Assembly: GCA_964016885.1 (NCBI GenBank)
Contig: OZ024763.1
Location: 14,012,001-14,076,000 of the forward strand
Reading direction: 5' to 3'
From: Eledone cirrhosa
Lineage: Eukaryota
DNA: 64,000 bases
The notes under the pieces are model-generated. The model made no database searches. It was not told the origin of the DNA and saw only the letters and a program-made list of their open reading frames with translations. A program made the translations under genes and the position numbers. Positions 1 to 64,000 of the stretch are shown here, piece after piece. Position 1 is the first letter of the stretch, and each line of letters opens with the position of its first letter.

Positions 1-122
1 TATTACTAGATGGGTGTGTCTATTACTAGGTGGGTGTTTCTATTACTAGGTGGGTGTGTTTATCACCAGGTAAGTTTGTCTATTACTATGTAGTTTGTCA
101 ATACCTAGGTAGGTGTGTCTAT
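1..122. repeat. ~20-bp minisatellite (tattactaggtgggtgtgtc)
   Basis: About 6 degenerate copies visible. Confidence 0.8.
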
Positions 123-142
123 AAACAAGAACAATGACTTAC

Positions 143-226
143 CTCAGACTTCAGTCGTTCATTCTCAGCCTGGAGTTCATCATTCTGTCGTAGATGTTCT
201 GATATGGCCATTTGGTCAACTGTTTG
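143..226 (-). CDS. MYO18A: Myosin XVIII coiled-coil tail exon (QTVDQMAISEHLRQNDELQAENERLKSE); gene continues left of window
   Basis: tttttag acceptor and gtaagt donor, 84 nt, phase 0/0; in frame with the preceding exon; matches the 28-aa segment after KAAVAQ in MYO18A as recalled. Confidence 0.88.
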
Positions 227-439
227 CTAAAAACAACAATATACACACACATATATATATATATATATACACACATGGACACATGTAATGTAATGTAATA
301 TATATATATATATATATATGGTTATATATATATATATATAACCATATATATATGGTTATATATATAAAAGAAAATGAGGGGGTTTTTTTTAAATGAAAAA
401 AAAAAGAGATGTCCTACACGAGTGAAAGTATAAGGAATA

Positions 440-1754
440 AAGATGAAATCGAAAATGCAACTGGAGTCTTTTTAAGAATATTTATTTGTTTCCTTTACTA
501 GTTTCGTAGGATTTTCCTCGTATTTGGCTGGTGTTCGAATGTTACTTCGGTTTTATGTGGAAAAAAGTGGTTCGGAATGGCTCTTTAGAAAATTAATTTG
601 GTTGGTCGATGACTCTAACATGAATAAGTAAAATAAATTTTGTGCCAGTTCGTGTTACAAAGTTCTTATTGTATTTGCCTTTAAAAAAACGGGGCTCAGG
701 TTGTTTTTTCATATATAAGTCAAATTTGGTTGGTTGATGCAGTCACGTGAATAAGCGCAGCAACTATCGTACCAGTTCATGTTTGTGGGTTCTTTATTGT
801 CATTTTCACTTAAAAAATTAGCTCGAAAATGTTGTTTCTTTATAAATGTAATTTGATTGGTTATGACTGTCTTGTGAATAAGTACATTAAATTTTGCGCC
901 AGTTCCAGTTCGTATTTGGGGGTTCTTTGTAGCCTACATTAAATTTCGCGCCAGTTCCAGTTCGTATTTGGGGGTTCTTTGTAGCCTACATTAAATTTCG
1001 CGCCAGTTCCAGTTCGTATTTGGGGGTTCTTTGTAGCCGTTTTCACAGTCACATGATTTGTCTTAGAGAGTTTTGTGCCAAACAATAGATAATGGTCAAG
1101 AAAAAAGGGATGGGGAGAATTGTTCTGGTTCAGTGAGTATGCTTGATGTGCTGAGGTGTCAAAATTCAGCCTTTCTATTGAAATAAAGAAAATAGAGATA
1201 TATATTTTTATTTGTGCTCTGGTGTGTGTGTGTGTGTGTATAGGAAAATGATTCCATTAGTAGAAATTGAAAAGGGAGTTAGGTGTGTATGGGTGTTATG
1301 TGTTTGTGTGTGTGTGTGGGGGGGGTATGGTTAGCATGTTAAGGTGGCAACAGGGTAGAGAATATGTGTGTAGGAAAAAGATTCCATTAGTAGAAATGGG
1401 GGAGAGAGTTGTGTGTGTGTGTGTGGGGGGGGGGGGGTATGGTTAGTATGTTAAGGTCTATTTAGCTCTGGTTTTTATTTTCGAATATAGAAGAGGGTGT
1501 TATGTGTCTGTATGTATGTATGTATGTATGTGTCTGTTTGGATGGTTAGCATGTTATCGTGTTAACATATTAATGTATATATATTAAACTATATTTAATG
1601 CTGGTCTATATTTTTGAATAAACATATTTTCCTTATTTATTCGTATTTGGTTTGTTGTATTGTCAGTGCAATAAAATGGGAAGACTTGGAATTTGGGTGT
1701 CTTATCACTTGCGCATATGTCTAGATGTGCACTGAGTGGTATCTGTCTTGTGGT
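440..1754 (-). mobile_element. Penelope-like retroelement 3' fragment: GIY-YIG endonuclease C-terminus (1584-1751) plus repetitive 3' region
   Basis: Minus frame TRQIPLSAHLDICASDKTPKFQVFPFYCTDNTTNQIRINKENMFIQKYRPALNIV* has the H...R..KE..FI....P.LN pattern of GIY-YIG domains; CGAAACTAGTA...AATAAA near 480-506. Confidence 0.7.
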
Positions 1755-1786
1755 AGATATATATATATCTATATATCTATATATAT

Positions 1787-1990
1787 ATATTCATTTTATT
1801 ATGGCTAAAGAGTGAGTCTTGTTACTCTGGAATTTCACCTGTTTATCACAGGGTCATCAACTTGTCTGATGACCCTGTGATAAACAGGCCAAACTCAAGA
1901 GTAACAAGACTCACTCTTTAGCCATAATAAAATGAATATTAAAACTCTACTTCAGTATTGAGTACTCTTTTCTCTCAGCTGTCAACCACA
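1787..1990. mobile_element. Palindromic Penelope-like pseudo-LTR relic with hammerhead motif
   Basis: About 70-bp inverted arms centred near 1863; followed by a gtattgagtactct tail shared with other copies. Confidence 0.65.
1861..1908 (+). ncRNA. Minimal type I hammerhead ribozyme relic (core substitution CAAA for GAAA)
   Basis: CTTGT CTGATGA C CCTG tgataaa CAGG C CAAA CTC aa GAG TA ACAAG; stems I, II and III all pair. Confidence 0.6.
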
Positions 1991-1997
1991 TATGGAT

Positions 1998-2031
<34 letters not shown>

Positions 2032-2367
2032 ATATCTATATACGTCTATATATACGCATACATACATAATTATGGGTGGGCTCCCAATGGGTATTGGGGG
2101 GTGACAAGAGATAAACAAAGGTACTCAATATAGTGTGGGGCATATGTGAGGCTGTGAGAAGGTGTAGGTTGTGTGGGGTAGGTGTGGAGGTATGTAGTAA
2201 GGTGGAGTGTGTGAGGTAGGTGATGGTTACGTGGGGAGGTATGGTTATGTAGGTTAGGTGGAGGTGGGGCTATGGATGTGTGTAAGGGTGGTTTGTAAGG
2301 TATATAGGGAGAAGTGCGAAGGGGTAGGGTCCGTGGGAGAAGGGATAAAAGGAGTGTGTTAACCCAC

Positions 2368-2484
2368 CTGTCGGACAGCAGCTTTATATTTGGTCATTAC
2401 TTCATTCATATCCTCCTCAGCTTCCTCTGTCCGGCTCTGGACATCGGTCAACTCCCTCAATACTGTCATGTAACGTGTTTCCGC
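2368..2484 (-). CDS. MYO18A: Myosin XVIII tail exon (AETRYMTVLRELTDVQSRTEEAEEDMNEVMTKYKAAVRQ)
   Basis: cag acceptor, gtgggt donor, 117 nt; EDMNEVMTKYKAAVRQ resembles MYO18A EDMNELMKKHKAAVAQ. Confidence 0.92.
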
Positions 2485-2541
2485 CTGGACAAGGTCAAAT
2501 GTGGACACATTAAAGACATTTAACACAATATCATATATGAA

Positions 2542-2573
<32 letters not shown>

Positions 2574-2642
2574 CATATATGTGTGCATCTATATATCTAT
2601 ATACATATATAAACACACACGTATGTGCACACACACACACAC

Positions 2643-2898
2643 ATCATCATCATTTTAGGTCCGCTTTTCCCTGCTTGCAAGGGTGGGACGGGTCCTATTC
2701 AGCACAGCATCTCTCCACTTGTCACGGTCCTTCGTCATCTCCACCGTGAGCTTCAGCGATCTGAGGTCTGCTCTCACCACCTCCGCCCATGTTTTTCGTG
2801 GTCTACCTCTACCACGTCTTCCTTCAACTGGCATTTCCTGGAACTTCTTCACCCATCGGTCATCCTCCATGTGCATCACATGTCCATACCATCGCAGT
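2643..2898 (-). mobile_element. RTE-clade LINE 3' end
   Basis: RWYGHVMHMEDDRWVKK...GRRGRGRPRKTW...DRDKWR, then stop and (GAT)n tail. Confidence 0.9.
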
Positions 2899-2936
2899 AT
2901 ATACAATATACATAAAGTATATATATTATATTATAT

Positions 2937-2980
<44 letters not shown>

Positions 2981-3215
2981 TAAATCTCTCCCAAGGTAAC
3001 TCTCTCTCGTGTTGTTATTTTTATTTTATCCTTTATACTCTTTCCTTCATTCTTCTACACATCTTATACACACCACGCATCTCAACGTACACCCACTTAC
3101 ATCTCTCTCTCCACCACCGGATCTTGTTACCCGGAGATTTACCCATTTGCATTGTCGAGGCTTCCAAACGACTTAAAGATATTTACATATATATATATAT
3201 ATGCATACATACATA

Positions 3216-3545
3216 CAGTGTACCTCTGGCATTTGAGGTCCTGGTTATTCGCAGAATTTTCCTTAGAACTTAACTAATAATTGTTTGGGGAGACCACTGC
3301 ATATTTGTGGAGTCATAAGTATCTTCCACATTTTTTTAATGGCTTTTTTAACACTAAATCATTAATAACAATATACCATATTTGCTTGGCCTATTGGATG
3401 TCCCTTTGCATAAGACGCTCGTTCTATTTTTTATTATATTTTGATGTCTATAGCCATTTGTATGGACCACATCCAATATTCACGGTTTTTCACTCTTCGC
3501 AGGTGTTCTAGGAACATAACCACCGCAAATACCGAGAGACAACTG
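3216..3545. mobile_element. Tc1/mariner (Tigger/pogo-like) MITE
   Basis: TA-flanked; imperfect TIRs CAGTGTACCTCTGGCATTTGAGG and CAGTTGTCTCTCGGTATTTGCGG. Confidence 0.6.
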
Positions 3546-3576
3546 TATATATATATATATATATAGTGAGAGACAA

Positions 3577-3613
<37 letters not shown>

Positions 3614-3620
3614 GAGACAA

Positions 3621-3665
<45 letters not shown>

Positions 3666-3672
3666 GAGACAA

Positions 3673-3715
<43 letters not shown>

Positions 3716-3722
3716 GAGACAA

Positions 3723-3761
<39 letters not shown>

Positions 3762-3801
3762 TGTCTCTCGGTATATATATATATATATACAGTTGTCTCT
3801 C

Positions 3802-3861
<60 letters not shown>

Positions 3862-3875
3862 GAGAGACATCTGTG

Positions 3876-3911
<36 letters not shown>

Positions 3912-3919
3912 GAGAGACA

Positions 3920-3959
<40 letters not shown>

Positions 3960-3970
3960 CCGAGAGACAA

Positions 3971-4019
<49 letters not shown>

Positions 4020-4098
4020 GAGAGACAACTGCATATATATATATATATATATACCGAGAGACAACTGTATATATATACACATATATACCGAGAGACAA

Positions 4099-4147
<49 letters not shown>

Positions 4148-4262
4148 AAGAGACAACTATATATATACACATATATACCGAGAGACAACTATATATATAT
4201 ATATATACCAAGAGACAACTGTATATATATACCGAAAGACAACTGTATATATATACACATAT
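3530..4262. repeat. Array of MITE terminus (ccgagagacaactg) alternating with (TA)n
   Basis: Roughly 18 copies; two are inverted at ~3756-3803. Confidence 0.85.
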
Positions 4263-4279
4263 ATGCATAAGTTACTCAC

Positions 4280-4393
4280 GTCTTGTTTTCCTTTCGACAT
4301 TTCCTCCAGTTGTTGTTGTAATTCTTCCAACTCAATTTCTAGATTCTTCTTAGCTTTGACAGCAGAGGCTGCAGTGAAGGCTGCATCTTCCAG
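4280..4393 (-). CDS. MYO18A: Myosin XVIII tail exon ([38 protein letters not shown])
   Basis: tttcag acceptor, gtgagt donor, 114 nt; resembles MYO18A [21 protein letters not shown]. Confidence 0.93.
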
Positions 4394-4547
4394 CTGAAAT
4401 ATAGACACCATGATGACCACTGGTCAGTGGAAGGGGACACAGAAGATTGACCTTTGGTCAGATGAAGGAGACAGTGCCAGTGGACAGAGAATAGTGAAAA
4501 TATGCAGCAAACTAAAGCAAGTAATCTAATATTTAATATGATGCATT

Positions 4548-5830
4548 ACTGTCAGCAGTGATTTGCGTTGGACGAAGCACGTCTCTAAAATTGTCAAGAA
4601 GGCCAAGGGTGTCTTAGCATGACTCAGCAAGACCTTTGCCAGCCGCTCTCCAGCTATCTATTTAAAGCTGTATATAGCTACGGTGCGGCTTCACTTAGAA
4701 TTTGCATCACCAGTCTGGAAACCCTATCTTGCTCAGAACATTGACCGCCTGGAAACTGTTCAGAGACGTGCAACCAAGCAAATACCCTCCATCAGGCATC
4801 TACCATACTCTGAACGCCTTGCTTCCCTGGGCATGGATACATTGAAGCATGGCAGCTGACTTGGTAAACACCCACAAAATTATTAACCATCTTGCCAACA
4901 ACAACCCTGAGTACCTTTTTGATTTCCATGTGTCTAACACACGTGGGCATGCCCACAAAGTCAGAAAACAACACAGTTCCCATGACTTTCGGACACATTT
5001 CTTCATGCTCAGATTTACTGAAGCATGGAACAAACTACCTGCATCAGTTGTTAGCTGTCAAGACACTGCATCCTTTAAAACCTCCATGGAACAAACTACC
5101 TGCATCAGTTGTTAGCTGCTGAGACACTGCATCCTTTAAGACCTCCATGGAACAAACTACCTACATCAGTTGTTAGCTGTCAAGACACTGCATCCTTTAA
5201 AACCTCCATGGAACAAACTACCTACATCAGTTGTTAGCTGTCGAGACACTGCATCCTTTAAAACCTCCATGGAACAAACTACCTACATCAGTTGTTAGCT
5301 GTCGAGACACTGCATTCTTTAAAACCTCCATGGAACAAACTACCTGCATCAGTTGTTAGCTGTCGAGACACTGCATCCTTTAAAACCTCCATGGAACAAA
5401 CTACCTGCATCAGTTGTTAGCTGTCGAGACACTGCATCCTTTAAAACCTCCATGGAACAAACTACCTACATCAGTTGTTAGCTGTCGAGACACTGCATCC
5501 TTTAAAACCTCCATGGAACAAACTACCTACATCAGTTGTTAGCTGTCGAGACACTGCATCCTTTAAAACCTCCATGGAACAAACTACCTGCATCAGTTGT
5601 TAGCTGTCGAGACACTGCATCCTTTAAAACCTCCATGCTTCCTAAGATTCGCCAACAGTACACCAGATATCCCTCCTCCATACACACGCACACATGTATA
5701 TCATGACTCATACACTATTCACTTCCCTGACATTTGTATATTATTCTATGTACTATACATGCACCTTTGACGTGTTGTAGTGCACCTGAGCACTGTACAC
5801 AATAATTTCATTATTATTATATTATTATTA
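4548..5830 (+). mobile_element. CR1-clade LINE 3' fragment with internal 61-bp tandem array (~5024-5637, ~10 copies)
   Basis: LEFASPVWKPYL...LETVQRRATK...YSERL...TRGH...FF..R...WNKLP; (ATT)n tail. Confidence 0.88.
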
Positions 5831-6225
5831 TAATATTGTTTTGAAGTTTTTAAAAATATCTTACTCATGTGGTTTGTTAATTTAAATGTTTATAGTATCT
5901 TTACTAGTGGACAGAGTTTTGTGAAACTTTGCAGTATTAGAGTAAAGACTTCAATATTTAATGCCATGCAGTCATAACGTTGTTTTGTACTTTCCAAGAA
6001 TGTCTTGTTAATGCGGTTTGTTAATTTATATGTTTATAGTATCTTTATTAGTGAACAGATTGTTGCGAAAATTGGCTGTATTAGGGTAAATACTTTAATA
6101 TGTAATGTGATATAGTCATAATGTTGTTTTGTGCTTTATAACAATGTCTTGTTAATGTGATTTTGTTGCGGAAGAGATTAAGAATTAAACAACCGTTCTA
6201 ATGATTCAGCCAATTCACCATATAA

Positions 6226-7250
6226 CTGACTGGAGGATCAGTGAAGCTACTGGGGTCTTTACTATATACCTGACTGGAGGATCAGTGAAGCTACTGGGGT
6301 CTTTACTATATACCAGACTAAAGGAGGATCAGTGAAGCTACTGGGGTCTTTACTATATACCAGACTAAAGGAGGATCAGTGAAGCTACTGGGGTCTTTAC
6401 TATATACCAGACTAAAGGAGGATCAGTGAAGCTACTGGGGTCTTTACTATATACCAGACTAAAGGAGGATCAGTGAAGCTACTGGGGTCTTTACTATATA
6501 CCTGACTGGAGGAGGATCAGTGAAGCTACTGGGGTCTTTACTATATACCAGACTAAAGGAGGATCAGTGAAGCTACTGGGGTCTTTACTATATACCAGAC
6601 TAAAGGAGGATCAGTGAAGCTACTGGGGTCTTTACTATATACCTGACTGGAGGAGGATCAGTTAAGCTACTGGGGTCTTTACTATATACCTGACTGGAAG
6701 AGGATCAGTTAAGCTACTGGGGTCTTTACTATATACCAGACTGGAGGAGGATCAGTGAAGCTACTGGGGTCTTTACTATATACCTGACTGGAGGAGGATC
6801 AGTTAAGCTACTGGGGTCTTTACTATATACCAGACTGGAGGAGGATCAGTGAAGCTACTGGGGTCTTTACTATATACCTGACTGGAGGAGGATCAGTGAA
6901 GCTACTGGGGTCTTTACTATATACCAGACTAAAGGAGGATCAGTGAAGCTACTGGGGTCTTTACTATATACCTGACTAAAGGAGGATCAGTGAAGCTACT
7001 GGGGTCTTTACTATATACCTGACTGGAGGAGGATCAGTGAAGCTACTGGGGTCTTTACTATATACCTGACTAAAGGAGGATCAGTGAAGCTACTGGGGTC
7101 TTTACTATATACCTGACTGGAGGAGGATCAGTGAAGCTACTGGGGTCTTTACTATATACCTGACTGGAGGAGGATCAGTGAAGCTACTGGGGTCTTTACC
7201 AGATACCTGAATACAGGAGGATCAGCGAAACGTGGGTCTTTACTTACCTG
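6226..7250. repeat. 47-bp minisatellite, ~21 copies, abutting a MYO18A donor
   Basis: Unit ctgactggaggaggatcagtgaagctactggggtctttactatatac. Confidence 0.95.
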
Positions 7251-7375
7251 ATTCCTCAGTTGTCGTATCGTAGCTTTAGAGTTCTCCGTACTCTGTTGTT
7301 TCTGAATCACAGTCTCAGCATCTCGGAGGAGGGCCTTTGTACGACGAAGGTCTTTCTTCAGCTTCCTCTCGTTAT
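7248..7375 (-). CDS. MYO18A: Myosin XVIII tail exon ((D)NERKLKKDLRRTKALLRDAETVIQKQQSTENSKATIRQLRNQ)
   Basis: cacag acceptor (phase 1), gtaagt donor, 128 nt; resembles MYO18A EKRLRKDLKRTKALLADAQ...IAQLKNQ. Confidence 0.93.
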
Positions 7376-7707
7376 CTGTGAACACAAACATAACATACAT
7401 CTCAGTGAGGAATACAAACAAAGGGATGGTGGCCCTTCCTTGGACAGAGAGGGTCATTGTAGTATCTCAGGGGATCAATCTAGTGCTAGCATATCCTGTC
7501 ATAAATGAGTTGTAATGTCACTAGTGTCAAGTTGTATTGGTTTTTACCTTTCTTTTGGACAACATCATATATAGTGAATATATAGTGTGTATATAGAGTG
7601 TATATATTGTATGTATATATAGTATGTATATATATTGTATATATAGTGCATATATAATGTATATATAGTATGTAGATATAGTGTATATATAATATATATA
7701 TCAACAG

Positions 7708-7945
7708 TCAATCGACAAGATCCCAGACCTGGGGTGGAGCTCCTCAAATTGGGCCGAGGAAACTATTTCCATTGGTCTTTCCAGTTGCTAATACTATCTG
7801 TCAGTAGCAAATTCAGACAGAAGGAGCTACGTGAAATAAAGTATCTTGCTCAAGGATATAACCCAGCGCCCAGTCTAGGAATCGAAATCACAACCTCACA
7901 ATTGTGAATCCAATTCACTAACCACTCAGCCACACGCATTCACCA
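7708..7945 (-). mobile_element. tRNA-derived CORE-like SINE (family B); another copy at 17758-18013
   Basis: A box tggctgagtgg, B-box-like ttcgattcc, and ccttgagcaagatactt core on the minus strand. Confidence 0.75.
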
Positions 7946-8494
7946 TATATATATGTAATGTGGCTGTGTAGGTAACACAGTAAAAACCTCCCAGTTCCAC
8001 ACTGTAAATGTGGTTGGTGTTAGGAAGGGCATCCAGCCATAGAAAACCTGCCAGACGGTCCTATACAAGCGAAATACGGTCACCCGACCAGCCTTGCCTC
8101 AACTGGGACAACTCCCGTCTAACCCATGCTAGCATGGAAAATGGACGTTAAACAATGATGATGATGATATATAGTGTATATATAATATATCCTTGCAAGC
8201 AGGGAAAAGCGGATGTAAAATGATGATGATGATGTGTATATAGTTTGTATATATATATATATAGTGCATATATAGTATATATATGAGTTGTGACATCACT
8301 GGTGTCAAACAGTATCAGCCATTGCCTTTCCCTTGGACATCCGTGTCTCAAATAGAAGGGAGTCTGGCAGGCATGAGGTGGCTACTGGTCTTGTCCGGGC
8401 TTATGTCATGGAGCAGAACTGTCTAAATACAAACCCATGATCAGTAATGACCAAAGGGGGCTCTCCTATTAATTGAGGGGCAATTAAGGGTTTC

Positions 8495-8760
8495 TGTGTG
8501 GCCAAGTGGTAAAGGTATTGGACTTATGGTCATAATATCATGGGCTCGATTCCTGAACTGGTTTGCGTGTTGTGTTCTTGAGCAAAACACTTCATTTCAC
8601 GTTGCTCCAGTAGACTCAGCTGAAAATGAGTACCAGTAATAGCTGGAGGTTTAACCCTGTCTCAGAGGTAGTCTTGTATTCTCAGTTGCTTAACACCATG
8701 GAAACCACGATAAGCACCAGCCTGATGAGCCCCCAGGCTCGAGATAGACTTTAGACTTAG
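8495..8760 (+). mobile_element. tRNA-derived SINE (family C)
   Basis: tggccaagtgg...ggctcgattcc...cttgagcaaaacactt; homologous to 37486-37778. Confidence 0.75.
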
Positions 8761-10492
8761 TGTGAACTACTCACTGAAGAAGGGGCTTTAATTCTTACAC
8801 CTGAGCCTTCCTAAAACTTGAGGGGTAACATAGAACAGGTTTGTGTGTGAGTTATTCACTGAAAAAGGATTTCAATAGTTACAACTGGGCCCTCCTATAA
8901 ATTGAAGGGCAACATAGACAGGGTTTCTGTGTGAGCTATTCACTGAAAAAGGGTTTCAATAGTTACAACTGGGCCCTCCTATAAAATGAAGGGCAACATA
9001 GACAGGGTTTCTGTGTGAGCTATTCACTGAAAAAGGGTTTCAATAGTTACAACTGGGCCCTCCTATAAATTGAAGGGCAACATAGACAGGGTTTCTGTGT
9101 GAGCTATTCACTGAAAAAGGGTTTCAATAGTTACAACTGGGCCCTCCTATAAAATGAAGGGCAACATAGACAGGGTTTCTGTGTGAGCTATTCACTGAAA
9201 AAGGGTTTCAATAGTTACAACTGGGCCCTCCTATAAATTGAAGGGCAACATAGACAGGGTTTCTGTGTGAGCTATTCACTGAGGAAGGGGTTTCAATAGT
9301 TACAACTGGGCCCTCCTATAAATTGAAGGGCAACATAGACAGGGTTTCTGTGTGAGCTATTCACCGAGGAGGGGGTTTAAATAGTTACAACTGGGCCCTC
9401 CTATAAAATAAAGTGCAACATAGACAGGGTTTCTGTGTGAGCAATTCACTGAGGAAGGGGTTTCAATAGTTACAACTGGGCCCTCCTATAAAATGAAGTG
9501 CAACATAGACAGGGTTTCTGTGTGAGCTATTCACTGAAAAAGGGTTTCAATAGTTACAACTGGGCCCTCCTATAAAATGAAGGGCAACATAGACAGGGTT
9601 TCTGTGTGAGCTATTCACTGAAAAAGGGTTTCAATAGTTACAACTGGGCCCTCCTATAAATTGAAGGGCAACATAGACAGGGTTTCTGTGTGAGATATTC
9701 ACTGAAAAAGGGTTTCAATAGTTACAACTGGGCCCTCCTATAAAATGAAGGGCAACATAGACAGGGTTTCTGTGTGAGCTATTCACTGAGGAAGGGGTTT
9801 CAATAGTTACAACTGGGCCCTCCTATAAATTGAAGGGCAACATAGACAGGGTTTCTGTGTGAGCTATTCACTGAGGAAGGGGTTTCAATAGTTACAACTG
9901 GGCCCTCCTATAAAATGAAGTGCAACATAGACAGGGTTTCTGTGTGAGCTATTCACTGAAAAAGGGTTTCAATAGTTACAACTGGGCCCTCCTATAAAAT
10001 GAAGTGCAACATAGACAGGGTTTCTGTGTGAGCTATTCACTGAGGAAGGGGTTTCAATAGTTACAACTGGGCCCTCCTATAAAATGAAGGGCAACATAGA
10101 CAGGGTTTCTGTGTGAGCTATTCACTGAGGAAGGGGTTTCAATAGTTACAACTGGGCCCTCCTATAAAATGAAGTGCAACATAGACAGGGTTTCTGTGTG
10201 AGCTATTCACTGAAAAAGGGTTTCAATAGTTACAACTGGGCCCTCCTATAAAATGAAGTGCAACATAGACAGGGTTTCTGTGTGAGCTATTCACTGAGGA
10301 AGGGGTTTCAATAGTTACAACTGGGCCCTCCTATAAAATGAAGGGCAACATAGACAGGGTTTCTGTGTGAGCTATTCACTGAGGAAGGGGTTTCAATAGT
10401 TACAACTGGGCCCTCCTATAAATTGAAGGGCAACATAGACAGGATTTCTGTGTGAGCTATTCACTGAGGAAGGGGTTTCAATACTTACCACT
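8760..10492. repeat. 84/85-bp tandem array, ~20 copies, abutting a MYO18A donor
   Basis: Unit ctgaaaaagggtttcaatagttacaactgggccctcctataaaatgaagggcaacatagacagggtttctgtgtgagctattca. Confidence 0.95.
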
Positions 10493-10612
10493 GTTGTTCT
10501 GTACCCCTTGGGTCATCATCTCCTGCACCTGTCGTTCCAGTTCTCGTTTGTCCTGCATCAACAATCTCTTGTCATCATATTCCTCTTCCAACTGACTCTC
10601 CAACTGTTTCAG
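10489..10612 (-). CDS. MYO18A: Myosin XVIII tail exon (LKQLESQLEEEYDDKRLLMQDKRELERQVQEMMTQGVQNNS)
   Basis: tgtag acceptor, gtaagt donor, 124 nt; phase-1 end fits the next exon; resembles MYO18A [26 protein letters not shown]. Confidence 0.92.
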
Positions 10613-10623
10613 CTACAACAAAC

Positions 10624-10823
10624 NNNNNNNNNNNNNNNNNNNNNNNNNNNNNNNNNNNNNNNNNNNNNNNNNNNNNNNNNNNNNNNNNNNNNNNNNNNNN
10701 NNNNNNNNNNNNNNNNNNNNNNNNNNNNNNNNNNNNNNNNNNNNNNNNNNNNNNNNNNNNNNNNNNNNNNNNNNNNNNNNNNNNNNNNNNNNNNNNNNNN
10801 NNNNNNNNNNNNNNNNNNNNNNN
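10624..10823. other. Assembly gap (200 N)
   Basis: Run of exactly 200 N, typical of a fixed-size scaffolding gap. Confidence 0.99.
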
Positions 10824-10936
10824 TTCATGTCAGACAATCTTTCCATGAAACAGTAGTGGCACATATGTGTTATTTAAGTGCATTTCGATAAATAAAAAGA
10901 GCAATTTATTAAAGTAGATGAATATTGAATATTTAA

Positions 10937-13900
10937 CCCTTTAGCATTCACATATACTATTATATTTTCATGGTAAAGGCTTTATATATATACTATTATA
11001 TTAAAGGCTTTATATATATACTATTATATTTTCATGGTAAAGGCTTTATATATATACTATTATATTAAAGGCTTTATCATCATCATCATCATCATCATCA
11101 TCAGGTTTAGCGTCCGTGTTCCACGCTTGCATGGGTTTGGACGGGGGTTTTCCCACTTGAGGCAAGAGTGGTTGTCTTGCTCGCATAGGACTGTCTGGCG
11201 GGTTTTCTACAGTTGGATGCCCTTCCTAACACCAACCACATTTACAGTGTGGGGCTGGGAGGTTTTTACCGTGTTGCCTACACGGCCACATTACAGCGTG
11301 GACTGTCTGGCGGGTTTTCTACAGCTGGATGCCCTTCCTAACACCAACCACATTTACAGTGTGGGGCCGGGAGGTTTTTACCGTGTTGCCTAGCCTACAC
11401 GGCCACATTTACAGCATGGACTGTGTGTTTTTGTCGTGACACCTACACGATCTCATTTGTTTCGGCCTGGATGTATACTATATATATACTATTATATTTT
11501 CATGGTAAAGGCTTTATATATATACTATTATATTAAAGGCTTTATATATATACTATTATATTTTCATGGTAAAGGCTCATATATATACTATTATATTAAA
11601 GGCTTTATATATATACTATTATATTTTCATGGTAAAGGCTTTATATATATACTATTATATTAAAGGCTTTATATATATATATACTATTGTATTTTCATGG
11701 TAAAGGCTTTGTATATATACTATTATATTAAAGGCTTTATATATATATACTATTATATTTTCATGGTAAAGGCTTTATATATATACTATTATATTAAAGG
11801 CTTTATATATATACTATTATATTTGGTAAAGGCTTTATATATATACTATTATATTAAAGGCTTTATATATATACTATTATATTAAAGGCTTGATATATAT
11901 ATACTATTATATTTTCATGGTAAAGGCTTTATATATATACTATTATATTAAAGGCTTTATATATATACTATTATATTAAAGGCTTTATATATATACTATT
12001 ATATTTCATGGTAAAGGCTTTATATATATATACTATTATATTTTCATGGTAAAGGCTTTATATATATACTATTATATTAAAGACTTTATATATATACTAT
12101 TATATTTTCATGGTAAAGGCTTTATATATATACTATTATATTAAAGGCTTTATATATATACTATTATATTAAAGGCTTGATATATATATACTATTATATT
12201 TTCATGGTAAAGGCTTTATATATATACTATTATATTAAAGGCTTTATATATATATACTATTGTATTTTCATGGTAAAGGCTTTATATATATACTATTATA
12301 TTAAAGGCTTTATATATATACTATTATATTAAAGGCTTTATATATATACTATTATATTAAAGGCTTTATATATATACTATTATATTAAAGGCTTTATATA
12401 TATACTATTATATTAAAGGCTTTATATATATACTATTATATTAAAGGCTTTATATATATACTATTATATTAAAGGCTTTATATATATACTATTATATTAA
12501 AGGCTTTATATATATACTATTATATTAAAGGCTTTATATATATACTATTATATTAAAGGCTTTATATATATACTATTATATTAAAGGCTTTATATATATA
12601 CTATTATATTAAAGGCTTTATATATATACTATTATATTTTCATGGTAAAGGCTTTATATATATACTATTATATTAAAGGCTTTATATATATACTATTATA
12701 TTTTCATGGTAAAGGCTTTATATATATACTATTATATTAAAGGCTTTATATATATACTATTATATTAAAGGCTTTATATATATACTATTATATTAAAGGC
12801 TTTATATATATACTATTATATTAAAGGCTTTATATATATACTATTATATTAAAGGCTTTATATATATACTATTATATTAAAGGCTTTATATATATACTAT
12901 TGTATTTTCATGGTAAAGGCTTTATATATATACTATTATATTAAAGGCTTTATATATATACTATTATATTAAAGGCTTTATATATATACTATTATATTAA
13001 AGGCTTGATATATATATACTATTATATTTTCATGGTAAAGGCTTTATATATATACTATTATATTAAAGGCTTTATATATATATACTATTGTATTTTCATG
13101 GTAAAGGCTTTATATATATACTATTATATTAAAGGCTTTATATATATACTATTATATTAAAGGCTTTATATATATACTATTATATTAAAGGCTTTATATA
13201 TATACTATTATATTAAAGGCTTTATATATATACTATTATATTAAAGGCTTTATATATATACTATTATATTAAAGGCTTTATATATATACTATTATATTAA
13301 AGGCTTTATATATATACTATTATATTAAAGGCTTTATATATATACTATTATATTAAAGGCTTTATATATATACTATTATATTAAAGGCTTTATATATATA
13401 CTATTATATTAAAGGCTTTATATATATACTATTATATTAAAGGCTTTATATATATACTATTATATTTTCATGGTAAAGGCTTTATATATATACTATTATA
13501 TTAAAGGCTTTATATATATACTATTATATTTTCATGGTAAAGGCTTTATATATATACTATTATATTAAAGGCTTTATATATATACTATTATATTAAAGGC
13601 TTTATATATATACTATTATATTAAAGGCTTTATATATATACTATTATATTAAAGGCTTTATATATATACTATTATATTAAAGGCTTTATATATATACTAT
13701 TATATTAAAGGCTTTATATATATACTATTATATTAAAGGCTTTATATATATACTATTGTATTTTCATGGTAAAGGCTTTATATATATACTATTATATTAA
13801 AGGCTTTATATATATACTATTGTATTTTCATGGTAAAGGCTTTATATATATACTATTATATTAAAGGCTTTATATATATACTATTATATTAAAGGCTTTA

Positions 13901-16865
13901 TATATATACTATTATATTAAAGGCTTTATATATATACTATTATATTAAAGGCTTTATATATATACTATTATATTAAAGGCTTTATATATATACTATTATA
14001 TTAAAGGCTTTATATATATACTATTATATTAAAGGCTTTATATATATACTATTATATTAAAGGCTTTATATATATACTATTATATTTTCATGGTAAAGGC
14101 TTTATATATATACTATTATATTAAAGGCTTTATATATATACTATTATATTTTCATGGTAAAGGCTTTATATATATACTATTATATTAAAGGCTTTATATA
14201 TATACTATTATATTTTCATGGTAAAGGCTTCATATATATACTATTATATTAAAGGCTTTATATATATACTATTATATTTTCATGGTAAAGGCTTTATATA
14301 TATACTATTATATTAAAGGCTTTATATATATATATACTATTGTATTTTCATGGTAAAGGCTTTGTATATATACTATTATATTAAAGGCTTTATATATATA
14401 CTATTATATTTTCATGGTAAAGGCTTTATATATATACTATTATATTAAAGACTTTATATATATACTATTATATTTTCATGGTAAAAGCTTTATATATATA
14501 CTATTATATTAAAGGCTTTATATATATACTATTATATTAAAGGCTTGATATATATATACTATTATATTTTCATGGTAAAGGCTTTATATATATACTATTA
14601 TATTAAAGGCTTTATATATATACTATTATATTAAAGGCTTTATATATATACTATTATATTTTCATGGTAAAGGCTTTATATATATATACTATTATATTTT
14701 CATGGTAAAGGCTTTATATATATACTATTATATTAAAGGCTTTATATATATACTATTATATTAAAGGCTTTATATATATACTATTATATTAAAGGCTTTA
14801 TATATATACTATTATATTAAAGGCTTTATATATATACTATTATATTAAAGGCTTTATATATATACTATTATATTAAAGGCTTTATATATATACTATTATA
14901 TTAAAGGCTTTATATATATACTATTATATTAAAGGCTTTATATATATACTATTATATTAAAGGCTTTATATATATACTATTATATTAAAGGCTTTATATA
15001 TATACTATTATATTAAAGGCTTTATATATATACTATTATATTAAAGGCTTTATATATATACTATTATATTAAAGGCTTTATATATATACTATTATATTTT
15101 CATGGTAAAGGCTTTATATATATACTATTATATTAAAGGCTTTATATATATACTATTATATTTTCATGGTAAAGGCTTTATATATATACTATTATATTAA
15201 AGGCTTTATATATATACTATTATATTAAAGGCTTTATATATATACTATTATATTAAAGGCTTTATATATATACTATTATATTAAAGGCTTTATATATATA
15301 CTATTATATTAAAGGCTTTATATATATACTATTATATTAAAGGCTTTATATATATACTATTATATTAAAGGCTTTATATATATACTATTGTATTTTCATG
15401 GTAAAGGCTTTATATATATACTATTATATTAAAGGCTTTATATATATACTATTGTATTTTCATGGTAAAGGCTTTATATATATACTATTATATTAAAGGC
15501 TTTATATATATACTATTATATTAAAGGCTTTATATATATACTATTATATTAAAGGCTTTATATATATACTATTATATTAAAGGCTTTATATATATACTAT
15601 TATATTAAAGGCTTTATATATATACTATTATATTAAAGGCTTTATATATATACTATTATATTAAAGGCTTTATATATATACTATTATATTAAAGGCTTTA
15701 TATATATACTATTATATTAAAGGCTTTATATATATACTATTATATTTTCATGGTAAAGGCTTTATATATATACTATTATATTAAAGGCTTTATATATATA
15801 CTATTATATTTTCATGGTAAAGGCTTTATATATATACTATTATATTAAAGGCTTTATATATATACTATTATATTTTCATGGTAAAGGCTTCATATATATA
15901 CTATTATATTAAAGGCTTTATATATATACTATTATATTTTCATGGTAAAGGCTTTATATATATACTATTATATTAAAGGCTTTATATATATATATACTAT
16001 TGTATTTTCATGGTAAAGGCTTTGTATATATACTATTATATTAAAGGCTTTATATATATACTATTATATTTTCATGGTAAAGGCTTTATATATATACTAT
16101 TATATTAAAGACTTTATATATATACTATTATATTTTCATGGTAAAGGCTTTATATATATACTATTATATTAAAGGCTTTATATATATACTATTATATTAA
16201 AGGCTTGATATATATATACTATTATATTTTCATGGTAAAGGCTTTATATATATACTATTATATTAAAGGCTTTATATATATACTATTATATTAAAGGCTT
16301 TATATATATACTATTATATTTTCATGGTAAAGGCTTTATATATATATACTATTATATTTTCATGGTAAAGGCTTTATATATATACTATTATATTAAAGAC
16401 TTTATATATATACTATTATATTTTCATGGTAAAGGCTTTATATATATACTATTATATTAAAGGCTTTATATATATACTATTATATTAAAGGCTTGATATA
16501 TATATACTATTATATTTTCATGGTAAAGGCTTTATATATATATACTATTATATTTTCATGGTAAAGGCTTTATATATATACTATTATATTAAAGACTTTA
16601 TATATATACTATTATATTTTCATGGTAAAGGCTTTATATATATACTATTATATTAAAGGCTTTATATATATATACTATTGTATTTTCATGGTAAAGGCTT
16701 TACCTCGCATAATTATCTCACATAATATTGAATCTGTGAGATTTTGCTATTATTTGTTTTGAGAACAAAATCTTAACATCAGTATGAGTGGCTGAATACA
16801 GCTGGTTTCAACAGAAAGAGGGGAGAGAATTCTGGCCGGATACGGCCGGTTTAACTGCTAAAGGG
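10937..16865. mobile_element. piggyBac-type MITE expanded to 5.9 kb by an internal 28/36-bp satellite; SINE fragment inserted at ~11077-11473
   Basis: TTAA-CCCTTTAGCA ... TGCTAAAGGG-TTAA termini; units ttaaaggctttatatatatactattata and ttttcatggtaaaggctttatatatatactattata. Confidence 0.85.
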
Positions 16866-17134
16866 TTAAACAAATCTTTTAAAATTAAAGTCCAATATTC
16901 AATTATTTCTTTGCGGCCTGGTAGCAAATGACCCAGGGATTGGTCCGCGGCCCAGTGGTTTGGGGGCCTCTGCTTTACAACATTCTTATCTGACTTATGT
17001 GTGTGTTTCTACAAATGAAATAAAGTGTAACGGTTAACTTAGTTATATTTAGTATATACTAGTTATAGAAGTAGATATATACACTAGTTATATCTAGTGT
17101 ATACTAGTTATAGAAGTAGATATATATACTAGTT

Positions 17135-17480
17135 ATCATCATCATCATTTAACATCTATCTTCCACGCTAGCATGGGTTAGATGGGAATTGTCCCACTTG
17201 AGGCAAGATCGATTGGGTGACCATGTCTTGCTCGTATAGGACTGTATCTGGCAGGTTTTCTATGGCTGAATGCCCTTCCTAACACCAACCACATTTACAT
17301 TGTGGACTAGGAACCTTTTTACCGTGTCTCCTACACGGCCACTTCATAGCATGGACCGGGTGCTTTTTGTCGTGACATCGACACAACCTCATTAGTTTGG
17401 ACTGGATGTTGTGGTACCAACATGACTTTACAGAGAAAGGGTGATGTTGGTGGGGGTGGGAGAATGGAGCAGGGGTAGTG
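17135..17480 (-). mobile_element. SINE 3' portion with (GAT)n tail; related copies at ~7960-8168 and 54935-55263
   Basis: Shared ggttggtgttaggaagggcatccagc...cccatgctagcgtggaagatagacgttaa-(GAT)n. Confidence 0.75.
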
Positions 17481-18014
17481 GGTTGGGGTGTATATTTGAT
17501 TAAGTAGATATATACACTAGTTATATATAGTATATACTGTGCAATGTCAATGTGCATGAATGACCAATCATAGAGGAGTTGAGAGAGAAACTGGGTATAA
17601 GAGGGATAAGTTGTAGTGTGTAGGAGAGGAGACTGCGGTGGTATGGACATGTGATGCGCATGGAGGATGTCCGCTGGGTAAAGAAGTGCCAAGAAATCCC
17701 AGTAGAAGGAAGACGCAGTAGAGGAAGACCACGAATAGCATACTATATACATATAGCAATCGATCAACAAGATCCCAGACCTCATTCACTTAACAAGTGT
17801 GGTGGAGCTTGTCAAATTGGACCGAGGAAACAATGTTTCCATTAGTCTTTCCAATTGCTAATACTCTCTACCAGCCGCAAATCCGGGCAGAAGGAGTAAC
17901 GTGAAATAAAATGTCTTGCTCAAGGGCTTAATGCATCACCTAGTCAGGGAATCAAACTCGCAACCTCACGATTGTGAATCCAATTCTCTAACCACTCAGC
18001 CACATGCCTTCACT

Positions 18015-18182
18015 ATAGGGTTGGACGCCATGCTTTCTAGCATAGTTACGTCCCTTTACAGTCTGAGTTCAAATCCCGCCGAGGTTAACTTTGCCTTTCA
18101 TCCTTACAGGGTCGATAAAATAAAGTACCAGTAATGTACTGGGTAATTGCTGGCCTTGTGCCTAAAGTAGAAACAATTATTT
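18015..18182 (+). mobile_element. Meta-domain-like SINE; other copies at ~21925-22030, 26340-26423 plus 27596-27710, 52620-52742, 61555-61735, 61820-62242, 63070-63250
   Basis: gagttcaaatcc B box followed by gccgaggttaactttgcctttcatccttacggggtcgataaaataaagtaccag. Confidence 0.75.
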
Positions 18183-18283
18183 TTATATTGACTTTTCCAT
18201 TCTGGCATAGCCTGGACAGGACTTTTTGACTCTGTGTTTTATAGCTGGATGCCTTTTTTAATGCCAACCATTTTACAGACTGT

Positions 18284-18314
<31 letters not shown>

Positions 18315-18585
18315 CCTTACGTCTGCTTTTCCCTGCTTGCAAGGGTGTGACAGGTCCTGTTCAGCACAGCATCTCTCCATTCGTCATGGTCCTTTGTACT
18401 GGGTGCATTTTATTTGTGGCACCAGCACGAGGAAACTTGTCTTGTCCTTGATGTGACTCCGAAATTACAATTAGCTCCATTTGATAATTAGATACCTGTA
18501 TATTAAAGGGATTAAATTAAATGAAATATAATTAACTTTTTAATTACTAATTAAAGACATCATTTCTTAAATATTTATTTCTCAG

Positions 18586-18651
18586 GATGTTGATTTAAGT
18601 CACTGCAGAATCAATAAAATTGAACAGATGGAGAAACTTACCAGTGTTACG
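18586..18651 (+). CDS. PPP1R7: PPP1R7/Sds22 exon (DVDLSHCRINKIEQMEKLTSVT); first exon visible, upstream exons missing
   Basis: ttctcag/gtaaac, 66 nt; resembles human DVDLNHYRIGKIEGFEVLKKVK. Confidence 0.9.
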
Positions 18652-18660
18652 GTAAACATT

Positions 18661-18825
18661 TACCATTTCATTACCATATTTTAATTAACATATACTAAAT
18701 TAACCATTTCATTACCATATTTTAATTAACATATACTAAATTAACCATTTCATTACCATATTTTAATAGAAATATACTGTACTAACCATTTCATTACCAT
18801 ATTTTAATTGAAATATACTGTACTT
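18661..18825. repeat. ~41-bp tandem repeat starting about 10 nt after a PPP1R7 donor
   Basis: accatttcattaccatattttaattaacatatactaaatta x4; further interrupted copies to ~19625. Confidence 0.8.
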
Positions 18826-19085
18826 GAATATATATAAAAATGAAAAAACTAATCGCTAGAACAGCTGTTAACACAGCTAAATGCTGTCAAAGATATCGAT
18901 GGGCAAAATTGCCTCAGAAAACAAGGACCAGAGACAATCCATAAGGTGTGTGCTGGGTGCATTTATCATGTCTTTGACAGCATTTAGCTGTTTTAATGGC
19001 TGTTCTAGCACTGAGTTTTCTCATTTTTATATGTATTCAAATACACTCTCGCTTCCTCTCAATCAGAGACAACATTGTTTTATAC
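18826..19085. repeat. Inverted-repeat element; related copy at ~59865-60083
   Basis: gctagaacagctgttaacacagctaaatgctgtcaaaga ... tctttgacagcatttagctgttttaatggctgttctagc. Confidence 0.7.
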
Positions 19086-19192
19086 TATACATCAAATATA
19101 CTGTACTTGAATTAATAAACCATTTCCTAATGAAATACACTGTATTTTACTAATTAGCCCTTTCATTACCATATTCCTAATGAAATACACTG

Positions 19193-19556
19193 TCATTTCA
19201 TCATCATTTCGTTTTAAGTCCGCTTTTTCCCTGCTTGCAAGGGTGGGACGGGAACTGATTCTGGCTTGATTTCTACAGCTGGATGCCCTTCCTAACACCA
19301 ACCTCATTTACAGTGAGTGCTGGGTGCTTTTTTGCCGTGGCACCTCCACGACCACTTTGCAGTGGAATGATAGGGACCCCAGTCCCTATCATTTCATTTC
19401 TACAGCTGAGTAAACTGGAGCAATGTGAAATAAAGTGTCTTGCTCAAGGAAACAACACATCACCTGGTCTGAGAATTGAACTCACAACCTTTCGATTGCC
19501 AGGCCAATGCTCTAACCACTAAGCCATGGGCCTCCATACTAAGCCATGTGCCTCCA
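19193..19556 (-). mobile_element. tRNA-derived SINE family A, full length, RTE-type tail
   Basis: A box tggcttagtgg, B box gagttcaattc, ccttgagcaagacactt core, (GAT)n tail. Confidence 0.88.
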
Positions 19557-20356
19557 TAAAACTGTATTTTACTAATTAGCCCTTTCATTACCATATTCCT
19601 TATGAAATATACAATATTTAAATTAATAAAACTCTGTATGTCTGCATGCTTGTATCTCTGTATGTGTATGTGAATGCATGCCTGCATGCTTGTATCTCTG
19701 TATGTGAATGCATGCCTGTAAACATGTGTATGTTTGTCTGAGTCTGTGTGTATGTGTCTATGTATACATGCGTGTGTATGTCTGTGTATGTGTGTCTATA
19801 TATACATGTGTGTGTGTGTGTCTGAATGTATCTCTGTATGTGTGTGTGTGTGAATGTATGACTCTGTGTGTGTATCTGTCTGTCTGAATGTATGTCTGTG
19901 TGCGTGTGTCTATGTACACATGTGTATGTGTGTGACTATGTATATGACTGTGTGTGTGTGTGTGTGTCTGAATCTATGTCTGTGTGCGTGTGTCTATGTA
20001 TACATGTGAATGCGTGTGACTGTATGTATATGTCTGTGTGTGTGTGTCTATCTGAATGTATGTCTGTATGTGTGTGTCTATGTATACATGTGAATGTGTG
20101 TGACTGTATGTATATGTCTGTGTGTATGTGTGTGTGTCTATCTGAATGTATGTCTGTATGCGTGTGTCTATGTACACATGTGTATGCGTGTGACTGTATG
20201 TCTATGACTGTGTGTGTGTGTCTGTCTGAATGTATGTCTGTGTGCGTGTGTCTATGTACACGTGTATGTGTGTGACTATGTATATGTCTGTGTGTGTGTG
20301 TATATGTGACTTTCACTATAACATACAACCTGAACTCATGTTTCCCTGTATTGTAG

Positions 20357-20487
20357 AATCTGTGTCTGCGACAGAATTTGATCAAATCCATTGAAGGGTT
20401 GTCAACATTGACCCAGTTAAATGTATTGGATCTCTATGACAACCAGATCACCTCAATAGAGAACTTAACAGAGCTGATCGATCTAAC
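20357..20487 (+). CDS. PPP1R7: PPP1R7 LRR exon (NLCLRQNLIKSIEGLSTLTQLNVLDLYDNQITSIENLTELIDL)
   Basis: tgtag/gtaagt, 131 nt, phase 0/2; SDS22-type LRRs LCLRQNLIK and LDLYDNQI. Confidence 0.95.
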
Positions 20488-20527
20488 GTAAGTCATTTGT
20501 TAATAGCCCCACCACCCCACCCCCATT

Positions 20528-21060
20528 GAGTGACAGCTTCTGATGTTGTGTCGTAGTGAGGGTTGATCTCAGTCTGTGAGTGACAGCTTCTGATGTTGTG
20601 TGGTAGTGAGGGTTGATCTCAGTCTGTGAGTGACAGCTTCTGATGTTGTGTGGTAGTGAGGGTTGATCTCAGTCTGTGAGTGACAGCTTCTGATGTTGTG
20701 TGGTAGTGAGGGTTGATCTCAGTCTGTGAGTGACAGCTTCTGATGTTGTGTGGTAGTGAGGGTTGATCTCAGTCTGTGAGTGACAGCTTCTGATGTTGTG
20801 TGGTAGTGAGGGTTGATCTCAGTCTGTGAGTGACAGCTTCTGATGTTGTGTGGTAGTGAGGGTTGATTGCAGTCTGTGAGTGACAGCTTCTGATGTTGTG
20901 TGGTAGTGAGGGTTGGTCTCAGTCTGTGAGTGACAGCTTCTGATGTTGTGTGGTAGTGAGGGTTGATTGCAGTCTGTGAGTGACAGCTTCTGATGTTGTT
21001 TGGTAGTGAGGGTTGATTGCAGTCTGTGAGTGACAGCTTCTAATGTTGTGTCGTAGTGAG
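20528..21060. repeat. 50-bp minisatellite, ~10.5 copies
   Basis: gagtgacagcttctgatgttgtgtggtagtgagggttgatctcagtctgt; starts 40 nt after a PPP1R7 donor. Confidence 0.95.
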
Positions 21061-21072
21061 GATATTGTAGAG

Positions 21073-21495
21073 CAGGCATGTCAAACATGGGGCCCGCATG
21101 CCCCAATTTTGTATGTAGAAAATACACAGGAGTAATCAAGAGAAAGAGTACCAATGATATAAACCTTTTCTAGTCACAGGAAGGATCCATAGAAGTGGTT
21201 GATAGCTTTATAACAAAAAGAGAGTTAAATGCCTATTAATCCCTTCTTGTAATTACAGGTTAAAACATTTATAGATCTTAGGCATGTCAAAAATGTGGAC
21301 CGCAGGCTGCATACGACCCTTTAGAAGCACACCAGTGGCTCACACAAAGGTTTTTACAGCGCGAGTTATGTTTTATTTTTGTAATATAAAATAAAAAAAA
21401 TTAGTTGTAATATGTGCAATTAGTTGTGTGTGGCCCTCAGACAATACTTATGTGACCCATGTGGTCCTTGGGAGGCCCTCAGTTTGACATACCTG
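21073..21495. mobile_element. hAT-like MITE
   Basis: TIRs CAGGCATGTCAAAC and GTTTGACATACCTG; no clear target-site duplication. Confidence 0.55.
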
Positions 21496-22104
21496 TAGTA
21501 ATGAGGGTAGTGGTCCTGTAGTGACTGGAGACCCTGTACTGTAATGAGGGTAGAGGACCTGTAGTGAGGGTTCATCTCAGTCTGGTGTCATATTGTAGAG
21601 CACGTGTAGTGACTAGAGACCCTGTATTGTAATGAGGGCTTACCTCAGTCTGGTGTTGTGTGGTAGTGAGGGTTGGGGACCTGTAGTGACTAGAGACCCT
21701 CTATTTTAATGAGGGCTTGTGATAGCTTCTGGTGTTGTGTGATAGTGATGGCTTACCTCAGTCTGATGTTGTGTGGTAGTGAGGGTAGAGGACGTGTAGT
21801 GACTAGTGACCCTCTATTTTAATGAAGAACAAAGAACTGGCTAATTTCATTTTTGGTTAACCCTTTCATGACTATTTCCAATGAAATACACTTCATATCA
21901 AATTATCATTATTTGTTAATCCCACCCAGGTTAACTTTGCCTTTCATCCTTACGGGGTCGATAAAATAAAGTACCAGTAATACACTGGGTTTGTTGCTGG
22001 CCTTGTGCCAAAAGTAGAAACAATTATTTGTTATCTGTTATAAGTAAGGAAGTATAACAATGAAATTTATTCAACTAAAGAGAAAATGTAATAATCCATC
22101 CATC

Positions 22105-23435
22105 CATATCCAGTTTTAGTCTTTAGGGTGCTGCGGTTGTCCTGTACTCCGCGGTAGGCAACACCAGGCAATGTCTGACAGCCGCTCTCCATGAATTTCT
22201 GTCCATAGTATCGACATCGGCCAAGCTCCATTTATACAAATCACTCTTCACGCACTCCAACCACGTCTTCCTTGGTCTGCCGCGATGTCTTGTGCCAGGG
22301 ATTACCAAGTGAGTGGTGGAGTTGATGTATGACGTGGCTCGCTGTACATGTCCGTACCAACAGAGACATTGTGTGTGAAGGACAGCAGTTATCTCATCCA
22401 CACCCAGCTTCTGGTAGAGCATGCTTCTTCCTTGGTCTGCCGCGATGTCTTGTGCCAGTGATTGCCAAGTGAGTGGTGGAGTTAATGTATGACGTGGCTC
22501 GCTGTACATGTCCTTACCAACAGAGACGTTGTGTGTGAAGGACAGCAGTTATCTCATCCCTACCCAGCTTCTGGTGGAGCATGCTTCTTCCTTGGTCTGC
22601 CGTGATCTCTAGTGTCAGGGACTGCCAAGTGAGTGATGGAGTTGATGTATGACGTGGCTCGCTGTACATGTCCTTACCAACAGAGACGTTGTGTGTGAAG
22701 GACAGCAGTTATCTCATCCCTACCCAGCTTCTGGTGGAGCATGCTTCTTCCTTGGTCTGCCGCGATCTCTAGTGTCAGGGACTGCCAAGTGAGTGATGGA
22801 GTTGATGTATGACGTGGCTCGCTGTACATGTCCTTACCAACAGAGACGTTGTGTGTGAAGGACAGCAGTGATCTCATCCCCACCCAGCTTCTGGTGGAGC
22901 ATGCTTCTTCCTTGGTCTGCCGCGATCTCTAGTGTCAGGGACTGCCAAGTGAGTGATGGAGTTGATGTATGACGTGGCTCGCTGTACATGTCCTTACCAA
23001 CAGAGACGTTGTGTGTGAAGGACAGCAGTGATCTCATCCCCACCCAGCTTCTGGTGGAGCATGCTTCTTCCTTGGTCTGCCGCGATCTCTAGTGTCAGGG
23101 ACTGCCAAGTGAGTGATGGAGTTGATGTATGACGTGGCTCGCTGTACATGTCCTTACCAACAGAGACGTTGTGTGTGAAGGACAGCAGTGATCTCATCCC
23201 CACCCAGCTTCTGGTGGAGCATGCTTCTTCCTTGGTCTGCCGCGATCTCTAGTGTCAGGGACTGCCAAGTGAGTGATGGAGTTGATGTATGACGTGGCTC
23301 GCTGTACATGTCCTTACCAACAGAGACGTTGTGTGTGAAGGACAGCAGTGATCTCATCCCCACCCAGCTTCTGGTGGAGCATGCTTCTTCCTTGGTCTGC
23401 CGCGATCTCTAGTGCCAGGGATTGCCAAGTGAGTG
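22105..23435 (-). mobile_element. RTE LINE 3' end with 160-bp tandem amplification (~6.5 copies)
   Basis: WYGHVQRA...RGRPRKTWLECVKSDL...DRNSWR; ORF track repeats every 160 nt. Confidence 0.85.
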
Positions 23436-23559
23436 ATAAAAACTGTAGAAAATGAATGACAATAAGGAAACAAAAAAGGAAAAGAAGAAAACAAAAAAAT
23501 TTAAAATAAATCAAACAATGAAAGAAAGAGAGGAGCAACGACTGATTTTTCAATTAATT

Positions 23560-24240
23560 AAGAATTTTGCCGAGTACTGCATGGCTGGAATGAAAATCAG
23601 TGCTGCAAAAACTGAGTCACTCGTCCTCTCAAGGAAGCTTGGAAAGTGCACTCTACATGTGAATGGAGTTCCACTGAAGCAGGTAGAGAAGTTCAAGTAC
23701 CTCGGGGCTGTGTTCACGAGTGATGGAAGGCAGTAGACTGAATTAAGCGCAAGAATTGTAGGAGCTGGTGCAGTAATGTCCCAGCTTCAGCATTCAGTAA
23801 TCAGAAGGGAGGTAGGCATAAAAGCCAAACTCGCTGTCTTCAATTTGGTTTTCATGCCAATGGCATGACTTTACCTATGATCATGAATTTTGGGTAATGA
23901 CCGAAAGAATACGATCACAAATATAAGTGGCCAAAATGGGGTTCCTCCAAAGGGTCTTTGGAGTAATGTTACTCGATAGAGTGCGTAGGCTGAAGATCAG
24001 AGAGTCACTCCAGGTAGAGCTGCTACTTCAAATTGAGAGATCACAGCTCTGATGCTATGGCCATGTAGTTAGAATGTCTCAGGAAAGAATCACTGGACAG
24101 ATTTGTAGCTCGGAGATCAGAGAGTCACTCCAGCTAGAGCTGCTACTTCTTCAAATTGAGAGATCACAGTTGTGATACTATGGACATGTGGTTAGAATGT
24201 CTCAGGAAAGAATCGCTGGACAGATTTTATGGGCGACACC
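23560..24240 (+). mobile_element. Decayed RTE-clade (Expander/Rex3-like) RT C-terminal fragment
   Basis: GMKISAAKTESLVLSRK...LKQVEKFKYLGAVFTSDGRQ, then stops and frameshifts. Confidence 0.85.
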
Positions 24241-24532
24241 AACAGATCATTTGGAGTTGGTTACTTCTGACAGGACCTCCTGGAAGGCGTGCTAGAGGAC
24301 TCTGTCCCCATAACCCTCTCAGAAATATGTGTGCAAAAAAGAAGATAAACAACTTAGATGTCTTTCATCATCATCATCACTGTTTAACATCTACTTTTCC
24401 ACGCTGGCATGGGTTAGACAAGTTATCCTGTTGTGAGCAGTACCAGGTCAGGTGACCATGTTTTGCTCATACAGAACTGATTTTGGCTTTGTTTCTACAA
24501 CTGGATACCTTTCCTAGCGCCATCCTCATTTT

Positions 24533-25100
24533 ATAGTGTGGACTGGATGTTGTTTGTCGTGACACCTACACAACCACTTTACAGTGTGGACAGGGTGCTT
24601 TTTGTCGTGTCACCTACACGACCACTTTATAGTGTGGACTGGGTGCTTTTTGTCGTGTCTCCTACACGACCACTTTACAGTGTGGACTGGGTGCTTTTTG
24701 TTGTGTCACCTACACAACCACTTTACAGTGTGGACTGGGTGCTTTTTGTCGTGTCACCTACACAACCACTTTACAGTGTGGACTGGGTGCTTTTTGTCGT
24801 GTCACCTACATGACCACTTTACAGTGTGGACTGGGTGCTTTTTGTCGTGTCACCTACACAACCACTTTGCAGTGTGGACTGGGTGCTTTTTATCATGACT
24901 GCTACACAACCACTTTACAGTGTGGACTGGGTGCTTTTTGTCGTGTCACCTACACAACCACTTTACAGTGTGGACTCGGTGTTTTTTATCATGACACCTA
25001 CACAACCACTTTACAGTGTGGTCTGGGTGCTTTTTATCATGACACCTACACAACCACTTCACAGTGTGGACTGGGTGCTTTTTGTCGTGTCACCTATACA
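24533..25100. repeat. 48-bp SINE-derived minisatellite, ~11 copies
   Basis: acagtgtggactgggtgctttttgtcgtgtcacctacacaaccacttt. Confidence 0.9.
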
Positions 25101-25361
25101 TGGGAATTTGGGTCTTCTGTATTACTGCATAACACCAGAGATCTCAGTCCTGTGTCATCACCTTTGAGAAGTGCAATTTGGCAAGGTCAGCTTTTATCAC
25201 CTCATACCAATGGAAGACACTACGTATAACTTTCAAATAATTTTTTTAAATAATCAAAAATTTCCAACATAGAGGTTTTTACATGAAATTATGATGGAAC
25301 CAGGGGTAGTTTCAGGTTGTTTTGGTGCCAAAAGTATTAAACTGTTCCTCGTTTATTCCAG

Positions 25362-25524
25362 TCAACTAGATTTCTCTTTTAACCGAATCAAGAAGATAGA
25401 AAATATTTCACATTTGATTAAACTGGTTAAGTTATACTTTGTGAACAACAGAATAACCAACATTGAAAACCTTGATACACTTGTTAACCTGGACATGCTG
25501 GAATTAGGATCAAATAGAATTCGG
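25362..25524 (+). CDS. PPP1R7: PPP1R7 LRR exon (QLDFSFNRIKKIENISHL...MLELGSNRIR)
   Basis: ttccag/gtatgt, 163 nt, phase 2/0; contains MLELGSNRIR. Confidence 0.96.
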
Positions 25525-25536
25525 GTATGTAATCAC

Positions 25537-25586
<50 letters not shown>

Positions 25587-25615
25587 GTGTATATATATAT
25601 ATATATAAATATATC

Positions 25616-26155
25616 ACTAGCAGTGGTACCGGGCGTTGCATGGGATAAGGTATTTTGGAAGGTGGGCCACCAACAGACCTAATCGTGGATAAACTGCATG
25701 CCTGGACAATATGTAAAGAAAATAAACCGAATACTCTGATGGTTGGATAATCTTTAAGATTTTCCTCGATGAAGCAGGAAAAATGCAGGTTTTCACCTAA
25801 TGCAGGCCCTAGGCCATAAAAAAGTTGGATTTTCTTTGCTCACGGTATGAAGAAGAGACTGACTAATACATAGTTACAATTTCAAGGAAATTGGTCTGAC
25901 GTAACGCCTCAAAACACCCCAAAAAAGCTGAAAAAAAAACGCAGTTTTTCAACTAAAGGATAAAAAAGTTGAATTTTCACCTAGGGGATCAAAAAGTTGA
26001 ATTTTTTATGTGCATGACACTCCCTGAAACATAAGTAATACACATGTAAAGTTTTAAAAAAAATTGGTTGGGTACTTCTGGAGTTTTAGGGATTCAAACT
26101 CACAGACACACACACACACACAGACAGACATCCTCAGTTTTATATATATATAGAT
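25616..26155 (+). mobile_element. Helitron/Helentron-like non-autonomous element; partial inverted copy at ~28983-29165
   Basis: 5' ACTAGC..ccgggcgttgcatggg; 3' (CA)/(CAGA) microsatellite then cagttttatatatatagat. Confidence 0.5.
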
Positions 26156-26423
26156 AAATTAACGATTTTATTTATATGCATGTGGGCAGGTGACTCAGTG
26201 CATTACTGGTGCTTTATTTTATCAACCAAGTAAGGATGAAAGGCAGGATTTGTACTCAGACCATAAAGGGGTGTAACTCAATGCTGCAAAGCCCTCTACC
26301 AATACTGCTAAGCGACCGCTCTAATAACTTGGCAGGATTTGAACTAATAATTGTTTCTACTTTTGAAACAAGGCGAGTAATACTCCAGTGCATTACTGGT
26401 ACTTTATTTTATCGACCCCTTAA

Positions 26424-27595
26424 CCCTTTAATGTTCAAACCGGCCAAAACAGGCCAGGATTCTCTACCTCTTTGTGTTGAAACTGGCTGTAACTGGTCAC
26501 TCAAACTGATGTTAAGGTATTTTTCTCAAAATAAATACTTTCAAAATCTCATTGATTCGATATTATATACAATAGTATATATAGAGTAATGTGAATGTTG
26601 TGAGATAATTATGTGAGGTAAAGCCTTTACCATGAAAATACAATAGTATATATATAGAGTAATGTAAATGTTATGTGAGGTAAAGCCTTTACCATGAAAA
26701 TACAATAGTATATATATAGAGTAATGTAAATGTTATGTGAGATATTATGTGAGGTAAAGCCTTTACCATGAAAATACAATAGTATATATAGAGTAATGTG
26801 AATGCTATGTGAGATATTATGTGAGGTAAAGCCTTTACCATGAAAATATAATAGTAAATATAGAGTAATGTAAATGTTATGTGAGATATTATGTGAGGTA
26901 AAGCCTTTACCATGAAAATATAATAGTATATATAGAGTAATGTAAATGTTATGTGAGATGATATGTGAGGTAAAGCCTTTACCATGAAAATATAATAGTA
27001 TATATAGAGTAATGTGAATGCTATGCGAGATATTATGTGAGGTAAAGCCTTTACCATGAAAATATAATAGTATATATAGAGTAATGTAAATGTTATGTGA
27101 GATAATTATGTCAGGTAAAGCCTTTACTATGAAAATATAATAGTATATATAGAGTAATGTAAATGTTATGTGAGGTAAAGCCTTTACCATGAAAATATAA
27201 TAGTATATATAGAGTAATGTAAATGTTATGTGAGATATTATGTGAGGTAAAGCCTTTACCATGAAAATACAATAGTATATATAGAGTAATGTAAATGTTA
27301 TGTGAGATATTATGTGAGGTAAAGCCTTTACCATGAAAATATAATAGTATATATAGAGTAATGTAAATGTTATGTGAGATATTATGTGAGGTAAAGCCTT
27401 TACCATGAAAATATAATAGTATATATAGAGTAATGTAAATGTTATGTGAGATATTATGTGAGGTAAAGCCTTTACCATGAAAATATAATAGTATATATAT
27501 AGAGTAATGTAAATGTTATGTGAGATATTATGTGAGGTAAAGCCTTTACCATGAAAATATAATAGTATATATAGAGTAATGTGAATGCTAAAGGG
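26424..27595. mobile_element. piggyBac-type MITE with internal 72-bp array (~14 copies), inserted into a SINE
   Basis: TTAA on both sides; flanks atcgacccc and ggatgaaaggcaaa rejoin into the Meta-like SINE. Confidence 0.85.
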
Positions 27596-27805
27596 TTAAG
27601 GATGAAAGGCAAATTTAACCTTGGCAGGATTTGAACTCAGAATGTAAAGGAGCATAACTATGCTGCAAAGCATGGTGTCTGATGCCCTACTCATCCTGCC
27701 AATCTGCTACTTTGATTTCAACTAATAACAACATAAAGTATTGTTTCTTTATAAACTGCCAACTTTCTCAAGTTTTAATTTGTAATATATTTTGTTTTCC
27801 TCCAG

Positions 27806-27922
27806 GTGATGGAGAATTTAAACACCCTTATTAACTTGACAGGTTTGTACCTGGGCAAGAATAAAATTGTGAAGATTACAGGTTTAGATAATCTCGTTAA
27901 CCTGAAGTGTCTCAGTTTACAG
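27806..27922 (+). CDS. PPP1R7: PPP1R7 LRR exon (VMENLNTLINLTGLYLGKNKIVKITGLDNLVNLKCLSLQ)
   Basis: ctccag/gtatgt, 117 nt; LYLGKNKI motif. Confidence 0.96.
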
Positions 27923-28160
27923 GTATGTTTTCCCCTATTTCAAATTTTACACATGTGTCACCCCTATTTCATATTTTACAGGTATGTCACCCCTGTTTCA
28001 TATTTTACATGTATGTCACTCCTATTTCATATTTTACAGGTATGTCACCCCTATTTCATATTTTACAGGTATGTCACCCCTATTTCATATTTTACAGGTA
28101 TGTCACCCCTATTTCATATTTTACAGATATGTTACCCCCTATATTTCATATTTTACAGGG
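27915..28160 (+). repeat. 29-bp minisatellite whose unit contains the splice junction TTTACAG|GTATGT
   Basis: ttttacaggtatgtcacccctatttcata x ~8, beginning inside the exon end. Confidence 0.92.
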
Positions 28161-29363
28161 TGCATTTTATCATGGCACCAAAACTACCCTCTAAAAAGGT
28201 GGACTGGGTGCTTTTTTGTTGTGTCACCAACACAACCACCTTACAGGGTGGACTGGGTGGATTTTGTTGTCACCACCACAACCACCGTACAGGGTGGACT
28301 GGGTGCTTACATATAAGGATATATATATATATGTAAGCATCTAGTCTATATATATATATTGTGTTTTTTATTTATATTCATACACGGGACAAAAAGCAGA
28401 CCAGGTGGCATGTTGTGTTTGTGTGCAAAACACATTTTTCATAATAGGACTGAGGCCGCTATCATTAAAACACCCAATAAACCTCCAGGTGTGAGCTGTA
28501 GCAACATGATAGAACTGAGCCCTATCTTTAAAACACTGAAAAAGCTTCCTATGAGATGTAAACTTGTAAGAGATTAACTAAACCTACATATATGTGAGCT
28601 GTAACATGATAGGACTGGAGCCCTATTATTAAAACAGTCAAAAAACTTCCCATGAGATGTAACTTTGTAGTAGGCCAGTTAAACCTACATGGATGTGAAC
28701 TGTAACCACAACATGATATGACTGCGGCCTCTCATTAAAACAGAGCAGAAACCCATGAGAAAACAACCTCATAGGAGGCCAGATAAACCTTCATGAGAAC
28801 TGTATAACCCTTTAATGTTCAAACCGGCCAGAATTCTCTACCTTTTTCTGTTGAAACTGGCTGTAACTGGTCACTCAAACTGATGTTAAGGTATTGTTCT
28901 CAAAATAAATACTTTCAAAATCTCATAGATTCGATATTATGTGAGATAATTATGCGAGGTAAAGCCTTTTCCATGAAAATATAATCTATATATATAAAAC
29001 TGAGGATGTCTGTGTGTGTTTGTGTGAGTTTGAATCCCTAAAACTCGAGAACCACCCAACCGACTCTTTTCAAACTTTACACATGTAATACTTATGTTTC
29101 AGGGAGTGTTCTGAGCAAAAAAAATTTCGAAATTTTCAATGCCCTAAGGACCGCATTAGGCGATTTAGCGATCTCTCTCTATAATTCTTAGTCTTTCTCT
29201 TTTTAGATAGATACATACATATAACGTCGCGCCCTTATGAAGATTCTGTCCATTTTAGTTGACATTTAGAAGGCAATCCACCTGTCCTTCTATTAAACCC
29301 TTCCCTCCACGACCATCACTCCTGAACTGCCCTAATTTATCGTTCTTTGTATCTCTTTGACAG

Positions 29364-29468
29364 AGCAACCGTTTGACTCACATTGAGGGTTTGGACTCCT
29401 TGGTGAACTTAAATGAACTTTACCTGAGTGACAATGGCATTGAAAAAATTGAAGGGCTGTCCAAAAAT
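29364..29468 (+). CDS. PPP1R7: PPP1R7 LRR exon (SNRLTHIEGLDSLVNLNELYLSDNGIEKIEGLSKN)
   Basis: gacag/gtaagt, 105 nt; resembles human SNRLTKIEGLQNLVNLRELYLSHNGIEVIEGLENN. Confidence 0.96.
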
Positions 29469-29934
29469 GTAAGTATTCTTATAACTCACCAAAGTTGGCA
29501 GCAGAAATACACACACATACATATCATCATCATTATCATCTTATATTCCATGTTTTGCACAGATTGTATGAGTTTAACACGTTCTGGGGCCAAGTCATGT
29601 CTATATCTTGCTTATGTATTCAATTCTGGTATGGTTGGTTTCGAGATCTGGATGCCCTTTCTAACGTCATCAACAACCTCATCATCATTTTATATCTATT
29701 TTCCACACTAGCATGGGTTAGATAGGTTGTGACACTCAGCTTAGACAGGCAAGTCACATGACTGTATCTAGCTCATACATTCCATTTTGGCATGGTTTCT
29801 ATGGCTGGATACCCTTCCAAATGCCAGGACTTCATTTCACGGTGTGTACTGGGTTTGTTTTCTTTAAATACAACCACTGTTGCTTGACAGGGTTGACTGA
29901 GTACATATTATCGTGGGGCCAGCACTATCAATTT

Positions 29935-30548
29935 ACAGAGTGTACTGGGTGTATTTTATCATGACACCACCTCCACTACTTTACAGGGTGGACTGGGTAC
30001 ATTTTATTGTGGCACCAGCACTACTACTTTACAGAGTGTACTGGGTTTATTTTATCATGGCACCACCACTACTACTTTACAGGGTGGACTGGGTACATTT
30101 TATTATGACACCAGCACTATTACTTTACAGGGTGGACTGGGTACATTTTATTATGACACCAGCACTATTACTTTACAGGGTGGACTGGGTACATATTATT
30201 ATGACACCAGCACTACTACTTTACAGGGTGGACTGGGTACATTTTATTATGACACCAGCACTACTACTTTACAGGGTGGACTGGGTACATTTTATTGTGG
30301 CACCAGCACTACTACTTTACAGAGTGTACTGGGTGTATTTTATCATGGCACCACCACTACCATTATACAGTGTACTGAGTGTATTTTATGATGGTGTCAC
30401 CACTACCACTTTACAGAGTATATCAGAGGCATTTTATCATGGCAACACCACTACCACTTTACAGAGTATATCAGAGGTATTTTATCATGGCAACACCACT
30501 ACCATTGTACAGAGTGTATTGGGTACATTTTATCATGGCTCCAGCACT
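29935..30548. repeat. 48-bp SINE-derived minisatellite, ~13 copies
   Basis: acagggtggactgggtacattttattatgacaccagcactactacttt. Confidence 0.9.
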
Positions 30549-31058
30549 GCCACTTGTTGTCTCAGTTCTTGTAGATGTAATATTGTAATGCTGTCAGTTA
30601 AGTGTTTACCAGTGATAAATTTCATGGCATGGCTTATCTCCCCCTTTTTCATTTGCTTTCTCCAATTCAGAAGAATATTTTAATCAATTGACATTTTTGA
30701 TATCAACGTCTTTCTCCCCTAAAAAAAAAAAAAAAATGCTTCTAGTTTTATTAAAAGCACCCATTTTAAGGAGTTCCTATTTAAATAAAATTCTTCCAAC
30801 ATAATTTTATATCAGAACCATTTGTAAAGTTATGTTAACAAATGCCAACTTAATAATGACACAGTAAATAAGTTTTATAAGTTCCTCAAAATTCTTTCAT
30901 TAACCTGTTGACTGTTGCATATATTTTACACAGCTACAATTGCTGTGCTAAGTATTTTTTCAGTAAAATGACTATTTTTTTAAACAAACATTTATTAACA
31001 ACACATATCTGAATGATTGACAAATGTCACATCAATAAACTAGTAACCCCATCTGGCT

Positions 31059-31305
31059 GTGAAGTTATGAACTGTTGGAAAAGAGTTCATAACTTTGAAG
31101 TTGTGAACTGTTGGAAAAGAGCTCATAGCTTTGAAGTTATGAACTGTTGGAAACGAGTTCATAACTTTGAAGTTGTGAACTGTTGGAAAAGAGTTCATAA
31201 CTTTGAAGTTGTGAACTGTTGGAAACGAGTTCATAACTTTGAAGTTGTGAACTGTTGGAAACGAGTTCATAACTTTGAAGTTGTGAACTGTTGGAAAAGA
31301 GTTCA
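31059..31305. repeat. 36-bp minisatellite, ~7 copies
   Basis: ttgaagttgtgaactgttggaaaagagttcataact. Confidence 0.92.
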
Positions 31306-31743
31306 AACATGTTAGGACGAGTTATCTCATCTACGGAACTGCAAAGTGGTCGTGGAGGTGCCACGGCAAAAAAGCAGCCAGCACTCACTGTAAATGAGGT
31401 TGGTGTTAGGAAGGGCATCCAGCTGTAGAAATCAAGCCAGAATCAGTTCCCGTCCCACCCTTGCAAGCAGGGAAAAAGCGGACGTAAAATGAAATGAAAT
31501 GATGCATGTTTCATTATTGATCAGGTCAAAGTTTGACAAGCTTTTGATTCCTGGGTCTGGCTAGATTGCTACAGATTGAACCTTGAACCAATAGCAAAAA
31601 CGCATGTCACTACTGAATAAACGTAATGAAGACATAATGAATTGTCCCTTTTATTATTATTATTATTATAATAATTACACACACATATACATGCTTGTGT
31701 GTGTATATATATACACACACACACATATACATACTTGTGTGTG

Positions 31744-31775
<32 letters not shown>

Positions 31776-31793
31776 TATACATACTTGTGTGTG

Positions 31794-31827
<34 letters not shown>

Positions 31828-31837
31828 TATACATACT

Positions 31838-31881
<44 letters not shown>

Positions 31882-32174
31882 TATACATACTTGTGTGTGT
31901 ATGATGATGATATATTTATCCTTCCCATTTGTTATTTACCGGAAGTAAATGTCAATGTGTCAAATAGGTGAGTCTATACACACACACGTGTGTGTGTGTG
32001 TGTTATATACTCATACATGCATACAAGCGCGTGTGTGTATATATATGATGTAATTATTATATATTGGTACTGATAAAAGGTAGGTGTGTAATATGTCATA
32101 ATATGGGTGTGAGAATGTATGTATATATAAATGTGTGTGTATGTTTATAAGAAAGAGAGTGAGATATACATGAG

Positions 32175-32216
<42 letters not shown>

Positions 32217-32644
32217 CATCATCATTTAACATCTGTTTTTTTGTTAGCAAAGGTTGGATGGGTCATCACAAGTGAAGCTAATTGGAGCTACTGACCTCTC
32301 AGATTGGCCAGTGTAGGATGGGGTTGTTACATTCATTTCCACACCCTGCACGGTGCACTGAGTGCATTTTTACCATGATCCCAGCACTAAGGACGTGGTC
32401 ACATCTTTGATATAGCTGAAAAATCCTTCAGAGCTTATGTTTGGCAAGGTTTTTATATAGCTGGATGCCCTTCCCATCACCAACTCCTTTACAAAGCATA
32501 CTAGGTGTGTTTATTGTGTAGATCACCATCACTTGAGTGGTTGTTGCGCCTGGAGAGTCCTCTTGACCCTTGGGGGCTGGTTTCTACAGTTGGTTGTCCT
32601 TCTTATCACATACCACTTTACAGAGTGTACTGTGTGTGTTTATG

Positions 32645-33610
32645 TGAAGCACCCAGTCCACTCTGTAAGGTGGTAGTGCTGGTGCCATGATAAGCAGCAG
32701 CCAGTCCACTCTGTAAGGTGGTAGTGCTGGTGGCATGATAAGAAGCACCCAGTCCACTCTGTAAGGTGGTGTTGCTGGTGCCATGATAAGAAGCAGCCAG
32801 TCCACTCTGTAAGGTGGTAGTGCTGGTGCCATGATAAGAAGCACCCAGTCCACTCTGTAAGGTGGTAGTGTTGGTGCCATGATAAGAAGCACCCAGTCCA
32901 CTCTGTAAGGTGGTGTTGCTGGTGCCATGATAAGAAGCACCCAGTACACTCTGTAAGGTGGTGTTGCTGGTGCCATGATAAGAAGCAGCCAGTACACTCT
33001 GTAAGGTGGTAGTGCTGGTGCCATGATAAGAAGCAGCCAGTCCACTCTGTAAGGTGGTAGTGCTGGTGGCATGATAAGAAGCAGCCAGTCCACTCTGTAA
33101 GGTGGTAGTGCTGGTGCCATGATAAGAAGCAGCCAGTCCACTCTGTAAGGTGGTAGTGCTGGTGCCATGATAAGAAGCAGCCAGTCCACTCTGTAAGGTG
33201 GTAGTGCTGGTGCCATGATAAGAAGCAGCCAGTCCACTCTGTAAGGTGGTAGTGTTGGTGCCATGATAAGAAGCAGCCAGTACACTCTGTAAGGTGGTAG
33301 TGCTGGTGCCATGATAAGCACCCAGTCCACTCTGTAAGGTGGTAGTGCTGGTGCCATGATAAGAAGCAGCCAGTCCACTCTGTAAGGTGGTAGTGCTGGT
33401 GCCATGATAAGAAGCACCCAGTCCACTCTGTAAGGTGGTAGTGCTGGTGCCATGACAAGCACCCAGTCCACCTTGTAAGGTGGGTGTACTGGTGCCTTGA
33501 CAAAAAGCACCCAGTACTCTCTCTAAGGCGGAAGAGCTGGTGGCATGATAAAAAGCACCCAGTTCACTCTGTAAGGTGGTAGTGCTGGTGCAATGATAAA
33601 AAGTACTCAG
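32645..33610. repeat. 48-bp SINE-derived minisatellite, ~20 copies, opposite orientation to 29935-30548
   Basis: aagcagccagtccactctgtaaggtggtagtgctggtgccatgataag. Confidence 0.92.
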
Positions 33611-33865
33611 TATATCGTATAATGTAGTTGGCATTAGAAAGGGTATCTGACCGGAGAAAACCAAGCCAAGAATGGAACATATGAGCAAGACATAATCACA
33701 TAAACTGAATAATGTCATAAATTGACAACCCATCAAACTGATAGACACCAAATGGTGATGATGATGATGATGATGATATATATATATATATGTGTGTGTG
33801 TGTTAGGTAATTCCGAAGGAAAAGCAAAGGAAAAAAGAGTGCTCTATGTATAGAACAGAGCTATT

Positions 33866-34000
33866 TAATTAGAAAGTGAACAACACAAAATATAACTACT
33901 CCATTACCAAAGGTTTCTGGATTACAGACAATAATAATATATGTCTGGGATCCAGAAACCTTTTGTAATGGAGTAGTTATATTTTGTGTTGTTCAGTTCC

Positions 34001-34006
<6 letters not shown>
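33866..34006. repeat. Palindrome with ~65-bp arms
   Basis: gaacaacacaaaatataactactccattac...gtaatggagtagttatattttgtgttgttc. Confidence 0.85.
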
Positions 34007-34030
<24 letters not shown>

Positions 34031-34031
<1 letters not shown>

Positions 34032-34357
34032 TAGTGGTTAGAGCATTGGCTTTGCAATCGAAAGGTTGTGAGTTCAATTCTCAGACCGGGTGGTGTGTTG
34101 TTTCCTTGAGCAAGACACTTTATTTCACATTGCTCCAGTTTACTCAGCTGTAGAAATGAGATGCTAGGGACTGGGGCCCCTATCATTCCACTGCAAAGTG
34201 GTTGTGGAGGTGCCACGGCAAAAAAAGCACCCAGCACTCACTGTAAATGAGGTTGGTGTTAGGAAGGGCATCCAGCTGTAGAAATTAAGCCAGAATCAGT
34301 TCCCGTCCCACCCTTGCAAGCAGGGAAAAAGTGGACGTAAAATGAAATGATGATGAT
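34031..34357 (+). mobile_element. SINE family A
   Basis: Near-identical to the reverse complement of 19193-19556. Confidence 0.88.
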
Positions 34358-34437
34358 TTATATATACGATATATTAACAAATGGAAACTATATTTATAAA
34401 ACCATATTTATTTCATTATACATATTTCAAGGACAGC

Positions 34438-34798
34438 AAGTTCAATTATGGTGTGCTTTCATCAGATAAAATATAATATAGAGCAGTTTTATAAATAAAT
34501 ATTGACATACCCTTAAAGAATGCAACCATTACTGTTGGAAGCTCCCGGATAGCTTCCAACAGAAAAGGTTGCATCCTTTTCCTGTAGTGCGATTGCTTGA
34601 AGATGGTCGGCCATGTGTGAGAACCCCTGACCATCTTCAAGTAATCGCACCAAAGGAAAAGGATGTGACCTTTTCTATTGGAAACTCCCGGGAGCTTCCA
34701 ACAGTAATGGTCGCATTCTTTAAGGGTATGTCAATATTTATTTATAAAACTGCTCTATATTATATTTTATCTGATGAAAGCACACCATAATTTAACTT
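34438..34798. repeat. Long inverted repeat, ~130-bp arms; single-arm homolog at ~56295-56470
   Basis: ORF track gives the same peptide on both strands (RELPTVMVAFFKGMSIFIYKTALYYILSDESTP). Confidence 0.9.
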
Positions 34799-34856
34799 GT
34801 TATGGCCATGCTATAAAATGGAGGGGTAGAGAGGGCCCATGAGTCCAGTAAGACAT

Positions 34857-34898
<42 letters not shown>

Positions 34899-35348
34899 CA
34901 CATAAACACACCTATATTGTTGAATCAGATTCTTACACACATACACACACAAATATATATATATATGTAATATATATATATATATATATAATATATATAT
35001 ATATGTAATATATGTATATATATATATACACACGTATATATATATTTGTGTGTGTCAGTGTGTGTGTATTCTACACACACACTGACACACCTTCAATACG
35101 TCAGCAATTACATAACAAAAAAAAACACTTATTGACACTCATGGCACACAAACACACTCACTCACACACCAACACTCATGCATACAAACACACACGCCAC
35201 TCACTCACAAACACACACATACATATATTACCGTCAGTACTGATACACGATCATGTCAACTGTTGACTTTAGAAGGAGCTCATATAATAGAAGCCGAGTG
35301 TTACAGTTCAGTATTATTATAATAATATGACGATCCCAAAATATAACA

Positions 35349-35425
<77 letters not shown>

Positions 35426-35561
35426 AATTAAAATACTAGAGTGTGTTGGAGTTAAACACCCTCTTCGTATTATAGAAATGACAGTAAAGGTATAGCTCAA
35501 TGTAATTAAACAGAGCCGAAGAATTATGAAAATAAACCAAAATGTAAAATGATGATGATGA

Positions 35562-35598
<37 letters not shown>

Positions 35599-35601
<3 letters not shown>

Positions 35602-35935
35602 TCATCATCATTTTACGTCCGCTTTTCCCTGCTTGCAAGGGTGGGACGGGCACTGATTCTGGCTTGATTTCTACAGCTGGATGCCCTTCCTAACACCAAC
35701 CTCATTTACAGTGTGGGCTGGGTGCTTTTTTGCCGTGGCACCTCCACGACCACTTTGCAGTGGAATGATAGGGACCCCAGTCCCTATCATCTCATTTCTA
35801 CAGCTGAGTAAACTGGAGCAATGTGAAATAAAGTTGTCTTGCTCAAGGAAACAACACATCACACAGTCTGAGAATTGAACTCACAACCTTTCGATTGCAA
35901 GCCCAATGCTCTAACCACTAAGCCATGTGCCTCCA
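35599..35935 (-). mobile_element. SINE family A
   Basis: Full-length copy. Confidence 0.88.
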
Positions 35936-36213
35936 TATATATATATATATATATATAATGTGTGTGTGTGTGTGGGTGTATTCATGATGTAACTCACCTT
36001 TTATAAATCAATTATTTCCATGGCAATATAGGTGTGTCTGGTGTTATTGCTGACGTATTGAAGGTGTGTCAGTGTGTGTCTATTGTACACACACACTGAC
36101 ACACACAAATATATATATATACACACACACACACACATGAACAGATAAACACACAAAAGGAAATACACCAATACTATTGAATCAGTTATTTGTAAATAGG
36201 AAAGTTGCATCTG

Positions 36214-36285
<72 letters not shown>

Positions 36286-36447
36286 ATTTTTTATATATAT
36301 CTATATATACATATATTACATATATATATATTATATATATTTATATATTACACATATATATATATATATTTGTGTGTGTATGTGTGTAAGAATCTGATGC
36401 AACTTATCTATTGATAGTTGATTCAACAATATAGGTGTGTGTATGTG

Positions 36448-36481
<34 letters not shown>

Positions 36482-36487
36482 GACATG

Positions 36488-37822
36488 TCATCATCATCAT
36501 CATTTTTACGTCCGCTTTTCCTCACTTGCATGGGTTGGACAGGTTCTTCTCAGCATGGCATCTCTCCACTCATCGCAATTACTTGTCATCGCCTTGTGAG
36601 TCTCTGTGATTTGAGTTCGGCTCTCACAACCTCTGCCAAGGCCTGTCTTGGGGTCATCCTCTACCGCAACTTCCTTCCACTGGGATTTCCTGGCACTTCT
36701 TCACCCAATGATCATTGCCACATGTACAAACCAACACACTCTTCTCTCCTGCACACAGCCTTAAATTCTTCTTAAACCCATCTTCTTCAGTTCCTCCAAG
36801 CTCTGCCTTTCTCTCACACTTACATTGCACATCCAATGAAGCATGGTTGCTTCATTTCTCTCCAGTCTATGTATGTCCTCCGCAGTCACAGCCAATGTTT
36901 CACTACCATGCAGCTTCACACTTCACATATAGGTGTCATACTGTCATCCTTTTATGCGCAGGGGTCACCAGTGAGAGCAGCCCTCTGAACTTTTCCCACC
37001 CTATTCTTATTCGAGCACCCTCTTCCATTGCTAATTATGTTGCCTAAATAGCAGAAGCTATCTACCACTTCTATGGGTCCATCATGTGACTGGAATAGGC
37101 TTACCTTACTGGTTATCTACTCCTTGCTTACTCCTGTGCATCCTCTACAAATAAAGTCTTCCCTTCCTCTTAACTAGCTCATTATCCCACGACATCTGTT
37201 GTGTACCCAAGATTTACATTGTGTACATTGTATGGAGTTTATGTCATGGGCAGCCATTCTTAAACTCCTCAGTTATAGCCTGGAGGACTATAATGAATAG
37301 TTGTGGGCTAAGAACTGAACCTTGAATTCCTACCTGTACCTTGAATTCCTCACTAAACTCATTTCCTACCCTCACTTTGCTGACAGCTCCTCTCTACATG
37401 ACTTGCACTGTCCTCACAAGCCAGTCTTCTAATTCCAATTTCTTGAAGGACCACCAGACAATAGATCAGGGTACTCTGTCAAATGTGGAGGCACGTGGCC
37501 TAGTGGTAAGAGTGTTGGACTTACGATCATAATGTCGTGGGTTCGATTCCTGGGCTGCGTGTTGTGTTCCTGGGCAAAACACTTCATTTCATGTTGCTCC
37601 AGTATACTCAGCTGAAAACCAGTACCAGCAATAGCTGGAGGTTGAAACCCTGCGATGGACTGGCTTCCTGTCCAGAGGGGAGTCTTGTACTCTCATTAGC
37701 TTCACCCCATGAAACCGGGATAAGCACCAGCCAAATGACCCTTCTGGCTTAAGACAGACTTTAGACTTTTTTTTTTAGACTCTGTCAAATGCTTTTTTCT
37801 TTTGGTCAACGGAAGCTAGGTA
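36488..37822 (-). mobile_element. Decayed RTE LINE (RT region to 3' tail), interrupted by a SINE
   Basis: Minus-strand KAFDRVP RT motif split by the SINE; DHWVKKCQEIPVEG; (GAT)n tail. Confidence 0.75.
37486..37778 (+). mobile_element. tRNA-derived SINE family C with 13-bp target-site duplication
   Basis: TSD actctgtcaaatg at 37473-37485 and 37779-37791; A box tggcctagtgg, B box ggttcgattcc. Confidence 0.9.
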
Positions 37823-38994
37823 TATATATGTGTGAGTGCATAAAATACACACATACTGACACACCTTTGATATGTCAGCACTTACACACACCCACAGACG
37901 CTACTTCAATAGGTCAGAACTTATGTCATTTGACAAACTGATGCCATTGTAATGGAACTAATTATAAAAGGAGAGGTGTGTTATGCCTACATCCATTTAT
38001 AAATATGTGTATGTATATATATACATATATATACCCTTGCAAGTAATATATATATATATAAATCAAGAAAGAAAGAAGAGTGACACGGTTTGCTATACAA
38101 AAAAGGTTTTTAATCACTTTGCTGACAATTGTTTCTCTGAACTGGTAGGTCTAGAGATCGCTACCCGCCTGTTTTCACGTCAATCGATCACCAATACATA
38201 GTTGTAACCAGTCAATTCATCAGAGCTAGCGAGAATGAAGGGAATACACAGGCATGGCTTCTATATATAGTCGAGACATTCAATCAGAACAATAACAACA
38301 ATACTAACAGTGCTAGCAATAAATTATTTGAAATAATCACAACATCAATCTAAGTAAGACATAGAGTCTACTTATGACTTTAGCATGTAAAACGAGCTGA
38401 TATGAGGCAGATGTATGAGATTGACATGTAAAAGCTGTCATGTGGTGTATTATATATAGTGTAGAGATAAGCCGGGGCTTTAAACAATGTACCATTTCCT
38501 TTACCGTAGGTTTGGTGACCGTAAGAATTATTTATTATCTGACAGATAAAATATTTATCTTTGTAGTGAGGATAGTAATTTTTGTGGTGTGAAGTGGATT
38601 CAATATTTATGTGGTCTATATTATATGAAGGGATTGTTAGTTTGAATCATGGGGTTGTTTAGTTTTCACATCATCAATAACATACATGTATAAGATAACA
38701 CTAACAGAGTAGCAATAGGTAAGTTAATACAGAGGTTAAGGAGGCTATATATATATATAGAGAGAGAGAGAAAACATGCTGACTACAATTATAACAACAG
38801 GAGGAAGGTGATGTTTTGCTGATTTATCATTACTCCAAGTGTAAACAACATAGAAATCACCGCGTACTCGCAGCATCACTATGGAAACGCCATGTTGAGT
38901 CAAACTTAGCCAAGCGTTGATACAATCCACTACTCGGAGTACCCTAACTGGACTACACCTAAGTGGACTACCTATAACAATAATCTGTTATCCC

Positions 38995-39023
<29 letters not shown>

Positions 39024-39027
<4 letters not shown>

Positions 39028-39200
39028 AACGAATAGGACCCCCGACGGCTGAGCTCAAGCCGTTTCGACGGCTAATTCAGAATTAGCCGTCGAAACGGCT
39101 TGAGCTCAGCCATCAGGGTCCTACTCGTTCCTATCACCCACTCTACTACCCTAAGTATTGAGTACTCTGGTGCGTTATGGTCCACCTGGTTCCTTACCAC
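39024..39200. repeat. Palindrome plus gtattgagtactctggtgc tail; related copies at ~53655-53797 and 56017-56192
   Basis: gagctcaagccgtttcgacggctaattc-a-gaattagccgtcgaaacggcttgagctc. Confidence 0.85.
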
Positions 39201-39371
39201 ATTTCCTTCATTATATATATCATCATCATCATCATCATCATCAACGTTTAACGTCCGTGTTCCACACTTGCATGGGTTTGGACGGGATATAAAGGTAGTA
39301 CACTGGAAGGTAATATCCGTAGTGGTAGAGCACTACCATGTGCCTACTATATATATATATATATATATATA

Positions 39372-40226
39372 TCTATACAATTATAGAAGTGTTCGGATTG
39401 CAAATGACCCAGTTAGCTAGGTTGAAAGAATACTAATTTAACATAATATGGTTTGCAAGTCTCGATTTAAAATAATAAATCAATAAAAATAACAAACCTA
39501 TATTGGCAATGGCCGTGATACCTGAACAAATTCTAAATCTGTTTGACAAATTTCAAATTTGTTTTGCAACAATTAAGTGAAAGTTACTATTCCTGTGCTC
39601 TTCTGCAGGTATCCAGAAATTGGTACCTTCCACTTCAAAATACTAGAAGACTGAGAAACGTGTTGTTGAACGCACGTGTGTCCCAGCACCTAACTCGTCT
39701 CATATCCGTGCCGCTAAAAATAGCAGTCGGTTTTATGGGACTAAAAAATTAGCTCAACGCATGGAGCCGTAAATATCAAATATTGAGTTATAAACTCGAA
39801 ATAGTCTTTTACAATTAAATAGCTCAAAGAAAGGAATATTTCTGAGCCGTGTAATACAAATGAATATAAGGGATGAACATCTATACAATTATAGAAGTGT
39901 TCGGATTGCAAATGACCAAGTTAACTTTCACTTAACTGTTGCGAAACAAATTTGAAATTTGTCCAGGTATCACGGGCATTGCCAATATAGGTTTGTTATT
40001 TTTATTGATTTATTATTTTAAATCGAGACTTGCAAACCATATTATGTTAAATTAGTATTGTTTCAACCTAGCTAACTTGGTCATTTGCAATCTGAACACT
40101 TCTATATTTGTATAGATGTTCATCCCTCTTATATTCATTTGTATTACACGGCTCAGAAATATTCCCTTCTTTGAGCTATTTAATTGTAAAAGACTATTTC
40201 GAGTTTATAACTCAATATTTGATATA
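39372..40226. repeat. Compound direct plus inverted repeat element
   Basis: 39372-39587 inverted at ~39921-40116; 39772-39920 inverted at ~40072-40225; ctatacaattatagaagtgttcggattgcaaatgacc repeated directly. Confidence 0.85.
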
Positions 40227-40243
40227 TATATATGTATATATAG

Positions 40244-40598
40244 TAGGCAAATGGCTTAAAAGGTTGTGAGTTCAATTCTCAGACCAGGTGATGTGGTTTC
40301 CTTGAGCAAGACACTTTATTTCACATTGCTCCAGTTTACTCAGCTGTAGAAATGAGATGATAGGACTGGGGTCCCTATCATTCCACTGCAAAGTGGTCAT
40401 GGAGTTGCCACGGCAAAAAAGCACCCAGCCCACACTGTAAAGTGGTCGTGTAGGCGCCACGGAAAAAAAAGCACCCAGCACTCACTGTAAATGAGGCTGG
40501 TATTAGGAAGGGCATCCAGCTGTAGAAATCAAGCCAGAATCAGTTCCCGTCACACCCTTGCAAGCAGGGAAAAGCGGACGTAAAAAGATGATGATGAT
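40244..40598 (+). mobile_element. SINE family A with duplicated internal 48-bp segment
   Basis: Two aagtggtc...aaaaaagcacccag units. Confidence 0.85.
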
Positions 40599-41202
40599 AT
40601 ATATATATATCCACCACTTCTATGGGTCCATCATGCCAGAATCAGTTCCCGTATGAGCAAGGCATGGTCAGCCGACCAGCTACTGCCCACAACAGAACAA
40701 CCAGTCTAACCCATGCTAGTGTGGAAGAACGGACGTAAAACGGTGATGCTGATGATGATATATATATATATATATATAGATATATGGTGGCTGCCAACTC
40801 GTTTTCGAGTACGGCCACTACCTTATATCCATGTAGGAGAACCCCTACTGATGCGCTGAACGAGTGTGACTTTTTAGTCCAGCCAGCGACATGAAAACTC
40901 TGGTACAAACACTACACTTGTGACAATTATTGACACATAGTGCTGGGCCCATGGTACCATGTGACGACAAGTGCAGAGATCTCCAGATACAAAGCAATGC
41001 CTGTGCCGTGAAGCTTTTATAGTGAGCTAAGGCACTGCACAAAGCCAGTCCCACTCTCTTAACCAAGATGATATTTACCAAAAAGAAGAACAAGTCAACA
41101 TCATTGGATACCATCAGAGTTGCAGGTGTTATATCAGAGTTTTCCTTCTCCTAGAATTCTGCCTTGACAAAGGCTAAGGGGTCATCTCTCCCGGTGATTT
41201 AC

Positions 41203-43156
41203 AGCCAGTCGTTGGGGGGCCACTGGTACAGCCAGACGTTGGGGTGCCACTCTGGATGTGCCACTGGGACAGCCAGTCGTTGGGGTGCCACTCTAGATGT
41301 GCCACTGGGACAGCCAGTGGTTGGGGTGCCACTCTAGATGTGCCACTGGGACAGCCAGTCGTTGGGGTGCCACTGGGACAGCCAGTCGTTGGGGTGTCAC
41401 TCTAGATGTGCCACTGGGACAGCCAGTCGTTGGGGTGCCACTCTAGATGTGCCACTGGGACAGCCAGTGGTTGGGGTGCCACTCTAGATGTGCCACTGGG
41501 ACAGCCACTCGTTGGGGTGCCACTGGGACAGCCAGTCGTAGGGGTGTCACTCTAGATGTGCCACTGGGACAGCCAGTCGTTGGGGTGCCACTCTAGATGT
41601 GCCACTGGGACAGCCAGTGGTTGGGGTGCCACTCTAGATGTGCCACTGGGACAGCCAGTGGTTGGGGTGCCACTCTAGATGTGCCACTGGTACAGCCAGT
41701 CGTTGGGGTGCCACTCTAGATGTGCCACTGGGACAGCCAGTCGTTGGGGTGCCACTCTAGATGTGCCACTGGGACAGCCAGTGGTTGGGGTGCCACTCTA
41801 GATGTGCCACTGGGACAGCCAGTCGTTGGGGTGCCACTCTAGATGTGCCACTGGGACAGCCAGTGGTTGGGGTGCCACTCTAGATGTGCCACTGGTACAG
41901 CCAGTCGTTGGGGTGCCACTCTAGATGTGCCACTGGTACAGCCAGTCGTTGGGGTGCCACTCTAGATGTGCCACTGGGACAGCCAGTTGTTGGGGTGCCA
42001 CTCTAGATGTGCCACTGGTACAGCCAGTCGTTGGGGTGCCACTCTAGATGTGCCACTGGGACAGCCAGTCGTTGGGGTGCCACTCTAGATGTGCCACTGG
42101 TACAGCCAGTCGTTGGGGTGCCACTCTAGATGTGCCACTGGGACAGCCAGTCGTTGGGGTGCCACTGGGACAGCCAGTCGTTGGGGTGTCACTCTAGATG
42201 TGCCACTGGGACAGCCAGTGGTTGGGGTGCCACTCTAGATGTGCCACTGGGACAGCCAGTCGTTGGGGTGCCACTGGGACAGCCAGTCGTTGGGGTGTCA
42301 CTCTAGATGTGCCACTGGGACAGCCAGTCGTTGGGGTGCCACTCTAGATGTGCCACTGGGACAGCCAGTGGTTGGGGTGCCACTCTAGATGTGCCACTGG
42401 GACAGCCAGTGGTTGGGGTGCCACTCTAGATGTGCCACTGGGACAGCCAGTCGTTGGGGTGCCACTCTAGATGTGCCACTGGGACAGCCAGTGGTTGGGG
42501 TGCCACTCTAGATGTGCCACTGGTACAGCCAGTCGTTGGGGTGCCACTCTAGATGTGCCACTGGTACAGCCAGTCGTTGGGGTGCCACTCTAGATGTGCC
42601 ACTGGGACAGCCAGTTGTTGGGGTGCCACTCTAGATGTGCCACTGGTACAGCCAGTCGTTGGGGTGCCACTCTAGATGTGCCACTGGGACAGCCAGTCGT
42701 TGGGGTGCCACTGGGACAGCCAGTCGTTGGGGTGTCACTCTAGATGTGCCACTGGGACAGCCAGTCGTTGGGGTGTCACTCTAGATGTGCCACTGAGACA
42801 GCCAGTCGTTGGGGTGTCACTCTAGATGTGCCACTGAGACAGCCAGTCGTTGGGGTGCCACTCTAGATGTGCCACTGGGACAGCTAGTCGTTGGGGTGCC
42901 ACTCTAGATGTGCCACTGGTGCAGCTAGTCATTGGGGTGCCACTCTAGATGTGCCACTGGGACAGCCAGTCGTTGGGGTGCCACTCTAGATGTGCCACTG
43001 GGACAGCCAGTCGTTGGGGTGCCACTCTAGATGTGCCACTGGGACAGCCAGTCGTTGGGGCTGGCACTCTAGATGTGCCACTGAGACAGCCAGTCGTTGG
43101 GGTGCCACTCTAGATGTGCCACTGGTGCAGCTAGTCATTGGGGTGCCACTCTAGAT
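41203..43156. repeat. GC-rich 41-bp minisatellite with 27-bp deletion variants, ~49 units
   Basis: ctgggacagccagtcgttggggtgccactctagatgtgcca. Confidence 0.95.
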
Positions 43157-43744
43157 ACTTCAAGTAAACTACAAATTCCTTCTACATATATATATAGATG
43201 CATGCATGTATATATACATATATATATATAGATGCATGCATATATATGTATACATATATGTACACACATATATATATATATGTATATTAATGTATTAGAC
43301 TACTAGACTTCAGGAATGTTAATGACTCTGCTTGCTCTATCAGATTAGTTCATTTCTAGGATGAAATGAAGAGAAACCAGGTCATATTTTATTTTAACAT
43401 ATACTAGCGTGGAAGATAGACGTTAAACGATGATGATGATGATGTTACAATCATACACACACATGTATTTATATACACACACATATGTATATACACACAC
43501 ACACACACATATGCGCACACGCACACACACACACATATATTTATATATATATATATATATATTTACATATATATTTATATATATATACATATATATTTAC
43601 ACATATATGTATAACAGCTCAATTAATAAATATATTTATAGATAGATAGATTTCTTTATTAGCCACAAGGGCGCAACAAGAAAGGGGACAATACACATAT
43701 ATGTATAACAGCTCAATTAATAAATATATTTATAGATAGATAGA

Positions 43745-44194
43745 TTTCTTTATTAGCCACAAGGGCGCAACAAGAAAGGGGACAATACAAAGACATGCCG
43801 GGGATTTTACATACAGTCGTGTAAAAAATATAAAAACAAACAATTTCAACAATCGAAATCCCCAATAGGGGGGAGGCGCCACAAATGGGTTGTTTAATAC
43901 CCCGTCGATAGAACAACCCTCAACTCAAGGAGCGTGTTGTGCAAGTGCTCCTTTCTTCCTTTTGCTCTCTTCCTCAACCTACAGGCTTATATACAGAGAA
44001 GGCCCAATCACTCGGGCCATTTTCGCTTCATTCACCCACCTTTCAGTAAATTTACTGGGGTGCAGTGCCTCTCTCTCCACCCTGATTCTCCTTCTAAAGT
44101 GATACTTAAAGAATGGAATCAATTGTTGTCCGGAGAGAAAGGCATCTGTCCTCAGTCCTCTCAACCTCGTCCACCATATAACTTCTTTCACCAT
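43745..44194 (-). mobile_element. L1/Tx1-like LINE 3' end flanked by (GATA)n
   Basis: VKEVIWWTR...FFKYHFRRRIRVERE...FTERW C-terminus; 3' UTR ending AATAAAGAAA(TCTA)n. Confidence 0.65.
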
Positions 44195-46245
44195 ATAGAT
44201 AGATAGACAGTTAGATAGATTCACTCAAGCATATACATATATATAAATATATTTATAGATAGATAGATTTCTTTATTAGCCACAAGGGCACACAAGAAAA
44301 GGGGACAATACAAATAAATATATTTATAGATATGTTTCTTTATTAGCCACAGGGGCACAAAAGAAGGGGACAAATACAAAGGGGGAAGTTTACATACAAT
44401 AAAAACGTGTAAAATGTTATCACAGATGGAATTTAAAAGTTAGTCGATTTTCCCCAATAGAGGGAGACAGTTTATATGGGTAACACATACCCCCGAAAAA
44501 AATGTGCAACCCTCATCTCCAGGAGTACGATAGATAGACAGTTAGTTAGATAGATTCACTCAAGCATATACATATATATAAATATATTTATAGATAGATA
44601 GATTTCTTTATTAGCCACAAGGGCGCACAAGAAAAGGGGACAATACAAAGAAATATATTTATAGATAGATAGATAGACAGTTAGTTAGATAGATTCACTC
44701 AAGCATATACATATACATAAATATATTTATAGATAGATAGATTTCTTTATTAGCCACAAGGGCACACAAGAAAAGGGGACAATACAAAGAAATATATTTA
44801 TAGATAGATAGATAGACAGTTAGTTAGATAGATTCACTCAAGCATATACATATATATAAATATATTTATAGATAGATAGATTTCTTTATTAGCCACAAGG
44901 GCACACAAGAAAAGGGGACAATACAAAGAAATATATTTATAGATAGATAGACAGTTAGTTAGATAGATTCACTCAAGCATATACATATATATAAATATAT
45001 TTATAGATAGATAGATTTCTTTATTAGCCACAAGGGCACACAAGAAAAGGGGACAATACAAAGAAATATATTGATAGATAGATAGATAGACAGTTAGTTA
45101 GATAGATTCACTCAAGCATATACATATATATAAATATATTTATAGATAGATAGATTTCTTTATTAGCCACAAGGGCACACAAGAAAAGGGGACAATACAA
45201 AGAAATATATTTATAGATAGATAGATAGACAGTTAGTTAGATAGATTCACTCAAGCATATACATATATATAAATATATTTATAGATAGATAGATTTCTTT
45301 ATTAGCCACAAGGGCGCACAAGAAAAGGGGACAATACAAAGAAATATATTTATAGATAGATAGATAGACAGTTAGTTAGATAGATTCACTCAAGCATATA
45401 CATATATATAAATATATTTATAGATAGATAGATTTCTTTATTAGCCACAAGGGCGCACAAGAAAAGGGGACAATACAAAGAAATATATTTATAGATAGAT
45501 AGATAGATAGTTAGTTAGATAGATTCACTCAAGCATATACATATATATAAATATATTTATAGATAGATAGATTTCTTTATTAGCCACAAGGGCGCACAAG
45601 AAAAGGGGACAATACAAAGAAATATATTTATAGATAGATAGATAGATAGACAGTTAGTTAGATAGATTCACTCAAGCATATACATATATATAAATATATT
45701 TATAGATAGATAGATTTCTTTATTAGCCACAAGGGCGCACAAGAAAAGGGGACAATACAAAGAAATATATTTATAGATAGATAGATAGACAGTTAGTTAG
45801 ATAGATTCACTCAAGCATATACATATATATAAATATATTTATAGATAGATAGATTTCTTTATTAGCCACAAGGGCGCACAAGAAAAGGGGACAATACAAA
45901 GAAATATATTTATAGATAGATAGATAGACAGTTAGTTAGATAGATTCACTCAAGCATATACATATATATAAATATATTTATAGATAGATAGATTTCTTTA
46001 TTAGCCACAAGGGCGCACAAGAAAAGGGGACAATACAAAGAAATATATTTATAGATAGATAGATAGACAGTTAGTTAGATAGATTCACTCAAGCATATAC
46101 ATATATATAAATATATTTATAGATAGATAGATTTCTTTATTAGCCACAAGGGCACACAAGAAAAGGGGACAATACAAATAAATATATTTATAGATAGATA
46201 GATAGACAGTTAGTTAGATAGATTCACTCAAGCATATACATATAT
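44195..46245. repeat. ~139-bp tandem array made of the LINE 3' terminus plus GATA/TA microsatellite
   Basis: tttctttattagccacaagggcgcacaagaaaaggggacaatacaaa...gattcactcaagcatatac, ~13 copies. Confidence 0.92.
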
Positions 46246-46796
46246 ATATACATATATATAATCTTTTTCATCCACTTATTTCTGGGAAGGTCGTGGCAGC
46301 TAAGCCCTCAAGCAGTCTTTCCAGAAGTTCCTGTTTACACAAACAGATATTCATTAACACTGATAGTGGTGTTAATGGATGTGTTGCTGTAAATATGTAT
46401 ATGTGTTGATGGATGTTGATGTAGTTGTTGCCTTATGTTTGCATGTATGTATGTATATATGTATGTATATGTGTGTATGTCTGTATGTATGTGTGTGTGT
46501 ATGTATATACGTGTGTATGTATATATGTATGTATGTATGAAAGTTAAATTTTTTGGCAACTTATCAATGGATGCTTGAATGTGGTGTAAAATTGTTAGTG
46601 TAGGGTTGGGGCATGATTAAACTAATTTAGATCAACAATTTTTGTAACCTAACACCACATCAGAAACTCAAAAATGTAGTATACCCCTAAATAACATAAT
46701 AATATTTACAAGATATCTAATTTAAAATTGTATAATATATTTGTGTTACATCTGGTAAATATTAACTAAAAATATATCCAGATGTTGTTTTTTTTA

Positions 46797-49700
46797 TTGA
46801 TTGACAAGATCTCAGGCCAAATGTGGTATAACTTGTCATATTGGACCAAGTAAACAATATTTCCATTGATCTTTCCATTACTCATACTGTCTGTCAGTCA
46901 CATCTGACAGAAGAAAGGAACTGATCATCAGATCAGACCAAGGAAACAATGTTTCTATTGGTCTTTCCATTACTGATACTATCTGTCAGTCACATCTGAC
47001 AGACGAAAGGAGCTGATCATCAGATCAGACCAAGGAAACAATGTTTCTATTGGTCTTTCCATTACTGATACTGTCTGTCAGTCACATCTGACAGAAGAAA
47101 GGAGCTGATCATCAGATCAGACCAAGGAAACAATGTTTCTATTGGTCTTTCCATTACTGATACTATCTGTCAGTCACATCTGACAGACGAAAGGAGCTGA
47201 TCATCAGATCAGACCAAGGAAACAATGTTTCTATTGGTCTTTCCATTACTGATACTGTCTGTCAGTCACATCTGACAGAAGAAAGGAGCTGATCATCAGA
47301 TCAGACCAAGGAAACAATGTTTCTATTGGTCTTTCCATTACTGATACTATCTGTCAGTCACATCTGACAGAAGAAAGGAGCTGATCATCAGATCAGACCA
47401 AGGAAACAATGTTTCTATTGGTCTTTCCATTACTGATACTATCTGTCAGTCACATCTGACAGACGAAAGGAGCTGATCATCAGATCAGACCAAGGAAACA
47501 ATGTTTCTATTGGTCTTTCCATTACTGATACTGTCTGTCAGTCACATCTGACAGAAGAAAGGAGCTGATCATCAGATCAGACCAAGGAAACAATGTTTCT
47601 ATTGGTCTTTCCATTACTGATACTATCTGTCAGTCACATCTGACAGAAGAAAGGAGCTGATCATCAGATCAGACCAAGGAAACAATGTTTCTATTGGTCT
47701 TTCCATTACTGATACTATCTGTCAGTCACATCTGACAGAAGAAAGGAGCTGATCATCAGATCAGACCAAGGAAACAATGTTTCTATTGGTCTTTCCATTA
47801 TTGATACTGTCTGTCAGTCACATCTGACAGAAGAAAGGAGCTGATCATCAGATCAGACCAAGGAAACAATGTTTCTATTGGTCGTTCCATTACTGATACT
47901 GTCTGTCAGTCACATCTGACAGAAGAAAGGAGCTGATCATCAGATCAGACCAAGGAAACAATGTTTCTATTGGTCTTTCCATTATTGATACTGTCTGTCA
48001 GTCACATCTGACAGACGAAAGGAGCTGATCATCAGATCAGACCAAGGAAACAATGTTTCTATTGGTCTTTCCATTATTGATACTGTCTGTCAGTCACATC
48101 TGACAGAAGAAAGGAGCTGATCATCAGATCAGACCAAGGAAACAATGTTTCTATTGGTCTTTCCATTACTGATACTATCTGTCAGTCACATCTGACAGAA
48201 GAAAGGAGCTGATCATCAGATCAGACCAAGGAAACAATGTTTCTATTGGTCTTTCCATTACTGATACTATCTGTCAGTCACATCTGACAGAAGAAAGGAG
48301 CTGATCATCAGATCAGACCAAGGAAACAATGTTTCTATTGGTCTTTCCATTATTGATACTGTCTGTCAGTCACATCTGACAGAAGAAAGGAGCTGATCAT
48401 CAGATCAGACCAAGGAAACAATGTTTCTATTGGTCTTTCCATTACTGATACTATCTGTCAGTCACATCTGACAGAAGAAAGGAGCTGATCATCAGATCAG
48501 ACCAAGGAAACAATGTTTCTATTGGTCTTTCCATTATTGATACTGTCTGTCAGTCACATCTAACAGAAGAAAGGAGCTGATCATCAGATCAGACCAAGGA
48601 AACAATGTTTCTATTGGTCGTTCCATTACTGATACTGTCTGTCAGTCACATCTGACAGAAGAAAGGAGCTGATCATCAGATCAGACCAAGGAAACAATGT
48701 TTCTATTGGTCTTTCCATTACTGATACTATCTGTCAGTCACATCTGACAGACGAAAGGAGCTGATCATCAGATCAGACCAAGGAAACAATGTTTCTATTG
48801 GTCTTTCCATTACTGATACTGTCTGTCAGTCACATCTGACAGAAGAAAGGAGCTGATCATCAGATCAGACCAAGGAAACAATGTTTCTATTGGTCTTTCC
48901 ATTACTGATACTATCTGTCAGTCACATCTGACAGAAGAAAGGAGCTGATCTTCAGATCAGACCAAGGAAACAATGTTTCTATTGGTCTTTCCATTATTGA
49001 TACTGTCTGTCAGTCACATCTGACAGAAGAAAGGAGCTGATCATCAGATCAGACCAAGGAAACAATGTTTCTATTGGTCTTTCCATTACTGATACTATCT
49101 GTCAGTCACATCTGACAGAAGAAAGGAGCTGATCATCAGATCAGACCAAGGAAACAATGTTTCTATTGGTCTTTCCATTATTGATACTGTCTGTCAGTCA
49201 CATCTGACAGAAGAAAGGAGCTGATCATCAGATCAGACCAAGGAAACAATGTTTCTATTGGTCGTTCCATTACTGATACTGTCTGTCAGTCACATCTGAC
49301 AGAAGAAAGGAGCTGATCATCAGATCAGACCAAGGAAACAATGTTTCTATTGGTCTTTCCATTATTGATACTGTCTGTCAGTCACATCTGACAGACGAAA
49401 GGAGCTGATCATCAGATCAGACCAAGGAAACAATGTTTCTATTGGTCTTTCCATTATTGATACTGTCTGTCAGTCACATCTGACAGAAGAAAGGAGCTGA
49501 TCATCAGATCAGACCAAGGAAACAATGTTTCTATTGGTCTTTCCATTACTGATACTATCTGTCAGTCACATCTGACAGACGAAAGGAGCTGATCATCAGA
49601 TCAGACCAAGGAAACAATGTTTCTATTGGTCTTTCCATTACTGATACTGTCTGTCAGTCACATCTGACAGACGAAAGGAGCTGATCATCAGATCAGACCA

Positions 49701-51666
49701 AGGAAACAATGTTTCTATTGGTCGTTCCATTACTGATACTGTCTGTCAGTCACATCTGACAGAAGAAAGGAGCTGATCATCAGATCAGACCAAGGAAACA
49801 ATGTTTCTATTGGTCTTTCCATTATTGATACTGTCTGTCAGTCACATCTGACAGACGAAAGGAGCTGATCATCAGATCAGACCAAGGAAACAATGTTTCT
49901 ATTGGTCTTTCCATTATTGATACTGTCTGTCAGTCACATCTGACAGAAGAAAGGAGCTGAGCATCAGATCAGACCAAGGAAACAATGTTTCTATTGGTCT
50001 TTCCATTACTGATACTATCTGTCAGTCACATCTGACAGAAGAAAGGAGCTGATCATCAGATCAGACCAAGGAAACAATGTTTCTATTGGTCTTTCCATTA
50101 CTGATACTATCTGTCAGTCACATCTGACAGAAGAAAGGAGCTGATCATCAGATCAGACCAAGGAAACAATGTTTCTATTGGTCTTTCCATTACTGATACT
50201 ATCTGTCAGTCACATCTGACAGAAGAAAGGAGCTGATCATCAGATCAGACCAAGGAAACAATGTTTCTATTGGTCTTTCCATTATTGATACTGTCTGTCA
50301 GTCACATCTAACAGAAGAAAGGAGCTGATCATCAGATCAGACCAAGGAAACAATGTTTCTATTGGTCGTTCCATTACTGATACTGTCTGTCAGTCACATC
50401 TGACAGAAGAAAGGAGCTGATCATCAGATCAGACCAAGGAAACAATGTTTCTATTGGTCTTTCCATTATTGATACTGTCTGTCAGTCACATCTGACAGAC
50501 GAAAGGAGCTGATCATCAGATCAGACCAAGGAAACAATGTTTCTATTGGTCTTTCCATTATTGATACTGTCTGTCAGTCACATCTGACAGAAGAAAGGAG
50601 CTGATCATCAGATCAGACCAAGGAAACAATGTTTCTATTGGTCTTTCCATTACTGATACTATCTGTCAGTCACATCTGACAGACGAAAGGAGCTGATCAT
50701 CAGATCAGACCAAGGAAACAATGTTTCTATTGGTCTTTCCATTACTGATACTGTCTGTCAGTCACATCTGACAGACGAAAGGAGCTGATCATCAGATCAG
50801 ACCAAGGAAACAATGTTTCTATTGGTCGTTCCATTACTGATACTGTCTGTCAGTCACATCTGACAGAAGAAAGGAGCTGATCATCAGATCAGACCAAGGA
50901 AACAATGTTTCTATTGGTCTTTCCATTATTGATACTGTCTGTCAGTCACATCTGACAGACGAAAGGAGCTGATCATCAGATCAGACCAAGGAAACAATGT
51001 TTCTATTGGTCTTTCCATTATTGATACTGTCTGTCAGTCACATCTGACAGAAGAAAGGAGCTGATCATCAGATCAGACCAAGGAAACAATGTTTCTATTG
51101 GTCTTTCCATTACTGATACTATCTGTCAGTCACATCTGACAGAAGAAAGGAGCTGATCATCTGATCAGACCAAGGAAACAATATTTCCATTGATCTTTCC
51201 ATTACTGATACTATCTGTCAGTCACATCTGACAGAAGAAAGGAGCTGATCATCAGATCAGACCAAGGAAACAATGTTTCTATTGGTCTTTCCATTACTGA
51301 TACTGTCTGTCAGTCACATCTGACAGAAGAAAGGAGCTGATCATCAGATCAGACCAAGGAAACAATGTTTCTATTGGTCTTTCCATTACTGATACTATCT
51401 GTCAGTCACATCTGACAGAAGAAAGGAGCTGATCATCAGATCAGACCAAGGAAACAATGTTTCTATTGGTCTTTCCATTACTGATACTATCTGTCAGTCA
51501 CATCTGGCAAAAAAAAAAGGATTCCTGATACTATCTACTGGCAGAAAAAGCAACGTGAAATAAAGTGTCTTGTTCAAGGACATAACACATCACCTGGTCC
51601 AGGTGGTCAAACTTGCAACCTCATGATTGCGAATCCAATTCTCTAACCACTAAGCCTTGTGCCTTA
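46797..51666 (-). mobile_element. SINE family B copy expanded by an internal 92-bp satellite (~50 copies, ~46845-51505)
   Basis: Flanks ttgacaagatctcagg and gtgaaataaagtgtcttgttcaagg...ctaaccactaagcc match the unexpanded copies at 7708-7945 and 17758-18013. Confidence 0.88.
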
Positions 51667-51792
51667 TAATTTAAGTTTTAACATCTGGATGTTAAAACTT
51701 AAATTCATTATCTAAAGTGCAATAAAAAAAATTATACACTCCTTTATCATGATCCTAAACTGACTCCAGAGCTAAAAAAAACAACCCCAGAC

Positions 51793-51960
51793 CAATGGCT
51801 TCCAAAGTGGGTTATGCAAAGGAGTGTCTAGGGTTCTGTGAAAAAAGTAGAGGAGTATATTTATATTACAACCATATAACAATATTAGGCATTGGGGTTC
51901 CCCAAAAAAAGTTTCTGAACCAAAAAGGGTTCTGCATTTCAAAAAGTTTGGGAAACCCTG
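51793..51960. mobile_element. hAT-Charlie-like MITE
   Basis: caatggcttccaaagt ... aagtttgggaaaccctg; imperfect 8-bp TSD ccccagac/ccctaaac. Confidence 0.55.
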
Positions 51961-52398
51961 CCCTAAACAAATGAAGGGGGAAATATTTTCCACTCTTAAT
52001 TAAGCTTTTTATAGACCATCACAGGAAAGGTAGTACTGTAAAAAGTAAGAAGAAAATAAACATAAATTATTTCCCTGGGGAAAATAACATTTAGTTAGCT
52101 TTCGGAACTTTAATATCATACATAAAAACAAGTCTATCTTAGGAACCAATCAAATCCTCTTCCATTCTTCTATTTCCCCCTCTTCCACCAATATCTAAGG
52201 CACTTTAAACATTTGTTTGCTTTAACTAAATGTCATCAACACAACAAACAACCCACCTTTAAAATCATTCACACAGACATAGATACATGACTAAGTGTAA
52301 TATAGCTGTATTTCATTGAAATGAAATTCCGCTGAAGATACTTACCAAACAGATTGATGTTCACTGCATGGAAAAGTCTAAACATGTTATTTGTTTAA

Positions 52399-52597
52399 CT
52401 CTTTAGCATTTAAACTGGTTGTATCCGGCCAGAATTCTCTCACCCTTTTCTGTACAAACCGGCCGTAATTTGCCACTCATACTCGTGTTAAGGTATTGTT
52501 CTCAAAATGAATAATATCAAAATCTTATAGATTCAATACTATGTGAGATAAAGCCTTTACAGTGAAAAGAAAAAAAAGTAATGTAGATGCTAAAGGG
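52399..52597. mobile_element. piggyBac-type MITE, unexpanded
   Basis: TTAA ctctttagca...tgctaaaggg TTAA. Confidence 0.8.
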
Positions 52598-53087
52598 TTA
52601 AGTCTAAACTTAGAGACTTGGCGGTGAATTGGCAGAGTCATTAGAATGTCGGATAGAATTCTTGGTGGTATATGTTTCTGCTCTCTGAGTTCAAATCCTG
52701 CCGAGGTCAACTTTGTCTTTCTTCCATTTGAGGTCGATAAATTTTACTTGTTTCTTCTTTTATACTCAAACACGGAATATTTTCACTCTTGCTAAAATAT
52801 ACATAGGCCCTATGGAACCGACCTGAACAGATAGCTATGACACCTTACTAGACTAAGGGCGGGGTTTCTTTGGGGGTGTTTCAATATAAAAGAAGAAACA
52901 AGTAAATTAGTGTATGAGGTGCCCTTCCTGTGCCTCAGAGTAATTGATAACTAGATTTCTTTATCAGGAACTGAATTAGTTCATCATCATCGTTTAACGT
53001 CCATTTTCCACGCTAGCATGGGTCTGGAATAAAATATAAATGCTTGGCTTTTTAGCCAAGTGTTAGATAAGTCAAACTTAACTTAAA

Positions 53088-53277
53088 CCCTTTAGCATTT
53101 AAACCGGTCATATCCGGTCACAATTCTCTCACCTTTTTCTATTCAAACTGGCTGTAACTGGCCACTCATACATATGTTGAGGTATTGTTCTCAAAATAAA
53201 TAATATCAAAATCTCATAGATTCGATATTACCATGAAAATACAATAGTAAATATAGAGTAATGTGAATGCTAAAGGG
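53088..53277. mobile_element. piggyBac-type MITE, unexpanded
   Basis: ccctttagcatt...aatgctaaaggg TTAA. Confidence 0.8.
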
Positions 53278-53821
53278 TTAAACACTCCACGCTACCTTCT
53301 TTGATTCTTACACGCTGAAATTATATTCTTTCTCTCGTTTTTTTTTTAAATTAAAGTTTACTGTTTCTATAGATTAAAGATAGTTGTATAGGATAAAAAA
53401 AATCTCTTTTAATGCTGTGTGTGCATGCCAGACTGGCTTGGCATCCTCAGGTCAGTCTGCTTTCTTACCCCTTCCCCCCTTGTATTTCAGCTTGTTTAGC
53501 CCTCTGCTGCTATGAAGGTATTTAACTATGTTTAATACATGACCACTTTCCATGACAGACAAGAAAAACAACAAATTTTTTGCTTAGATTTTTTTTTTTT
53601 TTGCTTTGACTGCATGCCTATATATGGACTGTACCCTTTGATAAGTTCAGCTAGATTCCCGCCGTTCTAATACTGGTGGCTTAGTTCAGATCTAGCTGTC
53701 GAAACGGCCAGAGCTCAGCCATTGGGGTCCTGACTCTTTTCCTATCCTAAGTATTGAGTACTCTGGTGCACTATGGTCCACCTGGTATCTTGCACCACCC
53801 TTTTTGTTTTATTTATATATT

Positions 53822-54164
53822 ATCATCATCATCATCATCATTTTACGTCCGCTTTTCCCTGCTTGCAAGGGTGGGACGGGAACTGATTCTGGCTTGATTT
53901 CTACAGCCGGATGCCCTTCCTAACACCAACCTCATTTACAGTGAGTGCTGGGTGCTTTTTTGCCGTGGCACCTCCACGACCACTTTGCAGTGGAATGATA
54001 GGGACCCCAGACCCTATCATCTCATTTCTACAGCTGAGTAAACTGGAGCAATGTGAAATAAAGTGTCTTGCTCAAGGAAACAACACATCACTCGGTCTGA
54101 GAATTGAACTCACAACCTTTTGATTGCAAGGCCAATGCTCTAACCACTAAGCCATGTGCCTCCA
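53822..54164 (-). mobile_element. SINE family A
   Basis: Full-length copy. Confidence 0.88.
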
Positions 54165-54284
54165 TATATATATGCATATCAAAATGTTGTAAGATTAAGG
54201 ATTTCTATAAAATTCATGTTATAAAATTATAAAGATTTGAAAAAAAGCACCCAATATGTTTTATTATATATACACTGAGGATGA

Positions 54285-54900
54285 AAAACTCAGAGCTGTA
54301 TGGGAGCCTCCCAAAAGTCAGCTCAAAAGTGACACAGAGGAGACTGAGGTTAGCTGGACATGCTCTCCGACATCCAGAGTAGACATTGCACTCAGTGCTC
54401 CTGTGGGAGCCCCTACATGGACACACTGGAAGAGGAAGACCAAGGTTAACGTATGTTGATGCCCTAAGGACAGACACTAGTCTGTTGGAGATGCAGGACA
54501 TGGCAGCGATAATGAGGGACAGAGACCGCTGGAGAGAACTCATCCATGGATCTCGGGAATTTTACCCGCCCTAGATAGATAGATACGTGAACAGCAAAGC
54601 ATAAATGAACTAAGTGAGAAATTAGGTATAAGAGGGATCAGACGCTGTTTACTTGAGAGAAGACTACGTTGGTCACGTGATGCGCATGAAAGTTGACAGC
54701 TGTATAAAAAAGTGCAGGGCGATCAAAATAGATGGAAGTTACGGAGTAGGCAGACCCCAAAAAACCTGGGACGATTTGATAAATTCCGACCATACACACT
54801 TACACCTCTCTAAAACAATGTCACTGAACCGAGAGATTTTTGGCGCTACGCAGTAATACAGAAAACCCGCCTTGCCTAAGTACAAAGCGAAACCTACAGT
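54285..54900 (+). mobile_element. Two adjacent RTE/RTE-X LINE 3' fragments
   Basis: LLWEPLHGHTGRGRPRLTYVDAL...DRDRWR* with (GATA)n; GHVMRM...GRPQKTWDD. Confidence 0.75.
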
Positions 54901-55464
54901 CAGTAGGCACCTCTTAATCAAATATACACCCATCCCACTACCCCAACTCCCCCACCAACACCACCCCTTTCTCTGTAAAGTTATGTGGGTACCAGAACAT
55001 CCAGTCCTAAATAAATGAGGTCATGTAGGTGTCAAGACAAAAAAAACACACAGTCCACGCTGTAATGTGGCCATGTAGGTAACTCGATAAAAACCTCCCA
55101 GTCCACACTGTAAACGTGGTTGGTGTTAGGAAGGGCATCCAGCCGTAGAAAACCCGCCAGACAATCCTATACGAGCAAGACGACCAATCTTGCCTTAAGT
55201 GGGACAATTCACGTCTAAACCCATGCTAGCGTGGAAGATAGACGTTAAACGATGATGATGATGACATGTTATGTGTAAATACACAACATAAAAAAAAAAC
55301 ATTTTCACATTAAAAAGAATAGTTTAGTACATTTTTACTTGACTGGTTTCTCTTTAAGTCAATTTTCAAAGGCCCTTTCATGTTTAATCTACTACGTATC
55401 CACAAAAAAACCTTTTGAAAAGATGTTTTTATGCAAAACTAGTCAAGTACAAAAGTACAATGAT

Positions 55465-55897
55465 CATAATAATGAAAATTAATGAATTCAGTATAGTGCT
55501 CAGGTACTCTACAACTCATCAAAAGTGCATGTATAGTACATAGGGTAATGTACAAACGTCAGGAAAATGACATATGTGCATGTGTATGGAGGGGAATATC
55601 AGGTCTAGCGTTGGCCAATTTCAAGAAGCATGGAGGTTTTAAAGGATGCAGTGTCTTGACAGCTAACAACCGATGCAGGTAGTTTGTTCCATGGAGGTTT
55701 TAAAGGATGCAGTATCTCAACAGCTAACAACTGATGCAGGTAGTTTGTTCCATGCTTCAGCAACTCTGAGCATGAAAAAATGTTTCCGAAAGTCATGGGA
55801 GCTGTTCTGTTTTCTGATTTTGTAAGCATGTCCATGGGTGTTAGACACATGGAATTCAAAAAGTTGCTCAGGGTTGTTATTGGAAAGATGGTGATAC
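55465..55897 (-). mobile_element. CR1-clade LINE 3' fragment, same family as 4548-5830
   Basis: NNNPEQLFEFHVSNTHGHAYKIRKQ...WNKLPASVVSC; 61-bp segment present twice. Confidence 0.85.
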
Positions 55898-56202
55898 CTA
55901 TTCTTTTTGATGTGAAAAAAGAAATGTTTTATGTTGTGTACATTACATGTAATATTTGTATAAAATAAAAACACATTAGATACTTTTTTAAAAATCTTTA
56001 TCATATTTCATATATATAGGAAAATGTTTGACTCCAACAGCAGAGCTCAAGCCGTTTTGACGGCTATTTCTGGACTAGCTGTCGAAACGGCTTGAGCTCT
56101 GCCATCGGGGTCAAACATTTTCCTATTACCCACTCTACTACCCTAAGTATTGAGTACTCTGGTGCGTTATGGTCCATCTGGTTCCTTACCACAATTCCTT
56201 CG

Positions 56203-56251
<49 letters not shown>

Positions 56252-56466
56252 GAGGTTATATTTAATTTGTTGGGATTCAACAAGCTTAAAAACATCCAGG
56301 GAACTTCAACCGTTAAGGTTGTCTTTTTTCCGGGTATGTCAATATTTATTTATAAAACAAATCTGTATTTTATCTGATGAAAGCGCACCATAATTTGCCT
56401 TGTTTGTCCTTGAAATATATATAATAAAATAATTATGGTTTTATAAATATAGTTTCCATTTGTTAA

Positions 56467-56515
<49 letters not shown>

Positions 56516-56795
56516 ATGTTTATATATATATATATATATATAATTGTTTCTACTTTTGGCACAAGAATGTTTATATATATATATGTTTATATATATATAT
56601 ATTTATATATATATATGTTTATATATATATATATGTTTATATATATATATGTTTATATGTTTATATATATATATGTTTATATATATATATGTTTATATAT
56701 ATATATGTGTATATATATATGTGTATATATATATATATATATGTGTATATATATATATATATGTATATATATGTGTATATATATATGTGTATATA

Positions 56796-56838
<43 letters not shown>

Positions 56839-57120
56839 GTGTATATGTATATATGTATGTATATATGTATATATATATGTATATATGTATATGTATATAT
56901 ATATGTGTATACATATATGTGTATACATATATGTGTATATATATATGTGTATATATATATATGTATATATATATATGTGTGTATATATATGTGTGTATAT
57001 ATATGTGTGTATATATATATGTGTATATATATATGTGTATATATATGTGTGTATATATACACATATATATATATATGTGTGTATATATATATGTGTATAT
57101 ATATGTGTGTATATATACAC

Positions 57121-57159
<39 letters not shown>

Positions 57160-57160
<1 letters not shown>

Positions 57161-57495
57161 GGAAGCATATGGCTTAGAGCATTGGAGCATTGGGCTTGCA
57201 ATCGAAAGGTTTTGAGTTCAATTCTCAGACCGGGTGATGTGTTGTTTCCTTGAGCAAGACACTGTATTTCACATTGTTCTAGTTTACTCAGCTGTAGAAA
57301 TGAGATGATAGGGACTGGGGTCCCTATCATTCCACTGAAAAGGGGTTGTGTAGGTGCCACGGCAAAAAAGCACCCAGCACCCACTGTAAATGAGGTTGGT
57401 GTCAGGAAGGGCATCCAGCTGTAAAAATCAAGCCAGCATCAGTTCCTGTCCCACCCTTGCAAGCAGGGAAAAGTGGACGTAAAATGATGATGATG

Positions 57496-57496
<1 letters not shown>
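57160..57496 (+). mobile_element. SINE family A
   Basis: Full-length copy. Confidence 0.88.
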
Positions 57497-57526
<30 letters not shown>

Positions 57527-57761
57527 AAATGTAGATCCTGGGTTAAATTGGGAGTAACCAGAGTAAGTAAGGTACTCAATACATTAGTAGAGTGAAGACA
57601 TCAAAGTTTAATATAGAAATGGCTTTATATGGATGAAACGGTTCTAGCTCTATGGAAGCCATTTTTATATTAAATGTTGATAATATGTGTGTACCTGTGT
57701 GTGTGCACATATGTGTGTGTGTGTCTGTGTACATTCAATTTTGTTTTCTATTTTCATTCAG

Positions 57762-57848
57762 ACGAAGTTATCTGTCCTTGATCTTGCCTGTAACAGAATA
57801 CAGAGAATTGAAAATTTGAGTCAATTAACAGAGCTTGTTGATTTTTGG
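57762..57848 (+). CDS. PPP1R7: PPP1R7 LRR exon (TKLSVLDLACNRIQRIENLSQLTELVDFW), after a 28,293-nt intron
   Basis: ttcag/gtgagt, 87 nt; resembles human NKLTMLDIASNRIKKIENISHLTELQEFW. Confidence 0.95.
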
Positions 57849-57899
57849 GTGAGTATGTGTGTATATATGTAAAGTAAAAAGAACTCTATCAGTCACAAA

Positions 57900-58625
57900 C
57901 TTTTCTTTTCTTATCATGTCCACAAGAGTGTCAGTCACAAAGCTCGGCTAGATGTGGTTCCGCCACAGCTCAACACATTGCTGTCCTTTCTCATTAAACT
58001 CTACCAAGTCCAATGCTGTGCAGGGGTGTCCCAGCAGGGGGAAGATCAGGAGGTGCTGCGTAGTCTGTGGTTCGATGCTGCAGTCACACACAAGGTTCCC
58101 ATCCTTTAGAGTAAAGACACTATATATACACATTATATATAATATACCACGCATTATATATATATATACACACACACACACAACATTATATATGCACTAT
58201 ATATATACAAGAATAAGCAAGAGTCTTCTTGTCTTGACCACAAGAATGTCAGCTACAAAGCTTGGCTAGATGTGGTTCCACCACAGCTCAACACATTGCC
58301 GTCCTTTCTCATTAAACTCTGCCTAGTCCAATGCTGTGCAGGGGTGTCCCAGCAGGGGCCATATCAGGAGGTGCTGTGTAGTCTGTGGTTCGATGCCGCA
58401 GTTACACACAACACCCCTGTCCTTTAAATATCTCCATTTTGCAAGAGTGACTTTTGCACATCCAACACCAGGTCTTAGTCTGTTTAGGCATTTCCACACT
58501 GCATAGTTTGTATCTGCTCCAGGGGGCAGTGCCTCGCTCGCCTTTAGCTCACAAATGGCCATGGGTTTTGCACTTAGAAAGTTCCCCACTCAGTCACAAC
58601 CCTTGGCAGTCGGCCATGCATACCA
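57900..58625 (-). mobile_element. Two tandem Vingi-like (I group) LINE 3' ends
   Basis: PPGADTNYAVWKCLNRLRPGVG...KW...CNCGIEPQTTQHLL zinc-knuckle-like motif; short 3' UTR ggacatgataagaaaag. Confidence 0.7.
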
Positions 58626-58637
58626 GTCTCCCCCTCT

Positions 58638-59049
58638 CTATTTACTTTACTCTATATATACTATTATAGTTTCATGGTAAAGACTTTATTTCACATGATT
58701 ATCTCACATAATATCGAATCCATGAGATTTTGATATTATTTATTTTGAGAACAACACCTTGACATCAGTATGAGCGGCCGGTTACAGCCAGTTTGAACAG
58801 AATGAGGTGAGAGAATTCTAGCCGGATACAGTCAGTTTAATTGCTAAAGGGTTAAACCGGCCATATCCGGCCAGAATTCTCTCACATCTTTCTGTTCAAA
58901 TCGACCATAAATGTCCGCTCATACTGACTTTAGGGTATTGTTCTCAAAATAAATAACATCAAAATCTCATAAATTTGATATTATGTGAAGTAAAGCCTTT
59001 ACCACAAAAAATAAAATACTATATATAGAGAAATGTAAATGCTAAAGGG
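58638..59049. mobile_element. Inverted dimer of the piggyBac-type MITE
   Basis: ~58640-58850 and ~58853-59049 are opposite-orientation copies. Confidence 0.8.
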
Positions 59050-59128
59050 TTAAAAAGAAAAATCTTGTGTAATTTTTCATTAATATTTTTTAAAATTCAA
59101 TTTAATTTTTTCTTCCCTCCCATTGCAG

Positions 59129-59326
59129 TTTAACAACAACAAGATTTCTAATTGGGACGACCTGAAGGAGTTAGCTGGCTTACCAAACCTACGAACTGTC
59201 TATCTGGAGCACAACACACTTTGGTATGAGCCTAACCAAAAGAATTACCAAGATCCAGCTTACCGACGAAAAGTCAAGTTAATGTTGCCACAAGTGACTC
59301 AAATTGATGCCACGTTCTGTCGCTAG
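59129..59326 (+). CDS. PPP1R7: PPP1R7 last coding exon, LRR cap (FNNNKISNWDDL...DPAYRRKVKLMLPQVTQIDATFCR*)
   Basis: tgcag acceptor, TAG stop; LRR cap YRRKV...LP...QIDAT. Confidence 0.96.
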   Translation, partial: FNNNKISNWDDLKELAGLPNLRTVYLEHNTLWYEPNQKNYQDPAYRRKVKLMLPQVTQIDATFCR

Positions 59327-59571
59327 GGAGAGCCACATGTTTTCCAGCTTTCCTTTATAACTCTTCCTGTTGAAACATTTTGACATTGGTGGGTGGGTGG
59401 TTGGGGTGGGGATGGGGGTATTTTCTATTTGATAGAGAAGAGAGGGTGGGGTGGGTGGGGGTCTTTTTCTTCTTTTTTTTTTTTTTGTCTATGTGAGTTT
59501 ACAGTTTCAACATTTCTTAAATATATGTATATATATATATATGTATATATATGTATATATATATATATATT

Positions 59572-59722
59572 TATTTGTTATAAGTACAGATTAAAGTTTA
59601 AGCAAAGAATCACTGCTTTCACTTTTTATGGAATCTTCTGAAACTCAGAGTTTCAGAAGATCCCGCTAAGGGTGAAAGCGGCAATTCTTTGCTTAAACTT
59701 TAATCTGTACTTATAACAAATA
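59572..59722. repeat. Palindrome with 75-bp arms in the probable PPP1R7 3' UTR
   Basis: Centre at 59647; outer ~39 bp pair perfectly. Confidence 0.92.
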
Positions 59723-59732
59723 TTTGCTCTAC

Positions 59733-59763
<31 letters not shown>

Positions 59764-59808
59764 ATCCTTATCGAGCCCTTTTCAGATTTTAGTCTTCACA
59801 TTTATTAT

Positions 59809-59864
<56 letters not shown>

Positions 59865-60076
59865 TCAATACATATAAAAATGAGAAAACTCATTGCTAGA
59901 ACACTTGTTAAGTCAGCCAAATGCTGTCAAAGACAGTGATGGGCAAAGATGCCTCAGAGGACAGACACCAGTGGCCAGTGGTCACCAGAGAGAGAGACAA
60001 TCCACAAAGTGGTTTTCTCATTTTTATATGTATTCAATCAAATACACTCCTGCTTCGTCTCTTTCAGAGACAACAT

Positions 60077-60146
<70 letters not shown>

Positions 60147-60171
60147 GTAGTGCCAATCAAATATGTAATAT

Positions 60172-61345
60172 AGAATTCTATATTATATATATATTCTATA
60201 TTATATATATATTCTATATCCTATATTATATATATATTCTATATTATATATTATATTCTATATTATATATATATTCTATATTATATATTATATTCTATAT
60301 TATATATATATTCTATATTATATATATATTCTATATTATATATATATCCTATATTATATATATATTCTATATTATATATATATTCTATATTATATATTAT
60401 ATTCTATATTATATATTATATTCTATATTATATATATATTCTATATTATATATATATTCTATATTATATATATATTATATATTATATTCTATATTATATA
60501 TTATATTCTATATTATATATATATTCTATATTATATTATATATTATATTATATATATATTCTATATTATATATATATTCTATATTCTATATTATATTATA
60601 TATTCTATATTATATATATATTCTATATTATATTATATATTATATATATATTCTATATTATATATATATTCTATATTATTTTATATATTCTATATTATAT
60701 ATATATTCTATATTATATTATATATTCTATATTATATATATATTCTATATTATATTATATATTATATATATATTCTATATTATATATATATTCTATATAT
60801 TATATTATATATTATATATATATTCTATATTATATATATATTCTATATTATATTATATATTCTATATTATATATATATTCTATATTATATTATATATTCT
60901 ATATTATATATATATTCTATATTATATATATATTCTATATATTATATTATATTCTATATATATTCTATATATTATATTATATTCTATATTATATATATAT
61001 TCTATATTATATATATATTCTATATTATATATATATTCTATATTATATTATATATTATATATATATTCTATATATTATATTATATATTCTATATTATATT
61101 ATATATTCTATATTATATATATATTCTATATTATATTATATATTCTATATTATATATATATTCTATATTATATATATATTCTATATATTATATTATATTC
61201 TATATATTATATTATATTCTATATTATATATATATTCTATATTATATATATATTCTATATTATATATATATTCTATATTATATTATATATTATATATATA
61301 TTCTATATTATATATATATTATATATATATATATATTCTATATAT

Positions 61346-61392
<47 letters not shown>
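60172..61392. repeat. AT-rich low-complexity array (attctatattatatatat)n
   Basis: Directly visible. Confidence 0.95.
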
Positions 61393-61393
<1 letters not shown>

Positions 61394-62527
61394 CTTATAG
61401 GTGTGTAGCATTTAGTTATTATTAGTTCAACAGTATCAACACTTAATGTCAATATGGTTCCAGCTGCCGATATGGTATTCCACGTTTGGTATTACACTGT
61501 AGTCGGTCCTTAAGAAGCAGAGTGTTACTACAATAGATAATAATAACAACAACAACAGTTTCTGATTTAGGCACAAGGCCAGCAATTTTTGGGAGTGGGG
61601 GGGAAAGCCGATTAAATCGACTCCAGTGTTTATGCTGGTACTTTATTTTATCCACCCGGTAAGAATGAAATGCAAAGCTAACCTCGGCAGGATTTGAACT
61701 CAGAATGTAAAGGGCCGTGACTCTATGCCACAAAAAATAATAAGGAGCAGGAACAAAGTATGAATATAATGTTATTTATTCACATAAATAAACAATGATG
61801 CTATATTGATCCTTCATTCCTGGTGGATTAACAGTATCGGTAGAGGGTCAGACGCCATGATTTGAAGCATAGAGTTACGGCCCTTTACGATCTGAGTTCA
61901 AATCCCGCCGAGGTTGACTTTGCCTTTCATCCTTATGGGGTCGATAAAATAAAGTACCAGTAATGCACTGGGATAATTGCTGGCCTTGTGCCAAAAAGAA
62001 GAAACAATTATCATACATATGTAAGGGCGGTGGGTTGGCAGAATCGGTAGATCATCGGACACCATGCTTTGCAGCATAGAGTTATGGCCTTTTACGTTCT
62101 GAGTTCAAATCCCGCTGAGATTAGCTTTGCTTTTCATCCTTATGGGGTCAATAAAATAAAGTACCAGTCATGCACTGGGGTCAATTTCTTTGACTTTCCC
62201 CTTCCCCCAAATTGTTGACCATGTGCCTTAATCAGAAACCATTATATATGTGTGTGTGTGTGTGTGTGAATATATATATATACATGTGTGTATATATGTA
62301 TATATATATGTGTGTGTGCGTGTTTTATATGTATACATATATATGTGTATATATATATATATGAATATATATATGTATGTATATATGTGTGTGTGTGTAT
62401 ATATATGTGTGTGTGTGTGTATATGTATGTATATATATATATGTGTGTGTGTGTGTGTATATATATATGTGTGTGTGTATATATATATATATGTGTATAT
62501 ATATATATATATGTGAATATATATATG

Positions 62528-62568
<41 letters not shown>

Positions 62569-64000
62569 GTGTGTGGGGGGGGGGGGGGTGTACATATATA
62601 TATATGTGTGTGTATATGTAGGTATATATATATGTGCATATATATATATATATATAATGTAGGCAGTACCCCAGCATGGCCACAGTCCAGTGACTGAAAC
62701 CAGTAGAAAAGTAGTAAATAATGATAACAACAAAGAAAACAAACAGGCCCATAATGAAAGCCCTAGGACTTAGGTATATATACAGGATACAGAAGAGCTC
62801 TATACTTCAAGGCATTGCATGTATAATGAAGAGCACTGTCAATACAATAGAAACAAAACTAAAGACTACACTGCACATAGACAAGACACACACAGCTGTG
62901 CTCACTAATGCTGTTATATAATACACAATAAAAGTAAGACTAATTGTAATTATAATGTTAACCTTCAGAATGCTGAATTTCTTTATGAATTATTTCCCTT
63001 GACACTGTATTATGTATTCAGGGGAGATTACTCTATCGGTGACATATCGCTGAGAGCGCACAGAAGGATAATAATTGTTTCTATTTTTTGGCACAAAGCC
63101 AGCAATTACCCCAGTGCATTACTGGTACTTTATTTTATCGAGGCAAAGTTAACCTCGGCGGGATTCGAACTCAGAATGGCAAGGGCCGTAACTCTATGCG
63201 TCAAAGCATGGCGTCCGACGCTCTACCGATACTGCCAATCCACCCTCGCAGGAGGATAATAATGAAGGCCGGTGATAATCACCTCTTCAGAACTGATTGT
63301 AAATGCTGCAATAGGTTGAGGTTGTGTTGCAAATAAACTATGGTGATGATGATGATTGTGGTTGTGATGATGATGATGATGATTGTGGTTGTGATGATGA
63401 TGATGATGATGATGGTGGTTGTGGTTGTGAGGATGATTCTCGTGCAAGCCGTTAGTCCCAGGTCTAAATGATAGCAGAGATGTTTTTCAATCCTGGCTCG
63501 ACTTTCATCCAGCTGTCATTATGATGTATTACGTCTCCTGTGACCATTCTATCTTATATTCAGACATAATGTAAACCAACCACAGCACATTATCCTGTTT
63601 ACCACACCCTACCAACTTCATTTTTTAAAACTCTTTAACATCTTGTAATAATTTAATAAGAAAATATCTAAAAACAGGTTTGTTAATTCAAATGTCTATA
63701 TTATATTTACTAGTGGACAGATTGTTCTGAAAATTTGTAGTTTTATATCTTAATATCCTGTAATAATTTAGCAGAGAATAGTTAATTCAAATGTTTATAG
63801 TATCTTTACTAATTGACAGATAGTTGTGAAAATTTGCAATATTAAAAGTAAAAAATTCAATATTTAATTTAATGCAGTCATAGTGTTGTTTTATACTTTT
63901 CAGGAATGTTTTGCTTATGTGGTTTCATGCAGCTTTAAGTAGCTTTAGCCCTTTAGCATTTACATTACATTTACATAGCATTTACATTACTCTATATTTA

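What the first reader, a model, noticed from the sequence alone, without database searches (positions are those of the whole stretch)
6226..28160. Recurrent pattern: intronic tandem arrays built from the 5' splice site itself
Seen: at 3 of the 11 donors in the window (7247, 10488, 27923; two genes, both strands) the intron begins with a tandem array whose unit overlaps the exon end and reiterates the junction. Several other donors (142, 4279, 18652, 20488) have arrays starting within ~10-40 nt. No acceptor shows a junction-containing array. The units (47, 84, 29 bp) are unrelated to each other and to transposons I recognise. Inference: either a donor-anchored repeat-generating process (slippage or R-loop repair), or selection for arrays of U1-binding decoys or recursive sites in long introns. 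I do not know this pattern to be described, but I cannot check the literature here.
Basis: partly seen in the sequence, partly recalled or inferred. Interest (0 to 1): 0.75.

Follow-up and report, generated by a model that had tools for sequence, protein, structure and literature searches.

The report
Splice-donor minisatellites, not enriched genome-wide
Three short DNA repeats in two genes of a large, probably octopus-type genome start right at an exon end and repeat its splice signal down the intron, but a sample of other genes shows no excess of such repeats at splice donors, so they are likely harmless copying slips of a kind already known from human and lancelet genes.

Summary
Three of 11 donors (7247, 10488, 27923) open with locus-specific minisatellites (47, 84/85, 29 bp; 8-22 units) overlapping the exon by 4-7 nt; no acceptor does (0 of 11). 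This kind is known: human F7, CBS, 6-16, LMNB2, PDGF and lancelet 'mirages'; the scan noted it before in this genome and others.

The interpretation mostly fails. In a sample from 32 contigs, 6 of 667 donors and 1 of 672 acceptors are straddled (Fisher p 0.07). Intron array density predicts about 9 and 12, so donors are not enriched while acceptors are depleted (P about 1e-4). Of 49 donor copies, 45 are weaker than the real donor. The introns are only 1.4-3.1 kb. One spliced contig uses the first donor at 27923.

Best reading: microhomology-seeded slippage duplications, tolerated at donors and selected against at acceptors. This repeat-rich window is likely an upper-tail cluster (P 0.0006-0.015 at local density, among about 46,800 windows). 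One lead remains: array edges are 2-3 times denser in the first 100 nt of introns at both ends (1.7 times outside dispersed repeats).

The parts
6226..7251 (-). Array A: 47-bp minisatellite with 22 junction copies behind donor 7247; overlaps the exon by 4 nt (TCAG). Junction unit is 41 nt and 74% identical to the modal unit. Copies score 4.7-6.9 bits (last copy -3.1) against 14.1 for the real donor
7248..7375 (-). Coding exon of a coiled-coil myosin-tail gene (MYO18A-like; name recalled, not from a call); donor CAG|GTAAGT at 7247
   Evidence: Pfam Myosin_tail_1 E 5.9e-4, below cut-off, on the neighbouring exon 4280-4393
8760..10493 (-). Array B: 84/85-bp minisatellite with 20 junction copies behind donor 10488; overlaps the exon by 5 nt. 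Of the copies, 19 read GTT|GTAACT (2.0 bits) and one scores 3.3, against 11.4 for the real donor
10489..10614 (-). Coding exon of the same myosin-tail gene, beside a 200-N assembly gap; phase-1 donor GTG|GTAAGT at 10488
   Evidence: open frame, 41 aa
27806..27922 (+). LRR exon of PPP1R7/Sds22; donor CAG|GTATGT at 27923, joined to 29364 in a spliced contig
   Evidence: PDB best hit of the last exon is PPP1R7, E 7.4e-9
27916..28159 (+). Array C: 29-bp minisatellite with 7 junction copies; overlaps the exon by 7 nt (TTTACAG). Four copies keep the full donor and also score as strong acceptors (AG|GT); the nearest copy (+30) is dead. Ends in TTTACAGG at the head of a high-copy dispersed repeat
29364..29468 (+). 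Next PPP1R7 exon, the splice partner of donor 27923
18658..18819 (+). 41-bp x 4 array abutting donor 18652 without spanning it
20527..21061 (+). 50-bp x 10.7 array starting 39 nt after donor 20488
1..122 (-). 20-bp array starting about 20 nt after donor 142; continues left of the window

Best explanation
These are three independent minisatellites that include an exon end and its splice donor, likely born by replication slippage between short matching sequences and likely tolerated because the spliceosome would keep using the first donor. Shown: arrays, junction overlap, locus-specific units, weakened copies, first-donor use at 27923 in one contig, no excess of straddled donors, and a shortage of straddled acceptors. 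Inferred step 1: a tandem duplication forms between a few bases at the junction and a similar motif one unit downstream. In array C the 8-mer TTTACAGG stands both at the junction and at the far end; in A the far end reads TCAG-TTATAT against TCAG-GTAAGT at the junction. Inferred step 2: the duplication expands and homogenises like any minisatellite, while the constrained first unit lags behind (74-96% identity to the modal unit). Inferred step 3: extra donors downstream of a real donor cost little, so such arrays survive at about the background rate, whereas extra acceptors upstream of a real one are mostly removed by selection. Three in one window is likely an upper-tail cluster in a stretch that is 39% minisatellite.
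For: Arrays and overlaps. Units unique among 516 held loci; single-copy DNA depth for array C. Record 25 of run X4 covers 25362-25523, 27805-27918 and 29360-29468 with continuous record positions (719 to 720), so no repeat bases are included. Genome sample: 6 of 667 donors straddled (0.9%, CI 0.3-1.9%) against 8.8 expected; 1 of 672 acceptors against 11.7 expected, P 1e-4 (7e-4 if 2 are counted). Of 49 window copies, 45 are weaker than the real donor. The window is 39% minisatellite, against 1-17% near genes on the 27 chromosome-size contigs sampled. P(3 or more of 11) is 0.0006-0.015 at local density, with about 46,800 windows in the genome. Literature: first-donor scanning shown by mutagenesis in human F7 (PMC1557585); mirages do not disturb splicing (PMC3087553); microhomology-mediated duplications are mostly neutral (PMC13167724); transposons within 20 bp of exons are biased to the donor side in mammals (PMC3088655, abstract).
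Against: The direct donor/acceptor contrast is not significant (p 0.069; 0.18 if a doubtful acceptor case is kept). For arrays of 4 or more copies the sample has 1 donor and 1 acceptor case, so three large donor arrays in 11 donors is far above the sample rate (1 of 667). It needs both the local repeat density and the pick-the-best-window argument. Array edges are 2-3 times denser in the first 100 intron bases than 200-700 nt in (p about 0.001 each side), still 1.65-1.69 times outside dispersed repeats (p 0.047 and 0.025); plain neutrality does not predict this. First-donor use rests on one contig from one run of unrecorded type, and contigs drop rare forms; arrays A and B have no RNA evidence here. 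In 3 of the 6 sampled donor arrays the nearest copy is as strong as or stronger than the real donor. Splice sites in the sample are computed, not annotated; two methods agreed at 492 of 635 donors. The neutral expectation assumes junction DNA duplicates as readily as intron DNA.
Confidence: 0.75

Rival explanations
1. Splice-junction DNA is a mutational hot spot for tandem duplication (for example through polymerase pausing, R-loops or nucleosome edges), so arrays are born preferentially at exon borders; selection then trims those that straddle, mostly at acceptors.
For: Array edges are 2.0-2.7 times denser at 0-100 nt than at 200-700 nt in introns of at least 800 nt, at donors (28 vs 63) and acceptors (31 vs 77), stronger on small chromosomes; 1.65-1.69 times after masking dispersed repeats. 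Three large arrays in 11 donors against 1 in 667 in the sample.
Against: The excess is the same at donors and acceptors, so it is not donor-anchored. Part of it disappears when transposon-like DNA is masked (dispersed repeats cover 2% at 0-20 nt and about 32% beyond 200 nt). It could also come from older, insertion-free DNA near exons, or from deletions that bring arrays up against constrained signals. Straddled donors themselves are not in excess.
Confidence: 0.17
2. The arrays are kept by selection as U1-binding decoys (protection from early polyadenylation or tuning of splicing) or as recursive splice sites.
For: Four copies in array C are both strong donors (10.9 bits) and strong acceptors (11.4), an AG|GT layout like recursive sites; 11 to 12 copies in A score in the lower range of real donors. 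A sampled ALDH array keeps 17 of 18 copies at full strength.
Against: 45 of 49 window copies are weaker than the real donor; 19 of 20 in B have lost the -1 and +5 matches. Introns are 1.4-3.1 kb. Units are unrelated and locus-specific; only 0.9% of sampled donors have one.
Confidence: 0.05
3. The arrays are assembly artefacts or satellites carried in by transposons.
For: The window has an N gap 130 nt from donor 10488 and many dispersed repeats.
Against: Units differ among themselves in ordered patterns (9 types in 22 units, 11 in 20, 5 in 7). Short-read contigs match both ends of array C with 0-1 differences (these runs may be the assembly's own sample). Units hit 0 of 516 other loci.
Confidence: 0.03

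Closest known systems
Human F7 intron-7 37-bp VNTR, with 6-16 (IFI6), CBS IVS13, LMNB2 and PDGF intron 4 (Borensztajn 2006, PMC1557585; seen: abstract, introduction, first part of the text and matching passages)
   Same: First unit spans the exon/intron border with a short exon overlap (4 bp in F7; 4-7 here); similar unit sizes (37-100 bp) and copy numbers (5-25); first donor used (shown here for array C only).
   Different: F7 copies are identical to the real donor; here 45 of 49 are weaker. Length polymorphism and use of proximal copies (seen for 6-16 and CBS) were not tested here. Three cases lie within 22 kb.
Amphioxus 'mirage' minisatellites: Adh3, globins BflGb6 and BflGb9, troponin C, PGBD5 (PMC3087553 and PMC3902484; seen: matching passages; the original Adh paper PMC117041 is not held and was not seen)
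   Same: Tandem repeats spanning exon-intron borders in a marine invertebrate, several per gene or region, 10-160 bp units, homogenised interior with divergent border units, normal splicing reported; both borders can be duplicated (one acceptor case in the sample here, L346).
   Different: Different phylum. Those papers give cases; in the passages seen there is no count against a genomic background. Here the count shows no donor excess and an acceptor shortage.
Microhomology-mediated tandem duplication (Wei 2026, PMC13167724; seen: matching passages; it cites Haber and Louis 1998, not seen)
   Same: Short direct repeats at both ends of the unit (8 nt in array C); mostly neutral, depleted from coding DNA.
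   Different: The words 'splice' and 'intron' occur 0 times in that paper; the origin step here is inferred from sequence only.
Transposon underrepresentation zones near exons (Zhang 2011, PMC3088655; seen: abstract and outline)
   Same: Foreign sequence is tolerated closer to donors than to acceptors; dispersed repeats are also scarce near exons here.
   Different: Concerns insertions in mammals, not local tandem duplications; array edges here are denser, not sparser, near exons.

Membership tests
Exon/intron-junction minisatellite (F7-type VNTR, amphioxus mirage) | Tandem array whose terminal unit spans an authentic exon-intron border | tested here: met
   Edges at -4, -5 and -7 nt; exons have open frames, Pfam/PDB support and, for 27923, a spliced contig
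Exon/intron-junction minisatellite (F7-type VNTR, amphioxus mirage) | Splice signal reiterated in the intron | tested here: met
   49 junction copies; 4 equal to the real donor, 45 weaker or dead
Exon/intron-junction minisatellite (F7-type VNTR, amphioxus mirage) | Unit born at the locus, not a dispersed repeat | tested here: met
   0 hits in 516 held loci (1.995 Mb, 0.07% of the genome) against 195 and 132 for controls; single-copy depth for array C. No whole-genome search of the units was obtained
Exon/intron-junction minisatellite (F7-type VNTR, amphioxus mirage) | Normal mRNA made from the authentic (first) donor | tested here: inconclusive
   Met for array C in one contig of one run of unrecorded type; no RNA evidence for A and B; rare forms are invisible in contigs
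Exon/intron-junction minisatellite (F7-type VNTR, amphioxus mirage) | Copy number varies between alleles or cells | not testable with these tools
   All holders listed come from one study, and contigs do not span the arrays
Recursive splice (ratchet) sites | AG|GT juxtaposition with a pyrimidine tract | tested here: met
   4 copies in array C score 11.4 as acceptor and 10.9 as donor; weaker in A; absent in B
Recursive splice (ratchet) sites | Located in very long introns (definition recalled) | tested here: not met
   Introns are 2,854, 3,113 and 1,441 nt
Recursive splice (ratchet) sites | Recursive junction reads or lariats in nascent RNA | not testable with these tools
   No raw RNA reads listed
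   6 observed vs 8.8 (deep intron) or 27 (near-junction) expected in 667 donors

The most novel reading that the evidence does not exclude
Exon borders are hot spots of tandem duplication in this genome: array edges are two to three times denser in the first 100 intron bases at both splice sites, and selection then removes about nine in ten acceptor-straddling arrays while leaving donor-straddling ones. At the sampled 0.9% this would mean on the order of a thousand natural pseudo-donor arrays per genome, a ready-made test bed for how the spliceosome picks the first of many donors and for intron gain by junction duplication.
Probability: 0.2. Interest if true: 0.55.

Novelty: new member of a known kind. 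Interest (0 to 1): 0.24.

Why it matters
As three more cases of a known repeat type it matters little. The useful part is the count: it turns the impression 'donors attract junction repeats' into 'donors tolerate them, acceptors do not', which fits first-donor selection and could be confirmed cheaply in any annotated repeat-rich genome. If the pile-up of array edges at both exon borders is real and mutational, it would link splicing architecture to local duplication rate.

Tried and rejected
No RNA holder was listed on record for the PPP1R7 exon; run X4 was used only because one of its contigs joins three exons. No read evidence was obtained for arrays A and B. 400 kb of neighbouring C24 DNA was fetched as a local control but proved gene-poor: 4 further convincing exons, all of the myosin-tail gene. 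TRF edges alone miss array A (+18 instead of -4), so a gapped extension was added; it recovered all three window cases. Two of three acceptor-side calls were dropped before counting: L076 (a repeat inside coding sequence with a false acceptor) and L226 (a predicted pseudo-exon inside an intronic array); the p values with one kept are given. The register of arrays A and C, and of the PK case, was wrong and was redone for A-C. One homologue search gave a single unnamed 90-aa protein; the Atlas held neither query and PDB gave nothing for the coiled coil, so MYO18A is a recalled name. Three family searches gave coordinates only; 46 of their hits were typed in and part of them fetched. Paper searches for a genome-wide count or a cephalopod report found none: (1, 1, 3 and 2 papers listed, none on the point apart from PMC3087553); the library lacks most subscription journals, and no supplements were read. 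Rejected: U1 decoy selection, recursive splicing in long introns, transposon-borne satellites, assembly artefact.
Full report
Setting. It holds the 3' part of a minus-strand coiled-coil gene (weak Myosin_tail_1 hit; MYO18A-like by recall) and a plus-strand LRR gene whose last exon best matches PPP1R7/Sds22. An exon model trained on other genes recovered 11 of the 12 exons I had read by eye; the twelfth lies beside an N gap. That gives 11 donors.

Observation. Their exon-side edges lie 4, 5 and 7 nt inside the exon. None of 11 testable acceptors is straddled. The units hit none of 516 held loci, while two control repeats hit 195 and 132. DNA-run depth over array C is 0-27, against thousands or more beside it. 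The arrays are real and locus-born.

Anatomy. Array A has 22 junction copies scoring 4.7-6.9 bits (the last -3.1) against 14.1 for the real donor. Array B has 20 copies at 2.0-3.3 against 11.4, with the -1 and +5 positions changed in 19. Array C has 7 copies: 4 equal the real donor (10.9) and also score as strong acceptors, and the nearest is dead. In all, 45 of 49 copies are weaker. The junction unit is 74%, 96% and 83% identical to the modal unit, and interior units come in a few types in ordered runs, as in ordinary minisatellite turnover. Array C begins TTTACAG|G at the exon end and ends TTTACAGG at the head of a high-copy repeat; array A ends TCAG-TTATAT against TCAG-GTAAGT at the junction. 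I infer that the short exon overlap is the seed homology of the first slippage, not a copied piece of exon. The introns are 2,854, 3,113 and 1,441 nt.

Splicing. One contig of run X4 covers 25362-25523, 27805-27918 and 29360-29468 with continuous record positions. ACAG stands on both sides of the joint, so it equals 27922|29364: the first donor, with no repeat bases. The run's type is not on record and contigs hide rare forms. Arrays A and B have no RNA evidence.

Genome test. I located exons with 15 Pfam families, fetched flanks, and called splice sites with matrices trained on the data. This gave 455 donors and 460 acceptors from family hits, plus 212 each from predicted exons in the same loci, in 265 regions of 150 kb on 32 contigs; the window was not in the sample. 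Six of 667 donors are straddled (overlaps 10-41 nt; all six exons have an open frame fitting the family). Three acceptor calls appeared; two were dropped as false exon borders and one is real, a 73-bp x 6.4 array in a dynein heavy chain gene. Fisher's two-sided p is 0.069 (0.18 with two acceptors). From the density of array edges 200-700 nt into introns, 8.8 straddled donors and 11.7 acceptors are expected; from the density at 20-100 nt, 27 and 22. Donors are therefore at or below background (P of 6 or fewer 0.23) and acceptors are short (P 1e-4; 7e-4 with two). Five of the six donor cases are on contigs other than the eight largest chromosomes (5 of 393 vs 1 of 274). For arrays of 4 or more copies the count is 1 and 1.

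Is 3 of 11 chance? At the sample rate, P is 1e-4, so not by that rate alone. But the window is 39% minisatellite against 1-17% near genes on the chromosome-size contigs. At local density P(3 or more of 11) is 0.0006-0.015, or 0.007-0.15 with the near-junction excess, and the genome has about 46,800 windows for a scan to pick from. Four neighbouring donors of the same gene are not straddled. An upper-tail cluster is enough, although a local hot spot is not excluded.

A result against simple neutrality. In introns of at least 800 nt, array edges are 2.2 times (donors, 28 vs 63) and 2.0 times (acceptors, 31 vs 77) denser at 0-100 nt than at 200-700 nt, p about 0.001 each; for arrays of 3 or more copies 2.7 times. 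Dispersed repeats rise from 2% to about 32% over the same distance; counting unique DNA only, the ratio is 1.65 and 1.69 (p 0.047, 0.025). Older insertion-free DNA near exons, deletions that stop at constrained signals, or a higher duplication rate could each cause it; I could not tell them apart.

Mechanism. Most likely (0.75): slippage between short matches creates a duplication that includes the donor; it expands like any minisatellite; the first donor keeps being used, so the array is nearly neutral; the mirror event at an acceptor is usually selected against. The first and last steps are inferred. Rivals: junction hot spot (0.17), decoy or recursive function (0.05), artefact (0.03).

Known kinds. 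Borensztajn 2006 (PMC1557585; abstract, introduction and passages seen) describes the F7 37-bp VNTR, whose first unit holds the last 4 bp of exon 7, lists 6-16, CBS, LMNB2 and PDGF, and shows by mutagenesis that the most upstream donor is chosen. Ebner 2010 (PMC3087553, passages) and the PGBD5 paper (PMC3902484, passage) describe lancelet 'mirages' at both borders that do not disturb splicing. Wei 2026 (PMC13167724, passages) finds microhomology duplications mostly neutral. Zhang 2011 (PMC3088655, abstract) reports the same donor-side tolerance for transposons. Four searches found no genome-wide count and no cephalopod report. Earlier scan notes list 41 findings with these words in at least 22 genomes and, in this genome, cases in GTF3C4, SHOC1 and an acceptor case in RBM45; they gave me the 'mirage' lead, and I did not check their loci.

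Verdict. A real feature and a new member of a known kind. The claimed donor-specific process or function is not supported; the asymmetry is an acceptor shortage. Interest 0.24.

Noticed in passing
L346 (G000:C19, acceptor at 13650399, +): Acceptor-side array in a dynein heavy chain gene: a 73-bp unit (25 nt of intron plus 48 nt of exon) x 6.4, with intact TTTACCAG|G copies upstream of the real acceptor.
   Followed up: partly
L155 (G000:C18, donor at 34850503, -): ALDH gene: an 82-bp unit with 41 nt of exon end, at least 18 copies, 17 of 18 with a full-strength donor.
   Followed up: partly
window 27923-28336: Reading on from the PPP1R7 exon into array C gives 137 codons without a stop; the intact donor copy at 28040 is in frame and would add 39 residues to an LRR. 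No use seen.
   Followed up: partly
window 22266-23437: A 160-bp x 7.3 intronic array whose unit carries a strong donor-like motif (CAA|GTGAGT) and that the exon model reads as a pseudo-exon end; it is not at a real exon.
   Followed up: no
window 10624-10824 and flanks: The minus-strand gene stops at a 200-N gap; no upstream exons were predicted to the right in the window or the next 200 kb, and the first PPP1R7 exon(s) were not found. A scaffolding break or nesting in a very long intron is possible.
   Followed up: partly
G000, many contigs: Many near-identical intronless UCH (deubiquitinase-like) matches in open frames of up to about 2,230 aa on different chromosomes, suggesting a mobile element that carries this domain.
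   Followed up: no
window 24530-25100, 28158-28306, 29883-30555, 32646-33603: Several arrays look like tandem amplifications of a 46-48-bp segment of one high-copy dispersed repeat; the first hits 195 of 516 held loci.
   Followed up: partly
G000 sample, 27 chromosome-size contigs: Minisatellite coverage near genes is mostly 1-7% on the largest chromosomes and 7-17% on most small ones.
   Followed up: partly
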